The notes under the pieces: model-generated
The model's database searches: none
Told to the model about the DNA's origin: nothing
What the model saw: the letters and a program-made list of their open reading frames with translations, nothing else
Position numbers and translations under genes: made by a program
NCBI GenBank assembly: GCA_958009085.1
Contig: OY253670.1
Span: 434,001 to 498,000, forward strand
DNA length: 64,000 bases
Source: Protoeuglena noctilucae
Lineage: Eukaryota
Direction of reading: 5' to 3'
In this document: positions 1 through 64,000 of the stretch, one piece after another
Layout of the letters: every line of letters starts with the position of its first letter
How positions within the stretch are numbered: position 1 is the first letter of the stretch

Positions 1-2
1 GA

Positions 3-275
3 GCTGGCGATGCTGAGCACGCCTCCACAGAGACCGTGTCCGAAGGCGACGGCGACGCTGTCGATGGTGTGCAGTCACTGCACGCGTCTCTTCGCCGGAT
101 GGCATCGCAGTCGCATCGCACGATGGCCTCGCTCGGGAGCGGCTGTCTGTCGATGGGTCTGTCGGGCGTCGCGGGCTTCGTACGCACAGCCGCCCCGGGA
201 GGCGCCTCAGCGGCTGCAAGTTCCAGCGCCACGCACCCTGCGATGGACGTAAACGTCGATGGAGATGCTGGGTAG
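3..275 (+). CDS. 3' end of an unknown protein-coding gene (runs off the window start)
   Basis: Frame is open from base 3 to TAG at 273-275 (...LHASLRRMASQSHRTMASLGSG...DVNVDGDAG*). No recognisable domain. Confidence 0.35.
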   Translation, partial: AGDAEHASTETVSEGDGDAVDGVQSLHASLRRMASQSHRTMASLGSGCLSMGLSGVAGFVRTAAPGGASAAASSSATHPAMDVNVDGDAG

Positions 276-1143
276 GTCAATGCAGCCGCCGCTGCGGCTT
301 GCCCGGGACGGGCTCGACACACGCAACCACAAAGTGAACCGGGAGGCGCGAAACGCACCTGGAGTCGCGACGCGGTCGGCTTCTGCAGGGGCGCTTCGCT
401 TAGCATATTCTCTGCACATTGCAAAGGTAGCGAACCCTGCACGTGGTCGGAGAACGCGGAATTTGGGTCTCCATGCGTGTGGCGCAGACGGCGGGCGCCG
501 CGAGCGCCGCCACGTCCCCGGCAGCCCTCCGCGGGGTTTGAGAGCGAGCAAGACGAGCTAAATATGTTGGCAACCAAATCTTGGGCGCAGCCGACGGGAT
601 TTTCGAATGGCATGGGCCCTAGTCCATGACAGCTGCCACGGCCGCTCCTCGGCCCAGCGTGCCGCCAGCATGCCGCGGACGAGGCAACCGCTCGGTGACG
701 AGTCCATCATCGCAGCAGGAGCTTGGAACGGCTCACCAGTGACGACCCCAGCCATGACCGCCATGGGCAAGAGCGTGCCAGCGCCCAGAGACCACCCGGC
801 CCCCGTTGGCCCCACCATATTCACGACTCTTAGATGCGATGTGAGCTGAGGCAGGATGACCAGGGAGACGGCTGCGCGAGACACACCAAAAGGCGCAACG
901 TGGCAACGTGCCAAGGGCGCTGGCAGGCAGTGTGCAACGTAGGCGAGTTGCCAGGGCTATGACGTCCCGCGCGCGATGAATGAGTATTGCATGGATGGCT
1001 CCACGAGTGCATGCGCGAGCCAGATAGCTTTTCGCCAGTGGAACATGCCAGACGATGCCTGCGCTCACAAAGCGCCCACATCCCGCCACGAAGTCAATCA
1101 GTCGCACCTCTTTCTCGCGCTCACGTCGACTTCCTGGTCTGCG

Positions 1144-2226
1144 ATGGCGCGCGTCTTGCAGCAGCAGGCGGCGGGGCTGCAGCGGGATTTCGGAGCGGTG
1201 CTGCACTCGCTCTCGCAGCTCACGTCGGCCGTTCACGAGCTGGGAAGACGCTCTGATGCCATCTCTCTCGGCGTTCAAGCGTGCGTGCGCGAAATGTGCG
1301 GCTTTTCGCTCATGTCTTTGGCACTGCGGTTGCTCGCAACGAGGAAGTTCTCCGCTCCGCTGATGCGCAGGTTTGATTTGCCAGACACCCAAGAGCGCGG
1401 CGTTCAAGCGTCGCTCGAGGCAGGCCCCTCCGCTGGACTCCCCACGCGCATAACTGTCGGCGCGCCGTTCCGCTTCCAAAAGTCGGACCGCCGGGTCAAC
1501 TGGGCGCGGCTGCGCTCTCTGGACCTCGCGGAGATCCATCGCGAGACGGACGTGCAGGGGCTGATGAGCGCCTTGGAAGGCAAGGGGTCGAACACACTTC
1601 GACACTCGCAATTTCCCTTCTGAGCGTCGAGGCGCGTCCGGGCCCGTGCCGACGATCTTTAGCCCCCGAAAGCTGCCGCAGATTTCGCGTACGGGGACCT
1701 GGAGCGCGAGAGCACGTTCAACCTGACGGAGGCGTCCCTCTTGCGCCTGTGCCGGGCGCAGCAGATGGCAATTCAGTACCTGTTGCACGAGAGGCAGCAA
1801 GCGACGGCGGAGGCGCTTCAGATCAGCGACGGGCACGCGCGCATGGAGGCGTATTTGGACCGGCTGGATGCGGCGGGGCAGGCGGTGCATCTCGACAAGC
1901 TGTCGCAGCAAGTGTCAGCGATGGAGGACGCCCTGCGGCATTTGAGCGACGGCGATATGCAGGCGCTGGCCGGGGAGTTGGCGGCGGTGGGCGCTGCGGG
2001 GCCCTTGCCGAGCCGGGGGGTTGTGGGGGCGAGCGGGGCGGGCAGGGGCGACGGCAGGAGGGGCTATGGTGGCGCAGGCCGTGAGGAGCGGGTTGCGGGG
2101 ACGAGGCACGCGATGGAGGAAGAGGTGGAGGTGGGGGAGTTTGGCAGCGATGCGGGGTGGGACGGCGAAGATCCACACCCGGTGCTGCAGCGGGCCGGGG
2201 CGAGCACAGAGGGCAGCCGGATGTGA
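1144..2226 (+). CDS. DZIP1/Iguana N-terminal (Dzip-like_N) domain protein, about 3 exons
   Basis: Spliced reading gives FRFQKSDRRVNWARLRSLDLAEIHRETDVQGLMSALE|DFAYGDLERESTFNLTEASLLRLCRAQQMAIQYLLHERQQ, matching the DZIP1 N-domain pattern (F.F..R..+.W..+..+D+..+.R..D+..L ... L.R..Q+.++YLL). A GC-AG intron at 1580-1681 restores the frame. The start codon is uncertain. Confidence 0.75.
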
Positions 2227-2528
2227 GCGATGCTGCTCACGGCTTATGATCGGAAAGCTATATGAATGTAAGTTGGATCGACTGGATGCGATTGAATGGA
2301 GCTAGATGTGCGCGGTAGTTGCAACTGCTAGTCTCACGACGCTTAAGGACTAATGGCAAATCGATAGCGGTACTAAAGAGGCTCTTCGGTGGCGCAAAAC
2401 ATAGCGTCACGAGTGGCACAGAACTGACCACCCTCCCACAGCTGCCACCAGCGCCAATGCTTAGCTGCCACCCTCACGAAGCAGCCACGCTCACACATAA
2501 CCGCCGCCCTGACACACAGCTGCCGGTC

Positions 2529-5500
2529 TTAGGCAGCCACGAGTCTCCGGACGGCGTCTGCCGTGGCGGGCCTGGCCCTGGCGCTGTCCGTGTAGTGCCG
2601 GTGCTCCATGCGGCTGCGTACCCATGTCCCCTGCACGCGACGCTCATGCAAATAGGCCTCCTCCCGCTCCCTCTGCGCCAATGCCAGGTCCCTGCGGGCA
2701 CGGGCCGACGCCGGTGTGAAAGAGGTCAGGATTAGGGCTGCCATTACAGCCCATTGGAGCAATTCTTGACCACTGCTGCACTATGTAGGGCTAGCAAGCT
2801 GGGCAATGCGGAACACGCAGTGAATCATCGGGCGTGACTTGTGGTCTCGTGAGCATGTGCCAGCCAGCTCAACAACACGCATCCATCACACCCCGCCATG
2901 ACCACCGCCACCCCTCACCGCTTGGCCTCCGCCGCGTGCTCCCCGCTCTCCGCAAGCGCCTCGTCCACGCGACCCCGCAAGGCGTCCAGCAGCGCGGAGA
3001 GGACCTCCCGGGCGCGATGACGCTGCTCCTCGTCCGCAGCCGCGCGCTGCTGGATGCGGCGCCGCGTCTCCAGGCGATCCCTGATCAGCAACTGCGGCGG
3101 AAGGAGAATGCTAAGTTAGCGAGCGGCACTAGGGTCTCCCCCGGAGAGCCCCAAAAAGCTCTCAGGTCGCCCCAAGCAGCATGCAATGTGCGAACACGCG
3201 TCCCGGGGTCGCAGCCCTTTCGCTGCGTCAGCTCCAGCAGCGGCCCCTCGCCTCCTTCGCCCCGGCCAGCGCCTCCACGAACATCTCCCGCATGCCCTGC
3301 GCCTCCTCCCCCGCCAGCCTCTGCCTGAGGCTCAGCACCCGCCTCGCCCCCTCGTCCTGCTCCCTCGCCCTCCGCGCCCTCTCCGCCTGGGCAACGTGGC
3401 GCGCCCGCTGCAGCGCCAGCACCTGCTTGCGCGCGTCCATGAGCCTGCGGCACGCAGGGGCAGCCGCGGGCGTCATGGACACGCGTGACATGGGGCGCGA
3501 TGTGTGCGACACCATGTGAGGGAGTTTGCTACGAAAGGGGTCGGCTCCACGCCTCTTGGAAGCTTGCTAAGTGTGTTGCGCAGATATGAGATGTCGTTAT
3601 GCAAGCGAACAAGTCAAATTCCACTCTCACGGACCACACAACCCTCTTGGCTCACCGAACGCGTCGCTCCCGCGCCCCCATGACCCTCTCCCAGTGGCGC
3701 TTGAGCGTCCCCACCCCCCGCAGCTCCCGCTCCGCCGCCGCCGCCTCCCTCCGGTGCCTCGCGAGGTCGTCTCCACGCGCACGCATCCGCTCCAGCCCCA
3801 CCACCCGCGCCGCCAGCGACGGCGGCAGGCTCAGGCCCAGCGACGACGACAGCCGCACCAGGCCGCCCACCTAGAAGCGAGGGCCGGGCGGGGCTCAACA
3901 GCGGCAGGCAATTTTGAACGAGCCGAGGGCCCAGGCGACTCGGGGTATGGTGCCTGCCACCCTGTGAGGTGTGGTCACCTCATACAAGCGCCAGCCACAC
4001 AGCCATCACAGCCAAACAAAAACATTATTCATGAATCTCATTCATTCCATAAACCCCCAATGCTTACCAGCCACGCGTCCTCCTCCGCCCCGACGGACCG
4101 TGCCGCCGCTGCAGCCGTCGCGTCGGCCTCAGTGCGAGGCTCCCGGTCCGCGGCCCGCTTGGCCGACCGTCCCCGCCGCCGCGCTGCCCGGGCGTCGAGG
4201 GGCGGCGTGCCCGGGGCTCGCTGGGGCGGGCCACCCCATGAGGGCGGCTCGGGGTCAAAGGCCCGGGACGGCGCAAGGTGCAGGGCCTGGGCCGCGCGGC
4301 GCATAGCCTTGGAGTCTGCGAAGGGAGAACGAGGGTGCGCCGGTGCGATGGTGGGGTTATAAGGGAAGTGATGACGTCGCGCGAGGGCCGTGCGGGGCCA
4401 CAGGGGCAGCGATGACGTCGCATGCAGAGTGCCCCAGGCCCTCACCGTTGTGGTAGTGCGCGTGGCCGATGCCGGCGCCCACGGCGGCCTCGTAGCGGCG
4501 CTTGACCTCGGCCAGCAGCCGCAGCGCCTCCCCGCGCCGCGCCCACTCCTCCCGCGTGCGCAGACGCCGCCCGGCGATCCGCAGTCCCGGTGTCGATTTC
4601 AGACCCTCGGCGCCCTCCCCGGACCCGTCGCCCTCCGCACCGCCGCTGCCACTGCTGGCCCAGGACTCCTCCCCAGGGGACGCGTCCCGCCGGGTTCCAC
4701 CGCCACTGACCCGCGCTCGGTCGCCCCGCCTCCCCGGCGACGCCCCTTGCCCCGGGCTGTACCCCCCCGCACGGTACAGCCCCGCCGGCGCGACCCACGG
4801 CGCCCGGCTGAGCGCCGGGACCCACCGCTGCGTCCTGGCCGGCTTGACCGGCGACGACGACGCTCCCTTCCGCTCCTTCCCTCGGGCCGCGGGGCCCGGG
4901 GGAGCGGGTGCCGCTGCGACCGTCGCCCCGGCCCCTGGCGATGCCTCATCTGCGCCGGCCCTCCCAGGGGCCTTCACCTGCCCGCTCACGCTCGGACTGG
5001 CAGAGACCGGCGAGTCTCCTTCCGTGGTGGATGAGTCGCTGTCCTGGCGCAACGAGGCGCCCTCCGCCGACGGCCCGGACATCCCAGGCACCCCCCCAGT
5101 GTCCGAGGAAGCCCGGGCAGAGTCGCTCTCGGCGGCAGCGGCGGAGCGGGGCAGCGTGGAGCGCCCGCGCCACCGCTCAGGACCCTCAGGGCCCGCGGAG
5201 ACGTCCCCGGCATAGCTGTCCGACGGCACGTCGATGTCCGCCGCCCGCCACTCCCTCGGATCCACGCCCCGCCGGTCCACTGGCTGCGGCGCGCGGTCCG
5301 TGGATCCCCGGCGGTGGGGGGCACGCGGCCGCTCGGCCCCCTGCCCACGGTCTCCGTCGCTGGCGGCCGGGGTTGCACGGTCCGACACCGCACCCGCGCC
5401 CGCAGCGCCGCCTGGGTGGGTCCCCAAAGCTCCCGGGCCCGCCAGCGCCAGGCTCAGCTCGCGTGGCAGCGCGAAGGCGTCCTTGCGCGACCCGCTGGAG

Positions 5501-7364
5501 CGCGACTGGGACGTGGGGCCGCCATTGGAGCTGCGGGTGTCCCAAGGAGACGACTCGGAGTGGGGCTCTCCCTGTCGCGAATGCTCCCACGCTTCGGGCA
5601 CCGTGGGGGGATCGAACGAGGGTGTGCTTCTGGGTGGCTCTTGGAACTCATTGCGGTCCATGTCGCTCTCTGTCGACACTTCGGACGCGGAGCTGTCGGA
5701 GGACAGCACCCGGCGGCCGACACCGCCCGTGGACTGCGGGAGGATTTGGCTTCCTTGCGCCGGCAGCTTTGCAGTGTTTGCGAAAGCCACCGGTCCTGCG
5801 CTGTTCGTGAGAAGCTGCCCAGCGCTGCCCGTCGACGCCTGCCCTGCGCTGGTGGTGAAGGCCGGCCAGGCGGGGGCGTCTGAGGGCTCGCCAACGTCCC
5901 CCTCTCCCGCGACGCGACCTCCGGCGGCGCTGCTCGCCCCAGCACCGGGACCCTCGGCGCTCGTGGCAGCGCAACTCCTGTCATTGCGACGCCAGCCGCG
6001 CGCGCCCCCTGGCCCCCTCGCGAGGTCGTCCTCCCGCAAACGCCGTGTCTCGGAGTCCTGAGACTCCGGGCCGCCCTCGCTCACGCTGCCGGACTTGCAC
6101 GCCGTCACCGGCGCTCGCCCCTCGGGTCCGACCAGGGCGTTCGAGGCCCAGGCATCCTCCGTGGAGCGCCAGCGCAGTCCACGAGTCCCGTCGCCGGACG
6201 CCGCCGCTTCCGCGCTGGTAGCTCCGAGGCGCGGCTGCTGGCCCGAGAGGTCCAGGGCCGGCTCGCCCGTGGCCCCGCTCCGCCAGCCGTGAGGCGTGGA
6301 CTGCAGCCGTGGGGACTCTCCCCGCGAGGGGGATGACGAGGCGGGGTGCACGCGGTGCCGGGGTGGGGTCGGCGGCGACCTGCGGGTCGGGCGAAGCGGA
6401 GGGAGGTGTGGATGCATGCCTTCTGGATGAGCGCAGAGGGTGACGCGGGTGGTGGCGTGCTGCGACTGGCGAGGGGTGCAGGTGCAGGGGCGGGAGAGGA
6501 GCGAGCACCGCAAAGCACCTTTCCATATCTTGCTGGGAGGCGCGTGTGACGTGGTGGGTCCTCGGGGGCGAATCGGGGATGTGCGAGTCGTGCAGCGGGG
6601 ATGACGGGGAGGGCTGGGGCCACAGGCGAGGGCCCAGCTCTTGGGACTGGGACAGAGACAGGTTGGAGGCGTCGGGAGTGATTTGCGGAGACGCTCTGCG
6701 GGCAGGCAGGGTGGTCGGAGTGGAGTTGAGGCAGGCGTGAGGCATGCTTGGGACTGTGGGCTTAGCTGCAGCTCTGCTCCGCGCTCCGGGCACCTGCGGC
6801 TCCTCCGGCTGTATGCGCTGTGAATGATGCTGACGAGCATGTGGATGTCGCGGATGGAGCCGCGCTCGACGATCTCTTCAGGCGAAATGTGCGACAGGGG
6901 AGTCCCGATGAGCCCACCGAGCTGCGGATGCAATCGAGAGGCGGCTGTGATGGTGGCAAAAGAAATTCAAGATGGCCAGGCGGTCGACGTCCCGCGCGGC
7001 TCGCCTGGTCGAGCACGGCTTGGATGTTTTGCTGGATGTCCAAGCAGCTCCGCGTCTCACGCACCGCCTGGGGCACCGGGACGCCCAGGACCGCTTCGCA
7101 CAGCGCGACAAAGAGAGACGTCCTGCGATGAAAGGATAGAAACCCGCGCTGAGGCGCCGAGGCGTCTGTGCGCGGCTCCCTCCGTTTGTCTGCGCGGTTT
7201 GAAATTACAAGCCGCCGTCCAGCGCGCGCAAGTGCGGGGAGCTTTCCACGAGTGGATGGGCACCTGGAGCACGCGTGCTGCACGTCTTCCGTGCTGCGGA
7301 GGTGCGCGGAGATGCCCATGGCGCGCAAGAGCGCGTTGACCAAGCCGACCACCTCCTCGTCCAT
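2529..7364 (-). CDS. CEP95: CEP95-like centrosomal protein, multi-exon
   Basis: N-terminal exons (SLFVALCEAVLGVPVPQAVRETRSCLDIQQNIQAVLDQ|LGGLIGTPLSHISPEEIV...IHMLVSII) resemble the CEP95 N-domain. A long low-complexity middle exon spans ~4445-6350. C-terminal coiled-coil exons (EEAQGMREMFVEALAGAKE|LLIRDRLETRRRIQ...ARRDLALAQREREE) resemble the CEP95 tail. Confidence 0.7.
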
Positions 7365-8276
7365 CGTGCGTGGCTTGGAGCGAGGTGCGTGTGCCGGGAC
7401 GCGGCTTTGACTCTAAGCTCCAGGAATCGCAGGACCGATGCCACGCAGGTCCACCAGCCCGTCGGCAAGGTACCCAGCCTGGGAAGGAGAGATAGCCACC
7501 GTGGCGAGCCCAGCCACGCCCGCGTAAATGAGGCACTTGAGATGAGCGAATCGCCCTTTCAGGAACCCCGATGCCGGAGCTGGGCGGGTGCCAGTGACAC
7601 GAAACACTCGCTGACAATTTTTGCACGCATGTGAGACAGGCGGCCTTAGTTGCACTCGTGAATGCACTGATTGGTTCTATAAGAACACATGGAAGGCAGT
7701 AGGGAGCTAGCTGAGGCATCGACGGGATTTTCTCGAGCGCAATACGCTCATTCCACAAAGCCATGCGGTAGAAGGACGCGGCGGTGACAATGGAGAGTTC
7801 GAGTCAAGGGGGCTCGTCGCACGACCGCAGGTGATAGCCTGAGCAGCACGGCCAATTGGTGTCCCGCAATCGTGTTGACCTTGTCGTGGAGAGCCTCCTG
7901 GGCGCAACCATCATACACATGTAATATCAAAGATAATGTGGGACCCACTTGAGAGCGCGGGGTCTGCGCTTGTGATGTTTAAGGACGATTTCCGACCTGG
8001 GCGCATGCATTCGGTTCCTCTACCTGGCTGTCGCGGCATATTTTTTGCCTATTTGCTAACGTGGCCCTTTTAGATAGCAAAGAGCCTTTTCCAGAGGTGA
8101 GCCGAAGTTCCAGCGTGCACAGGACACCGCTTGATCCGTAGTAATGTGACTTGAGCATGTTTTACGCCGCTCTTGCGTGACTCCTGCGGCTGCTTGGGAT
8201 GTGGTGTCCGGAGGGCGCCGTTCAGGAGCGTCAGAAGTGCGTCAGACCTGCCTGATGGGTTCGTCGCCGCTGCAGT

Positions 8277-11200
8277 AGCCTCGGCGACCATGACTCACGA
8301 GCAGGCTCCACCGTCGCGGGTTTCTCCGACGCGGGCGACACGGGCCCCGGCGCGTCCAAGCGGGGCCATGTCGTCGACTCCCTCTTTCTCTACACAAGCG
8401 CCGCCGGGCGCCTGGCCTTCGAGCGCTCGTGGAAGCTCCAGGCCGTTTTCCTCATGTACCAAGCCGTCTTCTTGGGCATCTACGCCGTGCATCCGGTGTG
8501 GGGCTACGCGTTCTCGTGGAACAATCCGATCGGCCGCTGGGCGCTGCGCATCCAGGGCCACGGATGGGCCACGGTGGCAGGAGACGTGAAGATTTTGGTG
8601 AGTGCAGCGCAGAGGGGAGCACTGGCCCCTCCCGCGGCAGCAACCGGGCTTCCATCGTCACCCTCTGTCCGTGTGCGCTCACCTCAGGAGGGCCTGGCGC
8701 TGTGCGCGCTTGCCCTGACGTTGATACACGCGGGACTCGCGGTGCACCTGTGGAGCGTGGTGCGGAGGGGCAAGAACCCGCATCGCGCGGAGCTGGCCAC
8801 CGTCCGCACTCTCGAAGTCCTGTACTACAAGCTCTTGGGGTGAGTCGCTGAGAGGGAGGTGCTTCTGCGAGCGTCCATCGTCACGTGGAGACCGCATACG
8901 TGCTGTGCAATGTAACACAGACGCGCCGCTCGTTCCTGTGCACCGCTGCTACCCCAGCGCAACTCACGCCGTGCCACGCCATGTTCCGACGCGCGTGCCG
9001 CTCCTTGCGCCCCCGCAGGCTCCCCGCTCTGGGCGTCCTCCTGGCCCCGCTGTCCTGCAACTGGTCGGGGCAGCTGGCGGGCAAAACCGGCTCCAACATA
9101 TTCCTCCACACCTCCCAGTGCGCGGGAACGCTGACAACCGTGGGCCTGGCCGGCCTGGCCGTGGCACTGTTGCTTCATGCACCCGTGTACGTGCTGCTGA
9201 GCGTCAAGGACTGTGAGCTGGATCCCGCCACGCCCGTGCCCTTTGCGGGGGGTTCCATGGTGGCAGTGGCCAGGGTCGAGACGCTCAAGGTCGCATCCCT
9301 GGTGAGTGGCTGGAAGTGGTGGGGCAGTTTATGATGATTGCTGCCGTCTTGACGCGTTAGCTTTGTGTGAGACCACACACTTAGAGTCGCAATCTAAGGC
9401 CCGTGCATGTCTTTGCTGCTTTCACTTGGATGGATCGTGAACGCTGCTACCCTAGCATGCCGGCACCCCCCCCAGCGTCCCAACACCAACCCCGTCATTC
9501 ACTGCCACCCTCGCCGCAGTTCGTGCTCCACCTGTTGACCGGGGCCGTCCCCGTGCTGTCCGGCATCCTTCTCATCTTCCTGTGGACGTGGGTGACGTAC
9601 GCTCTTTCCCTTCGGGTGCCGTACTTCGGCCAAGGCCCCTCCATCGCACGCTCGGTGGTCGCCGGAGCCATCGCCGGCGCATTCGTGGCCTCGACCGCGC
9701 AACGGGGCGGGTGGACCCTCGCGTGGGCGCTCCTGGTGGCCCTGGCCCCCGCTTGCGGTGTCCTGGCGGCCGTCGCCACCCGCGCCCGCATCCGCGCCGC
9801 CAGCGCCGTCATCGCGAAGTTCGAGGAGATTCGGCGTAATCGCGAGCAGACCGACAAGCGTGTGCACCGTTTCTTTGACCAGGAAGACGCCGAGGTGGGA
9901 GGGCGGGGCGGCGCGGTGGATGCGAGAAGGTGGCAGTCTCACGCTGCCGCAAGGGGGCAGTCGGTCGGGCCCTCCTACTCCGCCCGCTCCAACTCCCTTC
10001 GTTCCTTACCCCCACAACACATTCCCAGCAACCCCTCAGCCCCCACCCCACCTCTCCCTCACCACAGTTGCTCATCCGCGTCCTTCGCCAGTCCCACTCC
10101 CAGCGCATTTTCTCTCGTGACCGAGTGGACGCGTGTGCCGCGGCTGTGAACCACGCAACCGCGCAGTTCTTTGATTCCGTCGAAGTCGTTCTGGCCAATG
10201 CCATCGCGCAGGCGTACGGGCAACAAGACGTCTACTCAGCGCAGTCCGCGGTGCAGAAGGCACGAGGCATGCGGACGTCGATGGTGAGCGAAGATGCGAG
10301 ACAGGCAATACTGGGTGGGTGTAGCAGGAGTGGGGCATGCGGACGTCATTGCTGAGTGAGCGTGTGAGACGGGCGATGCTGGGTGCTTGTTAGCCAGAGC
10401 GGGGCATGACTCAGCGGGCGTCGATGGTGAGCGGGCACGCACGCAAGAAAGGCGATAGTGGATGGACCATTCGCCCTTTCTATTCCTTATTATTTGTAAA
10501 ACTTGTTCTTGCATCGCAGGCGCTGCGTTTCGAGACTCTGACGCTCGAGCGTGACCTCCGCCAGCGCCAGAGTTCCACGAGCGGTGATAGCATGGACTGG
10601 GGGAGCTACGTGGAGCTGCAGCATCGGCTGAGGATGCTGCTGGTGGCGCACAAGTGAGGGGACGGTGTGTCTGCCCAGTGGGGCAAGTGGCACGGGGCAA
10701 GGCGTTTGCTGACATGTCTACGTGTCAAGTTGTGTGGCAGCGTTGTCTGTTCGAGGTGACAGTGACGGGTCAATTTGCACCTAGCTACAGTGCCGATGCA
10801 AGCGTGTCTCGACAGCATCTCCCGTCACGCGTCCCTGTCTCACGATCTCTTCGCAGGAAGGCTGTCGAGACGTCTCGGGAAGTGTGGCGTGCGTTCTTGA
10901 AGACCGACCCTGGCATTGACGACATCGCTGATGCGCTGCGTCGCATGACCAAGCACGGAGCCGCAGCCGATGCCTTCTATCGCACTATGGTGGCGCACCA
11001 CCCACACTACCCCAAGCTCCTGCAGGCAAGGGGGGTGGACATGGGGTTAGCAATAGGCAATACCGGTCACTTACCGCCGTCTTGGAGGGTCAGCCAGACC
11101 CCGCCCACCTGTCAGGGCTGCTGCTGACCCATGCGTGCCCATCCATCGCACTCTCTGCCGTCGCCATGTGCAGATGTACGGCAAATTCTTGGAGGACGTG

Positions 11201-12662
11201 CAGGACAACACGGGCCTGGCGATGCAGGTGTACCAGCAGGTGGAGAAGCTGGAAGACGCCGCTGAGGCGAGAGTGGAGGCGGCGGCGGGGACGGGGGCGG
11301 GGGGCGACAACGTCGACGGTATCCAAGCCGCAAACGCCCCGTCGCTGACCAACGTCGACGAGGCGAGGGATTCGGTGGTCGTGATCGATGCCGAGACCAA
11401 TCTGATATCTTTTACGAATGCCAACATGACCAAGCTGTTCGGGTACAAGCGCGGGGAGCTCGTGGGCCGCAACGTCAACACGCTCATGCCCCAGCCCTTC
11501 AGCCAGCACCACGACCGCTACCTGAAGACGTACGCCCTCACCGGCCAGCCGCACATCATGAACGGGGTGCGGGCGGTCGTGGCGTTGCACAAGGACGGGA
11601 CCGTCTTTCCCGTCACCCTCTGCGTCACCAAGATATCCCAGGTGACACTTGACTCGCGACAATTGGGAGGTTGTATAAAGCACAGATATGGAACGATGCT
11701 GCTTGCACCAGCCATGCTGGCAGTCATGCTGCCATAGTCAGCGCATCGATGTTGCCCACCCTCCCCACTCCCCCACACATGCTCCACCCCCCCACCACAC
11801 ATCACCAACCCTCCCCCACCATCCCAACACCCGCAGAATGGCCGCGATGGCTTCATGGGAGTCTTCCGTCTCCGCGAAGTGGACCCCGACGAACCCGTCT
11901 GCTACCTCTCCACCTCCTGCCAGGTCATCTACGCCAATCGCGCCTTCCACGCCCTCACCGGCTGGTCGCACCACGATCTGCAGGCCCAGCGCAGCATCGG
12001 GGTGCTATTCCCAGACCAAGACACCCTGCGAACTGCGATGGCGAATGCCGCACCGGAGGCGACCGAAGCGCACCGCACCGCCGCGCCCACCGCGCTGCCG
12101 GTGCAGTCCAAATACGGGGAGAACTTCCCCGCGTCGCTCGTGGCCACGTTTGTGGGCTACGGCGACTCTCGGCTGGTGCTGCTGCGGCTGGCGCGCGTGG
12201 GCGAGGAGCCGCTGCTGGTGGTGCTGGGGCCTGCGACGGAGATCGTGAGCTACAACGCGACCTTCAAGCGGCTGTGCAGCCAGACGACCAAGGCGCTCGC
12301 GGGGCTGCTGGTGACGGAGGTCTTTGCGCACCCGTGTTCCGCGATTTACGCGAGCCGGCTCGACAAGACCGGGGAGGACCCGGCGCAGCGTGCTGCGGTA
12401 GTCGACCAGCGCGTGGTGCGCATGCCGTCGAAAGAGGGAATCATCTACGTGCAGATCTTCCTGCTGAGCAAGCAGCTGGACGGCGATGGCCGGCCCACCT
12501 TCACGATGCGATTCCAGCACCTGAAGAACGGTGAGGAATGCAGTCGTGCAGACAAAGCGTAGTACACATAATGCACTAAGACGGCATGCCACGGAGCATA
12601 GCCCGTTCTTCATGTCCCCAACTCCCCTCGTCCAGGATCTGCGCCTCTAATACCACCGCTCT

Positions 12663-12730
<68 letters not shown>

Positions 12731-15700
12731 TCCTCACCACCACCGTCACCCTCACCCTCGCCACCCACCACCCGCAGGCATCGAGAAGCACGCGACCATC
12801 GCGCTGATCGTGGACCACCAGGGACAAGTCCAGGACGTGCGCCAGCACTGTGCCTGTGCTGCACCGGGGTTCAGCTTCACGCGCGAGGGCCTGCAGGGAG
12901 TGCCAGTAAACAAGGTCATCGGCATCAAGGGACCGCTCGAGGCGTTCATGACTGCGTGGGCCGAGGCCACGGCGGACCCTCCCTTTGAGTCGACACCGCA
13001 GCTGGTCACCGTCCGCACGCCCGACGGCACCGCCCGCCTCGCCAACGCTGTTTTCGGCGCCCGCCGCGACAGCCTGGGTAACGACGGCGATCGCGTGCTG
13101 TGCCTGACACTCTCCCGCCTGGACCTGCTCAACGTGGTGCTGGAGATGGCAGACGATGGTACCCTGCGCGCCATCCACGGCCCCGTGCACAAGCATGTCG
13201 GCCGACGCGCCGAGGTGCTGCTCTGCCAGCCCCTCTCGGCCATCGTCCCCGGATTGGGGGGCCGCATCCACCTTGCAGACGACCTCTTGGTTCCCCCCGG
13301 CCACCGCCGCGCGCCCAGCAACAAGCGCAAGTCGGTGGTGGGACCCGAACACTTCCAAGAGCAGTATGCGGGTTCACTGGGCGTGCGCCTCACTTTCCAA
13401 GCCGCGCGGATGCAGGGGACCAAGGACGAAGTGCTCGCGCTGCTGGAGGCCACGGGACCCCACCCCGGCCCCGCCAGGCCCCCGGAAGCGAGGGCGTTCG
13501 TCGCTGGGGAGGACCCTACCGAGATCGACGACGCGCTGCCTGGGGCACAACGGGCCGGGGAAGGGCTGGTGATTGATGCGGGGGCGGGTGAGGGTGCGCG
13601 TGTGGCGGAGGGGGCGGCAGGCGCGGTGACGGGGGGGATGGGAGGGGTGGCGAAGGGTGCGGAGAGCGAGGGAGAGACGGGGGCAGGTGCGGGAGAGGTA
13701 GAGGAGGGCAAGGTGGATGGGATGTCGAAGGCTGCAGAGGGTGCTGTGGATGGCGGGTCTCCTGATGATGGTGCGAAGGGCAATGTTGTGGGCGGCAAGC
13801 ACGGTGATGGGGACGGGAACGGGGATGACGAGTCGGACAGCGACGACGAGGGCAGGGTGCCTCCTCGCGGGTCTGCGTACGAGCGCGTGCGCGAGTGGGT
13901 GGAGGCGGGGGGCTCGCTGGACCGTGGGAGCGTGGCCATGTCGGTGGGGCTCAGCGCGACCGCGTCCCTGACCCGCCCCGGGCTGCTGCAGCAGCTCTCC
14001 GGCGCGGCGAACGGCGACGCAGGCGTCGAGCCGCTGACCGTCGACGCCATCGCTCGGCTCCAGGACTCGCTGCACCTCATGAAAGCCAAGCCCTCGGTGT
14101 CGGGCGACATCAGCCGTGAGTCGGCCCGCGCGCTCACCGCTGCAGCGTGGTCGTGGCTCCGCATACACGTGAATATGATATAAATTAGGTTTAACGTGCT
14201 ATCGGCTTCGATTCATGCGCGTACGCCTCGCTTCGTGCGTATCTAGATGACACGTGCCCCTCGATCCCCCTGCTTTACCGCGACAATGGAGCACTGCATC
14301 CCCTTCGCCGTCTTTTCAGGTTCCACGGCCCCCGCGGAGCCGAGCCCGACCAAGCCGGGGCCCGAGGCGGTCGCCGCAGCATCGCCCAAAGCACGCGGGC
14401 CCCTGGCGGACATCAAACGCGAGGCTGCCAAGCAACAGAGGAACTCCTCGACGTCCTCGCGGCTGGGCAGCATGTTCGTCGAGGAGTCGCGCGCGCCCGC
14501 GGGCACGAATGGCGGGGACAGCGGCGACGATGGCGACGGTGCCGATGATGACGGCGACGGCGGTGATAATGAGGATGGCAACGACATGGATGGCGAGATT
14601 GGTGGCGAGCAGCGCCGCGTGAGCATCGACAGCGGCGCGGGGAAGGCGAAAGGGCCGATGAGCCCCCGTGCGCGGCCGGGGCAGGTGGGGGAGGGGCGCG
14701 GCGGTGGCGGTGGTGCTGGCAAAGGCGATGACGATGAGGTGGATGAGGAGAGGGAGGGCAGCGTGGCGGGCAGCGCCGTGAGCGACTCTGTGGTCTCTGA
14801 GACGGGCGGCCGTGGGGGCGGGGCGGCGATGGTGGCCGAGGACGACGTGCCGGGGCTGGACCTCCTGGAGCACGAAACGGCGCAGGTGAGGGAACGTGAT
14901 GTGATGAGTCACCATTGCTCAGAGGTGGTCTGTGCACTTGCAGCGCAAGCCAAGGCTAGACACAGAGAGGTCCACTGTTTGCTTTCATTTACAACTCGCA
15001 TCCTCGCAACCTTCCGCAGGTGCGCTCCCGCAAGTTCAAGCGCATCGAGGCGCTTCTCACGTCGCGCACCGTGATGCGCCCCGTCCACGCCACGCGATAC
15101 GTGACGATGGCCGTGTGCCTAGTCATCTTCGCGGTGCAGTGCATTGCGTTCGGACTCACCCTCTCCTACGTCCGCAAACACACCCAGCTCAGCAACTACG
15201 TCTCGCTCGCTGCGACTGGGATGAAGGCGAGACGAGAGGGCGTTTGGGGGATGTCAACGCGACTGCCAATTTGCTAGCATCTCGCTTCTCATCCCACGAT
15301 CACCTCGCTCACCTCTATCTCACCGTCCCCACCTCTTGCACAGCTCATCGACACTCCTTACCTCGTCTTACCATGTCGCTCTTCGTGACTCGTTACCCAC
15401 TCACACTCTTGCACCCATTATTGCAGGGCATTATCGACATCAAACGGCCGCTTCTTACCTCGTCTATCTTCAACACTCCCCTCCCACGCACACTCTTGCA
15501 CTCCCTCTGCAGGACATCATTGACACCAAACAGTTGCGTCATAGCTACCTCGTCTCTCTTCAAGACTCCGTTCCCACTCACACCCTTGCACCCATGTTCG
15601 CAGGGCATCATCGACATCAAGCGCTACGCCCGTCTCCTCCAGGGCCTGTCCGTGGGCACGCCCATCCCAGGGGGTTCGCTTGAAACCAATCAGGCCAAGA

Positions 15701-18700
15701 TGTCCGCATTGACGGCGTCCTTCTTAGATGCGCACAACCAGCTCTACCACACGGCCACGTTCTTCACCCACGCACCGTGGAAGAGCACGTTCCGGGTGAG
15801 CAGGTTCGCGCGGCGACAGCACGATCTGCGGTGCCGGTGCTGTTGTGGCCGCACCCTCGCAGCTCGGCCGCCGATTGGCAGTGGGCTTCGGAGAGCAATT
15901 GTATTGCCACAGTTGGATCGCTTGGTTGGGGCTGGAGCACCGATAACGTGCTGCGATGCGTCGGTCGCAAGCCATCACGCCTAGTTGCTACCGCTCATTG
16001 CTCGCAGGACCTGTGGCTGGCGAACGACATGCAAGTGACCACCATGACGGCCAGCAGCCTGGCGACAGGGGCGCAGCTGCAGACGACGAACACCAATCTG
16101 TGGGAGTGCGGCAACACGTACGCGTCGAACGGACTCACCCTGGCCAAGATGACCGAAGCAGACATCAGCCAGGGGGACATCGCGCCCCTTGCCAGCTTCC
16201 AGTACGTCAAAGATAACGGGCTGGTTATCCTGGCGGGCAGGCAAGGGGGCTCTCAGTGACAGCACAGCGACACGAGCGCCGCTGCCCTATTGCCCCGCCG
16301 CCTAGCTGCCCTCTCGCCCTTCCCACACACCGCCCTCCCCTTGCTCTGCCCACGCAAACCTTCAACCCTCAACCACCCCCGCACCAACTCCCACAGCGCC
16401 CACACACCCCAACCGTGCCCCTCCCTCCCTACCCCTTTCTCTCAGATACGAGACCCTACTCAGTGCCCTAGTCAACGCGACGCGCGACAACCTGCACACT
16501 CTTGGAGTCGTCGCTCTCGTGTTTTTGGCCGTCAATCTCGGCGTCGTGGTGCCTGCTGCGATCCTGGCCATTCACGGGGGAATGGCAGCGGCCCTGCGCG
16601 TGCGTGCGGGGATGATGGCAGTGCTTCTGGCGGTGCCTCGGGCGTTGGTGCACGAAATGGCGCGGCGGCCCGTGAATTTGCAAGGGTTGGAGGAATTAGC
16701 GGAGGATGGCGACGAGGAGGACGCGGCTGAGGCGAACAAGGCTGCCGTGGCGGGTGCTGCTGGGGTGTCAGTGAAAACACTGCGGCTCCTTCTGTCGCAA
16801 AAGGTCGACTTTGAGAGGGTCAAGGGTGAGTGGGGGTTTGTTACGAGTAGTACTAGTTATGTACTATTGTTTTATACTATATAACAGTATAACAGTACAA
16901 CAGTATCTTGTATACTAGTGAAGGGTAGAGCGGCAGCAACGTCCCTACTCATTCACCTCAGCACAAAGCATCGCTCTTCTCAGCGCAAAGCACGTTTGCG
17001 CACTGCCACCCGCACCCTCTTCTGCCGCCCACTGGCTGCCCCCTTTTTCCCACCCGCAGTGGCCCGCGATTTGGTGCTTTCCCGCCGCGACAAGCAGCGT
17101 TCGCAGCGGGTGGTGGAGGCGCAGGTGGTGGGTCCGTTCGTGGCGTGGGGTGCGGTGGCGGGCGTTATATACGGTGTCACCTGGGCTTTGCAGTCCAGCA
17201 CCGCTGCGGTGTTCGAGCCATCCCGTGCGGGGTACTTCATGATGACTTATACTGCCAAGTGCCTGTGTAGTGCTACGGATTTGGTTGTTGACACCGTCAA
17301 TCGCCTGAATGGGTCGCCGTGGGCCACGGCCTCGGGGTCGGTCAAGTGAGGGGGTGATATGGTGATGTTGTGATATGGGCTGTGTGACTGTGGACGAGTG
17401 AGGGTATGATGATGTGATGTTGTGATATGGGCTGTGTGATTGTGGACGAGTGAGGTTGACACGGTGATGTGGGAGATGGCCTGTACGATGATACTACTCC
17501 TCAACTAGTCTGTTCACCTTAGAGCCAGATTGAGCCAAATCGAGAGATTCGAACTCTCGACCTCTGGCTCTTACCGCGTTCATTCGCAGGGACCGCCTCC
17601 GCGAGAACCAGCTGGTGGTGCAGAGTTCCGTGGATGCGCTCATCTGGGGCAACAGCACGTTCTTCAATGGGGTGATACCCGGGGGAACGGCGGTGTACGA
17701 CGCCCACGTGCGAGCTGTCTACTTCGACCACCAGTGCTTCAGCGTGAGTGGTTGGCTGGAGATGACCGTGGTGATTGATACTGCCATAATGGTGGCAATC
17801 AATGCGAGTGTAGCAGGGCATGTTGTACAACTATATCGTGATATCTGGGTTCTGGGAATTTACAAGCTCTCGCTGTGAATCCGCAGTTGGTGTCGTGCCC
17901 GCCCCCCACCGACCCCGACTGGCCGTCGACGGGGCGCGGGTATTACGCCCTGATGAGCCGGTTCAGCGATGAGGCCACGGCGCTGCCGGACGACAGAGAC
18001 GTCGACCTCACCGTCACCAACGCCAGGTAAGGGGTTGTGGTGGGTGTGACTGGGTGAATGAGTCAGTGTAACTGACGCAAGGTGCGGGGGTGGGTGTGAT
18101 TGGAACATTGGGGGTGTGGTGGGTGTGGCTAAGATGTGGACCTCACCGTCACCAATGCCAGGTGAGGGGTGGGGTGGGTGATTGTGGTCAGTGTAACTGA
18201 TGCCAGGTGAGGGGGTGGGGGATGGGATTGGTATGCGTGGGGTGCATGGCAGGGGTCACAGGTAGGTCGCACCTTGACTGGTGCCATGCATTGCAATCGT
18301 ACGAGGGTGCCATAGATCACGTCTTGCTTGCGATGCCTCTCAAGCAAGACGCCTCTCCACCGATGCCCGTCCCTCTCCCTCCCCTGCGTTCGCAGGTACA
18401 CCTTCCTGCAGACCCAGGGCGACGATTCGATTCTCCAGGCGCAGCTGAGGATCAAGGTGGCCATCGAATCGCACAACAACCTTGCCGTCACCCTCGTCGC
18501 CATGCACGCCGCGCTGCTCGCCGCCACCGCCGTCGCCGGTGTATGGTGAGCGCACCGGCAATGCGTGGAACGATTTGTAAACGATATCTAATAGAATAAG
18601 ATTGGCTGCGTGTCTTTGTGGGGTGTTCTCACCTGATGCTAGCGCCCCACAAGTGGCTGCCGATGTATCACCTCACACTCCATATCGCTCGCAGTCACAC

Positions 18701-19229
18701 TTACACGGTATTCCGATACATCACCTCACACCACATCGCCTGCAGTTACACGATCTGGCTGTTACAGCCCCTCCACCGCCTCTTGTCGAGCGAGGCGGGT
18801 CGACTGGTGCACCTGATGGCAGAGCTGCCCAAGGAGATATCTGTCGAGGAAGTGGTGGTGGCGTTAGTCGATGAGATGACGTCCCACCGACAGGACGAGA
18901 GCGTGCTGGATCTGACCGACACGGCAGGGGCTGATGTGGGCAGGGGGCAGGTGCGTGGGGGAGATCATGCATGGTGGATGAGGGGGGGCAGGTGCGGAGA
19001 TGCATGCATGCATGGCGGATGCGCTTACCTGCGTGGGTAGGGCACAGGCCACTCTCCTTTTTAGCATGCCAGTTGGCCTGGATGTTGGCATGGAAGCCAT
19101 GTCAAGCGACCATATTGCAGTCGTTGGGGCTAACTAACCATCGCAGTATCCGCTCACCCGCAGGGCGAAGTGAGGGGCCCAGCCCAGGGCGACAAGGCCG
19201 CCCCACCCGCTGCCGCCAAGGCCGGGTGA
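8277..19229 (+). CDS. TmcB/TmcC-like large multi-pass membrane protein with PAS domains, about 20 exons, 5' end uncertain
   Basis: N-terminal hydrophobic helices (8454-9790), then a helical region (HPHYPKLLQ|MYGKFLEDVQDN). A clear PAS domain lies at ~11370-11641 (DSVVVIDAETNLISFTNANMTKLFGYKRGELVGRNVNTLMPQPFSQHHDRYL...VVALHKDGTVFPV), with further PAS-like segments at 11855-12530. An acidic linker and C-terminal TM segments follow. TGA at 19227-19229. Confidence 0.75.
12661..12758 (+). repeat. (CTCACC)n microsatellite in the 3' part of an intron
   Basis: Directly visible tandem hexamer just upstream of the acceptor at ~12777. Confidence 0.95.
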
Positions 19230-19859
19230 CATGCATAGGCTGAGTGACATTGGGTCAAACCATCTCGCACCTGCACTCCGTGTTGACCGACAAGGATACA
19301 TGCTACTTGTTGCGATGTCTGTTTTTTGTAAGTTTGGGGTAAGGTGCCCTACATGAGCCCCGCGCCTTGTAGCGGCACGCAGCCTGGCTGGGGCCCTGCT
19401 TTTGCCGCGGGCAGCGGGCCGTGTGGTGCATCCCGCTGCGCCGCTTCTTTTCAGCTTTTGGAGAGCACGATGCCAGCCCTGCCGCTGACTACGGTTTTCC
19501 GCACAGGATGGCATGCTCGTAGCACCTACTGTGTCCCACGTCCCCAGCTCGGCCACCGTAGCTTTCCTGATGGTCACTTGCACATGATAGCGATGATGAT
19601 TTCCCGCACGACAATATTAACAGCACGCCTTGTTTGATAACAATACGTTTCAATATATCTTTTTGCCAACGCTAGGACAACACTAGGCTTTTTAACTTTT
19701 TCCGGCGCCGCCTGCGTTTTTGAATCGCAAGCAAGCACAGGATGCGGAGGAAGACACTCATAGGCGCAAAGCATTCCCTGCAGCCATGTCCTGAATGCCC
19801 GCGCTCCGCGTCGCTCGGCCGTGCTGCACTGCAAGTGGCGATGTTTGCTCTTGTTACAA

Positions 19860-22800
19860 CATCGGGAAAACCCGGCGATTTGACGTCACTCGGATCAGAA
19901 GGATCGCGGGAATCACTGGATTCATCCCAGTGATCCCCGGGAATCGCCGGGATCATCCCCGTGATCCCGGCGATCCCCGCCACTGCCGCAGTGATCCCAG
20001 CGATCCCGGGCCGCGGCCCTGACGCGCGTGCGCGCCCCCGCGTTTGCTCAGGGGGCTCGAGAGGAGGCGGAGAGACCGCACATTTGCTAGTTGGTGCTAA
20101 TGACTGCCTCGGAGGCCCCTCTCGCGTCCTAAAGCTTGCTCCAGCATGCAGACGGGGGCCGTCGACGCATCCGGGGTCCGCTTCCCCTGCGCCGCCGCTG
20201 TTCAACGTGAGATGTCCATATCTATGCGATGAGCGGGAGCTCGCGGGCTCGCCGGGCCCCCGGGGGCGCCGGGGAGGTCCCCGTGCTCGACCAGGCCTAC
20301 CGCCGCCGCGGCCGCGATCGGGCACGCAGCGCTTGGCCTATGGATTGAGGTGACCTAAATCTCGCTAGCTGCGGCGCCTTTGCCGGCTACGCCGCACGGA
20401 GGTGGCTGCTGCATGGGAGGTGAGCCGTCCCCGCCGTCATGGCGCTGCGGATGGGGGCGCGGGGCTGGCTTCGGAGAATTATCTCGATACAGATGACATC
20501 GCCGGCGTCGGGGACCTGGCACCGCGAGCATCGGGGAGCTCCTGGGGTCACCTACTCCTCGCCGCCGCTGGCGTGGTGCTCCCAGACCTGCTGCACGTGG
20601 CCGCAGTGAAGAAGCTTCCCAGCAACTTTCACGGCGTGAAGCTGCCGCCGAAGGTTGCGGAGGGGCACGCACTTCAGAGCCTCGCCCTCCGCAGGCTCCA
20701 GGAGCGACAGCTGGGGAGGCTGCAGCGCTCCCAGGTTGGTGTAGAACGACAAGCACTGGTTGGACAGGTACCTCAGGTCGCATGGGGCCGTGTGCACCGG
20801 GGCCACCAGGGCGCAGAGGAAGGTCCCGGCACCGGAGCTGGTCTTCGCCTCAACCCCGCACACGACCCTGCCCGTCTGCAGCGTGCCCCTGTCCGGGAGG
20901 TACTCGACGAAGGACAGGGTCTCGTCGGTGGCGACGATCCTGGCCCGGTCCCCGCTGGCCGTCCCGATCTCGACCGTGGAGGTCAGCGCGACCTCGCCCA
21001 AGACGTGGCAGGGAAGCCCCGCGCCCTTGAGGGCGTTCAGGAGGTCCGCCTTAGAAACGAAGTCTTCCGCGCGTCCCTCGCTGCACAGGTCGTTCTTCTT
21101 CAGGACGGTCTTCACGCCCTTCACTTGGTCCTCGGGCTGGGACGGGACCGGCTGCTCCGCCCTCGCCCGGCTCTTGATGACGGAGGCCGCCCTCTGAGAG
21201 ATGACGCTGGTGCTCGCCTGCGACAGGGCTCGGGGGTCAGTCCAGCGCGGCTCAGCATGGCACGCGGGTCGAGCGCCGTGCGACCGCATCGAGACGTGTG
21301 AGTCGCAAGAAACGCGTCCTGCGTGGGCTTCCCCGCGTCGCCTGCGCTGGGCGGCGCTTCTTGCCTGTACCTGCACGTCGCCCTTGCCGTTCGTGCGCGC
21401 GTTGGCAATGGGCTTGTGCATGCGCTCGGCGTCGTTCATGCTGCCCAACATGATGGAGCCGTTCCTCGCCACCACTGCAGGGAAATGCGAAAGCGCGTGG
21501 CACTTCTGGCTGTTCTCGATCTTGCTGAAGAGGGGCTTCTCCGTGCGGACGATTTCGTGGCCACGCAGCAGCGTCTTGAGCACGACCTGCGGCGACACGG
21601 CAGCGACAAGGCTTCCAGAGTGAGTAAGGGGCAGCGAACGATGGGGCTGGTGTTGGAGAAGGCCTCACGTGGAGGACCTTATTCAGCTGCGCGTCCGCCG
21701 CCTGCGCCCCTGCGATGGTGGCGCTCTCCAGGGACCATTCGGCAGAGAGCTGAAGGCATGCCAGGGCTACGGCCACGAGCCCAACCCTCTCGTCGTGCAC
21801 GTCTTTGCTGCCCGAAAGCTCTGCAAGGGATGTGGTGGTGGGGAAACACTCCCGGGGTTCCCCGGCCCGCATCGCGATACCCGCAGCTCCTCCCGATGCC
21901 CTCGCAGCGCTGACTGTCGGCCTCGCCTCGAGAGAAGAGCTCGATGAGGGCGAAAGGCAGAGCTTGGATCAAGAACCTCGCCTCGTACGCCTTTATCTTC
22001 CCAAACGGGTCCACGAGGCTCAGCACGATCTGGAAGGTCTCGCCCCACGGACGGGCGTGGATCCATGCCGGGGCCTGCGCTCCACCCACACGACGATGGA
22101 CATGCCAGGTGAATACCGAGCAGCTGCGGCGCCACTGCAGGCAACGCACGCCATTGCCTGACCTGCAGCTCACCTTGGCATCCGCAATGATCGATGCGAA
22201 CGCAGCCAAGAGGGCGTTTGCCTTTGTCGCAGACTCTCCCGCTGCCGCGTTGTTGTAGAGGACGGTCAGTATGCAGAAGGGAACAGTCTTGCCCAACATT
22301 CCCAGTTCCACGGTGTGCATGGGGTCAGGTGCTTGGCCCTGATACAAGTCTGACCCGAACTCGTCCCAGTACGACAGGGCAGGAACCACAGGATGAATTT
22401 TGCTCTCCCTGGCTTGTTCGTTGGCCCTGGCCGTCCCCACGTCCCTCCTCAAGCGCAGGATGTGCTGCACCTGGAGGCGATGCAGCGCGACGGTGCGAGG
22501 CGTGCGGCAGTCATCCTGGAGGCACAGCGGGCACGACCTGACGGCCAGCGTGGACGAGTTGGCCATCATGTCGTTCAGCTGCGCCGCCAAGACGGGAAAG
22601 ACGATGACTCTCCCGACGTCGGGGAGGGTCATCCACACCCCACCGGACCTCGCCACGCCAATCAGCTGCCGGTCCACGGCAGCCAGCCGCCGCTGGATGG
22701 CCTCTCTGTTGTTCAGGTCTGCCTGTGACCCCGGAGTGATCCCGGACACCTGCGGGGGCCTCGAGCGACAACTCATACACGCGGCGTGGTGGTGGACGTG

Positions 22801-25432
22801 TGGGCTGCAACGCCGGCAATCCTCCTCTCGCCTTCATGGACTCGACGGTGGCCACGGTTCGCGGCGTCCCTGTCCTCACGGCCTTGCAAGGCGACAGGAG
22901 GTGCATGTGGATGGGCGTCGTCGATGCGCCCTTGGTCATCTCCACCCCGTCGATGCTGTACGCGACGGGCACGAGGAGCAGCCGGGCGTGCAGCTCGGGG
23001 CGGACTTTGCCAGCGACAGCCTCGGCTATGTCGCTATACCCCTTCGCCCGGGAGAAGGTGAGCTTCTCGTGGATGCTGGGATGCGTCTCATGTGGTCTCG
23101 CCCGCGCCTGGCGTGACCGTTCCCGTGCCTCGCTGAAGTCTCGCATCAACTTAACGAGCGTCTTGGGCTTGATCTGCTCCGCGTGCACCAGCATGTCCCT
23201 CAGCACCGTTATCGTTTGGTAGATGATGGTTGTGCTGCCCTCCTCTTGCAAAACCTGCAGGCCGTGCGTGCACTGGTTGGCGTCAGCCCCCTCGGCCGCG
23301 TCCGAGGCCCTCGACACAAGCGGCACCGCGGCGTGACGCACCTCGTACTGGCCATGGATGCTGTTGAGTGAGGTGTGGAACGTGCGGTGGGAGCGCCCGA
23401 GGTCGAGAAGGTCGTCGCGGATGTCGGGGCGCAGCTTCACGAAGCAATCGAAATGCGCTGCCGTCAGCGATGCCATGAACTGCGCCCCTGCTTCAAGTTG
23501 GCTCAGGTACTCATCGTCACTGTCCCTGCTCCTGGCCCGCCATGCCTCCAGGTCCTCCGGCAGCTTCAGCGGTTCGTACTCCCCGGGCGCAGGAAGGTAG
23601 GAGACTCCAGGAGCGTCCTCTTGGGGCGCATCATGCGCTCCGGCGCTCTCGGGCGGTTCACCCCTCTCCGAGTCAATGTCCACGTCCATGTCCACGTCCG
23701 TGTCGGCGTAGTGGAGCCACGCGAGTCCTACATCTTCGCTCTCGCCATCACTGCCCGCAGCAACGTCCGCCGTCCCGTCTTCCTCCCGCAGTTCTTGGTC
23801 TGGTCCCGCGCTGGCGCTGTCGCGTGCCAGCCCGTCCGAGCCTCGCAGAGACGGAGAGACATAGTGTTCGTGTGGGGCGGCGGGGCGGGGTGCTTCCTGG
23901 CGGCTCTCCTCGCCATATCTCCAGCCCCACAGCGCAGGGCATCTTTGCTGATGCCGGGCGAGCTTGGCCGGGGTATCGAATTGCGTTCCACACGCGTCGC
24001 ATTCGAGCATGGTGAGCTGCAGCGCAGGTTGCGATGCAGGGTTCAAGGCGGGCATGGTGAGGGCGTGGAAGCGGAGGTGAGGAAAGTCCAGCGCGCGCTC
24101 TGTGGGTCAGGCAGGCTCAGGGGTCGTCAGTCCTCCAGGCAAGCGGGGGTGGATTGCAGGGCTGCAGCGACAGCACCGCGCACAGGCGAGGCTCGGCGCT
24201 GCTGGTGCGAACAGCGCTGGATCATCGTCCCTCTCTAGGGTGAGAGTGCAGCCTGCTGCTGAGCCATCTGCGAGGTGTGCTGACGTGGCTGGGGAGGGGA
24301 GGGGCCAGCTCCCGTGAGGTGAGATGCAGCATACGCATGACTAGATCAGGTCGGACATTGTCGCTGTCCCCGAGGTGCGCGGTTGGTCTGCTGCGCTACC
24401 GGTGGGGTCTGCGACACGGTCAGGTGTGCAAGGGGGGGTTGGTTGGCTGGGAGGGACGAAGGGCTGGTCCGCCAGCGTGGTATCTCTGTACTTGCTTACT
24501 GTACCTGGCACCGTGCCTGCACTCTCTCACCCCGAGACTGACTCTAACTTCGCCTAACAAGCACGCAGGCGCACGTGCCACCTCGTCCCAAGTTCCGGCG
24601 CTGGTCGGGTGCTGGCCGGGCCCGCCATGGCTCGTCCGCCGACCCATGCCCCTTGTCTGTCGTCTGGCGTCCGCGGCGCCCCGCAGCGGTGGTCATCGAC
24701 TCCTGGGGCGGCCGTCGGCACGGCGGAGTCGCGCACGCCACCATCTCCCGAGTGCCTGGCCCGAGTGCCGGAGCGCCGCTCCCCGATGGAGCGGCAGCGT
24801 CCGGAACAAGCGGTCGGTGCCTCTGGCGGTGGTCGCTGCGCGCTCCCGTCGCGCCTGCGGCCGCCCGAGTCCGGCTGCATGTGCGTGCATGAGTGCGTTG
24901 CCTAGAGCGTCACGGATGGTCATGTAACCTCGGCGTAGGGATTGAAATACCAATAGCTACGCTAGGGAGCGATTACGGGCCGAACGGAGCCCCCCGGGCC
25001 GCGCGGGCCCCGGAGCGCGCGTGCCCGAAAGATGCGTCCGATCGCGATCAAGATAGGTCTGATCGCGGCCGAGAAGGAAGATAGGCGGCGGGATAGCCTC
25101 GGCTAACGCTTCCGGCGCCGCTGCGCTCCCGAGTGGGCCCCGCTCCCCGCGATCCCCGACCACGACGAAATGCCGCGAAACTGCTCCCAGCGGCCTCTCG
25201 CATCCCGGGTGCGCCGTGGCCGTAACCGCGCCGCGAAAAACGGCCTCCCCAGGGAGATCGGGCGCGCGGCTGGAATCACTGGGCTCAATGAGGGTTTACA
25301 TTACAGTCTGTGTCGTCAGTGGGATCACTGGGGTGATCCCTCTGATACCCCGGGATCAGCGGGATGATCCCCACGATTCCTGGGTATCACGGGGATGATC
25401 CTACTGACGCCAGACTCGCGGTTTTCCCGATG
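19860..25432 (-). mobile_element. Plavaka-type (CMC-related) cut-and-paste DNA transposon, apparently full length (5573 bp)
   Basis: Left end CATCGGGAAAACC (19860) and right end GGTTTTCCCGATG (25432) form a perfect 13-bp inverted repeat that extends imperfectly to ~38 bp. It is flanked by AA at 19858-59 and 25433-34. Both ends carry subterminal GATC-core repeats, and the element encodes a transposase. Confidence 0.9.
20552..24010 (-). CDS. Plavaka-family DDE transposase with N-terminal C2H2-like zinc finger, 7 exons
   Basis: Motifs in order: CDACGTQFDTPAKLARHQQRC (Zn finger); VAYSIDG (D1); VFPVLAAQLNDMM...CPLC (D2 plus CxxC); APDPMHTVELG (DxxH); KCHALSHF...NGS...AERMH...RTN (catalytic E). 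Six introns can be placed that keep a single open frame to TAG at 20552. Confidence 0.85.
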
Positions 25433-25619
25433 AAAGCTTCGATGCACCAGCGCCTCGCATCCAGATCACGCGGGCAATAGCGCCCTCGTGCCTATGTGGG
25501 CGCCACCCGCAGACTTAGTTCTGTTCAGTGCAGACCGCTGCCGGTGCCTCCACGCCGCCTCCACAGCGACTGCAGCAAGCGCCGCTGTGTAGGGATCGCA
25601 AAAAGCTACGTGGCCCAGC

Positions 25620-28600
25620 ATGAGCCCCGCAAATCGCAGCCCGGCGGGGCCGCCGAGCTTCGTGAAGGCGCCCACCGACAAGAAGGAGGCGAGGCTCGCG
25701 CCTGCCTGCTTCCTCAGATCCCGGGCCGAGCTCTGTGCGCGAGATTGACCATTTTCATGCGATCGCAGTATCGCCTCACGCGGCTGCCGAACGGGATGCT
25801 GGCCATCCTCGTGCACGACCCCGAGATCGTCCTTTCCGAGGAAGGGGAGGACGGGGCCGGAGAACGGCGTCCGACGGATGATCGGAGCATGCGATCTGCA
25901 CCGCTGTCAGAGGCGAGGAGGAGCCTGCGCACCCGCCCACGGCGCATCGCCTCGTGCCGTGCCTCGCAGATCCCGCGCTCGTCTCAACCGCAGGCTGAGG
26001 ACGGGGAGAGCATGAGCGAGGAGGAGGATGATGACAACGAAGAGGACGGCGAGGGCTCGGGCGGGGAGGGCAGCCCTCTCGGGTCGCTGGAAGGGGGCGA
26101 GTCGAGCGAGGAGGGGGAGGCGGCCCGCGCCCTCCGCACGCACCCCGCGGGCGCTGCGCAGGGAGAAAAGCGCGCTGCGGCTGCGGTGTCGGTCGGGATC
26201 GGCTCCTTCAGCGACCCGCAGGACCTCCCGGGGCTCAGCCACCTGCTGGAGCACATGCTGGTGATGCGCGCTTGCGAATCCAGAAACCCGCCCTCTCTTT
26301 GCGTTGCGTCACGCATTTTCTACCAAAGTATTATTCCCGCAAACGCTCTCCGCGCACCGTCGTCGCGAGCCGCGCAGCGCAGGTCCCGACTGCAGCTTCC
26401 CTGTGATCGCAGTTCATGGGCAGCGAGCGCTTCCCGGAGGAGAACGAGTACGACCAGTTCCTCCAAATGCACGGTGGCTCGAGCAACGCGTTCACGGACG
26501 CCGAGATGACGACGTATTACTTCGAAGTGCGGCCCGCCTACCTCCGCGGCGCTCTCGAAGTCTTTGCCGGCTTCTTCACGGGGCCGCTGCTGAAGGAGAC
26601 GTCGATTGAGCGCGAAGTGGAGGCGGTCGACAACGAGTTCGCGCTCAGCCAGCAGTCGGACACGGCGCGGCTGGGGCAGGTGCGTGCTTGCAGCGATGGG
26701 CGTAGGGTGGCAGGGTGCGTGCAGCGTATGCCGGGCGTCCACGTATTGTGAACTAGCGCATCCTCATTCGCAGATGGCGTGCTCTTCGGCGGTCCCGGGC
26801 CACACCTACGGCAACTTTTCCTGGGGCGACAAGCGCTCTCTGTGGGACGGCCCGCGGTCGCGGGGCATCGACGTTCGGGCCCGGGTGCTGGACCACTACC
26901 TCACGCACTACGGAGCGGAGCGCATGACGTTGGTGCTGCTGGGTGGGCAGAGTTTGGACGAACTGGAGGGATGGGCCAAGGAGTTGTTCGCCGCCACGCC
27001 CGGGTGAGAGGGAGTGGCCTGGCGCGATTAAGGGCAATGATGCAAGGGTGGGATGCTGACCCTTGGTAAGTATGGACGCACGTTCTCACTCGGGTGATTG
27101 GCATTGCACTAGCATGTGCAATGCCGTGATGACATCATGTCACCTCACACGTACCATCTCTTCTGACCCAACCACCACTAGGTGTGAGCTCTAACTGACG
27201 CATGATCACCATAGATCCCGCTCTTCCCGTGCCACGCAGCAGCAAGGGCCCCCGCCCCTCCTTCCGTGATGCGGGGATGCCCTTCGCCGACCCGCCCCTC
27301 ATGTTTCTGGCGCCGAGCGTCAAGACGCAGCACGTGCTGGGACGTGAGTGTCTTCGCTGTGTTGTGTGTGCTTGAGGGTGGTGTTGTGTGTTCAAGGGGC
27401 TGCGTTGTGCTTTGTAATTGGATGCAGTTGGCCAACCAAATTGCAGTGACTATCTAAGCAGCCACTAACCGAATGTCACCATCGCCGTGATCCGCAGTGC
27501 TGTTCCAGCTCCCCCCCCTGATCGACAGGTACCGGTGCAAGGCCGAGGACTACGTGTCCCATCTGGTGGGGCACGAGGGGAAGGGGTCGCTGGTGAGTGG
27601 GGTGTGAGATGGGGAGGTATGAAGGGATCTGAACATTAACAAGTGGAGAGTGGGGAGTGAGATGGTGGGGCACGAGGGGAAGGGGTGTTGGTGAGTGTGT
27701 GAGTGAGATGAATGGGGCACGAGGGGAAGGGATCGCTGGTGGGAGGCGGGTGGCTGCAAGCATGGGATGGGAAAAGAGGAATTGCCATTTGACATTGTCG
27801 CATAGCAATGCATGAACTTACCATACCACGTCCTTCGCACCTCCCTTCTCCCCCAATCCATACCTGTAACTCGACCCATCCCCTTGCCTACGCCTCCCTC
27901 CCTCGCAGCTCTCTGCCCTGAAGGCGCGCGGCCTGGCCACAGCTCTGGCGGCGGGGGTGGAGCTGAGCGGGGAGAACAAGAACACGGCTTACTCGCTCTT
28001 TACCATCCACGTCACGCTGGTGAGTGTGACTGCTACTGTTAGTGTTACTGCGTCATGATGTGGCTGTGCCTGGACCCTCTTCACCGTCCACGTCACGCTC
28101 GTGAGGGAGAGTGGGGTGGTGATGGGTGATGTGAAGATGTGACTGCGCTCAGGCGTCCCATCTCGTTGTCAAATATCTCATATCTATCAAATTTCATAGC
28201 ATTTTATCTCACATCACATCCCCTACCCCCCAGACGGACGCGGGCGTGTCTGACATGGGCGCTGCGGCGACCGAGCTCGTGTTTGGGTACATACGCATGC
28301 TAACTGAGGGCGGTCCCGAGAAGTGGGTGTGGGAGGAGCTGCGGGCGGTGTCTGAGATGCGGTTCCGATACGCAGAGGCGAGTTGGTTACTATAAATATG
28401 GGCAGTATTGATGGTGTTTGGTAGCATGGTGGTTGGTGTCCGAGATTCGGTTCCGATATGCGGAGGTGAGTGGAATACTGGGGATGGGCGATTGGTGGTA
28501 CCGTAGCCGTTGATAACTGACTTATATGTTATATGGATGTATCATGCCAACAAATAGATAATATCTATTTGTTAGTAACTAGAATATTGACACGGTAATA

Positions 28601-28752
28601 ACTCACATGAGTCCCCCCTCCCCCCTCGCTTTTCAGGAGGAGTTTGCGGGTGATTTGGTGCTGAGCCTGGCGGTCAATGCCCACCTGTACCCCCCCCACC
28701 ACGCGCTCTACGGAGATTACGCGTACGAGGAGTACGACGAGCAGCTGATACG
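25620..28752 (+). CDS. Nardilysin-like / insulinase family M16A metallopeptidase, N-terminal half only (runs into the assembly gap)
   Basis: VKAPTDKKE|YRLTRLPNGMLAILVHDP, then an acidic insertion (EEEDDDNEED), then KRAAAAVSVGIGSFSDPQDLPGLSHLLEHML|FMGSERFPEENEY with the HxxEH zinc motif, and later HLVGHEGKGSL. Confidence 0.9.
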
Positions 28753-28846
28753 GTGAGACTGGCTGTCATTATTACTATATGCATGATCGTATCATTGCAT
28801 GATATATGTATGACTGATCCGTGATCTCGACAACCCCTCCCCTCTT

Positions 28847-29046
28847 NNNNNNNNNNNNNNNNNNNNNNNNNNNNNNNNNNNNNNNNNNNNNNNNNNNNNN
28901 NNNNNNNNNNNNNNNNNNNNNNNNNNNNNNNNNNNNNNNNNNNNNNNNNNNNNNNNNNNNNNNNNNNNNNNNNNNNNNNNNNNNNNNNNNNNNNNNNNNN
29001 NNNNNNNNNNNNNNNNNNNNNNNNNNNNNNNNNNNNNNNNNNNNNN
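28847..29046. other. Assembly gap (200 N)
   Basis: Run of N. The genes on both sides are incomplete. Confidence 1.
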
Positions 29047-29319
29047 TTTTGATATTAGAAGTGTTTGGGAGTGTGTTGAGGCTCATGGTCACTGCTACTA
29101 TGGGTCAGCAGCTATGGGGGGGAGAAATGGCAAGTGTCATGAAATCACACATAGATATCCATAGTTATATATAGAAATCCATAATAAATACCACATTTCC
29201 GATCACCTTGGGGTGTTCCCGGAAGTTCTCGGGATCCCTGGGGTAGCCTCACCATGTACTCACACACAGATACCCATAACAATTATATCAATTACAATTA
29301 TACTGATATTTCCAGTCAC

Positions 29320-32300
29320 CTTAGGGTGTTCCCGGAAGTTCTCCGGGTCCCGGGGGTAGGGCCACCGGAAGGGCTGCGGGTGGGGATACCACCCCCTCAT
29401 CCTGGCATCTCCCTCCGCCAGAGTGCCGGGCAGCGGGTCCGGCGCCGCCCTCCGTTCGTGCTCCGCCATCATGGATCGTGCTGTGCCGTACGGGTCCGAC
29501 TGCGACATCACGTTCGCCATCAGAGCACGTTGCGGGTTCCAGGTCTCCCACAAATCGCGGGCCGCGCGGCCGCCTGGGGGGGTTAAGAGGAGATGAGTGA
29601 GCGGGGTGGTGAGTGTGGTTGGGGTGGGGAGTGTTGGGTGGTGAGTGAGTGAGTGAGTGAGTGAGTGAGTGAGTGAGTGAGTGAGTGAGTGAGTGAGTGA
29701 GTGAGTGAGTGAGTGAGTGAGTGAGTGAGTGAGTGAGTGAGTGAGTGAGTGAGTGAGTGAGTGAGTGAGTGATTGAGTGAGTGAGTGAGTGAGTGAGTGA
29801 GTGAGTGGGGTGGTGAGTGTGGGTGACGCATAAGTTGCTAATCGGGGTGTTGATATGGTCACATCGCCCCTACCCGTGCCCAATGCATCCCATCCACACA
29901 AACCCCACCCCCCTGACCACACCCCCTCCCCCTTCAACCCCACTCACGTGTCGCCTCCGCCTCCCGCATTCTCTCCCAATTAACCTCCTCCCACCGCACC
30001 CCACGCCTACGCTCCTCCCTCGCAGCCCTCTCAGCTTCATAAGCAAGGTTGCATGGCGGTATGTACGGATTGCGCAGCTCAGGGAACGACACCGTTCCCC
30101 CAGAGTCCTCCCCGCCCACCCCCGCGTCCCCGGTAACTCGCCGCCCTTCCCCGGACTCCTCCACAGCTCTCGAAACGCGGCGGGAGCTGGGCCGCATGGA
30201 CCGACGCTGTTTACTGACGCCTGCGTCAGTCCACCCCACCACGTCCTCCCTCGTCAGCTCCCCGCCAAACTTCTTATACACCATATCGATCATCTCTCCG
30301 GTAGGGAATAGCCTCAGGTCCTCGGCCTGTCGGGTAAAGTCGGCGGTTGTCAGCGCGTGCAATCGTCGCATTCCCTCGCGACACTTGTCGCGCACGCGAC
30401 CGGTGGAGAAGGTGCCTGCCTCTGCCACGATGCGGGACAGGGGGGCGCGGAGCTTGACCTGGGGTTAGGGGGGGTTAGGGGGGGTTAGGGGGGGTTGGGG
30501 TGGGGGGGGGTGGGGGTGGGGGTATGACTTATGATTGCATGGTGGGATCGCGCGTGTGCATGCGTGGGCATGAGAGGGCGCGTGGCAGCATGCACGCACG
30601 CACCACTCGCATCGCACATCATCAATGCTAGTATCACTCCCATCGCACATTGCTACGATCACACAGTATAATTCCCATCCATAACCCCACGCGTCATCCC
30701 CTCGCCTGCTCGACGTGAATCCCGAACGACGCGAATATCCGGTCCGAAAAAGAGAGCAGCTTCGACCACAGCGCCTTCCGCGGCCTCTTGCAAGCGTCCG
30801 ATGCGTCCTCTGCAATCGCGCACTCGCACAGATACGACATCTGCTGCATCCACCCTTCCGCTAAACCCTCGACGAAAATGATGCGGGTGGAGCCGTCGAT
30901 GACCTGCGTAGCTCATCAAACGGGATTAGTAACATAGTCGAATTGGTCAACATCTCAGTGGCTGGATCAGTCACGGGGTGTGTGGGGTGCAGGTTGTGAC
31001 CAGGTCCAGCTCTACCGTGTTACTTACTTTTGTTATTACATATCTCAATCATAAATTATATGTATATAATAACAAACCACCCCTCGTATATCACCTGGCA
31101 CGCGGTGAGCAGGTCCAGCTCCGGATTGGCCGCCTCGTCCTCGGTGATCTTTCGCGTGGCCATGACTTGCATGGTGTGCTGCGATACCTGAGTCAGGTCG
31201 TATCGGTGCTGCAGTCTTTCTAATTGGGTCATCGATTGCAGCTCCTCGTATTCCTCCATCAGCCGAGAGCGCTCGTCCTGGTGGGGGGGGGGGGGGGGGG
31301 ATTTCTAATATTTAATATCTGCTATCTAAACTCTTATGTTTCTATATTAGAGATGGGGATGAGAGGGGTGGATGGGGTGAGGAGCGTGATGTGGATGGAG
31401 GGGAGTGGGGATGAGACATGGGGATGATAGATATGGATGGGAGGTGGTACAATCGAGAGAAGTGATGCTATCGCATCGACTGTTATTTTGCTATCTCTGT
31501 ATTAGCCCCTCACCATGACTGCCCCATGTACCGTTCCATGTACCCCAATACTATCGCATCAATTGTATCTATGTTATGAAAAATATAATATTTTCCATAT
31601 CTCATATCTCATATCCTCACCATGACTGCCAGGTATCGTTCCATGGCCTCGCTGGGCCGGCTCGCTTGCTTGGACTGACTGCGGCGGTGGGCGGCTGTGA
31701 GAAGGAGGGGGGGATGGGCAATGAGCTTGCAATAACAGTTTGTAACAGCTGTAGTTGTCACGAGAGTGCATCGACATCCCGTATGTTATCATGATGGCGC
31801 ATCAACATCACATTTGCTTTTATCAATCATCATAAAACTCACTGGCCGTCCTTGCCCCCAGTGCCCTCCCCTCTGATGCCTTGCCACCCTCCTCCTCTCC
31901 CCCCTGCTTGTCGGGCTCCGGCTCTGCTTGGGAATGATAGAATTGATATGTGTGGATAATCCACTTATATCCAAGATGTTGAATGGGTGGCAGTGAGGGT
32001 GGCAGCGGGGGTGGCAGTGAGGGTGCGGGTGCCGATACCGGCAAGCCATCTCTGTCATTAATATTAATGAGTATATGAGTTGTTATAGCACACATAGACA
32101 GTCGCATTATATCACAGCCACTCACCCGGCGGCAGCTCCGGCAGCTCGGGTGGCTCTGGGTCGTGGATGGGGTTCTCGACCAATCCCATAGTGATGGCAT
32201 TGAGCACTTTGATGGTGCGCTCCACTCTGTGAAAGGGGGTGAGTGATTGCATGTGAGAGTGAGAGTGAGGGGTCCTTTCTGGTCCATTCGTTACCGGTTG

Positions 32301-33023
32301 TAACTCTCGGAATGCATAATAATATCAATGACCAACTTGCCTGTGCAGCAGCTCCGTATCCTTGTGGTCCATGATGAACACCGCGCGCTGGAAGGGCGTG
32401 CGCGTGGCCGACACGGTCGTCTCTTGCACCTTGTATGCGCTGCGAACGTCCAGTTTCAAAAAACTCTGCGATTCCAGATATCGCCCCGGCCGGGTCTTCC
32501 AGTCCAGCCCAGCGGCGGCGCGGACGTTGGTGCCTGGGGGGGGGGGGGTTGAAGGGGCGGGGGATGTGGATGGGGTGGGGGTGGATGGGTGGTGGATGGC
32601 ACCAAGCTCATATCACATCACTTATTTCAAACCATCCACTCACACCCCCTCTCTCACTCGGCACCAGGTTCACCCTCATCCACACCCGCGTCTTCCAGCA
32701 TCCTTGCATCACATATCACAAAACATCACTAACATCACATCCATATCACCCCACCCCCCTCACTCACCCGGCACCAGGTTGACCCTCGTCCACACCCTCG
32801 TCTTCCTCGTCAGATCCGCCAGCGCCCACGTCGCTCTCCCATACACCTGGTCCTCCTCCCCCTCAGCCTCCTCCTCTAATCCCTCGATTACTACGCGGTG
32901 CTCGGGGGGGGGCACGACCACGTTGGGCTCCTCCACCACCACCACGCGGTCAAACACGTCCAGGTGCACGACCTGAGAGAGGAGAAGTGGTTGGTTGATT
33001 GGATGAATAGTTGATTGATTAAC

Positions 33024-33074
<51 letters not shown>

Positions 33075-36040
33075 ATCGTTTGGATGTGATGCGATCGAAG
33101 ACGTCCAGGTGCGCGACCTGGGAGGGGGTGTTAAGAGGGGGATATTTAATTGATGTATATATTGTACTGTGTTTGGTGTCATGCGGTCAAACACGCGCGT
33201 CCTTAACAAACCGCATGCCTTCCACCCTCACCCACACACCACAACCCCCCCCCCCCCCCCCCCCCCTCACCTCCGTCCTCGCCACCATCCTCAGCCTCTC
33301 CGGGTCCATATCCCCCAGCAGCGCCACCGCACATCCCTCGAAATGCACGGTGCGGTGGTTGGGCGATCCCGGCATGTCGCCCGCCGTCCACGGCTCGGCC
33401 CACCCGCGGCACACGAAGGGGCGATCCGAGAAGGGCAGCCGGAATCGAACCTCTACCTGAGAATAGGGAGAAGAGGGTGGTTGTTAAGTGGTGAGTGTTA
33501 GAGATGTTATTTATTGCCATCCCTTCACACAGCTGGCGCCCCCGTTCCAATTCACACCATCACCCATCCCCCATCCCCCATACATCATCACTCGCCTTGT
33601 CGCACAGCTCGTCCAGCTGCTGCATCGTGGCAGGCGCGTCCGGCAGATCCTTCGCCAGCACCGGCCGCAACACCATCGGATTGAACATCTTGGCCAATCC
33701 CACCGGCAACAACGGGCGGGGCGATCCCGGCACATTCCCCACCGTTGTTACCCCACCGCCATCCCCGCTCTTCTGTGACGCCACCCCATGTGCCGCCGCC
33801 CCCGCATCCCGCCCCTCTCTCTTCCCCTTCCCCTCCACATGCCGCACCGCCACCCGCACCGTCACACGCAGCAGCTCCGGAACAGCGGCGAAGGAAGGGG
33901 GCAGCGGGGCGAGCGGCGACATCGGCAAAGTGCGCGACACCTCGGTTTCTTGCACCAGCAGGTCTGCCAGATCGATGTCGAGATGCACTTTGCCGTCCGT
34001 CGCGCGATAGGAGGCGGGGCCGACCGGGGGTACCTGCCCCGGCTGCCCCGCGGCTGTTTGGATGACGGGGGAGAGCGTGAGGGTGAAGCGGTGCCGGCCG
34101 TCGCGCTCTGCCAGGGCAAAGAGGAGATTCGCATCCACCTGAAGGGGGGGTGGGGTTGGGGGGGAAGATGAGAGGGAGAGGGCGGGTGTAGAGGGGTGGT
34201 GGGTGGTGTTGACACGTGGTGTAGTATGATGGATGTATATGATCGAAAGATAATCGACACTATCGACAGCTATTATAGACATCGATCGAGCATTCTGCAC
34301 CAACCCTCTCTCCCACCCTCACCTCGATCTCCACAACAACATCCCCACATCAACCACCACCCCCCCCCCTCTCCCCCATTCACTCACCTTGATCTCCGTG
34401 GTCACTTCCCCCCTTAAACACGAACGTCTTCTCTCCCACCCTCACTCACCTTAATCTCCATAACATCCTCCCCACACCAAACACTAACCCCCCTCTCCCA
34501 CCCCACTCACCTTGATCTCTGTCGCAACTTTCCCTTTGAACACGAACGTCCTCTCCCTCGCCGGTCTCTTCCGATCCCTCACGATGCTGCCCCCGGGCCT
34601 GGCCACGTCCACAGTGGGGTCGCCGGAGGTGGCCATCATCGCGCGCTTGGAGGGGGTGGAGCGGAAACTTGGGGAGGCGTCGCGGTCCACTTGCACGGGG
34701 ACCTCCCTGCGTGTTTGTGTGTATGAGGGAGAGGGAGATGACATATATGCATAGGGAGGGATGGGGGCGGCGGTGGCAGTGGCGGTGGTGGCAGTGGGGG
34801 TGGAAATGGCAGTGGTGGTACACACAGAGAGGGTGAAGTTGCACAGCCAACCAAGACTCACAGCGCACAATGGCGGGGCTGTAGACCACATCACGATACC
34901 ACACACAGTATCGCCACATCACGATATCACTGACACGCCCCCCGCCCCCTCACCTGACTCCCCACATCACCTCAGTCCCCACATCACCTCAGTCCCCACA
35001 TCACTCGTGATACAATGTGCTGACATGCTCGCATTGCATCAGTGTCCCTCACCGGATCGACAGCGCCGCGCTAGGGCCACAAGCGACCGAGCATCGACCC
35101 CGATGAAGTCACTACAGCATCACACTATCACATCACGATATCACTCACGATATCGCCGCATCACGATATCACGCATCGCACCTCCCATCCCCCCTCACCG
35201 GATCGACAGCGCCGCCCCTGGCCCGGGCGGGAAGTGCTCCAAGCACTGCGCCGCGCCCGTTGATACCGGCTTGCTCTTGGAACTCGGGTCCTTGTCGAGT
35301 GCCAGAAACGTCAGTTCCGACGACCACCCCGTCTCGGGATTGACCTCCCAGTCTTGCGGGGGGGGCGGGGCCTTGGGTGCGCCTTTCGTCGCCTTGCCCG
35401 TTGGAGCAGGGGCGTCGGCCGGGGGGGTCTCTGCAAGCAGAAAAGGATGGGGGGGACAATTGCGATGATGATTGCGATTGCAACTGTGCATGGGGATGGT
35501 GAATGGCGATGTTGCATGGCGATGGTGATGGTCGCACTGGTCGGTGCGGCGGAGTAATGTTTGGCATAATAATTATGCATGGCTATGATAGGGATGAGCA
35601 GGTCGAGTGATATGCATTATATCAGACCCGCATGTCGCATGTCGCACACGATAGAAGAGCGCGCCGATTGAGCATGGTCATTGAGCATTGTCGCACCTGG
35701 CCGGAAGACGCGGTGGGCGATGACGTCGCGCACTTCGCACTCGTACGACACGTGCAGCTGCACCGTGTCCTCCATGGGACCCTCCGGAATGCGGTCGTCG
35801 AGGCGGTCGCGGCGCCGCGCGGTCCCCGGGCGCCCGCTGCCCCCGCGGGTGCCTCCCCGGGTCCCCGGCTTGCTCGACGCGGGCCGGCTGCCCCTGAAAA
35901 CAACAAAACGGCATGGAGATAGGTTATACAAACGCGCAGGTATCGTGTAATCGCCGGGAGGTGACAAAGAGGCGCCGCGCGGGGCTGGAAACGGCGACGC
36001 TGCGGAAGTGCGCTCACTTTTCCGACGTCTGGGCGGACAT
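29320..36040 (-). CDS. CFAP92: Cilia/flagella-associated protein 92 (FAP92)-like, multi-exon, 3' end lost in the gap
   Basis: Spliced C-terminal region FQRAVFIMDHKDTELL...ELDLLTACQ|VIDGSTRIIFVEGLAEGWM...FSDRIFASFGIHVEQ|VKLRAPL...RVRDKCREGMRRL...LFPTGEMIDMVYKKFGGELTRED fits the CFAP92 conserved region. Probable start MSAQTSEK at 36040. Confidence 0.75.
29641..29806. repeat. (GTGA)n / (TCAC)n microsatellite in a CFAP92 intron
   Basis: About 40 tandem tetramers with one interruption. Confidence 0.97.
33011..33072. repeat. (GATT)n microsatellite in a CFAP92 intron
   Basis: Directly visible. Confidence 0.95.
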
Positions 36041-36756
36041 GGCCCCTTCTCCGTCGCTTCAGTCGGCTATCCAGCCCTGCGAGACACGGTTTGGCGGAGA
36101 TTCATGAATAGCAAGCACGAGACGGGGGCGGGAAGCGTGTGGCATCTGCCTTTCAGCGACGTGCTGGGCCCGAGGTCGCCGGGAGGACACCAATGAGCAA
36201 CCCATCCGTTACATACGCATGGAGATATCGGAACGGGTCGGAGCCATCCGTTGCTCCGCCGCGCCAGGCCCTCCCCGGCCCCGTCGCCTGGCCGCACCTG
36301 TCCACCGTCAACGGCGGGCTCCCGTGGCGATCCCAGCCATTCGGGAACGCCGCTACGCTTTGCAGAGTCGAAAAGAGCCGCTCCGGTCAGGATGGGCTCC
36401 GGTCTCTGCTTGCTCGCTGCGAAAAGCCGCGCGCAATGCACTGCAGAGCCCAAACCACACGGGGCGGCGACCGGCGTGCGCGGCTACCCTGCGTGGAGTT
36501 CTGAGAACGTCTCCGTGGTTGGGGCAACGGAACTGTCTTGATTGGGTTGAGAAACGCGCACTCACTGGCGGCGTAAAAAGCGCAGGATGGACTCGACGGT
36601 CACACGCAGCCGCAACCCTTTAAAACGCTCATGCCTGCTGCAACAGACCCGTGCTTTCATCGACACCCTCGCTTCAGCCGCAGCTGTTGCCACCCTTGGA
36701 CTTGCCACGCATCTCGACGTCTTCCTGGGCAGGAATATCAAAGAAGCCACGCTTGG

Positions 36757-39700
36757 ATGCTCGTGCGGCATTCGTCAGCTCTGCTGACATCGCCGGGCTG
36801 CGCGGCTTGCCATGCGGGATCGCGGACCGCGCCCGCGCGGCAGATTTCGCCTGTGGGCGTGCCGTGGGTCCCGGAGAGGCGACGCTGCGTCGCGGCGCGC
36901 GCGGGGGACCCGAAGGATGTCGAAGTAATCAACAACGCCAAAAGCGCGGCGTCGCAGGTGTGGTCTCCGGTCCAATTCCCGTGAAGCGGGCCGCGATGGC
37001 CACCACTGCACTCACCGAGCGACGCCGCCCGCAGGACGCCGCGCCGGGCCCCTGGAAGGCCGGTCCGCGCGATTGGGATCTGCAGCTTGCGGACGCATGG
37101 AAGTGGGAGCAGACGGGCGACGCGGTGGGCGCGTACGGTGCGCTTGCGCTGACGCTTGCGTTGGGCGAGAGCGGGTGGCTTAGCCGATTGGGCCCCGCGG
37201 GTGACTTGCCCTATTTCATGGCCCTCGCGGCCTGTACCATCTACATCGGCGCTCACCGAGGCCTCACATCCAAGACGAGGCAGACGCTGTCGCTGGGGCA
37301 GGGCGCGGCCGCACCTCTCCTCGCATCTGGTGAGCAATGGCAGAGCACTGGGCTGTACCATGCGATGCTCTCACTCATGTGCGATGATGCAATAATACGG
37401 GAAGCCCAGCACTGTCCACATCTCTCCCCTTCCCCCTCCCCACCACCCCCACCCCACCTCTCCCCCCAACACCCCACAACCCAACCCCACTCCCACCCCC
37501 GTCCATCCCCTCACCCCCACCCCACAGTCTCTCTGTTCGGCGCCTATCTCCTGATCAAGTACCTCCCCAACTTCGACCTCCAAACGATCCTCAACGCCTA
37601 TTTCTGGCTCCTCGGCTCCGTTTCTGTCGCCGGGGCGCTCCCGGGGCCCCTTGGTGTGTTGGGTGGCGCGTTGGGTCAAAAGTCGATCGATGTTAAAGTG
37701 CCAGAGGGGCTGTTGTTGGATGAGGAGGGGGAGGTGGTGACGGAGGGGAAGGTCGCGCCGACGGACATCCTAGCGGTGGTGATCGGGTGAGGGAGGGGGC
37801 GTGTATGGGGGATGGGGTGTTGTGTGGGTGAAGCGGTATGTGGGGGAAGGGGTGTATGGCATGGCATATGGTCGTTGGCATGGGTGGGGTGTTGAGAGAA
37901 TGGTGAGAGTGGCTGCGTGCAGCGTTGGCAAGGGTCATGAGTCGGTAGCATTGGAGGGGCGGAAGCGCTTTTGGTTGGTTGACATGGCCCATCCATGGCA
38001 CTGGCTCCGTTGCACCCGCACAGGGTGGGCGCTGCGTCTGCGGACCTGGCGTGCGGTCACAGCAACTTCACGCTCAACAACCTCATCGCCTGTCTGGTGG
38101 CTGCGGACATCTTGCAGCTGATTGGGCTCAAGTCGTTCCGGGCAGCGGGGGTGCTGCTGGTGAGGGGGGAGAGGGGTGGTTGTGAGATGGGGTGGTGGGG
38201 AGGACGCTGCTGGTGAGAGGGGGGAGGTGGCGTGGGTGGTGTGGTGTGGAGGGTGCTGCTGGTGTCATTCAAGCAAACTGTGATAGCACTGCCACCATCG
38301 CCCCCTCTTCGCAACACAAACTCTTGGCTACGTATCACTGCAGTTGGGCATGCTGGTGTATGATCACTCTCTCTCATCTCTTCACTCTCTCCCTCTCTCA
38401 TATCTTGTTATGCAGTTGGGCATGCTGGTGTATGACGTCTTCTGGGTCTTTGGCAGTGCGCCCGTGGTGGGGGACAACGTCATGGTCACGGTCGCCACCT
38501 CCGAGGTGCGTTTCTAGCACGCGCGGCACGAAGCACAAAACGTGTTAGTCATACTTATGACGTATATTGCATTGCTCATTCGTGAGGCGAGGACGGAATC
38601 TGAAGTCCTGGTCCCATCACCACCCCCACCCAGTGCTCATCGCAACTTCAACCCAACTCAACCCCACGATGACCCCATCCATGTCTCCCACATATGCTTT
38701 GCTTTCCAGTCGCAGGCGCTGACTGGCCCCGTCAAGCTCCTCTTCCCCCGTCCGGGCGCCATCCCCGGGGACTTCCCGTGGCAGATCCTCGGATTGGGGG
38801 ACGTGGCGATCCCGGGGCTGCTGGCGTGCCTGGCGCTGGTGAGAAGGGGTTGGGATGACAATGGTGGGTGTGCATTGATGCTTGTGAGAGGGGTTGGCTG
38901 GCGGTGGTGGGTGTTCGCTGGTATGTGTAGGTGAGGGGTATGCAATCGCCTTGGCGAAGTGCGTTTCTCTCCTTTCACCATTCTAAAGCTCTTCTAATCT
39001 CCCATCACCTCCGCAGCGCTACGACGCTTCCCGCACCCCGGACATGCGCTCGCGTGCGCGCGCGGCCGGCGACGCCATCACCCACACCACCGCCAAGCTA
39101 CCCGAGGCGAGTCGAATCCCACATCTGTGCAACGCCTCCGCCAATGCTTATCTATCAACTATCATTCTGAATACTGTTACTCCCCTTTTGCACCATCGCC
39201 GGATACCCCTACCACCACCTCGCTCATCTATCATTCCGTCTCTCCGCCCTTGTGCACCACACCCCAATACCCCCACCCCCACCACCACCTCACCCATCTC
39301 TCTTAGTATTACTTTCCACCTTCATCCCCCCATGCATCGCGTGTGCCCCCAGGGCATCAGCGACCGAGACGCGTCCGTGGCATTGGGCGACGCGGCATTG
39401 GATGCGTATGAGGAGGTGGCGGGGTTAGAGGATCGATTTAATGCGGGAGAGGAGGAGAGGGAGGGGGAGAAGTTCCCGGGGGTGCCCAGGTGACACGTGT
39501 TTTTTACATGTGTTGATCTGTTCTGTTCAACAATGCTTGGCTTGGCATCGCAGTGGTGTGTTGGTGGTGATGTGGGGAGAGGTAGGTGCCATGTCTAAAC
39601 CGTGGTTGGCTTAGTAACAGAGTGTTGACAATGTGCAAGTGTTGACACTGTGCATGAGAGAGCCACATAGGACGCGACGTGTTTTTGTATATGCTCCTTT

Positions 39701-40235
39701 CATCTATATCTTCCCCCCCCATCCCAGGGAGGTCCTGAGCAATCGTCAGTACTTCGCGGCGGTGATGGGGGCGTACCTGGCGGGGCTGGTGGTGGCGTTC
39801 GGGGCCAACGCGGTCACCAAGCTGGGGCAGCCTGCGCTCCTCTACCTCGTGCCCGCCACCGTCGGCGCCGTCATCGGTGAGATTCGAATACGATATTCAA
39901 ATATCTTTAAAAAAGCAGCTATAGATCGCTGCTGTCCAGCACACGCCATGCGGCGTGGCACCTGCGACCTGCGGCTGCATGGTACGTGCTATGCCGCAGC
40001 AGGTATCACGCACCACCTATTCGTGCTGTGCTTTGTGCTCTCCCCCGCAGTGACCGCGGACTCCCGTAACGAGTTCCAGCGCGTGTGGGACTTCACGGAC
40101 AAGACGCGGACGCCCCAGGAGGTCTTTGAGGCCGCGGAACGGCGAAGGCGGGAGCGCAAGGGGGAGGCGACAAGTCAGGAAGACAAGGGAGGGCAAGGGC
40201 GGGCGAACTCGCCCGATTGGTGGCCGTTTAAGTGA
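36757..40235 (+). CDS. Signal peptide peptidase-like (presenilin-type, A22B) intramembrane aspartyl protease
   Basis: All three family motifs are present: LVYDVFWV (YD, ~38430), LGLGDVAIPGLL (GxGD, ~38790) and GQPALLYLVP (PAL, ~39830). Also TIYIGAHR. The N-terminus is transit-peptide-like. Confidence 0.92.
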
Positions 40236-40590
40236 CGCGATATCCTTTGTCTATCGGACTAGCTTTCAAACTACAGCAAGCTTTGAAGCATAGCAGCACG
40301 CGGTGTTGTTTCATGAACTATCATCGCGAGGGGGTGAGGGAGAGGGAGTGCAGGCAACGTGCTACGGTCGACATGCGGCAGGGTGTGCACTATGGAACTG
40401 TGCTTTATGAATCGACGATGTCACGCGGCCGGGCGCGGCCTGTGCGCCAGTCGGGGCCAGAGGGCCGCGACGGTTGCGACGGTGATAACGATGGCAGCCA
40501 CGTGAAGCGCGGAGAGGTGGCCCAGGATGGAGGGCGACGCCAGGGCAGTCCACAGACGATGGAACACTGCGTGGGGAGACAAACGCGATA

Positions 40591-42625
40591 TTACGGCATC
40601 GAAACGCCTGGTGACAGGGTCAAGTGTCCAACCGTTGCGCTAGTCGTGTCACTCGCAGCCAACTGCAGCCAGAACAGCTCGTGCAGTGCCCAGTTCGCAC
40701 CTGAAGGCGGCGGTGAAGGCGGTGGCGGCGCCCAGGGCCCGACCCGCACCACCGCCATCGCCCACCCCGCAGCCCAATCCACGCCATCCACCACGCCCAC
40801 CACAGCCCAGCCACCCCAGGTCTCCGCCCCCCACCCAAGACTCTCCGCCCACCGCTCCCCCACCGTCAGCGGCGGCGGTGCCCCCGCCCACTTGCGCCAA
40901 AGCGCCCTCATCCCACGCTTAGCCATGCGCCACCCCAGCCGAGTTGCCACTATTGTCGCAGGCACTCCCACGACCGTCACCGCGATCGCCGGGCCCTCGT
41001 TGCGCCGCGCCCACGCCCGCACCCCGGGTACCCCGCCCCCCGCCCACAGCACGTTTGCGAGGTCCGCCAGCCCGGCCCCTAGCCCGACTACATCCCTCAG
41101 CGCACCGCGGGAGGTGGCGCTGGCGGACTGTGCGAACGCGATGAAGGGTTTCCACACCATAGGGAGCTCTGAGAAGGGGCGGTCGAGGCCGAGACTGGCG
41201 ATAATGCGCTGGGCAGCGCGTGACATGGGACCGGCTGCTAACTGCACCCATCGATAGAGCAGCGCTCTGGCGCGGTCCAGCGCGGGTGGCAGAGCGAGGT
41301 TGGGTATCGTTGAGCTGGCGGGGAGGCGTGGGGTGGCGCTGGGGTCGGGGTCTGTGCCTGTTGAGGTGGTGGCGTGACTGTGTGATGGCTGGGTCAGAGC
41401 GACGAGGTATGCCCAGACCTGCGACGCTGCAGGCGAGGACGAGAGGGTGCGAGTTGTGCACGGATGGCAAAGCGAGAGTGGCGCGAGTGATGGCGCGAGA
41501 GGTGGCATCGGCAGGGAAGGGCGCATGGTCGAGGAAGGTGTACGATTGCTAATTGCTGACAGCAAGCACGCGCTGAGCTTTATCCTCACCCATTTCGCTT
41601 ATGCGATTGGCCAGGGAGCCGTGCATGGCCCTCGACGCGGCCGCCTCGACTTCGCCTTTGAAAGACGACAGTCGCTCGAGGCCTGGCCTCAGCCGGGGGG
41701 GCGTGGCGATGAGACTCTCGCTGAGGCTCTGCGCAGGGACGAGTGCAAGCGAGGGATCTGGAGTTTCGAGCACCCTACCCTTCCCATTGCAAGCGGGTCA
41801 CTACGACCATGTCACAGGCAGGGACCGTGCGGTGGTGCGACACTGCCAAATGCCAGCAATAGACCAATTAGCAATCGATTGTTTATCGCAAACGCATGCG
41901 ACGCATCTCGCCCCCCATCTCGCCTCAGAGAACTGCCCCGCCGCCTGCAGCACCGACCCCGCGCCCGACGCCACACGCGCCAGACCCGGACGCAGCCTCG
42001 CCTCCGCGGTCATCGCCCTCCCCAGCACCTGCGGCCGTCGCGAGGGGGTCCGCGGACGTCGCAAAAGCCTACAGCACGTTTCGGGTCACCCCACAGCACG
42101 TTCCGGGGCTGCGCCTCGCCTGCCCGCCGTAAGCGACCGCGTCGGTGACGTTGGCCACGGCCGACGCCACCTCATCGGTCAGGGAGTCGAGGCCGGGCCG
42201 GAGCTTGCTGGGGGACGCCAGGAGTTTGTCGGTAAACACCCCGGCAGAGGCCGAGACGGTGCGTGACACCCTGCTGAGGGAGCGGCCCAGCTCGGGCATA
42301 CCCGGGCGGAGCTTGCCGGACGGCAGGGTGAGGTCCGACCATGCGGCGGCGAGGCGGCGGGTGAAGGAGCGGGGGTGGGAGGTGGAGCCGAGCCACGCCC
42401 AGTCGATGGCAGCGACTGCGGGGATCGAGAGAGATGCGAGGGTCGAGATGTAGAGGCGTTAAGGGTCATTGGTAGATGCGGCATGACGCTTCTCACCGCA
42501 CAGCGTTGAGAGTAGCAGCGTAGCGGGCGGGAGGAGGCCGACGGACGTCGGGTGGTGGGCCACCGCCGCGGGCAGGACGTCGTACCAGTACCGGCGCACT
42601 AGCTGCGCTGCACCTATCACAATCT
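40591..42625 (-). CDS. Hypothetical protein with four internal [KR]LRPG repeats and a C-terminal hydrophobic region; may extend upstream to ~44080
   Basis: Phase-consistent exons (42625-42497, ~42415-42120, ~42029-41927, ~41731 onward), with the LRPG motif recurring across three of them. A long terminal ORF spans 41589-40591. No family recognised. Confidence 0.5.
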
Positions 42626-43394
42626 GCACGAAGGGAAAGCCGGGAGAAGGATGGGACGAAAGATGGCACGCTGGGGCAAAGCGTGGCAACAACCTGTGTG
42701 CGCTGCTCTCGCGCACTCGCCAGCACAAGAGCGGCTACGGGAGCATGGTGGCTACGACGAACGGAAGTGCTGGGCTCGGTCACGCAAGCATCGCGGCCGA
42801 CGGAGGCGCGTGGCGTCGCGGGCGGATCATCCACAAGCTCGTTGTCGTGCTCGCGCGGGACATCTGCGGAGACCATGCGGTGACAGATGCGCCGTGCTCA
42901 AATTTCAAGTGACTATCCACTGCACCGCCGTGGGATTGAGACGGACGGTTGAGCGCGCGGCCAAGCCGACCTCTCTGCATGCGCAGGTTCGGCAGGATCA
43001 GCGCTGTGAGGGCTGGATGGGGCCTCGCGCGCGCCCACTTCCTCAGTCTCTGGCACCCGCTCCATGAGCACGTGACATCGGCGACAGCGGCGCGCCGCAA
43101 GACGCGAAGAGGGATGCTAGCAACGAGAGAGAGGTACCAAGCGAAGCGAAGGCCAAGAGCGCATGCGCAGCAGGTCGCGACGGAGAGTATGCTATCTGCT
43201 GACGGAGACTTGAAGCCCACCGCGCTCAAGCCCTTCGCGTGCTGCATGAAACGCAGCCTGCGCCTTTCTGACGAGTGCGCGGCTTACGGCCAGCGGGCAC
43301 TCTGTGGGGGACGGCAAGATTGTGCACAAGGCGGACAGGGGAAGGCCGTCTTGTACTTCCTGATGATGTGTCCCTGGGCCAACTGTCGACGCAC

Positions 43395-43503
43395 CTGGAG
43401 CTGTTCTTCAAAGTCGGGATTACGAACGGCGAGCAGGGCTCCTCCCAGTCTGGGATGAGTCCTGCTTCCCGTTCGTTATGCCGAATTTGAAGAACACTTC
43501 CGG
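43395..43503 (+). other. Long imperfect inverted repeat / fold-back hairpin (54-bp arms, 1-nt spacer); candidate small-RNA precursor
   Basis: 43395-43448 pairs with 43450-43503: 44 of 54 positions Watson-Crick, plus 4 G-U pairs on the + strand (hand count). Confidence 0.85.
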
Positions 43504-44422
43504 CGCGATGCAGCTGAGCTGGAGGTGCAATTTTCGAGCGGCGCGGGCCGTGGGCTGCGGCGCCGAGAGAGTGGCGGCTGCAATATCGTCCTTCACCTCC
43601 TCATCGATGCGGGAGCGCCCATGCGAGCGCACGCGCGCCTTGCGGACCGTCACCAGGTCCAACCAGTTGCTCCCGTTGCGCTCGCACGCAGGGCGCCGCG
43701 GAGCGCCGTGATCGCCCTCGAGAAGGCGCTGGACGCGGTGCTGTGCGCTCCGGAGCTCCGGATCTTTGACGCGGGCCCTTCGGCGGGTGTACGGAGCTGC
43801 GCAAGCGGACGGAGCCTGCGTGAGAGCGGGAACGCGATTCGCGCGGCTGCTGCTGTCCACCGCGCCCACGCCCACGCGATATGCAGAGAGAACTCGTGGA
43901 AAAGGTGGCCGGGGCTTGGCGGAGTTTACCCGCGGACGCTCGCCGCGAGCAACGGGTCGCTGGCGAGCGTGCTGCGCGCAAAGTCCGCCAAGGCGCAGGC
44001 CACCTTGATGACGAGTTCCCTTTGCGGTGGCGTTCGGTTTGGTGGGATGTCGCGTGTGTTGTCGCCGGCGAGCATGTCGTAGACTGCGGACAGTGAGAGA
44101 GGGGGGTTGAATTCGACGATCTCCGCAAGGCCACTGCACAGCACGTTACATCCCCTGCGCTGCCCACGTGCGTGCCCTGCTCCTGCTCATAGCACGGCAC
44201 GGGGGTAGCGATGCTAGCCATGGGCGCCTGGCAAGCCCACTGCAGCGCGTTGAAAGCCAGCCTGCCAGACATCCATGTTCACATCCAGATATCCGTGTTC
44301 ACGCGCGCCGTTCAATCGTCACCAGCCCCGGCCAACCCACCCTAGCGCGGCTACGCGATGGCTGCCCGATCACGCCGCAGCTACACTTCGCAAGTTGCCA
44401 CATGACAGAAAGAGCTTTCTCT

Positions 44423-47400
44423 TTACATGTACTGCTTGAGCCACGCAGCGACGTTGATGTACGATTCGAACTCGGTCTGGGGGATGGCCAGGTCGTGCTT
44501 GTCCTCAAACAGCAACACGCGCACCTGCGTGGATGTACACAGCAAAGGCGAATAACATACCAAGGGAAAGCATCTCGCAAGATTACATAGCAAAAGGCAA
44601 CTGAGATGCGCACGGTGCTGCAGCGACGGACTGCGGCGGCAACATCTGTGTGTTCGTTCTCTCTGATAGTGTTCCCCTACACCACCTGCCACCACATCCC
44701 CATCCCCTATCCCACCCTCTCTCATCTACTCACCCCAACTCCGCTCCCCTGCACCACATCCCATCCCATCCCATCCCCCACCCCACCCTATTCTCACTTT
44801 GACTGAGTCACCGAGTCACCCCCTCCCTCACCTCCACCGGGTCCTCCCTGTCCCTCAGCGCCGTCACGTACTGCATGGCGTCCTTGCAAGGCACCCGCAT
44901 GTCCTGGCTGCCCAGCAGCATCAGCACGGGGGCACGCACGTCGGCCACGTGGGCGATGGGGGACGCGGCATGCATGCGCTCCAAGTCAGACACTGCGGGG
45001 GGTGGGGATGTTGTTGCATCAGCAGCGTCAAATGCACTGCACCATATACAAAGTGATACAAAAAGTATCGTTGCATAGGCAGCGTCAGGTGCACTGTACC
45101 AGATACACAGTGATACATTACACCTTTATCAAGCACGCCATCGTCACATCCCCACGCACCCCCCCTCTCCCTCCCCTCACCGGTCGGGTCGACGCGGAAC
45201 CTCCTCCGCCCCTCCTCGGTGCCAAACACCTCCACGAAGCACCAATCGGGGATGTCCGATATCCCGCTCATCAGCGCCACGTTGCAGACCGGGTTGCGCA
45301 TGACGCCGCATTTGAACCGGTTGCCGTGGCGGCCCAGCAGGTGGCCGGCTAAGAAGCCCCCGTGGGAGCCGCCGCTGACGGCCACGCGGGAGAGGTCGAC
45401 TGAGAGGGGGGGGGGGTTGGTTGGTGTGTGGGGTTTGGGGGTGGGGGGGGGGGGGGGGGGGGGGGGAGTTGCGAGTGAGGGGCAGGTGGGGAAGGTGAGC
45501 TTGCCAGAGAGCGGCCAGGGATGGTAGGAGCAGCAAAGCAGAATGGATGCATTGAAACAGAACGTGCTATCAATCATCTGCCTCACCGATGCCCATGCTT
45601 GCCGCCAGGTCGAGGGCGCTTAAGCAGACGCGCACATCCATCTCCCCGATGTGGCCTGCGAGGAAACAGGAAGAGGGGATAGGATAGCACAGCTGCTTGC
45701 GATCTCTTAGTTCGTTGCTCATTAAACATCACCCGGCAGCGCCTGCACCACCACCACCCCCACCCCCTCTCCCTAACCACCACCCACCCTATCACCCCAC
45801 CCCCACCCCTCCCCACTCACCCGGCAGCGCCTGCACGACCGCCTCCCCGAACCCCGTGCTCCCCCGGAAGTTCACCAAAACCACCGCGTACCCCGCAGCG
45901 GCCAGGAAGGCATAATAGGTGACGAACGACGTCACAAAGGCCGCGTGGGGCCCGCCGTGGGGCACGAGCACCGTTGGGGCGGGGCCGTGGATGGAGCGAC
46001 GGCGGATGATGATGGCTTCGATGGCAGATGGGGAGGGAGATGAGGGGTCGTCGGATGGGAGGGCTGGGGTGCTGAGGAGGACTCCGCCAGATGCATCGGC
46101 GTCGGCGACGGTGGCGTCTTCAAAGGGCACTTGGATGACTGGGGGGGGTGGGGAGAAGGGGGTGGGAGTGGTGGGGGATTGGTGATAATCAAAGCCACTT
46201 GGATCCACTTGGATGACTGGAGGAAGAGGGGGTGTGGTGTGTGCGGGAAGAGGAGTGGGTGTGGGTGACATGCGATGGGTGGTGGGTGGGGAGGGAAGGG
46301 GGTAGGATGAGACGCGATGAAGTGAGCCCACCCACACCCACCTGCACCCACCTCGACCACCCAAACTCAATCACACCCACCCCCACTACCCACTCACCCT
46401 GATACTCCATGCCGGCCAATGCGCTCTCCACTTAACACCACCCCAGTCACTCAGTCACTCACCCCGATACTCCATGTCGGCCAGCGCGCCCTCGACCGCC
46501 GGATGGAAGGGCTCCGGCATGGCCACCTGGATGCCCTCCCAGATCCACGTCCCATTGCACTGCCGGGCGACCATCAGCTTCTCCGGTGTTGCAGGGGTGC
46601 TCACCGCAGCCACCAACACATCGTGCCGCACATCCAGCAATCGCCACGACCCGCAGTTGGGGGGCGGGGGCGTGATGCGAGTGATGGTGCCGGTCATGGT
46701 GTCGACGGTCACGATGGCCTGGTCGGAGCGCCATTGGGAGTGCAGCACGATGGTGTGGCCGTCCGCGAGGAAGGGGGCCGCGGGCTGCAAAGGGGGGGAT
46801 GAGGGGGAAGGGGCTGGGTGTGGTGTTGGTGGGGTGTCGGTCTGCAAATGCATAGAGCGTATAAATGCTACTTTCAGATCCACACCACTGTCACTCATTA
46901 GCGTGGTCACCCATCCACCCCATCACCGCTACTCAGATCCACATCTACCACGTTTTACCGATCCATATCTACCGCTATTTACCACGATCGCTTATCTCGT
47001 CAACACACCCACTCACCAGCGTGGTCGTGTACAGCCCCGGGAAGTCCTCCCCCGTGTTTGGTTTGTCCACCACCCCAATCATGGTTCGAATCTCAGTGGG
47101 GACGGCAGGGCCCACGCGGGGGTCGGTGGGGTCGCTCCAGGAAATCCGACGCAGGGCGGCTGGGGGGGAGAGAGGGGTGGTGGTGGGGGTGGGTGAAGGT
47201 GGTGGTGGGGGTGGCAATGGGGGTGGCAGTGGGGGTGGCAGTGAGGGTGGCAGTGAGGGTGGCAGTGAGGGTGGCAGTGGGGGTGGCAGTGAGGGATAGG
47301 GTGGGTGAAGGTGATAGTAAGGTGGCTGAGCGTTGAGCCTGTTGAGGGACGGGACTGTATAAGACCATGCGTCTCGTTGCGTATGCCCATCTGCCCCCTC

Positions 47401-50076
47401 ACCACCCCCACCACCAGCACTCCCTCTCACCTGTCCCGTTGTGCGTCCCCGTCTGCCCTATCACCCCACCCCCACATCTCACCTGCCCCACCCTATCCAT
47501 GCCAAATCTGACCCATACTACCCCAGCCGCCACTCCCTCACCCGTCCCGTCGTGCGTCCCCGTCTGCGCCGCCGCCTCATGGGACAGGAAGATCACCACC
47601 GCCCCGTCGGGCGTGAAGCGCGGGGAGTGGGCGCTGAGCAGCCCCTGAGTCAGGCACACACACGCAGGGGGCTCCGTAGTAACTGCATTGGCAGTAGTAG
47701 CACCAGCACCACCAGTACCACCAGAACCACCAGAACCACTAGTACCACCAGTAGCATTAGAAGTGTTAGTGGTGGTAGTGTTTGTAGGTGCACCAGCTCC
47801 CGTCTTGGCAACCTCGGTTTCGGTTTTACCACCCCCCCGCGTGTTTGCATGGGGGTGCTTGGAGGGCATCGCGAGGGCGTAGAGGCGCGAGGGGCGGTTC
47901 ATGCAGTAAATAATGCCCAGCTGCTTGACCGTGAAGTAGTTGAGGGGCTTGCCCGGCCAGCCCACGAACTGCGGGGGGGTGGGGGGGTGAGTGGGGTGGC
48001 GGGTGTTGTGAGGGAGTGGGAGGGTGGCAGGGGTGAGGGGGAGTGGGATACAGCGGCGACTAAAGCAGGATGGGATTGCAGCCCTAATAACTAATGGGAT
48101 CAACATGACGGTCACCCACTCACCACGATGGACTCCCCGTCCGGGCTCCATAACGGCTGCCCGCACGACAGGTCAGGGTCGATGCCTGGGGGGGGAGAGA
48201 GAGTTGCTTGTCACCACAACATCGCCCCATCCTATCACAACATCAATACCACATCACCCTTCGATGCCATCGCAACTCACCCCCACCATGCGTTCCCCAT
48301 TCATCTTCCATTCTTCTATCACTCACCCGGCACCGCCTCCACTTCCCACGAAGCCAGGTCCATCACGAACAGACAGAGAGACAGAAAGACAGAAAGAGAG
48401 AGAGAGACACAGTGAATAGCCACTCACCCGGTACCGCCTCCACCTCCCACGATGCCAAATCCATCACGAACAGTCGGGGGATGCCGCGCCGGTGGTATGC
48501 CTCTCCCCAGTCTTGGTCCCACTTCCCCTTCCCGCGCCACGTCTTGGGCTGAAAGGGAGGTAAGCGAGCGACGGTGGTATTGGTAACACCATGCTCGTCA
48601 ACCAATCTCATCTCCCCACCCGTGTTGTAACCCAACTCTGCCACCGTCATCCCAGCCACGCTCGCAAACACCCCCTGTCACACCCATGCCACTCAAACAC
48701 CCCTGTCACCCACTCCCCACCAACCACCAACCCCTCACCTTGGCCCTTCCCTTGTCACCCAAGTCACGCTTGCAAACACCCAACCCACCCAGTCACATAA
48801 ATCACTTGCAAACACCCCCCGTCACACCCACGTCACTAATACGCACTACACACCCACCCCTGTCACCCACCATTCACCCCATCAACCACCCCATCAACCC
48901 CTCACCTTGGCCCTTCCCTTAGCCTCCCCCCCCACGCTCCTCGACCCGGCCGTGAACGCTCCCCACTCGGGCGTCTTCTCGGCAGCAGGCGCCTCAGCCA
49001 CGTAACAAACGCGGGACTCATCGGGGGACCAAGCGGCTCCATCGGCAAACCACCCGTCGTTGAACACACCCCGGTGCACCGACCTCGGTACCTCCACTTC
49101 CTTCAACAGCCGCCCGCCGCCCCAGATCTCCAAAATCGTCGGCTCCTTGTCCTTTCCCGGCCCGTCCGACTGCCTCACGACCAGCATGCGGCAGCCGGAG
49201 GGGCTGGGGGAGACCAACACCACGTCGGGACGCAGCTGCCATGGAAGGGAGGGGATCATCGTGGGCGCGGCGCCGACGATCACCGATACCGGGATGTGAA
49301 CCGTGGATACGAACCGGCGCATGGCGTTGTTCGCCAGGTCGCGCTGGTTGAAGAGGACCTGGGGGCCAAGGGGGCACGCGGAGATGAGAGAGGTGGGGGC
49401 ACGCGGGTGTGTTGGCGGGCGTGGGAGTCGTGTAGCCAAGCGAGCGCGTCATATGCATGGATGGTGACCAAGCATGACGTAGAAAAATAGGAACAGGTTT
49501 TAATAATGGGTTTCGCAGTGAGATAGGAGCCCGCGGGGTGCTCCCTCGCCTGGATGTCGCATCCGCCGATGGAAGACGGCATGCACCAGGCCTTGGAGAT
49601 GGTGGGGATCTCGCAGAAGCCCTCGAGCATGACGGTCTCGGCCTCGACGCCGCTCGGCTCCTCTCGGGCGCCGTTCCCTGCGCGCGGGGCGGCGCAGGCG
49701 CGGGTTGGTTCGCGGCGCGCTTGCTCGCGACAGGTGCCCGCGATGCGGGCCCGGGAGGCCCCGGCGCGGCCTCCCACGATCGGCATGGCGTCATAGAGCG
49801 ACCCTGTCGCGGCATCGCAGACATCCGCGGTCGCAGGGGCCGCGGCGGGGGCGCAAGAAGGCTCGCACCGTTCGCGGGACGCTCGGTCGACGCCGCGTTC
49901 ATCGTAACTCCCAATGGCGTGGCGGATGCAGCGATCTTGGCCGTTTGAGGGACGCCGCGGGCGCGAGGAGCGGCTGGGACGGCTCCCGGGGCCCTGCAGA
50001 GCGCGGCGATGTGCGCGGCTCGGCGGAGCGCGCAGGGTCCAAGCAAGCGGGGACTGAGGCCCACGCAGCGAATCAT
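44423..50076 (-). CDS. APEH: Acylamino-acid-releasing enzyme (acylpeptide hydrolase, family S9C)
   Basis: PHGGPH, VNFRGSTGFGE, nucleophile GGSHGG (~45360), LGSQDMRVP (Asp) and FEDKHDL (His). N-terminal propeller motifs HRGVFNDGWFADGAAWS and GIIYCMNRPSRLY. Confidence 0.93.
47210..47294. repeat. (GGTGGCAGTGRG)n 12-mer minisatellite in an APEH intron
   Basis: About 7 tandem copies. A shorter related array occurs at ~31985-32025. Confidence 0.9.
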
Positions 50077-50589
50077 TGATGACGATGGAGCCTCAAAGAT
50101 GCGGAATTCCTACGAAACAACGACCATCGACGCGTCGAGGGGCGGGGAGAAGGCCAGAGCGACCGCCGAAGTCTACAGGCTTCGGGAGGGCACGCGGGAA
50201 TGCGCACGGATGGCGATGTGAGGGACTTGAGGCGGGGATGGAGGGATGGCGTCGATTGCCGGCGAAAACTCCCTCGTCAGTCTCGACCGGTGAGGTCGCC
50301 GGCCGACGGCAGGCGAAAGGCCGCTCATGCAGCTCACCTGGAGGTACGATGGCCGGTTGGCCAAAGCGATGCGGCGCTTTTCGACACAGAATGGCTCGGG
50401 GGGCCGGTGACCCCGGGGAGAGGTTTTGTCGCGGCCGATTGGCGCGCCCGGCACTCCTTGCGACAGCTACGTTCTCACGGAGCAACTGGGCCTCCGCGCG
50501 CCCGCGTCCCCGGCCCTGTGCGCTTCATTCCTGGCTCTTCAGGCGTCAGACACCTCGTTTCTTCAATCCCGCAGCAACAAAGTCGCCCT

Positions 50590-53500
50590 CTACGTCCTCT
50601 GGTGCTGCTGGAGCGTGATCTTGTCGCCGAGGGCGAGGGCGATGCCCTGCGTCTTGGACCGGATGCGGATGTGGCCCTCGAGCGTCCCCGCCCCCGTCTT
50701 CTCCACGCTCATGTTGACCAGCGCGTCCTCGCCGAAGACGCTCCGCGCGTAGAGGTTGGCGGCGAGGAAGCGGGACTCGCCGTCGAGCGCGTTAGGCGGC
50801 GTCAGGCACCGCATATTGGTGGCCCGGCAGATGTGCTCCAGGAAGTCCCTCGGCTCCGTGATGCGCGTGTTGACCGATACCTTGTTCTCCCACTCGAATT
50901 CGGCCCACATGGACCGGAACTGCGCGTCCGGCACGGTCGCCGGGTGGATGTAGTCCATGATGTCGACGTGCACGTCGTTCATCACCACCACGCTCCGCTC
51001 CCCGTAGCCCTTCCCCTCGTATACCACGTTCCCGAACACCACGCCCGTCTCGGTGGACGAAACCTTGATGTTGGCGCGCACCGTGCGGGCCTCCCCGGGG
51101 CTGTGGGGGATGGGCACGGACGGGGGACGAAGGTGAGCCTCAGTCACTACGCTGTTGTTCTTGAGTGGCTAGCTCTACGCCATCTCAGCCAGGTCACTGC
51201 TGTGCAACATCTCAACCATATCACTGCGCCATCCCAGCCACGTCACAACGCCACCTCAACTACCCTGACATGCCACTCCAGCCACATGACTGCGTTGTGC
51301 CATGCGCACATCCCATCCACCCCGGGTCTCGCCTGAGCGTGAGGGGCGCGGGCCTCTCCACGACCTTCAGGTCCCCCATGGTCGCCAGCTCCAGCACCAG
51401 GTTGCGCATGTGCTCCTGCGAGGGAGATGATAGGAAAGCGTGAGAAGAAGTAAGCAGTGCTCTCTGTGTCAAAGTCTTGATCGTGTCGTCAACACCATTA
51501 CGCGACCGAGCCGTCTGAAGCGAGCATGCAACCGTAGCCTTCTCGGGCACCCTCACATTGACAGGTATCTCTCCCACCCTGCAATGCACCCCCCGGGCCC
51601 CTCATCGCAATCGCCCCCCCCTTATTCACACGAACCCCCCCTCGCCCCTCGCCTGTGTGCGGTTGATGAGCGTGACGTCCATGACGATGTCGTACTGGTG
51701 GACAGTCACGAGTGCCTCGGCATACACCGGGTCGCTCAGCCCCGTCAGCTGCAGGGTGCGCTGGCGAGACGAGGCGTCGCGGTCTTCCTGGGGGGGGAAG
51801 GGAGAGGGTGGAGATGAGGTTTGGGGAGCAGGGACACAAGGTTGGGTGCATGAGCAAGGAAGAGTGGTACTGGGGGAGTTGCAATGGTTGACAGAGTGCG
51901 CCCACAATACACGCGCCTCCCCTGTACCCCACAACGCATGTTCTGTAACCCATCCACACAACTCGCCTGCGTGAACCCCGTGGCCTTCACCAGGTCGTCG
52001 TCGTCTGCCGCCCCCTGTGCCGCCGACTGGGAACGCAGCTGGGGGATGTCCACGGGGGCGTCCGGCTGCACCTGCGAGCGACATGTGGCGATGCGGCGGG
52101 TGAGGAGCAAGACGAGACCACTAAGTCGTTGCTGTACTTGTGACCCAGTCGCAGTGCTGTGCTGGCACAGCCACAGTAGCGCTTCTGCCACAGCACATTG
52201 ACCCCTGTAACCTCCCCCGCCCATACCAGCCCCGCCCATGCGCTCATCGCAGGCAACCCCGCCCCCTCTGCTCGCCTGGGCCACTGCCTCCCCCCTGTAA
52301 CCTCCCCCCATGTTATCCCATGCCATCCCACATCATCGCCCATGCGCCCATCGCACCCTCCTCCCCCACCACTCGCCTGGGCCACTGCCTCCCCCCCCTC
52401 AGCTGCTGCTGCTGCGTTGCGTTCGGCTATCATCCGTTCGAATGCGCGCCGGGACTCGTCCAGGAACAGCTGCTGAAGCACCGCGTCCTTGCTCGTCTGC
52501 AACGATGTCAAACGAGAAGATGCGATGGGATCGATGCGATCGTATTATGCATGGCCAGCATAATACGATGATAGCTGTCACTGTGACTGTCATGCATACC
52601 ACCACTCACCAGTGCCTGCATGGCCAGCATGATGCGGTCATAGCTGTCCGTGTCCACCGGTGCCGTGCCTGGCGCCTCCCCCAGCCGCAGCACCGCCGTG
52701 AAGAACAGCATGTACTGCGTGCAGCAAATCACGGAATAATTATTTCTAATGCCTTGCAGTTTCGCTCTCAAGTTTCGCGAACCCACCACCGTGCAAGCAT
52801 GTGTGCCATGCAGCCGCATGCTTACACCTCCCCCCCACTTACCTGCGCGGCCGCCAGGTTAAACGCCTCCGGTGCGATGGCCCCCATAGACCGAAGCTTG
52901 AACAGCAGCTTGGCCACAGTAGTAGCGGCAACCGCTGCCAGGAAGTAGTCGCCCCCCAGCACGAGCGCCCGCACGTTGGGAGCCTGCGGGCCCACCCCGG
53001 CTGTCTTGGCGGCCATCGCTTGCTCGGTCACCGCTGTCTGTGTGGCGTAGCTCCCGTCTGGCAGCACCACGGTGCGGGTGCTGCCGCGGGGGGCGTCGGC
53101 GGCCGGGGCGGCGGGGTCGGAGGGGCGGTCGGCGTCGGGGGAGATCTGTGGGGTGGGGTGGGGGGCGGGGGTGGTGGAAGTGAGGGTGGGGTGAGCATCA
53201 ACATCTCATGTATAAAGTCATTCCCACCCAGACAATTCCCTAGTACCGTTCGAACGATCACACTACCCGCGTCTGTCGCCATGTCCGATTGCGTACCGCC
53301 CTAACCCCCCATACCCTACCGCCCTCCACCCCACCCCCTCACCAGGGGCAGGTCCCCCAGGGACGTCCTCAGCGTCTCGAGCGCCCCCCGGACCTCCGCG
53401 GGCGTCGCGGCGTACTCAGACATGACCCAGAGACTGGAGGCGCACACCCGGCCGGACCGGGTCTGCCGGAAGGTATCCACCAGCCGAGACATGACGGTCG

Positions 53501-56026
53501 CACGGAGGTCGGGGGACGCCTCTGCGATCTCCCGGACGAAGTGGACGACTTCCAGAGCGCTGGCGGCGCTGGAATCGCCCAGGAAGTCCATGAGGAGGTG
53601 GACGACGGACGGGGCGACGGACGGGAAGCGGACCGCGCATCGGTGGACGCCCGCGATGAGGAGCTGGCGGTACTGGGGGCCGCCCTCCACGTCCTTGGAC
53701 TGCGGGGGGTGGGGGGGGGGGGGGGGGGGGGGGAATGGGAGATGTTATGGAATCTGAGATGAACTCTAGGGTTTGGACAGGCAGGGTGGTGAGGCGGTGC
53801 TCGCGATGCAAAAGGAGGGGCGTGGGCATGGGCATGTCTTTGAACTGGCACCTCACGATCTCCTTCTTCAGCACCTGCACCCCTCTTGTTGACAATCACT
53901 CACCTGTGACCTCACGATCTCCTTCTTGAGCACTTGCACGACCTCGTCGATGGTCCCCTTGGACACCAGGCCCAGCGCCAGGTCCAACACCTTTTTGCGC
54001 ACCTCCATGGACTGCGGGGAGGGGGCAGAGGGACAGGGGGTGTTTGTGAGAGAGACAGGCGTTTGTCGCAATCAGCAGTGTGGCCAGCGAGGCGGTGGTG
54101 GGACAATACGCACATGCGAGGTTGCCGACACAATCAAACCCCGTCATCGACTCTTCCCCCCCCACCAGCCCGTGTGTCTCGCCTGGGTGTTGAGTGCCCT
54201 GAGCAGGTCCATCAAAAAGTCCTTGACGGTGGCCTGGTGCTTGTCGCGGAGGCTGGCGATGCGGTCCAGCACGATGAGCTTCACGTTGTTGTCGGACTGG
54301 GACACCTGGGGGAGGGGAGAGTGAAGCGGGAGGTGAAACGGAGGTAAACAAAGGCTAGAAGTAGTGTTGTCGGACTTGGACGGGGGACTTGGACCGGGGG
54401 GGGGTGGGGTGGGGGAGAGGGAGATGGAGAGGGAGGTGAACGGTGGTGAGCGAAGGCAAGCGAACGTGAGCGGAGGTGAATCAGGGTTTAGCAGAGGTGA
54501 TCAGAGGCAGAGGATAGCAGAGACCAACAGAGAGTGTACAGGGTGCGCATGCGCCGGCCGAAGCTGTCCGTCTCGCCGCATGTCTTCATCAGCATGCACG
54601 TACAGGTCGCAACCAAACGTGTAACAGTGACTCACCAGCAGCTGGACGTAGCAGTTGGCGACGGCGCGGATGGCGGTGGGCGCCTGGGAGAGCTGCGTCA
54701 GGACGTACGCCGCCTCAAAGACCACCGAGGGAGACGACGACTGGACGAACGCAAGCACGATCTGCGGGCCATGAAAGTACAGGTGATGCAGCGGTGACGA
54801 GTAAGGAAATGAGTAGAAGTAGCAGGTGGCAGTCAGGTCGCGGTGAGAGCGAGGGGGAGGAAGCTTAGACCCGAACCCAGGCGAATGCACCGCCCACCCG
54901 CCCCGCCGCTCGCCTGCACGAACGTCCCCCTCTGGGCCGGCTGAGTGCGGCAGGCCTTGCGGACCAGCTGCAGCCCCGCCATCTGCATCGTGTCCTGCCA
55001 CTCCACGAGCCGGGCCTTGTTCTCCACCAAAAACTGCAGGGCGCGCGTCTCAGCGTGATTGATTAGGAAGTGGAACGCGTTGCGGCGGGCGCTGGGGTCC
55101 TCCTCCTGCCGCAGAAACTTGTCGATGACCTCGGCCGCGTCCGGAATCAGCACGTCGCCCTTCGGGAGCTTCGCGACGGAGTCGACGGCGAGCACTGCGT
55201 TGCGCCGGACGTACGCCTTGCGATGGTCCAAGCACGCGAGGATCGAGGGCACCAGGGGCTCCAGGATGTCCTCCTCGTGGATGCGGCAGAGGAAGCGGAG
55301 CGTCACGCCGCGCAGGAACTCGTTCGGGTGCTGCAGGTTGTTGCGCAGGTTTTGGCAAATGAGGATCATCTCGGGGAGCAGCTTGCCCGACGCGTCCGTC
55401 TTCTTGATCGTCTCCTGCGCGAAGCGGGGGGCACGAGGCGGAGCGAGATGAGCGACTTCGACGGGGCAGCGAGGCGGACGGTCGCTGCGGGCCGGCGCGG
55501 GCGGAAACGGCGCGTCGCACAGCGCGTCATGCAGTGCGGGCCCCGCGGCGTCCCCCGTCCCAGATCCTCCCCCTCCGCGCACGCAGCGAGCACAACAAAG
55601 TCGTACCTGTTCGCGTCTGCGTCTAGGGGACAGGCTAGCGGCGTTCTGCGCCCGGCGCGGCCAGCCAAAGGGTCAAGGCCGGCAGGGTCGTCCGCGTGGC
55701 GCGCCGAGGCGGGTCCGGGGTCGAGAGCCCGATGCGATGGAAAGAACGCATGAAAATCAATCGCGAACGCCCAGGGGCCTCACCAAGTAGAGCAGCAGCA
55801 GCTTTTGGACGAGGTGGTTGTCGGTGGGGAGGACGTAGCGCACGATGGTGAAGAAGAGCTGGTCGAGCTGCTCTCCGTTGAGTATCAGCGCGATGACCTG
55901 CTTCATCGCCTCCGCCTTCTCGCCCGGATCGGCCGACTCGAGCATCTTCTTCAGGTCCACCTGGTTGGGGTTCCGATCGGAGTGCACCAGCATGGTGCAG
56001 GTCTGCTCCGTGAGGCTGCTCGTCAT
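50590..56026 (-). CDS. COPB1: Coatomer subunit beta (beta-COP)
   Basis: CTMLVH...[124 protein letters not shown]. Confidence 0.98.
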
Positions 56027-56403
56027 CGCGCCGTCGGGCCAGCCTGGGCGGGCGTGTGCCCTTGCAGACCCGGGCCCCGCGGGCGCCGAACGACCTCTGT
56101 CCTCAGTCCCGCGCCCCTCTTCGCGGAATCGGGACGACCATGCAGCGGCTGGGACGTCTCCTGGACACGATCCCGCAGCCGCACGCGCCAGCAATCCCCA
56201 CGCGGCCGCCCACGACGCCGCTACTTCACACGACCCAGCAAGCGACGCGCGGAGCCTCTCTGCTCGCCTGCTACGCTCTACGCTATGCGTGACGAGCACG
56301 GGAATGGCAGCGGCAAGCCCCGGCGAGCCCAAAGGGGCCGCGGGCGACGGCCAGGCACTGCGCACTGGCGCGTGTCAGTGGCACCACGCGTCCGCCTCCA
56401 CGA

Positions 56404-58510
56404 CTAGCCCTCGGTGACGGAAGCGGCCGCAAATGAGCGCGCGAGGATGGGCTCTAGCGTACCCTGGATCTCCATGAGCGTCTTCTGCAGGCGCACCTCC
56501 TGCGCGACCCGGTCCCGCAGCTGCATGAAAAGCGAGTCCACGTCCGCGCTGCGGCCCATCTCCGCCGCGGAGCAGTCCAACGTGCGTCCGGCAACCTCGA
56601 CCAGAGTCGCCATGAACCGCGGGTCCGCGATGTGCTTGCAGAGGAAGCGCAGCAGCGGCACAAGCGACTCGGGAGGCCGCCCGCCCAGCCCAGCGTCCAG
56701 CGCGCCCCGCTGCGCCAGCGCCACCAGCACCGCATCGACCACGGCGGGGTCCCCCGTCGCCAGAGCCGCGTCCAGAGCGTCCCGGTGCCGGAACTGCCGC
56801 AAAAGGCGGTCATAGGGTCGCAAGTGCGCCCGTCGCTGCCGCTCCACGACGAACGCGTCCTCCGCGGCCTTCTCGCTCTGACCCCGAATGAAGTAGCGGT
56901 AGTTATGCGCCGTCAGCCACTGCCGCCTGGGCCGCTCGGGAGCCTCCCCCTGCGGAGTGGCGAAGGCGGGGTGGGTGTCTCGCTCGCACGCCAATGTAGG
57001 GGGTAGCTGACCCGCATCCGAGCGCAGGTGGCGCCAACAGGAATACCAGCCAAACATTTACCACTTTCCCTCTGGATGGGTCTCCCATCCGGACCCCTTT
57101 GCGTGTCTGCATGGCAAGCATCCCCACCCACCACCCCCACCTGACTGGGCCCAGCCTCCGGATCGTCCGGCTCCTGCGTCACGTGCTTCTTCATCGACAG
57201 CGCCCCGTCCGCCATGCCCACCGCGAGCGTGCTGCTGTCCGGAGCAATGCCCACCGCCGTCACGGGCGCTGCGGCCACGACCAAAGCGAACCACGGTTGA
57301 TGCTGCCCTCACAGCTCGCTGCCCCCATTCCCCGGCCCAGATGCCAGCGTCCCCCGTGGCACGGCGCCAGCCACTCACCGGCGTATTTGATCGAGTGAGT
57401 GACCTGGAATGAGTCCAACTCATGGACCTTCACGTGGCCGTCGAGGCCCCCCGTCACGAGCCGCGGGCCCGCGCCCCCGTCGCCCGCCTCGCATCGCGCC
57501 AGGCACAGACTCGTCACCGTCTTCTGATGCGTCTCTCCCCGATGCAGCAAGCGCCCGCCCGCCAACACGTCCCACACGCACACCGCGTTGCCCCCCGCGC
57601 TCGCCAGGAGCGAGCCCCCTGGCAGGTACAGCAACGCCTCCACCGGGGCGCCGTGATCCATCATCATCACGCACTCCCCCGACCGCACGTCCCACACCCG
57701 CACTGAATGGTCGTAGCCCCCCGTGGCCCACGTCTCCTCGGATGCAGGACTGCACGCCGCAGACCGCACGTAGTCTGCGGGCATCAAGACCCACGCGAGA
57801 TTCCTTACCTAATTCCAGCGCTTGCTTGGCAGGTGACCCATAATCCAGCAAGTAACCCCCTCAGCGAGTGGTCGTAGGCGAAAGGCACTCACCGGTGTTT
57901 CCGTCCATGCGCAGGACCTGCCTGCCCTGGGTGATGTCCCAGTATCGCACGGTGACGTCATCGGAGGCGGAGACGAGGTGGACGCGATCGGGAGAGAAGC
58001 GGCAGGCGTGGACGGGCTTGGTGTGGCCCCGGAACTGGCGAAGCAGGGACCGGCTGCCACAGTCGAAGACCTGCACCAGGCCCTGCTCGCCGCCCGCGCA
58101 CAGGAGCCGCGCGTCGTGGCGCAGGCAGCCGCTGTACGCTGTCTCCTGGAACCTAGTGAACTGCCTTCGGAGGTCGCGGGTGCGGGGGTCGTACAGCAGC
58201 ACGCGCGTGGACGCCGTGACGGCGAACACGTGCGGCGCAGCGACGCTGAAGTCGATGTAGGTCACGGGACCGTACTGGTTCGCGACTGCGGGAGAGGGGC
58301 AGGCGGAGGGGCGGCGTGTGAAGCCCGCCCTCGCGCTCGGCGCCAGCTTCCCGACGACGCCGCGCCTGAGCGGCAGCTGAGCTAGCACTCACTTAATGGG
58401 GACTTGAACTTGCGCCAGAACTTGCCCTCCGCCGTCTCGCGCAGCACTCGCGGGGGGAACACAGTCGGCTGCACCTTCTGATACTCTCCCAGCTGCGAAA
58501 AGGAGAGCAT
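56404..58510 (-). CDS. UTP15: U3 snoRNA-associated protein 15 (WD40 repeats plus UTP15_C)
   Basis: ETAEGKFWRKFK; FAVTASTRV; FTRFQETAYSG; LLRQFRGH; DYVRS; TGGYDHSVRVWD; HQKTVTSL; C-terminal HLRPYDRLLRQFRHRDALD. Confidence 0.95.
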
Positions 58511-59121
58511 CGCAGTCTTGTCACACGCAGTCATAGCGATAAATTCGCTGGCGGAGCGAAGTCCAGCCTCAGAGAGCGACCGCGCCGGCGCGGGGACGCC
58601 CGCGGCGTGCTTGCTCGGGTGTGGCTGCCCTCTCGCTCGCCGCTCCTCACCTGCAGCGCCGCAACCCCCTGGTCAAGCCGCTCATATTGTATAGGGGCGC
58701 CCGACATGACGGGGACGCCGCCCCGGGCCTTGCCCGCAGCCAGGCAGCCCTCTCAGTTTTGGGCGAGACTCAGAGCCAAAAGCTGCAAGCTGCACGGGGT
58801 CCTGGTTGCAGCTATTCACGTGGAAGTCCACTTGCAAACATCGGACGCGGCCGTGTTGAGCGCGCACTGCTGTGAGACAAGTGCGGCACAACCTACGTTG
58901 CCCTAAGTTCCCTGACTCTGCAGCTTACCCCGCATTGCGTCTCCCTACTTCCTCTCCTGACACTACTTTACGCTTGAGGGCAGCCATCAAGCGAGACGTG
59001 GCGCTTGCAGTGCGGGTTCACCACTTGACGCGGCCGCCGGCTCCGTGAGGCCCTTCCCGCGTGCCTGCGCAGAAACGTCCGTCGCTCTCCGCCGAGGTTG
59101 TGTCGTTCGCGTCGCCTCATC

Positions 59122-62100
59122 ATGGCGGCGCCGACCTGGGAGGCGCTGGGGCTCGACCCACAGCTCCTCCACGCCCTGAACCGGCGCGGCCTGGACAAGC
59201 CGACCCCCGTGCAGGTGTCCCGTGCGAGCGCGCGTGCCGAGACACGACACATTTATCTATCTGTTGCGCGCAGCTCTCGTGCTTCCGGCGCCTCAGGCGG
59301 GCGCGGGCAGGCTTGCTGCCGTCTATACAAGCTGTGCGCGACGCGCCGCGGCAGCGACAGCGACGAGCGTCACACTCATGAGCTTACATCATGCGAATGC
59401 AACCTTCGTCACACTCATGAGCTTACATCATGCGAATGCAACCTTTCTCGCCGCCCCCGCAGGCCGCTGCCGTCCCCCGCATGCTGGAGGGCCGCGACGT
59501 CGTCGCTACGGCCCGCACCGGGTCTGGCAAAACGTTGGCGTACCTCCTGCCCGTGCTGCACCGCATCCTCGCGGCCTCCTCGAACGACGGGCCTCGCGCC
59601 GCGTGGCAGGGCCTGGTCCTGGTGCCGACCCGGGAGCTCTCAGACCAGGTGAGCCGCCCCTTGCTGTTTGTTCGAGCATCAGGGGGCTGTGCATCCAGTG
59701 CACAATAGATCCGCACATCCATCCCAGCTATGCAACATATCACCGCAGCGTGACCCTCACCACACAACTGCACCTTGCGCGCCACCCACTTGAGCCCCAA
59801 CCTGCCACGTCACTCTCCTTTCATCAACAATCAACACCTTTCCTGACCTCGTTCCCCGATCCCCGCAGGTCAAGGAGGAGGCGCAGTCGGTCACCAAGCA
59901 CCTCAGGGGCTGCCTGGCCGTCACGTCTCTGGCACCGGCGTCTGGCGCGGGGTCGGCACGCGGCAACGACGCGCAGCTTCGGGCTCTGTGCGCCTCCGCC
60001 GGTCCCCTCGTCGTGGCCACGCCCGCCCGCGTCGCGCTCGCCCTGAGTCAGGGCATCCTGTCCAAGGAGGCGATTAGGAAGAGCCTCTGGTGAGCTGCAG
60101 CACAAAGCACGATCGATGGGCGCGCTCAAGTAAAGCGGTGTGCTGCACCTCTCTGAGCCTCACCTCCCTCCCTACGCCTCTGTTTGTGCTTGATTAAGCC
60201 CGTCTTCCCTTATATCTCCCCCGCGCCAACCCTCATTTCACAACCCCGTCTCCCCTCATCTCGCCCCACTCCACCCCACCCCTCCCCCCCTGTCACCTGT
60301 CTCCCCCCCCTCTCGCCCCACGCCACCCCTCTCTCTCTGCCCCGTCCCTCAGCGCCCTGGTGTTGGACGAGGCCGACCTCCTCCTCTCCTACGGCTATCA
60401 AGACGACCTGCAGTCACTTGTCCCATTGGTGCCCAAGTCGTGCCAGACGGTGCTCATGAGCGCCACCACGTCCGCGGAGGTGGAGCAGCTGCAGAGGTGA
60501 GGGTGGGGTGGGGCAGGTTACGCGACGACAAACACCACTGCAGAGACAGGCAACTAGAATGGAATTGACGCTGTCATCGCACAATCGCAGGCTGGTCCTG
60601 CGCAACCCCGTCAGCCTGGACCTGACAGCGGCGGCCGTGCAAGAAACGCCGAATGGCGATGGCGGTAACGACCACGCCCAGACTGGCGCCGAGGCCGCCC
60701 CGCTGGGGGTGTCAGAAACCATCGAGCATTGCGTGCTGCGGTGCCCGCGGGAGGACAAGCTGCTATACTGGTGAGCTGGGAAGAGCGGGAGCATGGGGTG
60801 GCGGGCGGCGGTGCATGGGGTTACCCAACCCCAGCGCTAGCAACCCTAAACTTCGTTTGGGATTGCGTGTCGCCTTACCTGTGAAGATGGCCCTTGCCAT
60901 GCCCATCGCAACCCTGTTGCCCCCGCAGCATGGCTGTCACTCGCCTGGGTGCGGTGCGCCGCAAGGTGTTGATCTTTGTCAACACGGTGCCCCAGGGCTA
61001 CAAAGTGAAGCTATTTCTGGAGGCGTTCGGAGTGCGCGCGGCCCTCCTCAACGCCGAGCTGCCGCTGAGGTGAGGCGCTGCTGGGGGTTGGATGAAGAAA
61101 GGTGCGATAAGGGGTGGACGAAGTGAGTTGGGACGAAGTGAGTTGGGATGAAGAGAGGTGGCAGATGGCGCATTGGGTGGTGGGGTAGATGGGATGGGAT
61201 GGGGCGGCACATGCGACAGCGAGGGGCGTGTAAGGCATGTCGCAGTCAAGCACGGCTGCAGTGACTCTCTCGCTTGTCCCACTCCATCTCAAGCCACATC
61301 TTACATTCCTTTCAACATCTTACATCCCCAATCAGTCCTCCGTTCCCCGCAGTTCCCGCCACAGCGTGCTGCAGCAGTTCAACAAGGGACTGTTCGACTT
61401 CCTCATCGCGACTGACACGCGTCCTGACGACACGGGCGTCAGTCAGACTGGGGGAGACCCTGGGGGGTCAGGGGCATTGGAGAGAGTTCCCAAGCGTGGC
61501 AAGGATAAGGATAAGGCGAGGGACGGTGGTTTGGTTCGGGGGACTGTACAACCGTCGCATACGCCAATGGTGTTAAATCATAAGAACCCTTAACCATTTG
61601 TCAATAATAACCATTTATCGATGCGTGCAGGGCAAGGGCGGTCGCAGGAATGGGGACAAGGGGAAGGGCAAGGGCATGGATGACCAGGAGGAGTACGGAG
61701 TGACGCGTGGCGTGGATTTCAAAGACGTCAAGACGGTCATCAATTTCGATGCGCCCCAGGTGAGGGAGGGAGGGAGGGGGGGTGTGGGTGTGGGTGTGGG
61801 TAGCAGTGTGGGTGTGGGTGTGGGTGTGGGTGTGGGTGCGGGTATCGGTGCCGGTGTGGGTGTGGGTGCAGGTGCGGATGGCAGGGTGCGGGTGCATGCG
61901 CTGTTCCTGCCTGTTGCTGTATTGAGTTTCATCTACCTTCCAACTCGCTCACCCACTACCCCACCCCACCGCCACCCTCAGTCCGTGGCTTCGTATGTCC
62001 ACCGGGTTGGTCGCACCGGGCGAGCGGGCGGGGAGGGGCTGGCTGTGACGCTGGCGTGTCCGGAGGACGAGGGCATTATTCAGGACATACACGAGGCGTT

Positions 62101-63516
62101 GGGGTGAGCGATGGGGGAGGAGGGGACGTAGGTGGGGGTTTGTTGGTGACGGTGAGGATGAGTTGTGCGGGTGCTGGGGTGTATGAGCGGTGATCATGGC
62201 GGACACTACCTCACGCAGTGGTGCCAGTCGCCAGCCCTCGTTGCCCTCGGGCGACGCCGAGAGGGACATGGATGACGAGAAGGGTGGCGATGACATGGGT
62301 GTCAGTGATAGGGGCGATGGTGGGGCAGAGAGGGCGGAGGGGCAGAGGCTGCGGCGGGGCGGCTTGCGGCCCTTCCGGAAGCTCAAAAAGGACATTGTGG
62401 AGGGATTGAGGTACCGCGCGGAGGACGTGGCGCGGGGCCTGACCAAGAACGTGCTGCGGGAGGCCAGGGTCAGGCGAGAACGTGCTGCGTGGTGCGCGCT
62501 GTGCCGTTCGACCAATACGGATCGCAGTAGCCCCGACTCAGGCAATCTTATCCCGAATTTTCAAATCGTGCTGCGCGCAGGGACGTGCGCATCGAGCTGC
62601 TCAACTCGGAGCGCCTCCAGTCGCATTTCGACGCCAACCCTCGCGATCGTGAGGTGCTGAGGCACGACAAACCCCTTGCCAAGGGCCCGGGGGCGGCCAA
62701 GGCCACGCGGGGCATACCCTCCTACATCCGCCAAAAACCCATGACGCAGGGGGTGAGCTGGGGTGGGGAGGTGGGGGTGACAGAGTGGCTGGGAGCGCTG
62801 CTTTGGGAGGCGGGGGTTTGCTCTTAGTTCTTTCTAAGCCCGCGGCTGGCCCGACAACTAAGTGATCGTATCACTCAGTCGATCGGTTAGATAGTACGGT
62901 AGTGCGATGTGCAGCCGAGTCGGTCTCACCTGTCGTGCGGAGCGATTCCCGCAGTGCGATGCGGGGAGCGGGGGGGGTGGCAAGGCCGGGGGCCGTGTGG
63001 GGGGCAAGAGGAAGAGGTCGGGAGACGACCCGTTGAAGGCGGGGTTCCTGAAGGTGAGAGTGGGAGTAGATAGGCACTAGGAGATATCTACTCCTGGCAT
63101 CTAGGAGTAGATGCCACTAGTAGGCAGGTCTAGGAGTAGGCAGGTCAGCCTACTCCTAGTACCTGACCTGGTACTAGGAGTCAGGTCAGAACCGGGGTCT
63201 AGGAGTAGGCAGGTCTAGGAGTAGGCATCTAGGAGTAGATATGCAAGTGGCCCAGCATGTCGTATCCTCACGCCACCTCCGCTCCTCGGTTGCGATCTGC
63301 GAGCTCCTCTTTGCTGTGTGCCATGGCACGCCACACGTGCACATTGCCGCGCCGTGTGTCATTGCACGCCACGCATGCATGTTGCCACCGCGTTGCCACG
63401 GCCACCCGCGCTCTCAGGTGGCTCCGAGGGACGAGGGGATGACGCTGATGGAGGCCAGGGCAGCCAAGGTGGCGAGGAAGGAGGAGAAGAAACGGAGAAA
63501 GGCAGGGCGGCGATAG
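59122..63516 (+). CDS. DDX56: DEAD-box RNA helicase DDX56/Dbp9 (plant RH16-like)
   Basis: Q motif PTPVQ; ARTGSGKT; VPTREL; LVLDEADLLLSYGY; MSAT; EEYGVTRGVDF; YVHRVGRTGRAG. Dbp9-specific tail LRYRAEDVARGLTK...ELLNSERLQSHFDANPRD...LRHDK. Confidence 0.96.
59368..59445. repeat. Perfect 39-bp tandem duplication in DDX56 intron 1
   Basis: CGTCACACTCATGAGCTTACATCATGCGAATGCAACCTT x2. Confidence 0.95.
61781..61868 (+). repeat. (GGTGTG)n microsatellite in the 5' part of a DDX56 intron
   Basis: Directly visible. Confidence 0.9.
63062..63241. repeat. Cluster of direct and inverted CTAGGAGTAG repeats in the last DDX56 intron
   Basis: Five exact direct copies (63101, 63130, 63199, 63215, 63229), one exact inverted copy (63150) and several variants. 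Confidence 0.9.
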
Positions 63517-64000
63517 CTGCGTGGCTAGGCGCTGATATCAGCGGGTGGCTAAGCGTGGGGGGTGCGAGTGCGGGGCATGGGTCGGGTTTCACACGGGTGC
63601 GAGTACGATCATAGCTTCAAAGAAAAGCTGCCAAAGCTGCCTCCTATTGCTATGAGCTTCACACAAGCGCTGCAGCGAGCAGCTAGGCGCGCGTTGGGAC
63701 CTGGCAAGGAGAGCAAAGTATCCTACAATGCGCTTCATAACAAGGCGAATTACGTCATCTTGAGGACAGAGATAGGCCCAGGGAGGCTGCAAAAGCAAGA
63801 GACGAGGACAAGAGTCAGCGGCTGGCATTGTGTGCATGGTGTGATTATTGGAACCGACGGGGGGTGGTGCTGGCAACTGCACGAGGGTTGTGTGGCACGA
63901 CCAAAGCGTCCGGCTTGGCTGTGTGCTCTGCCCGAACGGGCGGCATGGTGGCTGAGGCTTGGGAGGACCACGATCGTACGAGCCCCGATGGGCTCCGTGG

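Follow-up and report, generated by a model that had tools for sequence, protein, structure and literature searches.

In this GC-rich marine eukaryote, roughly one in five introns contains a short copy, in direct orientation, of the adjoining exon edge together with its splice site. These copies, referred to here as echoes, are genuine DNA and occur beyond chance. They probably remain from short direct duplications of local extent, which occur frequently in the introns of this organism.

Echoes at exon-intron junctions

We analysed one 64-kb window, the whole stretch of DNA under study, in which 10 gene regions contain 110 predicted introns and 220 exon-intron junctions. Each query of the scan, made up of the final 60 nt of the exon and 12 nt of the intron, was aligned locally to the junction's own intron, and 1320 alignments of junction queries to other introns served as controls. 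Exon-intron models came from our own Viterbi gene finder and not from curated annotation, with one gene checked by RNA contigs and several others by Pfam; all echo counts refer to this one window and these models. Scores of at least 14 were reached by 24/220 junction queries compared with 3/1320 controls, and scores of at least 16 by 20 junction queries and no control. The scan found 28 echo copies at these 24 junctions (19 donor, 5 acceptor), distributed over 22/110 predicted introns and 6/10 gene regions.

The original prediction had placed exon-edge echoes in about 20 introns, and echoes are present at 22/22 of the sites it listed. The scan recovered 21 of them, and the 22nd (29195-29359) was aligned by hand. 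Echoes at 30996-31121, 38149-38264, 46128-46223 and 54287-54381 are weak (scores 14-15.5), while the junctions at 10250-10433, 31508-31645 and 45729-45855 are additional to that list. Pfam supported an M16 peptidase (nardilysin-like), APEH_N with Peptidase_S9, coatomer beta and signal peptide peptidase, in agreement with four of the gene names first proposed; the names 'TmcB-like' and 'CFAP92' found zero Pfam matches on the tested exons. The window also contains a 200-N gap at 28847-29046. The echo sites are as follows (range, strand, junction, echo).

10250-10433, +, donor, exon end 10283; two echoes, 10318-10359 and 10414-10433, with an in-frame stop in the older
15415-15623, +, acceptor, exon start 15604; upstream echo 15415-15446, member of a ~88-nt three-copy tandem array that includes polypyrimidine tract and AG
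17997-18170, +, donor, exon end 18026; echo 18132-18170, 3 synonymous and 0 non-synonymous differences; duplicated unit of 135 nt containing an older diverged copy (18062, 18187)
27564-27741, +, donor in the M16 peptidase gene, exon end 27592; echoes 27663-27697 and 27713-27741
27996-28105, +, donor, exon end 28019; echo 28077-28105
28347-28471, +, donor of GC type (GCGAGT), exon end 28377; echo 28435-28471 with GTGAGT
29195-29359, -, donor, exon end 29320; echo 29246-29195, hand alignment score 37; 4 synonymous (CGG/AGG among them) and 0 non-synonymous differences; an N-run interrupts this intron
30996-31121, -, weak echo (score 14.5), exon part 31121-31105; echo 31012-30996, donor portion lost
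31508-31645, -, donor, exon end 31621; echo 31540-31508
32646-32806, -, donor, exon end 32768; echo 32696-32646, score 38.5
32946-33127, -, acceptor, exon start 32972; upstream echo 33127-33091 with its own CAG and a (GATT)n run between
34381-34555, -, donor, exon end 34511; echoes 34458-34437 and 34433-34381; the junction opens a four-copy array with a period of ~62 nt
35046-35215, -, donor, exon end 35199; echo 35069-35046, 24/24 identical, flanks 39/44
38149-38264, +, donor in the signal peptide peptidase gene, exon end 38159; short echoes 38206-38222 and 38251-38264 in a 53-nt tandem array
38339-38435, +, acceptor, exon start 38416; echo 38339-38363, 25/25 identical; CT-rich 47-nt spacer without repeat upstream
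45729-45855, -, RNA-supported donor, exon end 45821; echo 45767-45729, 1 synonymous and 4 non-synonymous differences
46128-46223, -, RNA-supported acceptor, exon start 46138; weak echo 46223-46206
46391-46496, -, RNA-supported donor, exon end 46463; echo 46431-46391
47426-47567, -, RNA-supported donor, exon end 47542; echo 47456-47426
48320-48473, -, donor of the APEH_N exon, exon end 48428; echo 48372-48320, 5 synonymous and 0 non-synonymous differences; CT-rich spacer without repeat past the echo
48728-48920, -, RNA-supported donor, exon end 48906; echo 48753-48728, 26/26 identical, flanks 51/66
52271-52396, -, donor of GC type in the coatomer beta gene, exon end 52377; echo 52295-52271, 25/25 identical
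52548-52648, -, exon part 52648-52617; echo 52579-52548, last 7 exon nt and donor diverged
53850-53939, -, exon part 53939-53909; echo 53880-53850, donor lost (TTCAAA)
54287-54381, -, acceptor, exon start 54305; weak echo 54381-54365

Environmental metagenome contigs (X5) matched 34384-37421, 37480-45397, 45821-47238, 47266-48363 and 48417-50000 with 0 differences, and a culture contig (X1) covered 33279-45397. Between them, metagenome and culture contigs carry exon edge and echo on one contig, again with 0 differences, at about ten sites; the culture runs are possibly the assembly's own data, while the metagenome is independent. Among these contigs, which came from one culture and one metagenome, no echo was reported as inserted or deleted.

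Geometry of the echoes and local duplication

The two copies lie 53-177 nt apart (median 101), and the exon part of an echo is at most 46 nt long and always at the exon edge. None of the 220 junctions had an inverted echo, and 175 queries with exon interior, taken at 61-120 nt from the junction, gave no copy; duplication across a junction would be expected to produce this geometry. Copying was also seen away from exons: wholly intronic 72-nt segments had a downstream direct copy in 11/65 cases versus 0/390 controls. Once low-complexity pairs were excluded, 24 of the 39 local repeat pairs touched an exon edge, 14 were intron-intron and 1 was exon-exon. Direct head-to-tail units with similar spacers account for 9/29 echoes, and arrays of junction-spanning units of this kind lie at 10.3, 15.4, 18.0, 34.4 and 38.15 kb. 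In 19/29 the repeat is limited to the junction segment, with no detectable similarity between the spacer and the sequence past the echo, and this holds also for junction copies with 90-100% identity (e.g. 38339/38411, 48320/48421). Donor junctions with echoes outnumber acceptor junctions (19 against 5), for which a duplication model offers no explanation.

We suggest that a short direct duplication would span the exon-intron junction and the gene would survive, the spliceosome staying with the exon-proximal site, that is, the donor lying furthest upstream or the acceptor lying furthest downstream. The other copy of exon edge and splice site would then end up inside the intron and lengthen it by ~100 nt, and further duplication of some units could give arrays of three to four copies. 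The intronic copy, presumably neutral, would drift freely while the exon copy varied at silent positions only, leaving mostly synonymous differences. At the molecular level the duplications could originate in fill-in during break repair, in replication slippage or in unequal exchange. Introns with an echo have a median length of 310 nt compared with 190 nt for those without (p = 3.5e-6), which supports the intron growth that had been suggested.

Wholly intronic segments duplicate just as often, and the undescribed mechanism first proposed is not required for most of the data. Plain tandem duplication with uniform decay does not, however, predict the unrepeated spacers; these call for filler inserted when the duplication arose, for rapid turnover of the intron, or for homogenisation of the junction part at a later time. 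Random breakpoints would also give longer exon parts than those seen, and the limit of 46 nt despite offsets of up to 177 nt therefore calls for added selection or a mechanistic bias.

Silent differences, splice sites and alternative readings

Exon and echo differ by 45 synonymous and 24 non-synonymous changes over 227 aligned codons, a synonymous share of 65% (bootstrap over echoes 0.53-0.79) and not the ~75% estimated originally. The share falls to 25% and 12% in the two wrong frames, so the codon bias that had been claimed is real, and it is frame-specific. The accompanying argument, that a neutral duplicate shows no codon awareness, does not stand: purifying selection acts on the exon copy, which accepts silent changes only, and a neutral echo beside a constrained exon is therefore expected to give 39-54% synonymous differences, not ~25-35%. 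Constraint on the exon thus covers roughly half of the silent differences, and their predominance largely reflects selection on the real exon. What is left of the codon-aware echo is a residual silent excess over the duplication model of ~2.1-fold (95% CI 1.25-3.7; likelihood-ratio p = 0.0075; 69 differences, one window). A cruder ratio came to 2.9, and 0.02% of its bootstrap values did not exceed 1. Selection favouring GC-ending codons in exons would, if anything, slow silent change in the exon and widen the gap.

Where spacers could be aligned, exon positions 1 and 2 differed at 10/165 sites, position 3 at 16/83 and the spacers at ~15% (hand tally); the position rates are close to the 0.5x and 1x expected of a neutral echo. 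The ratio of silent to non-silent differences was alike with alignable (16:9) and unalignable (29:15) flanks (hand tally), and silent transitions were nearly symmetric (exon G/C with echo A/T 19, the reverse 13).

The residual excess leaves room for two less likely readings, copying from a diverged allele and exchange with the exon under selection. We consider it unlikely that the echoes are not simply decaying, and are either copies of a diverged but functional version of the gene or, in a very large population, kept codon-aware by continuing exchange with the exon. If so, the introns of this alga would be a reservoir of swappable alternative exon edges and splice sites, which would drive intron growth and splice-site turnover.

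The first of these readings is doubtful. It holds that break repair used as template for the echo a diverged yet functional form of the same exon edge (for example another allele, a lost paralogue or the version of a cryptic sister lineage), so that the silent differences were present on arrival and the sequence past the echo is the template's own intron. It would account for the roughly two-fold silent excess over duplication in cis, for echoes with silent differences only (5:0 at 48320-48473, 4:0 at 29195-29359, 3:0 at 17997-18170), for the near symmetry of the transitions, and for the 19/29 echoes that lose homology just past the donor consensus, as diverged template introns would. However, no diverged haplotype was seen: over kilobases, environmental and culture contigs had 0 differences from the window, and none of these exons was reported with variant letters, which weighs little as contigs conceal rare variants. 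By our own estimate this reading requires a divergence of at least ~0.1 per silent site, a large value for alleles within a single species. The silent share does not depend on whether flanks align, older echoes have plainly decayed, with a stop codon among the changes, and the excess itself is based on 69 differences.

Exchange under selection is rather improbable. Here exon edge and echo would sometimes convert each other, and a very large population would indirectly remove echo variants that are harmful in the exon. The same excess is consistent with this, and the junction copies at 35046/35192 and 48728/48895, 100% identical over 24-26 nt beside flanks of 77-89%, hint at homogenisation. Over ten events with alignable flanks, however, the junction part has 26 differences against ~25 expected (hand tally). 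Conversion frequent enough to matter should erase silent differences, yet these reach 16% at third positions, and selection-filtered conversion from echo to exon would be expected to lower the silent share.

It is very unlikely that selection keeps the echoes as decoy or helper splice sites binding U1 or exon-binding factors, in which case echoes would change slowly, most differences would be silent changes in the exon, and a silent excess would likewise result. Donor echoes retain GT or GC in 20/24 cases and G[TC][AG]AG in 16/24, acceptor echoes retain AG in 4/5, and GTGAG is enriched inside introns (52 versus 33.1 +/- 5.8 after shuffling). At ~9% overall divergence, though, ~15 five-base donor motifs would be retained by our own estimate, which suggests that the decay of pseudo-sites roughly keeps pace with that of the rest of the echo. 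The splice site is gone from several echoes (53850, 52548, 30996, 27713), and wholly intronic segments duplicate at the same rate.

Translation of the echoes as alternative exon ends in some transcripts, which the original prediction had offered as one explanation, is very unlikely. Exon-like sequence is kept and the donor is often intact; against this, an in-frame stop precedes the echo donor in 19/24 donor echoes, one echo itself contains a stop, offsets modulo 3 (0/1/2) are 10/5/14 without enrichment for multiples of three, and no acceptor lies ahead of the inspected echoes. RNA contigs from two metatranscriptome runs (X9, X10) join 46138 to 46463 and place further exon boundaries at 47542, 48906 and 45820, and their gaps equal the predicted exon lengths of 121+62 and 143 nt. 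Exon-proximal sites alone were used at the four echo-bearing junctions that these contigs cover (46138, 46463, 47542 and 48906), and among the RNA joints listed there was no junction at an echo site, minor isoforms being invisible in contigs. Finally, merging of haplotypes or strains in the assembly, raised originally as a possible refutation, almost certainly did not produce the echoes, for although the window has its 200-N gap and short-read contigs end at some echo pairs (e.g. 48363/48417), independent single metagenome contigs hold exon edge and echo together.

Relation to known systems

In marine algae, Micromonas and Aureococcus among them, introner elements form multi-copy families common to many introns. 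Like them, the echoes are intron-resident repeats of GC-rich marine picoeukaryotes and bear on intron gain and growth. Unlike them, each echo copies its own adjoining exon: junction queries against other introns peaked at a score of 14.5, and the spacers showed no family-like matches within the window.

Templated insertions can be inverted, whereas no inverted echo was present at any of the 220 junctions. Small tandem duplications arise in break repair through Pol alpha-primase/CST fill-in (PMC8355091) or polymerase-theta end joining (PMC7368036). As these reports describe them, such duplications resemble the echoes in being short, direct and local, with units of tens to about a hundred bases, and are a plausible source. 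They differ in that many echoes are set apart from their source by a non-repeated spacer.

A model of intron gain starts from tandem duplication of an exon segment with an AG|GT proto-splice site (PMC2891723, PMC3265369, PMC4974935). It shares with our reading the idea that a tandem duplication close to splice signals can be tolerated, since the extra copy is spliced out (PMC2891723). In that model, as outlined there, a new intron arises with swapped copies of the exon edges; an intron start copying the downstream exon start, or an intron end copying the upstream exon end, was found in 0/110 introns here (score of at least 14), and existing introns were enlarged instead.

The closest likeness is to intron 7 of human F7 (IVS7), in which the first unit of a 37-bp minisatellite spans the exon 7 boundary and identical pseudo-donors are silent (PMC1557585). 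In F7, and here in the arrays and the 9/29 echoes with similar spacers, a direct repeat crosses the exon-intron boundary; in both cases a real donor is followed by intronic pseudo-donors, and the most upstream is used, here at the echo-bearing donor junctions covered by RNA contigs. As described in that report, F7 is one locus with identical head-to-tail units, whereas here 22/110 introns are involved, acceptors are copied too, most copies have diverged, and 19/29 echoes repeat the junction segment alone with an unrelated spacer. Our best reading is that the echoes are most simply akin to a junction-spanning duplication of the F7 IVS7 type.

Gene models and echo detection

The window has a G+C content of about 64% and its genes are eukaryotic, with many introns and short exons. 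Exon–intron structures were modelled with our own three-periodic Markov/Viterbi gene finder. Its first pass gave too many tiny exons, and the models used here come from a re-run with harsher splice penalties. They comprise 120 exons and 110 introns in 10 gene regions; the median intron length is about 200 nt, and all echo counts refer to this one 64-kb window and to these models. For Pelagomonas, an excerpt of a preprint gives 0.19 introns per gene (10.1101/2024.10.30.620910). Predicted frames matched the Pfam families Peptidase_M16, APEH_N with Peptidase_S9, and Adaptin_N with coatomer beta, and further Peptidase_A22B, UTP15/WD40, DEAD and PAS. Contigs from two metatranscriptome runs (RNA contigs) delimited four exons, and two RNA stretches without placement, of 183 and 143 nt, have the lengths of predicted exons (121+62 and 143 nt). 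The gene models agree with both the RNA contigs and the Pfam checks. A protein search with an M16 exon returned matches at 48–56% identity only and no annotated protein of Protoeuglena noctilucae.

28847-29046, run of 200 N, the only gap in the window
45820-46138, exon from RNA contigs
46463-46784, exon from RNA contigs
47542-47968, exon from RNA contigs
48906-49357, exon from RNA contigs

We use echo for a short intronic direct copy of the neighbouring exon edge together with its splice site. Self-BLAST revealed direct repeat pairs 45–240 nt apart at sites listed in the original prediction, and three-frame reading showed that the adjoining introns hold copies of the exon end with its donor, or of the acceptor with the exon start. 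For a systematic scan, up to 60 exon nt and 12 intron nt at each junction served as the query, aligned to the junction's own intron and, as the control, to other introns. At a score of at least 14, 24 of 220 junctions had a copy, compared with 3 of the 1320 control alignments; at a score of at least 16 the figures were 20 junctions and no controls. The 24 junctions, 19 of them donors and 5 acceptors, together carry 28 echo copies and lie in 22 of the 110 introns and 6 of the 10 gene regions. One additional echo junction, adjoining the N run, was aligned by hand. All 22 originally predicted sites reappeared, four of them as weak echoes, together with three junctions that had not been predicted.

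Short-read contigs from a culture DNA run and from an environmental marine metagenome showed no differences from the window over 30001-50000, in pieces up to 12 kb, and carried exon edge and echo together on a single contig at about 10 sites, which rules out an assembly artefact. DNA contigs end at certain repeat pairs; de Bruijn graphs typically break at such pairs. The metagenome contigs were identical to the window at 30001-50000 in pieces up to 7.9 kb, so that a genotype nearly identical to the sequenced strain must have been abundant in that marine sample.

Anatomy of echoes and local duplication in introns

Echoes are offset by 53–177 nt (median 101) and their exon part measures 7–46 nt. 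Donor echoes retained GT or GC in 20 of 24 cases and the five-base consensus in 16 of 24, while AG was retained in four of five acceptor echoes. Only direct orientation was found, with no inverted echo at any of the 220 junctions, and only exon edges were copied, with no copy of an exon interior in introns (0/175). Introns with an echo had a median length of 310 nt, versus 190 nt for those without (p = 3.5e-6). Clear tandem units with matching spacers, the spacer being the intron stretch between exon edge and echo, accounted for 9 of 29 echoes, some forming arrays of three to four copies. For 19 of 29, the repeat consisted of the junction segment alone and the spacer was unlike the sequence after the echo. 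The spacers belong to no repeat family, and their origin from mobile elements was rejected. Identity between copies forms a series from 100% down to badly decayed, and older echoes show plain decay, with a stop codon in one.

Local direct duplication is not specific to junctions. Among wholly intronic 72-nt segments, 11 of 65 had a downstream copy in their own intron, some of these possibly being microsatellites or echo–echo pairs, compared with 0 of 390 controls. With low-complexity sequence excluded, 39 local repeat pairs were found, of which 24 reach an exon edge, 14 pair intron with intron and one pairs exon with exon. Because duplication inside an exon would break the frame, the survivors are the junction-spanning and intronic duplications. 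A perfect 39-nt tandem duplication (59368-59445, adjacent copies 100% identical), a short way upstream of the exon at 59463 that encodes the DEAD-box helicase, appears to be a very recent case of the kind that forms echoes.

The window also contains other repeats. A G-rich minisatellite with 9–12-nt units in an APEH intron (47174-47295) reaches a word depth of about 4986 in the culture run, versus 50–160 around it, and up to about 3700 in the metagenome, versus 10–20; many DNA contigs diverge there into unlike sequence. It has the appearance of a dispersed, high-copy repeat. Two related 31-nt tandem-repeat arrays, 5.4 kb apart (19904-19979 and 25319-25413), flank minus-strand ORFs (20552-23841), one with a weak Plavaka transposase match below the cut-off (E = 0.007); arrays and ORFs may together be a transposon with subterminal repeats. 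Three microsatellites were recorded:

12661-12759, (CACCCC)n inside a predicted exon, read as a His-Pro repeat
29641-29807, intronic (GTGA)n of about 170 nt, resembling a reiterated donor consensus
about 33010-33075, intronic (GATT)n

From 5' to 3', the 110 predicted introns fall in G from 0.41 to 0.15 and rise in C from 0.19 to 0.50, and CTCAC (5.1 per kb) is more frequent in them than GTGAG (2.2 per kb). A branch-point-like motif may underlie this polarity, as may pairing of the two intron ends.

Splice-site use and silent differences

RNA contigs join 46138 to 46463 and place exon bounds at 47542, 48906 and 45820, among the joints listed, showing that exon-proximal sites are in use at four echo-bearing junctions; rare isoforms are invisible in such contigs, and parts of 30001-50000 with no RNA contig listed are uninformative on expression. 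The suggestion that echoes are translated at times is unlikely to be correct, as an in-frame stop precedes the echo donor in 19 of 24 donor echoes and the offsets show no preference for multiples of three. The donor after 28377 is GCGAGT and its intronic echo the stronger GTGAGT, which is still unused as judged by the open reading frame.

Across 227 aligned codons, exons and their echoes differ synonymously 45 times and non-synonymously 24 times, a synonymous share of 65% (bootstrap 0.53–0.79); taking one echo per junction gives 40 to 19. In shifted frames the share dropped to 25% and 12%, so the codon bias is real, although the share is below the three quarters first claimed. The accompanying assumption that a neutrally decaying copy should show no codon awareness was wrong: a drifting echo and an exon changing only silently at an equal rate would already give 39–54% synonymous differences, depending on transition and GC-to-AT bias. 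Change on the echo alone would give 24–37%.

The non-synonymous differences, necessarily echo-lineage changes, were used to fit six substitution classes. From this fit, about 12.5 silent-type changes are expected on each lineage, about 25 in total, versus the 45 observed. In a likelihood-ratio test the silent excess was 2.1-fold (CI 1.25–3.7; p = 0.0075). Where spacers could be aligned, our tally gave differences at 10/165 first and second positions, 16/83 third positions and about 15% of spacer positions, and these junction parts fit the simple model. The silent share was similar with (16:9) and without (29:15) alignable spacers. CpG hypermutability was set aside as a cause by reasoning alone, CpG transitions being about evenly divided between silent and replacement sites. 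A metagenome scan with an APEH exon returned 25 loci at 33–63% identity, S9-peptidase relatives and no close kin.

Origin of the echoes and comparison with known systems

Most of the pattern is as predicted by local duplication across the junction followed by decay. A short duplication of this kind would lengthen the intron, and splicing would tolerate it because the exon-proximal site wins. Four features lie outside this prediction, namely the silent excess, the junction-only copies, the short exon parts and the 19 to 5 predominance of donor over acceptor junctions. Copying from a diverged functional template could explain both the two-fold silent excess and the junction-only copies with unrelated spacers; the lack of a diverged haplotype in the culture and metagenome contigs over 30001-50000 argues weakly against it. 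Gene conversion between exon and echo, exposing the intronic copy to indirect selection, could likewise explain both features. Two cases hint at conversion, but across events overall our tally does not support it.

If duplication and decay is the true reading, the window offers a clean natural series of intron growth. Echoes in one of five introns represent a high rate, suggesting that much intron sequence of this organism descends from splice-site-proximal DNA. They also set authentic splice sites against near-identical pseudo-sites in many natural tests of site choice. Should the two-fold silent excess hold genome-wide, it would suggest a less ordinary cause, such as templating from diverged gene copies or gene conversion that exposes the intronic copies to indirect selection.

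In the open-access literature searched, intronic copies of exon edges were nowhere described on a genome-wide scale. Excerpts of published work name tandem duplication near splice signals as one of the accepted ways in which new introns arise (PMC2891723) and list small tandem duplications among the known products of break repair (PMC8355091). GC donors were predicted in 30 of the 110 introns (for example at 28378 and 52376), a share possibly inflated by a contaminated donor matrix in the gene finder, whereas about 60% is given for Emiliania huxleyi in an excerpt of PMC4028052. The closest precedent for the echoes is the human F7 IVS7 minisatellite, in which, according to the excerpt of PMC1557585, the exon boundary falls within the first unit and choice of the upstream-most site keeps the pseudo-donors silent.

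Follow-up and report, generated by a model that had tools for sequence, protein, structure and literature searches.

A probable autonomous-type, Plavaka-like orphan transposon of a GC-rich marine alga and its young multi-copy family

Background

The DDE transposases of the CMCT clade (EnSpm, Mirage, Chapaev, Transib and Plavaka) carry the motifs C(2)C and H(3-4)H, placed between the second aspartate and the glutamate, and the elements that encode them have 5'-CA..TG-3' ends and are flanked by target-site duplications (TSDs) 2-5 bp long, according to Kojima 2025 (PMC12730594). The same source gives 5'-TGT..ACA-3' termini and a 2-bp TSD for PlavakaA, 5'-CATCA..TGATG-3' termini and a TSD of 2-3 bp for PlavakaB of Agaricomycotina fungi, where TET-minus families exist, and CAC..GTG termini with a 3-bp TSD for EnSpm; the KDZ elements have TSDs of 7-8 bp (Kyakuja 7, Zisupton 8).

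Plavaka or EnSpm-Plavaka elements have been reported from red algae, Spirogyra and Auxenochlorella, so their occurrence in algae is not new in itself. For instance, the EnSpm-Plavaka families of Auxenochlorella, a green alga, are reported to be potentially active and to show insertion polymorphism (PMC12633428), and the giant Plavaka elements of red algae are 17-19 kb long and carry three accessory genes (bioRxiv 10.1101/2025.02.11.637652).

The locus described here lies in a 64-kb stretch of DNA from Protoeuglena noctilucae (hereafter the window). It is, in our fairly confident reading, an autonomous-type cut-and-paste DNA transposon that belongs to a young multi-copy family of a GC-rich marine alga, encodes a transposase of ~977 aa with the CMCT layout, and represents a Plavaka-like orphan.

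Results and discussion

Ends and flanks of the element

The element is 5,573 bp long (19860-25432) and carries the exact 13-nt inverted terminus CATCGGGAAAACC at precisely both ends (Table 1); the complete termini claimed in the initial annotation are therefore borne out, and they recur in other contexts. This sequence occurs twice in the window, with 0 mismatches and in mutually inverted orientation, and the arithmetical expectation for an exact 13-mer is ~0.002 occurrences. With up to 2 mismatches allowed, shuffling gave a mean of 1.27 matches, and two or more in 33 of 100 shuffles, so that the count of CATCGGGAAAACC by itself is not significant.

The flanks are arranged as TTGTTACAA, element, AAAGCTTCG, giving an AA/AA direct repeat with an unlike third base (C vs A). 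The 2-bp duplication proposed earlier is thus present as a repeat, but its length is not established, as both sides are known for the window copy only and a 2-bp match is expected by chance in 1 of 16 cases. Among different copies in sequencing-run contigs, one left flank ends in ..AC and one right flank begins with AT..

Inside both ends lie subterminal repeat arrays, the left of which probably comprises transposase-binding sites. GGGATC/GATCCC sites number six in the left end zone and four in the right, that is, 10 in two zones of ~160 nt, compared with 30 in the remaining 58.4 kb of the window.

Table 1. Coordinates of the features of the element and its flanks in the window
Feature	Position	Strand	Remarks
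Putative 2-bp target-site duplication, left copy AA	19858-19859		...TTGTTACAA followed by CATCGGG
Left terminal inverted repeat CATCGGGAAAACC	19860-19872	+	exact match; flank of X2 contig unlike window just before 19860
Left subterminal repeat array, GTGATCCC / GGGATCA / GGGAATC motifs	19904-20009		repeat families D1-D4, I1/I2
Exon 6, 221 aa + stop: C-terminal domain	20552-21217	-	GC3 0.91
Predicted intron 5: 153 nt, GTACAG...GCAG	21218-21370	-	in frame, open; alternative GC donor 21364
Exon 5: H(3)H (21485-21505), putative catalytic E (within 21413-21439)	21371-21586	-	GC3 0.90
Predicted intron 4: 82 nt, GTGAGG...GCAG	21587-21668	-	
Exon 4	21669-21820	-	GC3 0.80
Predicted intron 3: 106 nt, GC donor GCGAGG...TTGCAG	21821-21926	-	phase 1
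Exon 3	21927-22074	-	GC3 0.82
Optional intron 2: 99 nt, GTGAGC...GCAG	22075-22173	-	in frame, stop-free, may be retained
Exon 2: second D (22558-22587), C(2)C (22522-22536), DPMH (22300-22329)	22174-22749	-	
Predicted intron 1: donor GTGAGG (130 nt) or GC donor GCGAGA at 22831 (82 nt)	22750-22879	-	
Exon 1, 392 aa: CX2CX12HX3C finger (23939-24001), acidic linker, first D (22937-22963)	22880-24055	-	
5' non-coding region (promoter/5' UTR)	24056-25268	-	no codon periodicity
Right subterminal repeat array	25269-25411		I1: 58 nt, 81% complementary to left array
Right terminal inverted repeat	25420-25432	-	exact match; X13 contig departs from window after 25433
Putative 2-bp target-site duplication, right copy AA	25433-25434		flanking sequence

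A single gene with predicted introns

A single minus-strand gene (20552-24055) yields, after removal of the predicted introns, a stop-free product of 977 aa, in agreement with the uninterrupted spliced ORF, including the last exon, of the initial annotation. Strong codon periodicity runs through each of the six exons (GC3 0.78-0.91), with the frame switching at the predicted introns, and is absent from the element beyond this gene. No second coding region was found in the element, which accordingly has no TET/JBP or other cargo gene, as had been noted. The locus is thus, as first proposed, a complete terminal-inverted-repeat (TIR) transposon with one DDE-type transposase gene, the introns of which are predicted.

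The number and kind of introns had to be revised. In place of six introns, three with GC donors, the model needs four that restore the frame (obligatory) and one optional in-frame intron; all five acceptors are GCAG, and only intron 3 lacks a good GT alternative, since none of the consensus GT donors there would restore the frame. Nor is the earlier argument from host-style GC donors to long residence in this lineage supported, as 5/5 introns placed in the neighbouring peptidase gene of the host have GT donors and the splicing of the element is itself predicted. At each junction, 153-315 donor/acceptor pairs are in frame and stop-free, so exact splice boundaries are not readable from sequence, and the intron positions in Table 1 are those that we infer. 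RNA contigs of runs X6 and X13 carry the unspliced element, which may be carried-over DNA, and contain no spliced joints (contigs lose rare forms). In X13, contigs break near some predicted junctions, and with a depth of 4-9 these breaks are read as coverage gaps.

Motifs of the predicted transposase

The model protein contains, in order, a CX2CX12HX3C finger (aa 19-39), D369, D452, C(2)C (SCPLC, 464-468), DPMH (534-537), H(3)H (HALSH, 714-718) and E738, an order that comes from motif reading and not from a scored alignment. The D, D, DxxH and E residues and the zinc finger of the initial annotation are all recovered. The D/D/E residues are presumed to be catalytic, and the finger and the repeats would serve in DNA binding; the finger of exon 1 matches the Pfam zf-C2H2 model at E 0.06, which is under the cut-off.

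The C-terminal 221-aa domain has no Pfam match and no recognisable relative. AlphaFold2 models from single sequences reached a pLDDT of 37.6 for the core piece and 45.5 for the C-terminal domain, both too poor for a fold search. ESM Atlas look-alikes of the core piece (phage capsids, 0.92) and of the C-terminal domain (PH/TH1-like, up to 0.83) were set aside as noise, recognition being low (1794 and 1785, respectively).

Homology searches were uniformly negative. The Pfam Plavaka model, PF18759 (325 positions, cut-off 26.3 bits), and other transposase models were unmatched by four stop-to-stop ORFs (E <=0.1) and by five exon pieces scored singly and unspliced (E <=10), and the Plavaka label of the initial annotation is thus not upheld by this model. 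The EnSpm model (Transposase_21) likewise gave no match with the ORFs or exon pieces. Against 1.84 billion representative proteins, phmmer with a 274-aa core piece returned the element itself and one spurious tandem-repeat protein, fungal and algal Plavaka proteins being absent. Word-based searches gave self clusters or nothing, PDB sequence searches nothing relevant, and a PF18759 search of one bacterial genome and 14 control genomes for a Plavaka reference found none. With no supported homology to any transposase, the match to the clade rests on the reading of short motifs.

A young multi-copy family

Contigs from public marine runs contain this 5.6-kb unit with both ends as in the window copy but joined to other flanks. 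In run X2, a single contig spans the whole of the element. The unit differs from the window copy (5,573 nt) at 10 positions (~0.18%), the same ten in 4/4 runs, and element contigs in X2 and X6 have depths of 36.7-46.9 vs ~2-6 for the flanking contigs. Dozens of contigs contain nearly identical fragments of the ORFs, some of them internally deleted: the cluster of exon-1 ORFs has 28 members (among the 15 listed, contigs are as long as 1.2 Mb), a single variant of the exon-2/3 ORF was found on 55 contigs, and P0004, P0022 and P0019 are internal-deletion and frameshift variants. The family is present in marine metagenomes of several studies and in culture runs.

The other insertion contexts, the low divergence and the dozens of contigs mark a young, multi-copy family that has moved recently, and the initial annotation's proposal of a recently active family is upheld by these data and by the deletion derivatives. 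The family may be active at present. The window copy itself may be decaying, as it differs from the majority copy by five amino-acid changes and one synonymous change.

Neither blastn nor tblastn detected a further copy or fragment in the window. A scan for the terminus pattern found at least 118 loci in metagenome contigs, none like the element beyond the pattern among the matches listed, as well as 92 loci in prokaryote genome contigs and four in viral contigs; none of the 214 loci collected (metagenome, prokaryote and viral) matched the element in blastn, and the scans thus added no copies with both flanks. In four runs, no contig joined 19859 to 25433 as an empty site would, a result that is uninformative given the thin coverage of the flanks.

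Placement among known elements

The element has the C(2)C and H(3)H motifs between D452 and E738 (by motif reading), CATCG...CGATG termini and AA/AA flanks, as in the CMCT clade, but has no significant sequence or profile similarity to its members, single exons giving self-matches or noise. By termini and duplication length, PlavakaB is the best fit. PlavakaB shares the CATC start and the GATG end, four of the five terminal bases being alike (CATCA..TGATG vs CATCG..CGATG) and the fifth being G, not A; its TSD of 2 (or 3) bp would agree with the putative 2-bp duplication seen at the one copy with both flanks known. In contrast to PlavakaB, the element has no PF18759 or phmmer Plavaka match, its host is a marine alga, and its C-terminal domain is without a recognised relative.

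The elements of Auxenochlorella and red algae, compared by published description, are likewise cut-and-paste elements of the EnSpm superfamily in algal hosts, with the difference that red-algal Plavaka elements are 17-19 kb long with three accessory genes, whereas the element is 5.6 kb long with a single gene. EnSpm/CACTA elements resemble it in having subterminal arrays at each end, a transposase gene of several exons and the CMCT layout; EnSpm/CACTA proper nonetheless does not fit, as the termini are CATCG and not the CAC..GTG of EnSpm, and the 3-bp flanks, CAA and AAA, are unlike. Mirage, a member of the CMC superfamily described from animals, has a 2-bp TSD in Repbase descriptions. It shares with the element the putative 2-bp duplication and CMC-type motifs, and no sequence similarity between the two was detected. 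For hAT, Harbinger and KDZ (Kyakuja-Dileera-Zisupton), the TSD lengths misfit and Pfam matches are absent; in the case of KDZ, the flanks share 2 bp only.

Alternative explanations

The element might be a true member of the Plavaka lineage, PlavakaB-like but with a divergence and a splitting by introns that defeat HMM scoring of single exons. The layout of C(2)C and H(3)H is suggestive of this, as are the four shared terminal bases and the putative 2-bp duplication and the EnSpm-Plavaka elements reported in other algae. In addition, the stretches GGVWM...PVLAAQLND...SCPLC and PDPMH..G presumably resemble the Plavaka consensus. Such membership is possible but somewhat doubtful, as PF18759 is unmatched by the 274-aa piece that was expected to cover most of the model, exhaustive phmmer returns Plavaka proteins from neither fungi nor algae, and C(2)C and H(3-4)H, being common to the entire CMCT clade, do not single out Plavaka. 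A more ambitious reading makes the element the founder of an undescribed CMCT (RAG1/Transib-EnSpm-Plavaka) lineage, with a core that has no detectable relative in the 1.84 billion proteins searched and a new 221-aa C-terminal domain, that currently transposes in wild populations of an abundant marine alga; we regard this full combination as unlikely, if worth stating.

The total lack of detectable relatives in Pfam, phmmer, word-based and PDB searches, together with structure models too poor to reveal an RNase H fold, would also suit a different or new DDE superfamily in which the CMCT-like order of motifs is coincidental. The five features D, D, C(2)C, DxxH and H(3)H-E, in this order and at plausible spacing, favour CMCT instead, as do the CA..TG termini, the subterminal arrays and the short TSD, and such a coincidence seems quite improbable. 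Less probable still is that there is no such splicing, and that the changes of frame represent frameshifts fixed in a dead family, which the transposase of another element, or segmental duplication, amplifies. The unspliced RNA contigs of X6 and X13, the many chance stop-free donor/acceptor combinations that GC-rich DNA yields, and the five nonsynonymous changes to one synonymous change of the window copy are what could point to a dead family. Yet every frame change falls at a GTGAG/GCGAG...GCAG pair resembling those of the neighbouring host gene, codon periodicity is strong across six exons with the frame switching at the predicted introns, and near-identical copies at different sites with precise ends are as transposition predicts.

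The preferred reading therefore remains an autonomous-type transposon whose sequence is too divergent to be assigned, by the searches used here, to Plavaka or any other named family, and which is treated as a Plavaka-like orphan lineage: an ordinary kind of element, from a probably undescribed and very divergent lineage. On this reading, the transposase would bind the GGGATC/GATCCC arrays inside both ends and pair the 13-bp CA...TG termini, its DDE site would excise the element, and reinsertion through a 2-bp staggered cut would produce the AA/AA flanks.

Significance

In kind, the element is ordinary, a single-gene TIR transposon without cargo. For marine phytoplankton, the cataloguing of active DNA transposons is poor, and a young multi-copy family found in metagenomes of several studies and in cultures could supply insertions as population markers and an element as a tagging tool. 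Its transposase also illustrates that a textbook CMCT motif layout can escape both Pfam and exhaustive phmmer, a point relevant to the annotation of algal repeats. If the element does represent an undescribed CMCT lineage that is transposing now, it would offer a candidate endogenous means of mutagenizing marine phytoplankton by insertion.

Termini, flanks and genomic setting

The element at 19860-25432 is real: an ordinary type of TIR transposon, complete and young, bounded by the sequence CATCGGGAAAACC, which has two exact occurrences in the window, at 19860-19872 on the plus strand and at 25420-25432 on the minus strand. In a shuffle test of this sequence that permits up to two mismatches, the mean was 1.27 matches, with at least two in 33 of the 100 shuffles, so that two copies are unremarkable as a count. 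The weight of the pair lies instead in both copies being exact and inverted, and by our own arithmetic approximately 0.002 exact matches to a 13-mer are expected in the window, whose GC content is high (0.59-0.74 for the majority of 2-kb bins). Inside both ends are arrays of short motifs (GTGATCCC, GGGATCA and GGGAATC), with the left array at 19913-19970 being 81% complementary to 25350-25407 over 58 nt. The two end zones of ~160 nt contain 10 copies of the hexamer GGGATC/GATCCC; the 5.25-kb interior contains two, and the remaining 58.4 kb of the window 30. The flanks, TTGTTACAA on the left and AAAGCTTCG on the right, form an AA/AA direct repeat with a mismatched third base. No second copy was found in the 64-kb window.

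The insertion is intergenic, lying 122 nt beyond the poly(A) site of an upstream plus-strand gene and upstream of a Peptidase_M16 gene. The position of the poly(A) site, 19737, is taken from a contig of the RNA run X6 (window 19349-19737, plus strand) that stops there with a loose end of 19 A residues, and this same poly(A) end identifies X6 as genuine RNA. The adjoining host gene, of the insulinase type, occupies 26160-27600 on the plus strand. Further along, a run of N at ~28840-29050, either a gap in the assembly or masked sequence, falls within an unusually low-GC region (0.485 in 28001-30000 versus ~0.64 elsewhere in the window), and a host adaptin exon is found at 54833-55672 on the minus strand (Adaptin_N, E 1.2e-21). 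Most other long ORFs scanned in the window had no Pfam match, as is expected of fragments of intron-rich genes or of wrong frames in GC-rich DNA.

Copies in other datasets

The element, or part of it, is present in 18 of the 24 public sequencing runs listed, from eight studies; those runs include marine metagenomes, metatranscriptomes and three coded organisms. Four runs were compared with window 19000-26300. In the DNA run X2, a 5,976-nt contig spans 19860-25432 and carries a leftward extension unlike the window, and in the RNA run X13 a contig reaches 25433 and then departs from the window sequence. A contig of run X1 (organism A), covering 19788-25433, keeps the window's own left junction. 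Word depth of the element contigs is 36.7 in X2 and 46.9 in X6, with flanking contigs at ~2-6, an excess that fits a repeat, word depth not being equivalent to copy number. At 23672-23708, the acidic D/V-repeat encoded by exon 1 (DVDMDVDID) draws short unrelated contigs of the metagenome X2 whose loose ends are GTC/ATC-rich repeats; the resulting depth spike to 96.7 is a low-complexity cross-match with no bearing on copy number.

Unspliced, nearly identical ORF fragments of the element fall into a cluster of 28, and the contigs bearing the 15 members listed reach lengths of 1.2 Mb, 1.07 Mb, 879 kb and 846 kb; one ORF variant was found on 55 contigs. Altered copies also exist (see table); active cut-and-paste families commonly leave deletion derivatives.

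Predicted transposase motifs, read in the spliced 977-aa model, and altered copies from other datasets
Feature	Sequence or change	Position	Remark
Zinc finger	CX2CX12HX3C	aa 19-39	spliced product
First D	AYSIDGVEM	D369	
Second D	AAQLNDMMAN	D452	
C(2)C	SCPLC	464-468	
DxxH	DPMH	534-537	
H(3)H	HALSH	714-718	
E	NDAERMH	E738	
P0004/P0021	124-nt internal deletion, CTG microhomology	equivalent window ~22107-22230	hand-mapped from translations
P0022	~288-nt deletion, exon 4 lost	equivalent window ~21619-21906	hand-mapped from translations
P0019	frameshift fusing two frames		altered element copy

A single gene with predicted introns

Codon periodicity in the element is confined to the minus strand at 24055-20552, with none in the 1.38 kb that precede the gene or the 0.69 kb that follow it; the element accordingly has a single gene without cargo. 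The lack of a second coding signal agrees with the initial annotation, which had seen no TET/JBP gene. The frame of the coding signal shifts four times, each shift being accompanied by a GTGAGG or GCGAGG donor paired with a GCAG acceptor, and the resulting model has five introns (130, 99, 106, 82 and 153 nt) and a predicted product of 977 aa, with GC3 of 0.78-0.91 across all six exons. The exact splice sites are not fixable from sequence because each junction has 153-315 in-frame, stop-free donor/acceptor alternatives. Intron 2, open and in frame, may be retained; a GC donor 48 nt downstream is equally usable for intron 1, and intron 5 has an alternative GC donor 6 nt away.

The six introns and three GC donors described initially were not reproduced; a GC donor is required by intron 3 only. 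Nor was the view of GC donors as host style borne out, since the five introns of the neighbouring Peptidase_M16 gene, placed by eye from frames and sequence, all have GT donors, with (C/T)GCAG acceptors. The predicted splice signals of the element look like those of the host. No spliced joints of the element were found in the contigs of the two RNA runs, X6 and X13, where it is unspliced and may represent carried-over DNA.

State of the window copy

All four runs compared depart from the window copy at the same 10 single bases (0.18%), which defines a majority copy. Six of these differences are exonic (five nonsynonymous, one synonymous) and four are non-coding. The ORF of the window copy is uninterrupted in the spliced model; however, this copy may be drifting, and of the two the majority copy is the more plausible autonomous element.

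Family placement

The anatomy proposed for the element largely stood; the intron details and the Plavaka label were not established. The Pfam Plavaka model PF18759 (325 positions, cut-off 26.3 bits) and other transposase models had no match to any stop-to-stop ORF or single exon, the scoring having covered these rather than the whole spliced protein, and the zinc finger scored only E 0.06 with zf-C2H2, below the cut-off. When a 274-aa piece of the core was searched with phmmer against a library of 1.84 billion representative proteins, in which E-values demand ~50 bits, two matches were returned: the element itself (99% identity) and a tandem-repeat artefact. Word-based searches gave self clusters only (1 of 2,178 and 1 of 8,000 candidates) and nothing among 6,294 longer candidates, and PDB sequence searches with pieces of the element gave nothing relevant. 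Atlas look-alikes of such pieces were taken as noise, and their single-sequence AlphaFold models were unusable.

[quoted passage not shown] The element fits this description of the clade, with PlavakaB nearest by its ends. Algal Plavaka elements are reported in Bostrychia and other red algae (bioRxiv 10.1101/2025.02.11.637652) and in Auxenochlorella (PMC12633428), and Spirogyra is a further algal case among the papers listed. Among the Plavaka literature listed, judged by titles, there is no report from marine picoplankton or haptophytes, and no paper among the 12 best literature matches joins Micromonas with EnSpm/CACTA. An identical family may already be published. The element's mode of working is that of a CMCT or Plavaka-type transposon, Plavaka membership not being established, and it is probably an undescribed, highly divergent Plavaka-like lineage.

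Follow-up and report, generated by a model that had tools for sequence, protein, structure and literature searches.

A copy of the upstream exon end inside an old COPB1 intron, and its disputed continuation into the next exon

One intron of the COPB1 gene contains 48 nt that resemble the spliced junction of its own two flanking exons. Which template produced this stretch was examined in the window, that is, the whole 64,000 nucleotides of DNA analysed. A sequence-only reading had proposed a cDNA or mRNA template, an intron-less allele, or a remnant of the intron's origin.

The gene was identified as COPB1, coatomer beta subunit, in agreement with the sequence-only reading, from Pfam matches on three exons (Adaptin_N, Coatamer_beta_C and Coatomer_b_Cpla). 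Named protein matches of the locus were 'Coatomer subunit beta', and tblastn of P0005 against the window covered residues 1-937, collinear with named beta-COP proteins over their full length. A homology-guided splice model placed the 108-nt upstream exon at 53904..54011 (- strand; also supported by the exon-length sum against an RNA contig), the 357-nt downstream exon at 53343..53699 (- strand; Pfam Adaptin_N) and, between them, a 204-nt phase 0 intron at 53700..53903 (- strand; GTGAGT..CAG, a GT..AG intron). The upstream exon ends at 53904 with ..GTGAGGTCACAG, followed by intron GTGAGT, and the downstream exon starts at 53699 with TCCAAGGACGTG, preceded by ..CCGCAG. The exon-exon junction is gapless in protein alignments with homologous proteins. 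RNA backing for this junction comes from length arithmetic on an RNA contig, over ten exons. This RNA contig, X1 record 3, is 4371 nt long, and its 1565 nt beyond 54914 are the exact sum of the ten modelled exons with the target intron removed, which is indirect evidence that the 204-nt intron is spliced out in RNA.

Intron positions 24-71 (53880-53833, - strand) match the spliced junction at 41 of 48 positions in an ungapped alignment, of which the part facing the end of the upstream exon accounts for 32/36 and that facing the start of the downstream exon for 9/12. The source of the copy, the last 36 nt of the upstream exon (A; 53904..53939, - strand), and the copy itself (A'; 53845..53880, - strand) form a direct repeat (D2) with 59-nt spacing, recovered by repeat search and alignment. 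The first 23 intron nt (x, GTGAGTGATTGTCAACAAGAGGG; 53881..53903, - strand) lie between the 5' splice site and the copy, and no second copy of x was found in the 64-kb window. A' is followed by the disputed continuation B' (TTCAAAGACATG; 53833..53844, - strand), which agrees at 9 of 12 positions with the first 12 nt of the downstream exon (B; 53688-53699, - strand) and at only 4 of 12 with the unspliced continuation GTGAGTGATTGT. Coordinates, letters and splice junction were as the sequence-only reading had given them. Its dismissal of a simple tandem duplication of the present DNA was also upheld, since this would give GTGAGT and not TTCAAAGACATG after the copy.

The last 4 nt of B' lie inside a (CATGCC)3 microsatellite, listed by Tandem Repeats Finder at 53818..53836 (- strand; 6-nt unit, GGGCAT on the + strand, 3.2 copies), which abuts and overlaps B'. 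Identity to the spliced junction is 29/31 before GTGAGGT versus 12/17 after it (Fisher p = 0.08). This drop, together with the end of B' in a microsatellite, fits a homology that ended before the junction. One of the four differences between A and A' is a transition, and all three B' mismatches are transitions. The latter were dropped as support for homology because the A/A' differences include just 1/4 transitions. A leftward extension of the copy (TCAACAAGAGGG versus TCGACGAGGTC) was dropped as well, as it was not kept by local alignment. A poly-C tract (53704..53733, - strand; G x30 on the + strand) precedes the 3' splice site; apart from this tract, no source for other parts of the intron was found elsewhere in the window, where the target intron is unique.

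The two parts of the match were assessed separately. The 36-nt part scored 26 against its own exon, versus a maximum of 14 in 684 controls of introns against other exons, and is certainly a duplication. For the 12-nt continuation, the probability of at least 9 matches in 12 was 6e-4 over all window 12-mers; under three nulls, an extension score of at least 6 had probabilities of 0.0014, 0.0030 and 0.0023. If counting begins at the last base not in dispute, the match is 12/17 (P = 1.9e-4, a post hoc statistic). Copies that continue across a junction were scanned for over the 64-kb window, yielding 43 candidates with a donor and an internal copy (some redundant) and 156 copy-by-acceptor pairs. 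The similarity across the junction described in the sequence-only reading stood out to the extent that the target was the only one of the 156 pairs with an extension of at least 6 (runner-up 3). It was weakened by the number expected by chance: a null rate of 0.0011 per pair gives 0.17 such pairs among 156, or about 0.02-0.05 when just the 14 copies without a following 5' splice site are counted. The continuation is thus borderline against chance, at about 0.001-0.003 per site and 0.02-0.17 at window level. When copies crossing any of the 20 verified junctions were sought across the whole window, none besides the target rose above noise, the best chance match having a left part of 13 and a right part of 6.

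Twenty verified introns between 44 and 56 kb (12 from COPB1, the other 8 from one or more genes at 44.3-49.4 kb) were compared with their own upstream exons. In seven of them a young copy of that exon's end is present, 20-46 nt long and ending 59-111 nt into the intron; these copies score 19-33.5, where the 684 controls reach at most 14. The 59-111-nt repeats, which are two-copy and only partly similar, are absent from the Tandem Repeats Finder output. In five of the seven (introns 45656-45820, 46139-46462, 47160-47541, 48186-48427 and 52072-52376) the copy runs on into a duplicate of the 5' splice site (GTGAGTG, GCGAG or GTGA), and the template was therefore unspliced; further similarity of the unit is visible in introns 52072-52376 and 47160-47541. 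Another copy of exon sequence alone, with no 5' splice site, lies in intron 52497-52609; its continuation matches the next exon at 3/12, so exon-only patches arise without a junction signal. Among 15 short-range repeat pairs outside low-complexity sequence in 44.3-56 kb, six link the end of an exon to the intron after it, two involve a 3' boundary, copied within an intron (46206-46231 versus 46128-46153; 54365-54381 versus 54287-54303), four are intron-intron and three were unassigned. Blastn between different introns among the 20 gave no match at E <= 1e-3, hence no intron family. These data suggest that the 5' ends of introns undergo short-range duplication at a high rate. With exon-end copies this frequent, the 36-nt part is ordinary and coincidental continuations have had more chances to occur.

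The age of the copy was judged against that of the intron. The relative P0181, 76% identical in the exon, has an intron at the identical codon boundary (..Q|TKDVEHG) and also shares the next one (GDLPL|VRG); P0004, which like P0181 is found on a Logan contig of 35,896 nt, shares two more intron positions, provided that it is the same organism as P0181. The window, P0181 and the intronless L001 lie at equal distances from one another (90, 90 and 93 of 119 residues; 135, 133 and 138 of 184 with two more segments included), and the window differs from L001 at 46/73 fourfold sites. The copy is 32/36 identical and the intron is shared with a relative as distant as L001, against which synonymous sites are saturated, which indicates that the copy is much younger than the intron; by these comparisons the intron is old and the copy young relative to it. 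The target intron is missing in 80/80 metagenome loci (80 kept of 177 relatives, the window's own species not among them), among which are L001/L002, a close relative, and five Botryococcus-like loci rich in introns. A' also occurs in two other assemblies, P0179 and P0189, read as ..LKKEIVRCQ..; P0179, P0180 and P0189 differ only in the length of the poly-C tract. A phmmer search with the ORF through the patch against 1.84 billion representatives returned two matches, one from the same species (P0179) and one unrelated protein.

The explanation we prefer, at about an even chance, is a local DNA-templated repair patch with a chance continuation. A break or stalled fork in the 5' part of the old COPB1 intron would have been mended by short-range templated synthesis off the upstream flank, with the last 36 nt of the exon copied from neighbouring DNA and the patch placed 23 nt downstream of the 5' splice site. 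The pathway may have been microhomology-mediated end joining or slippage of a Pol-theta-like kind, with rejoining through short stretches of homology (left, GAGG; right, CAG or GGT). TTCAAAGACATG would then be original intron sequence that resembles the next exon start by coincidence. The source of the copy lies 59 nt upstream of the patch, in the flank within ~100 nt as in short-range templated insertions. The border microhomologies are possible but neither is clean, and the left border needs TC replaced by G. We infer the repair pathway, the microhomologies and the chance continuation; the copy itself exists, and like copies are frequent in neighbouring introns, where they came from unspliced template.

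Several observations run against a DNA patch with a chance continuation. The 12-nt continuation is better than any control, at 2e-4 to 3e-3 per site. The homology ends 0-5 nt from the exon end with no trace of GTGAGT, both of which a spliced template predicts, and the five clear DNA-level cases all retain GTGAGT.

The whole 48-nt patch (A'+B') might instead have been copied from spliced COPB1 mRNA or cDNA during repair of an intron break, the repair stopping short of intron deletion, leaving the exon-exon junction inside the intron and becoming fixed in the germ line. We regard this as possible but doubtful; the prior given to RNA-templated patches was a guess. A spliced template would account for 41/48 ungapped matches to the junction, as against 4/12 for the unspliced continuation, and for a continuation that has a chance of 2e-4 to 3e-3 per site and is unique among the 156 window pairs. 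Any contiguous template must have been in spliced form, since the intron predates the copy. Should the codons of the outgroup L001 be ancestral, CAG has been retained in the intron copy and replaced by CAA in the present exon, and an original TCC would lead to TGC and to TCA by a single change each. Repair of intron breaks templated by spliced mRNA has been shown in human cells (PMC12065846). The claim rests, however, on 12 nt, three of them mismatched and the last four in a microsatellite. The five other clear cases of the region came from an unspliced template, the 20 verified junctions of the window gave no other junction-crossing copy, and the known signature of the pathway, deletion of the whole intron, is absent here.

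An unlikely course is a two-step DNA template switch, in which the exon end was copied to ..CAG and then the intron 3' end (..GCAG|TCCAAGG) for 12 nt more. Exon end and intron end both terminate in CAG, GCCAG|TTCAAAGACATG and CGCAG|TCCAAGGACGTG agree at 12/17, and copies of 3' boundaries inside introns do occur in the region (46206-46231, 54365-54381). Two switches are needed where the rivals need one, no microhomology lies upstream of CAG at the switch point, and the statistical weakness of the 12 nt is the same.

Very improbable, despite the lack of the intron in 80/80 metagenome loci (80 kept of 177 relatives), is an origin of the copy as a relic of the birth of the intron or from an intron-less allele, both proposed by the sequence-only reading, or from a paralogue: P0181 has an intron at the same codon boundary together with the next one and the copy is far younger, which effectively refutes a birth relic, neutral intron DNA of the age of the intron could not have stayed 32/36 identical, and the intron ends are not exon copies as the tandem-duplication model would have them. 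Least probable of all is an exon-like stretch retained for a splicing role, as a decoy for exon-binding factors or a piece of an alternative exon, since read-through from the exon meets a stop after 11 codons, the patch is neither preceded by a 3' splice site nor followed by a 5' splice site, complete removal of the intron agrees with the length of the RNA contig, and no relative with the patch was found among the 1.84 billion representatives. In its favour is the identical amino-acid reading of the patch in three assemblies, which is expected within one species anyway.

More solid is the finding that, in roughly one in three of the introns looked at, the end of the upstream exon recurs as a young copy, in most cases together with a second 5' splice site. 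Short-range duplication at 5' ends lengthens introns and seeds pseudo splice sites. If the continuation is chance, the junction finding is ordinary. Should the junction copy prove genuine, a green alga would offer natural and heritable evidence that DNA repair can be templated by spliced RNA with the intron kept. Introns of this alga would then hold readable RNA-templated scars beside much commoner DNA-templated ones, in a ratio that could be counted genome-wide. Such scars would be countable in any genome with good intron annotation and would bear on intron loss.

Templated insertions at breaks are copied from nearby flanks, by polymerase theta, or from reverse-transcribed RNA. The patch resembles such insertions in being a short insert whose template lies no more than about 100 nt from the join, the pathway, enzyme and use of microhomology being putative here. 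In RNA-templated repair of double-strand breaks by spliced mRNA, the scar is deletion of the whole intron (PMC12065846). On a spliced reading, the two cases would share an intron break in a transcribed gene and synthesis across the exon-exon junction. The present patch differs from that scar in that the intron is retained with the junction inside it and just 12 nt past the junction are involved, and any dependence on the transcript and on a reverse-transcribing polymerase is hypothetical.

The closest layout is that of human F7 intron 7, a 37-bp minisatellite whose first unit lies across the exon 7-intron boundary and which creates silent 5' pseudo-sites (PMC1557585). In both, the duplicated unit holds the exon end, copies stand in the intron just past the 5' splice site in use, and of the 5' splice sites the one furthest upstream is used. 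Five neighbouring introns show the F7 layout exactly, and a unit with exon end and 5' splice site is present in 5/6 of the other copy-bearing introns. Unlike in F7, the target copy is followed by TTCAAAG and no 5' pseudo-site, the copies here occur singly, at spacings of 59-111 nt, and for the most part lack similarity over the whole unit, and about a third of the introns examined are affected rather than one locus.

In the model of intron gain in which an exon segment with AGGT undergoes tandem genomic duplication, the new intron starts with a copy of the downstream exon start and ends with a copy of the upstream exon end (PMC3443670). Exon sequence was likewise placed inside an intron by local duplication here, but neither intron end is such a copy (GTGAGTGATTGT versus TCCAAGGACGTG, and the poly-C..GCAG end versus ..GGTCACAG), the repeat spacing of 59 nt does not equal the 204 nt of the intron, and the intron is old, its position being shared at ~24% protein divergence (P0181) versus a copy 89% identical, so that the duplicate is not of the age of the intron. 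In Daphnia, introns are gained in staggered-break repair and short direct repeats flank the new introns (PMC3443670). Error-prone break repair leaving local direct repeats at introns would be common to both, whereas the repeats of a few bases flank a new intron there and a 36-nt copy lies inside an old intron here. Introners are transposon-derived intron families (PMC9860276). The present species resembles their hosts in being an intron-rich marine alga with a close relative that lacks introns in the same gene, and differs in that the 20 introns form no sequence family and the target intron, bar its poly-C tract, is unique in the 64 kb searched.

The coatomer beta (COPB1) gene was located on the minus strand, from ~55993 to 50605, in a window with a G+C content of ~64%. 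Residues 1-937 of a full-length homologue (P0005) aligned to the locus in exon-sized pieces, three exons gave the Pfam matches Adaptin_N, Coatamer_beta_C and Coatomer_b_Cpla, and the best named relatives were green-algal 'Coatomer subunit beta' proteins (identity 60-67%). All GT/GC..AG pairs were enumerated and the joined translations were scored against the closest relative, P0121. This homology-guided model placed a 204-nt phase 0 intron (53903-53700, GTGAGT..GCAG) between an upstream exon (54011-53904) and a downstream exon (53699-53343), all on the minus strand, with a score of 92 against 75 for the runner-up. The junction point was crossed without a gap in nearly all of the 114 homologues listed. 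Position 2806 of a 4371-nt RNA contig (run X1, record 3) corresponds to 54914; the remaining 1565 nt are the exact sum of ten modelled exons from 54761 to 51333 (126+123+108+357+303+105+120+105+135+83), and five downstream RNA joints listed at the depth of this record agree with the same gene model. Through this sum and these joints, splicing of the intron is backed indirectly by RNA.

GC donors, always CAG/GCGAG, were present in 6/13 COPB1 introns (51101-51332, 51416-51652, 51788-51966, 52072-52376, 54012-54182 and 54762-54913, minus strand; three verified by RNA joints) and in 0/8 introns of the neighbouring gene. GC-AG introns usually make up ~1%, and the COPB1 share is far above this. Near-identical 12-mers (10/12, direct-repeat family D1) begin two successive COPB1 exons, TCCATGGAGGTG at 54000-54011 and TCCAAGGACGTG at 53688-53699 (minus strand), with similar C-rich acceptor tracts before both.

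Intron positions 24-71 (53880-53833) matched the spliced exon-exon junction at 41/48 positions, ungapped; the copy noticed in the sequence-only reading is real. Its first 36 nt (A', 53845-53880) matched the end of the upstream exon (A) at 32/36, as direct repeat D2 with a spacing of 59 nt. The following 12 nt (B', TTCAAAGACATG, 53833-53844) matched the start of the downstream exon (B) at 9/12, against 4/12 for the unspliced continuation GTGAGTGATTGT. No similarity was found beyond B', and none was scored by alignment to the left of A'. The final four bases of B' fall within a (CATGCC)3 microsatellite. Proteins predicted on other assemblies, P0179 (7171-nt contig) and P0189 (1255-nt contig), also contain the patch, followed by a poly-C tract of differing length and then the exon, which rules out an assembly artefact as its source. 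Among three same-species assemblies (P0179, P0180 and P0189), the poly-C tract upstream of the 3' splice site (53704-53733) varies in length; in two of them, gene calls as a result read the exon-like patch in the frame of the next exon.

A set of 20 verified introns was assembled, eight from RNA joints (44.3-48.4 kb) and 12 in COPB1 (six from RNA joints, six from homology and frame), and each was compared with its own flanking exons. Young copies of the end of the upstream exon were present inside 7/20 introns, the target included (scores 19-33.5, lengths 20-46 nt), and finished 59-111 nt into the intron. In five of the seven (45656-45820, 46139-46462, 47160-47541, 48186-48427 and 52072-52376, minus strand) a copy of the 5' splice site came next, so that here the duplication took in the exon-intron boundary and its template was unspliced. 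Where the 5' splice site is duplicated, RNA joints use the upstream one, and wider similarity of repeat units is visible by eye in 52072-52376 and 47160-47541. Another intron, 52497-52609 (minus strand), resembles the target in carrying an exon-only copy, with an unrelated continuation (3/12 to the next exon). In 44.3-56 kb, an unbiased diagonal scan for repeat pairs 30-250 nt apart yielded 15 non-low-complexity pairs: six from exon end to following intron, two at a 3' boundary, four intron-intron and three unassigned. Four of the six exon-end pairs pass the 5' splice site by just 4-7 nt. Across the window, 43 donor-like sites had a copy of their upstream sequence within 400 nt, some of them redundant or in repeat arrays; 14 of the 43 lacked G[TC][GA] after the copy. 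Unverified candidates have donors near 17397, 18026, 27592, 28019 and 28377 on the plus strand and near 15459, 15582, 18147, 32768, 34450, 34511, 35199, 48810, 48906 and 59427 on the minus strand. This pattern suggests a short-range duplication hot spot at intron 5' ends. Within this frequent class the 36-nt copy is an ordinary case, which leaves only B' to carry the case made in the sequence-only reading.

The 3' boundary is copied too: 46206-46231 repeats 46128-46153 (minus strand; 15 nt of intron end and 11 nt of exon start), placed 78 nt upstream in the same intron. The start of the next exon is copied (17 nt, 16/17) inside intron 54306-54635, at 54365-54381 versus 54287-54303 (minus strand).

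The target intron scored 26 against its own upstream exon, versus a maximum of 14 in 684 intron-versus-other-exon controls; A' is certainly beyond chance. The junction-crossing score was 34, versus a maximum of 16 in 380 intron-versus-other-junction controls, with A' supplying 28 of the 34. For B', P(≥9/12) was 6e-4 over every 12-mer of the window, and P(extension score ≥6) was 0.0014 over 4371 intron positions, 0.0030 over 87,440 and 0.0023 over 127,920. From the last undisputed base (GTGAGGT) onward, 12/17 matches gave an empirical P of 1.9e-4 (24/127,966) for a window chosen post hoc; identity was 29/31 before this point and 12/17 after it (Fisher p=0.08). Among 156 copy-by-acceptor pairs the target alone reached an extension of ≥6, the next best being 3. 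Within the 64-kb window the target was thus unique among these pairs, yet a null rate of 0.0011 per pair leads one to expect 0.17 such pairs by chance, or ~0.02-0.05 counting just exon-only copies with a true acceptor. The proposed continuation into the downstream exon was seen at 9/12 and is borderline against chance. No further junction-crossing copy of the 20 verified junctions was found anywhere in the window. A rough likelihood ratio of ~80-150 for a real continuation over chance was obtained by a hand binomial that took 29/31, 12/17 and a background match rate of 0.28 as inputs; with an assumed prior of 0.2-2%, which is a guess, the posterior for a spliced-template patch was ~15% to 75%.

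We give about an even chance to a patch copied from local DNA: neighbouring DNA would have been the template for A', and the likeness of B' to the next exon would be coincidental. This origin is supported by membership of the class, by the five neighbours with an unspliced template, by the second exon-only patch (52497-52609), which lacks a junction signal, by identity falling off ahead of the junction, and by the microsatellite under B'. A template of spliced mRNA or cDNA is a tentative second choice; the B' continuation beats all controls, homology stops where the exon stops and the copy has no GTGAGT after it, but the five neighbouring copies came from an unspliced template. A spliced-template origin has roughly one chance in three. 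The same three observations would suit a DNA template with a switch from the ..CAG of the exon to the terminal ..CAG of the intron, which we consider improbable.

The downstream exon served as query in a metagenome scan, which gave 177 relatives; 80 loci were retained. The target junction was contiguous in 80/80, including the contigs L001 and L002 and five Botryococcus-like loci whose gene is interrupted at 3-11 other places; taken alone, this would make the intron look lineage-specific. Absence from related algae, a check proposed in the sequence-only reading, held for these loci, yet an interruption at the same boundary was present in P0181, a free-standing ORF of 175 residues on a Logan contig (76% identity in the downstream exon). 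P0181 reads MCHVPRCHAARAARTYPQ/TKDVEHGAQYRQ at the exon start; its homology begins exactly there, after an in-frame CAG, and stops exactly at the next 5' splice site of the window. P0004, on a contig equal in size to that of P0181, reads on through introns that follow ..TFVQ and ..QLLVS, at the same positions as the window. The window, P0181 and L001 (a metagenome contig of a relative) were equidistant, with 90, 90 and 93/119 residues shared in the downstream exon and, with two more segments, 135, 133 and 138/184. At fourfold sites, 46/73 differed between the window and L001. Since its position is shared with P0181, the intron is at least as old as a split at which neutral sites are saturated. 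With 32/36 positions still matching the exon, A' must be much younger than the intron that holds it, with gene conversion between A and A' as a caveat; such conversion over 36 nt is unlikely. The copy therefore is not a relic of the birth of the intron, as had been suggested, and this origin, taken together with an intron-less allele or paralogue as source, is very unlikely. That the patch is a functional element is the least credible reading.

L001 and a second contig, L002, are 76% identical in the downstream exon, with a G+C content of 70%. L001 (3-2369) has ORFs in + - + order and a COPB1 piece uninterrupted over 788 codons, where the window gene has 12 introns; another relative at the same distance, P0181/P0004 if these belong to one organism, has at least four intron positions in common with the window. 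Such a contrast suggests that introns were lost or gained wholesale inside a single small clade. The L001 lineage likely lost its introns or branched off before they arose.

The 20 introns were compositionally polar, with 5' halves G-rich and C-poor (e.g. G 0.67, C 0.04) and 3' halves C-rich and G-poor (up to C 0.69). Judged from composition, pairing between the two halves or G-quadruplexes in the 5' halves would be possible. Long GTGA and GTGAGG arrays (~29656-29812, plus strand; 12666-12738, minus strand) consist of the local 5' splice-site consensus repeated in tandem. Intron 47160-47541 contains a 12-nt minisatellite, GGGGTGGCAGTG, in ~10 copies (47174-47295); word depth of the DNA run X6 was 3572 in its bin versus ~50-100 elsewhere, which marks the unit as high-copy in the genome.

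An introner origin does not suit the 20 introns compared. Nor do the models in which introns are gained by tandem duplication or break repair (PMC3443670) fit the target: neither end of this old intron copies an exon. For RNA-templated break repair by spliced mRNA, the known scar is deletion of the whole intron (PMC12065846); a patch made from RNA would be a variant of that repair. The boundary duplications of the window introns match, as a class, the minisatellite of human F7 intron 7, whose first unit straddles the exon-intron boundary and gives rise to silent 5' pseudo-sites (PMC1557585).
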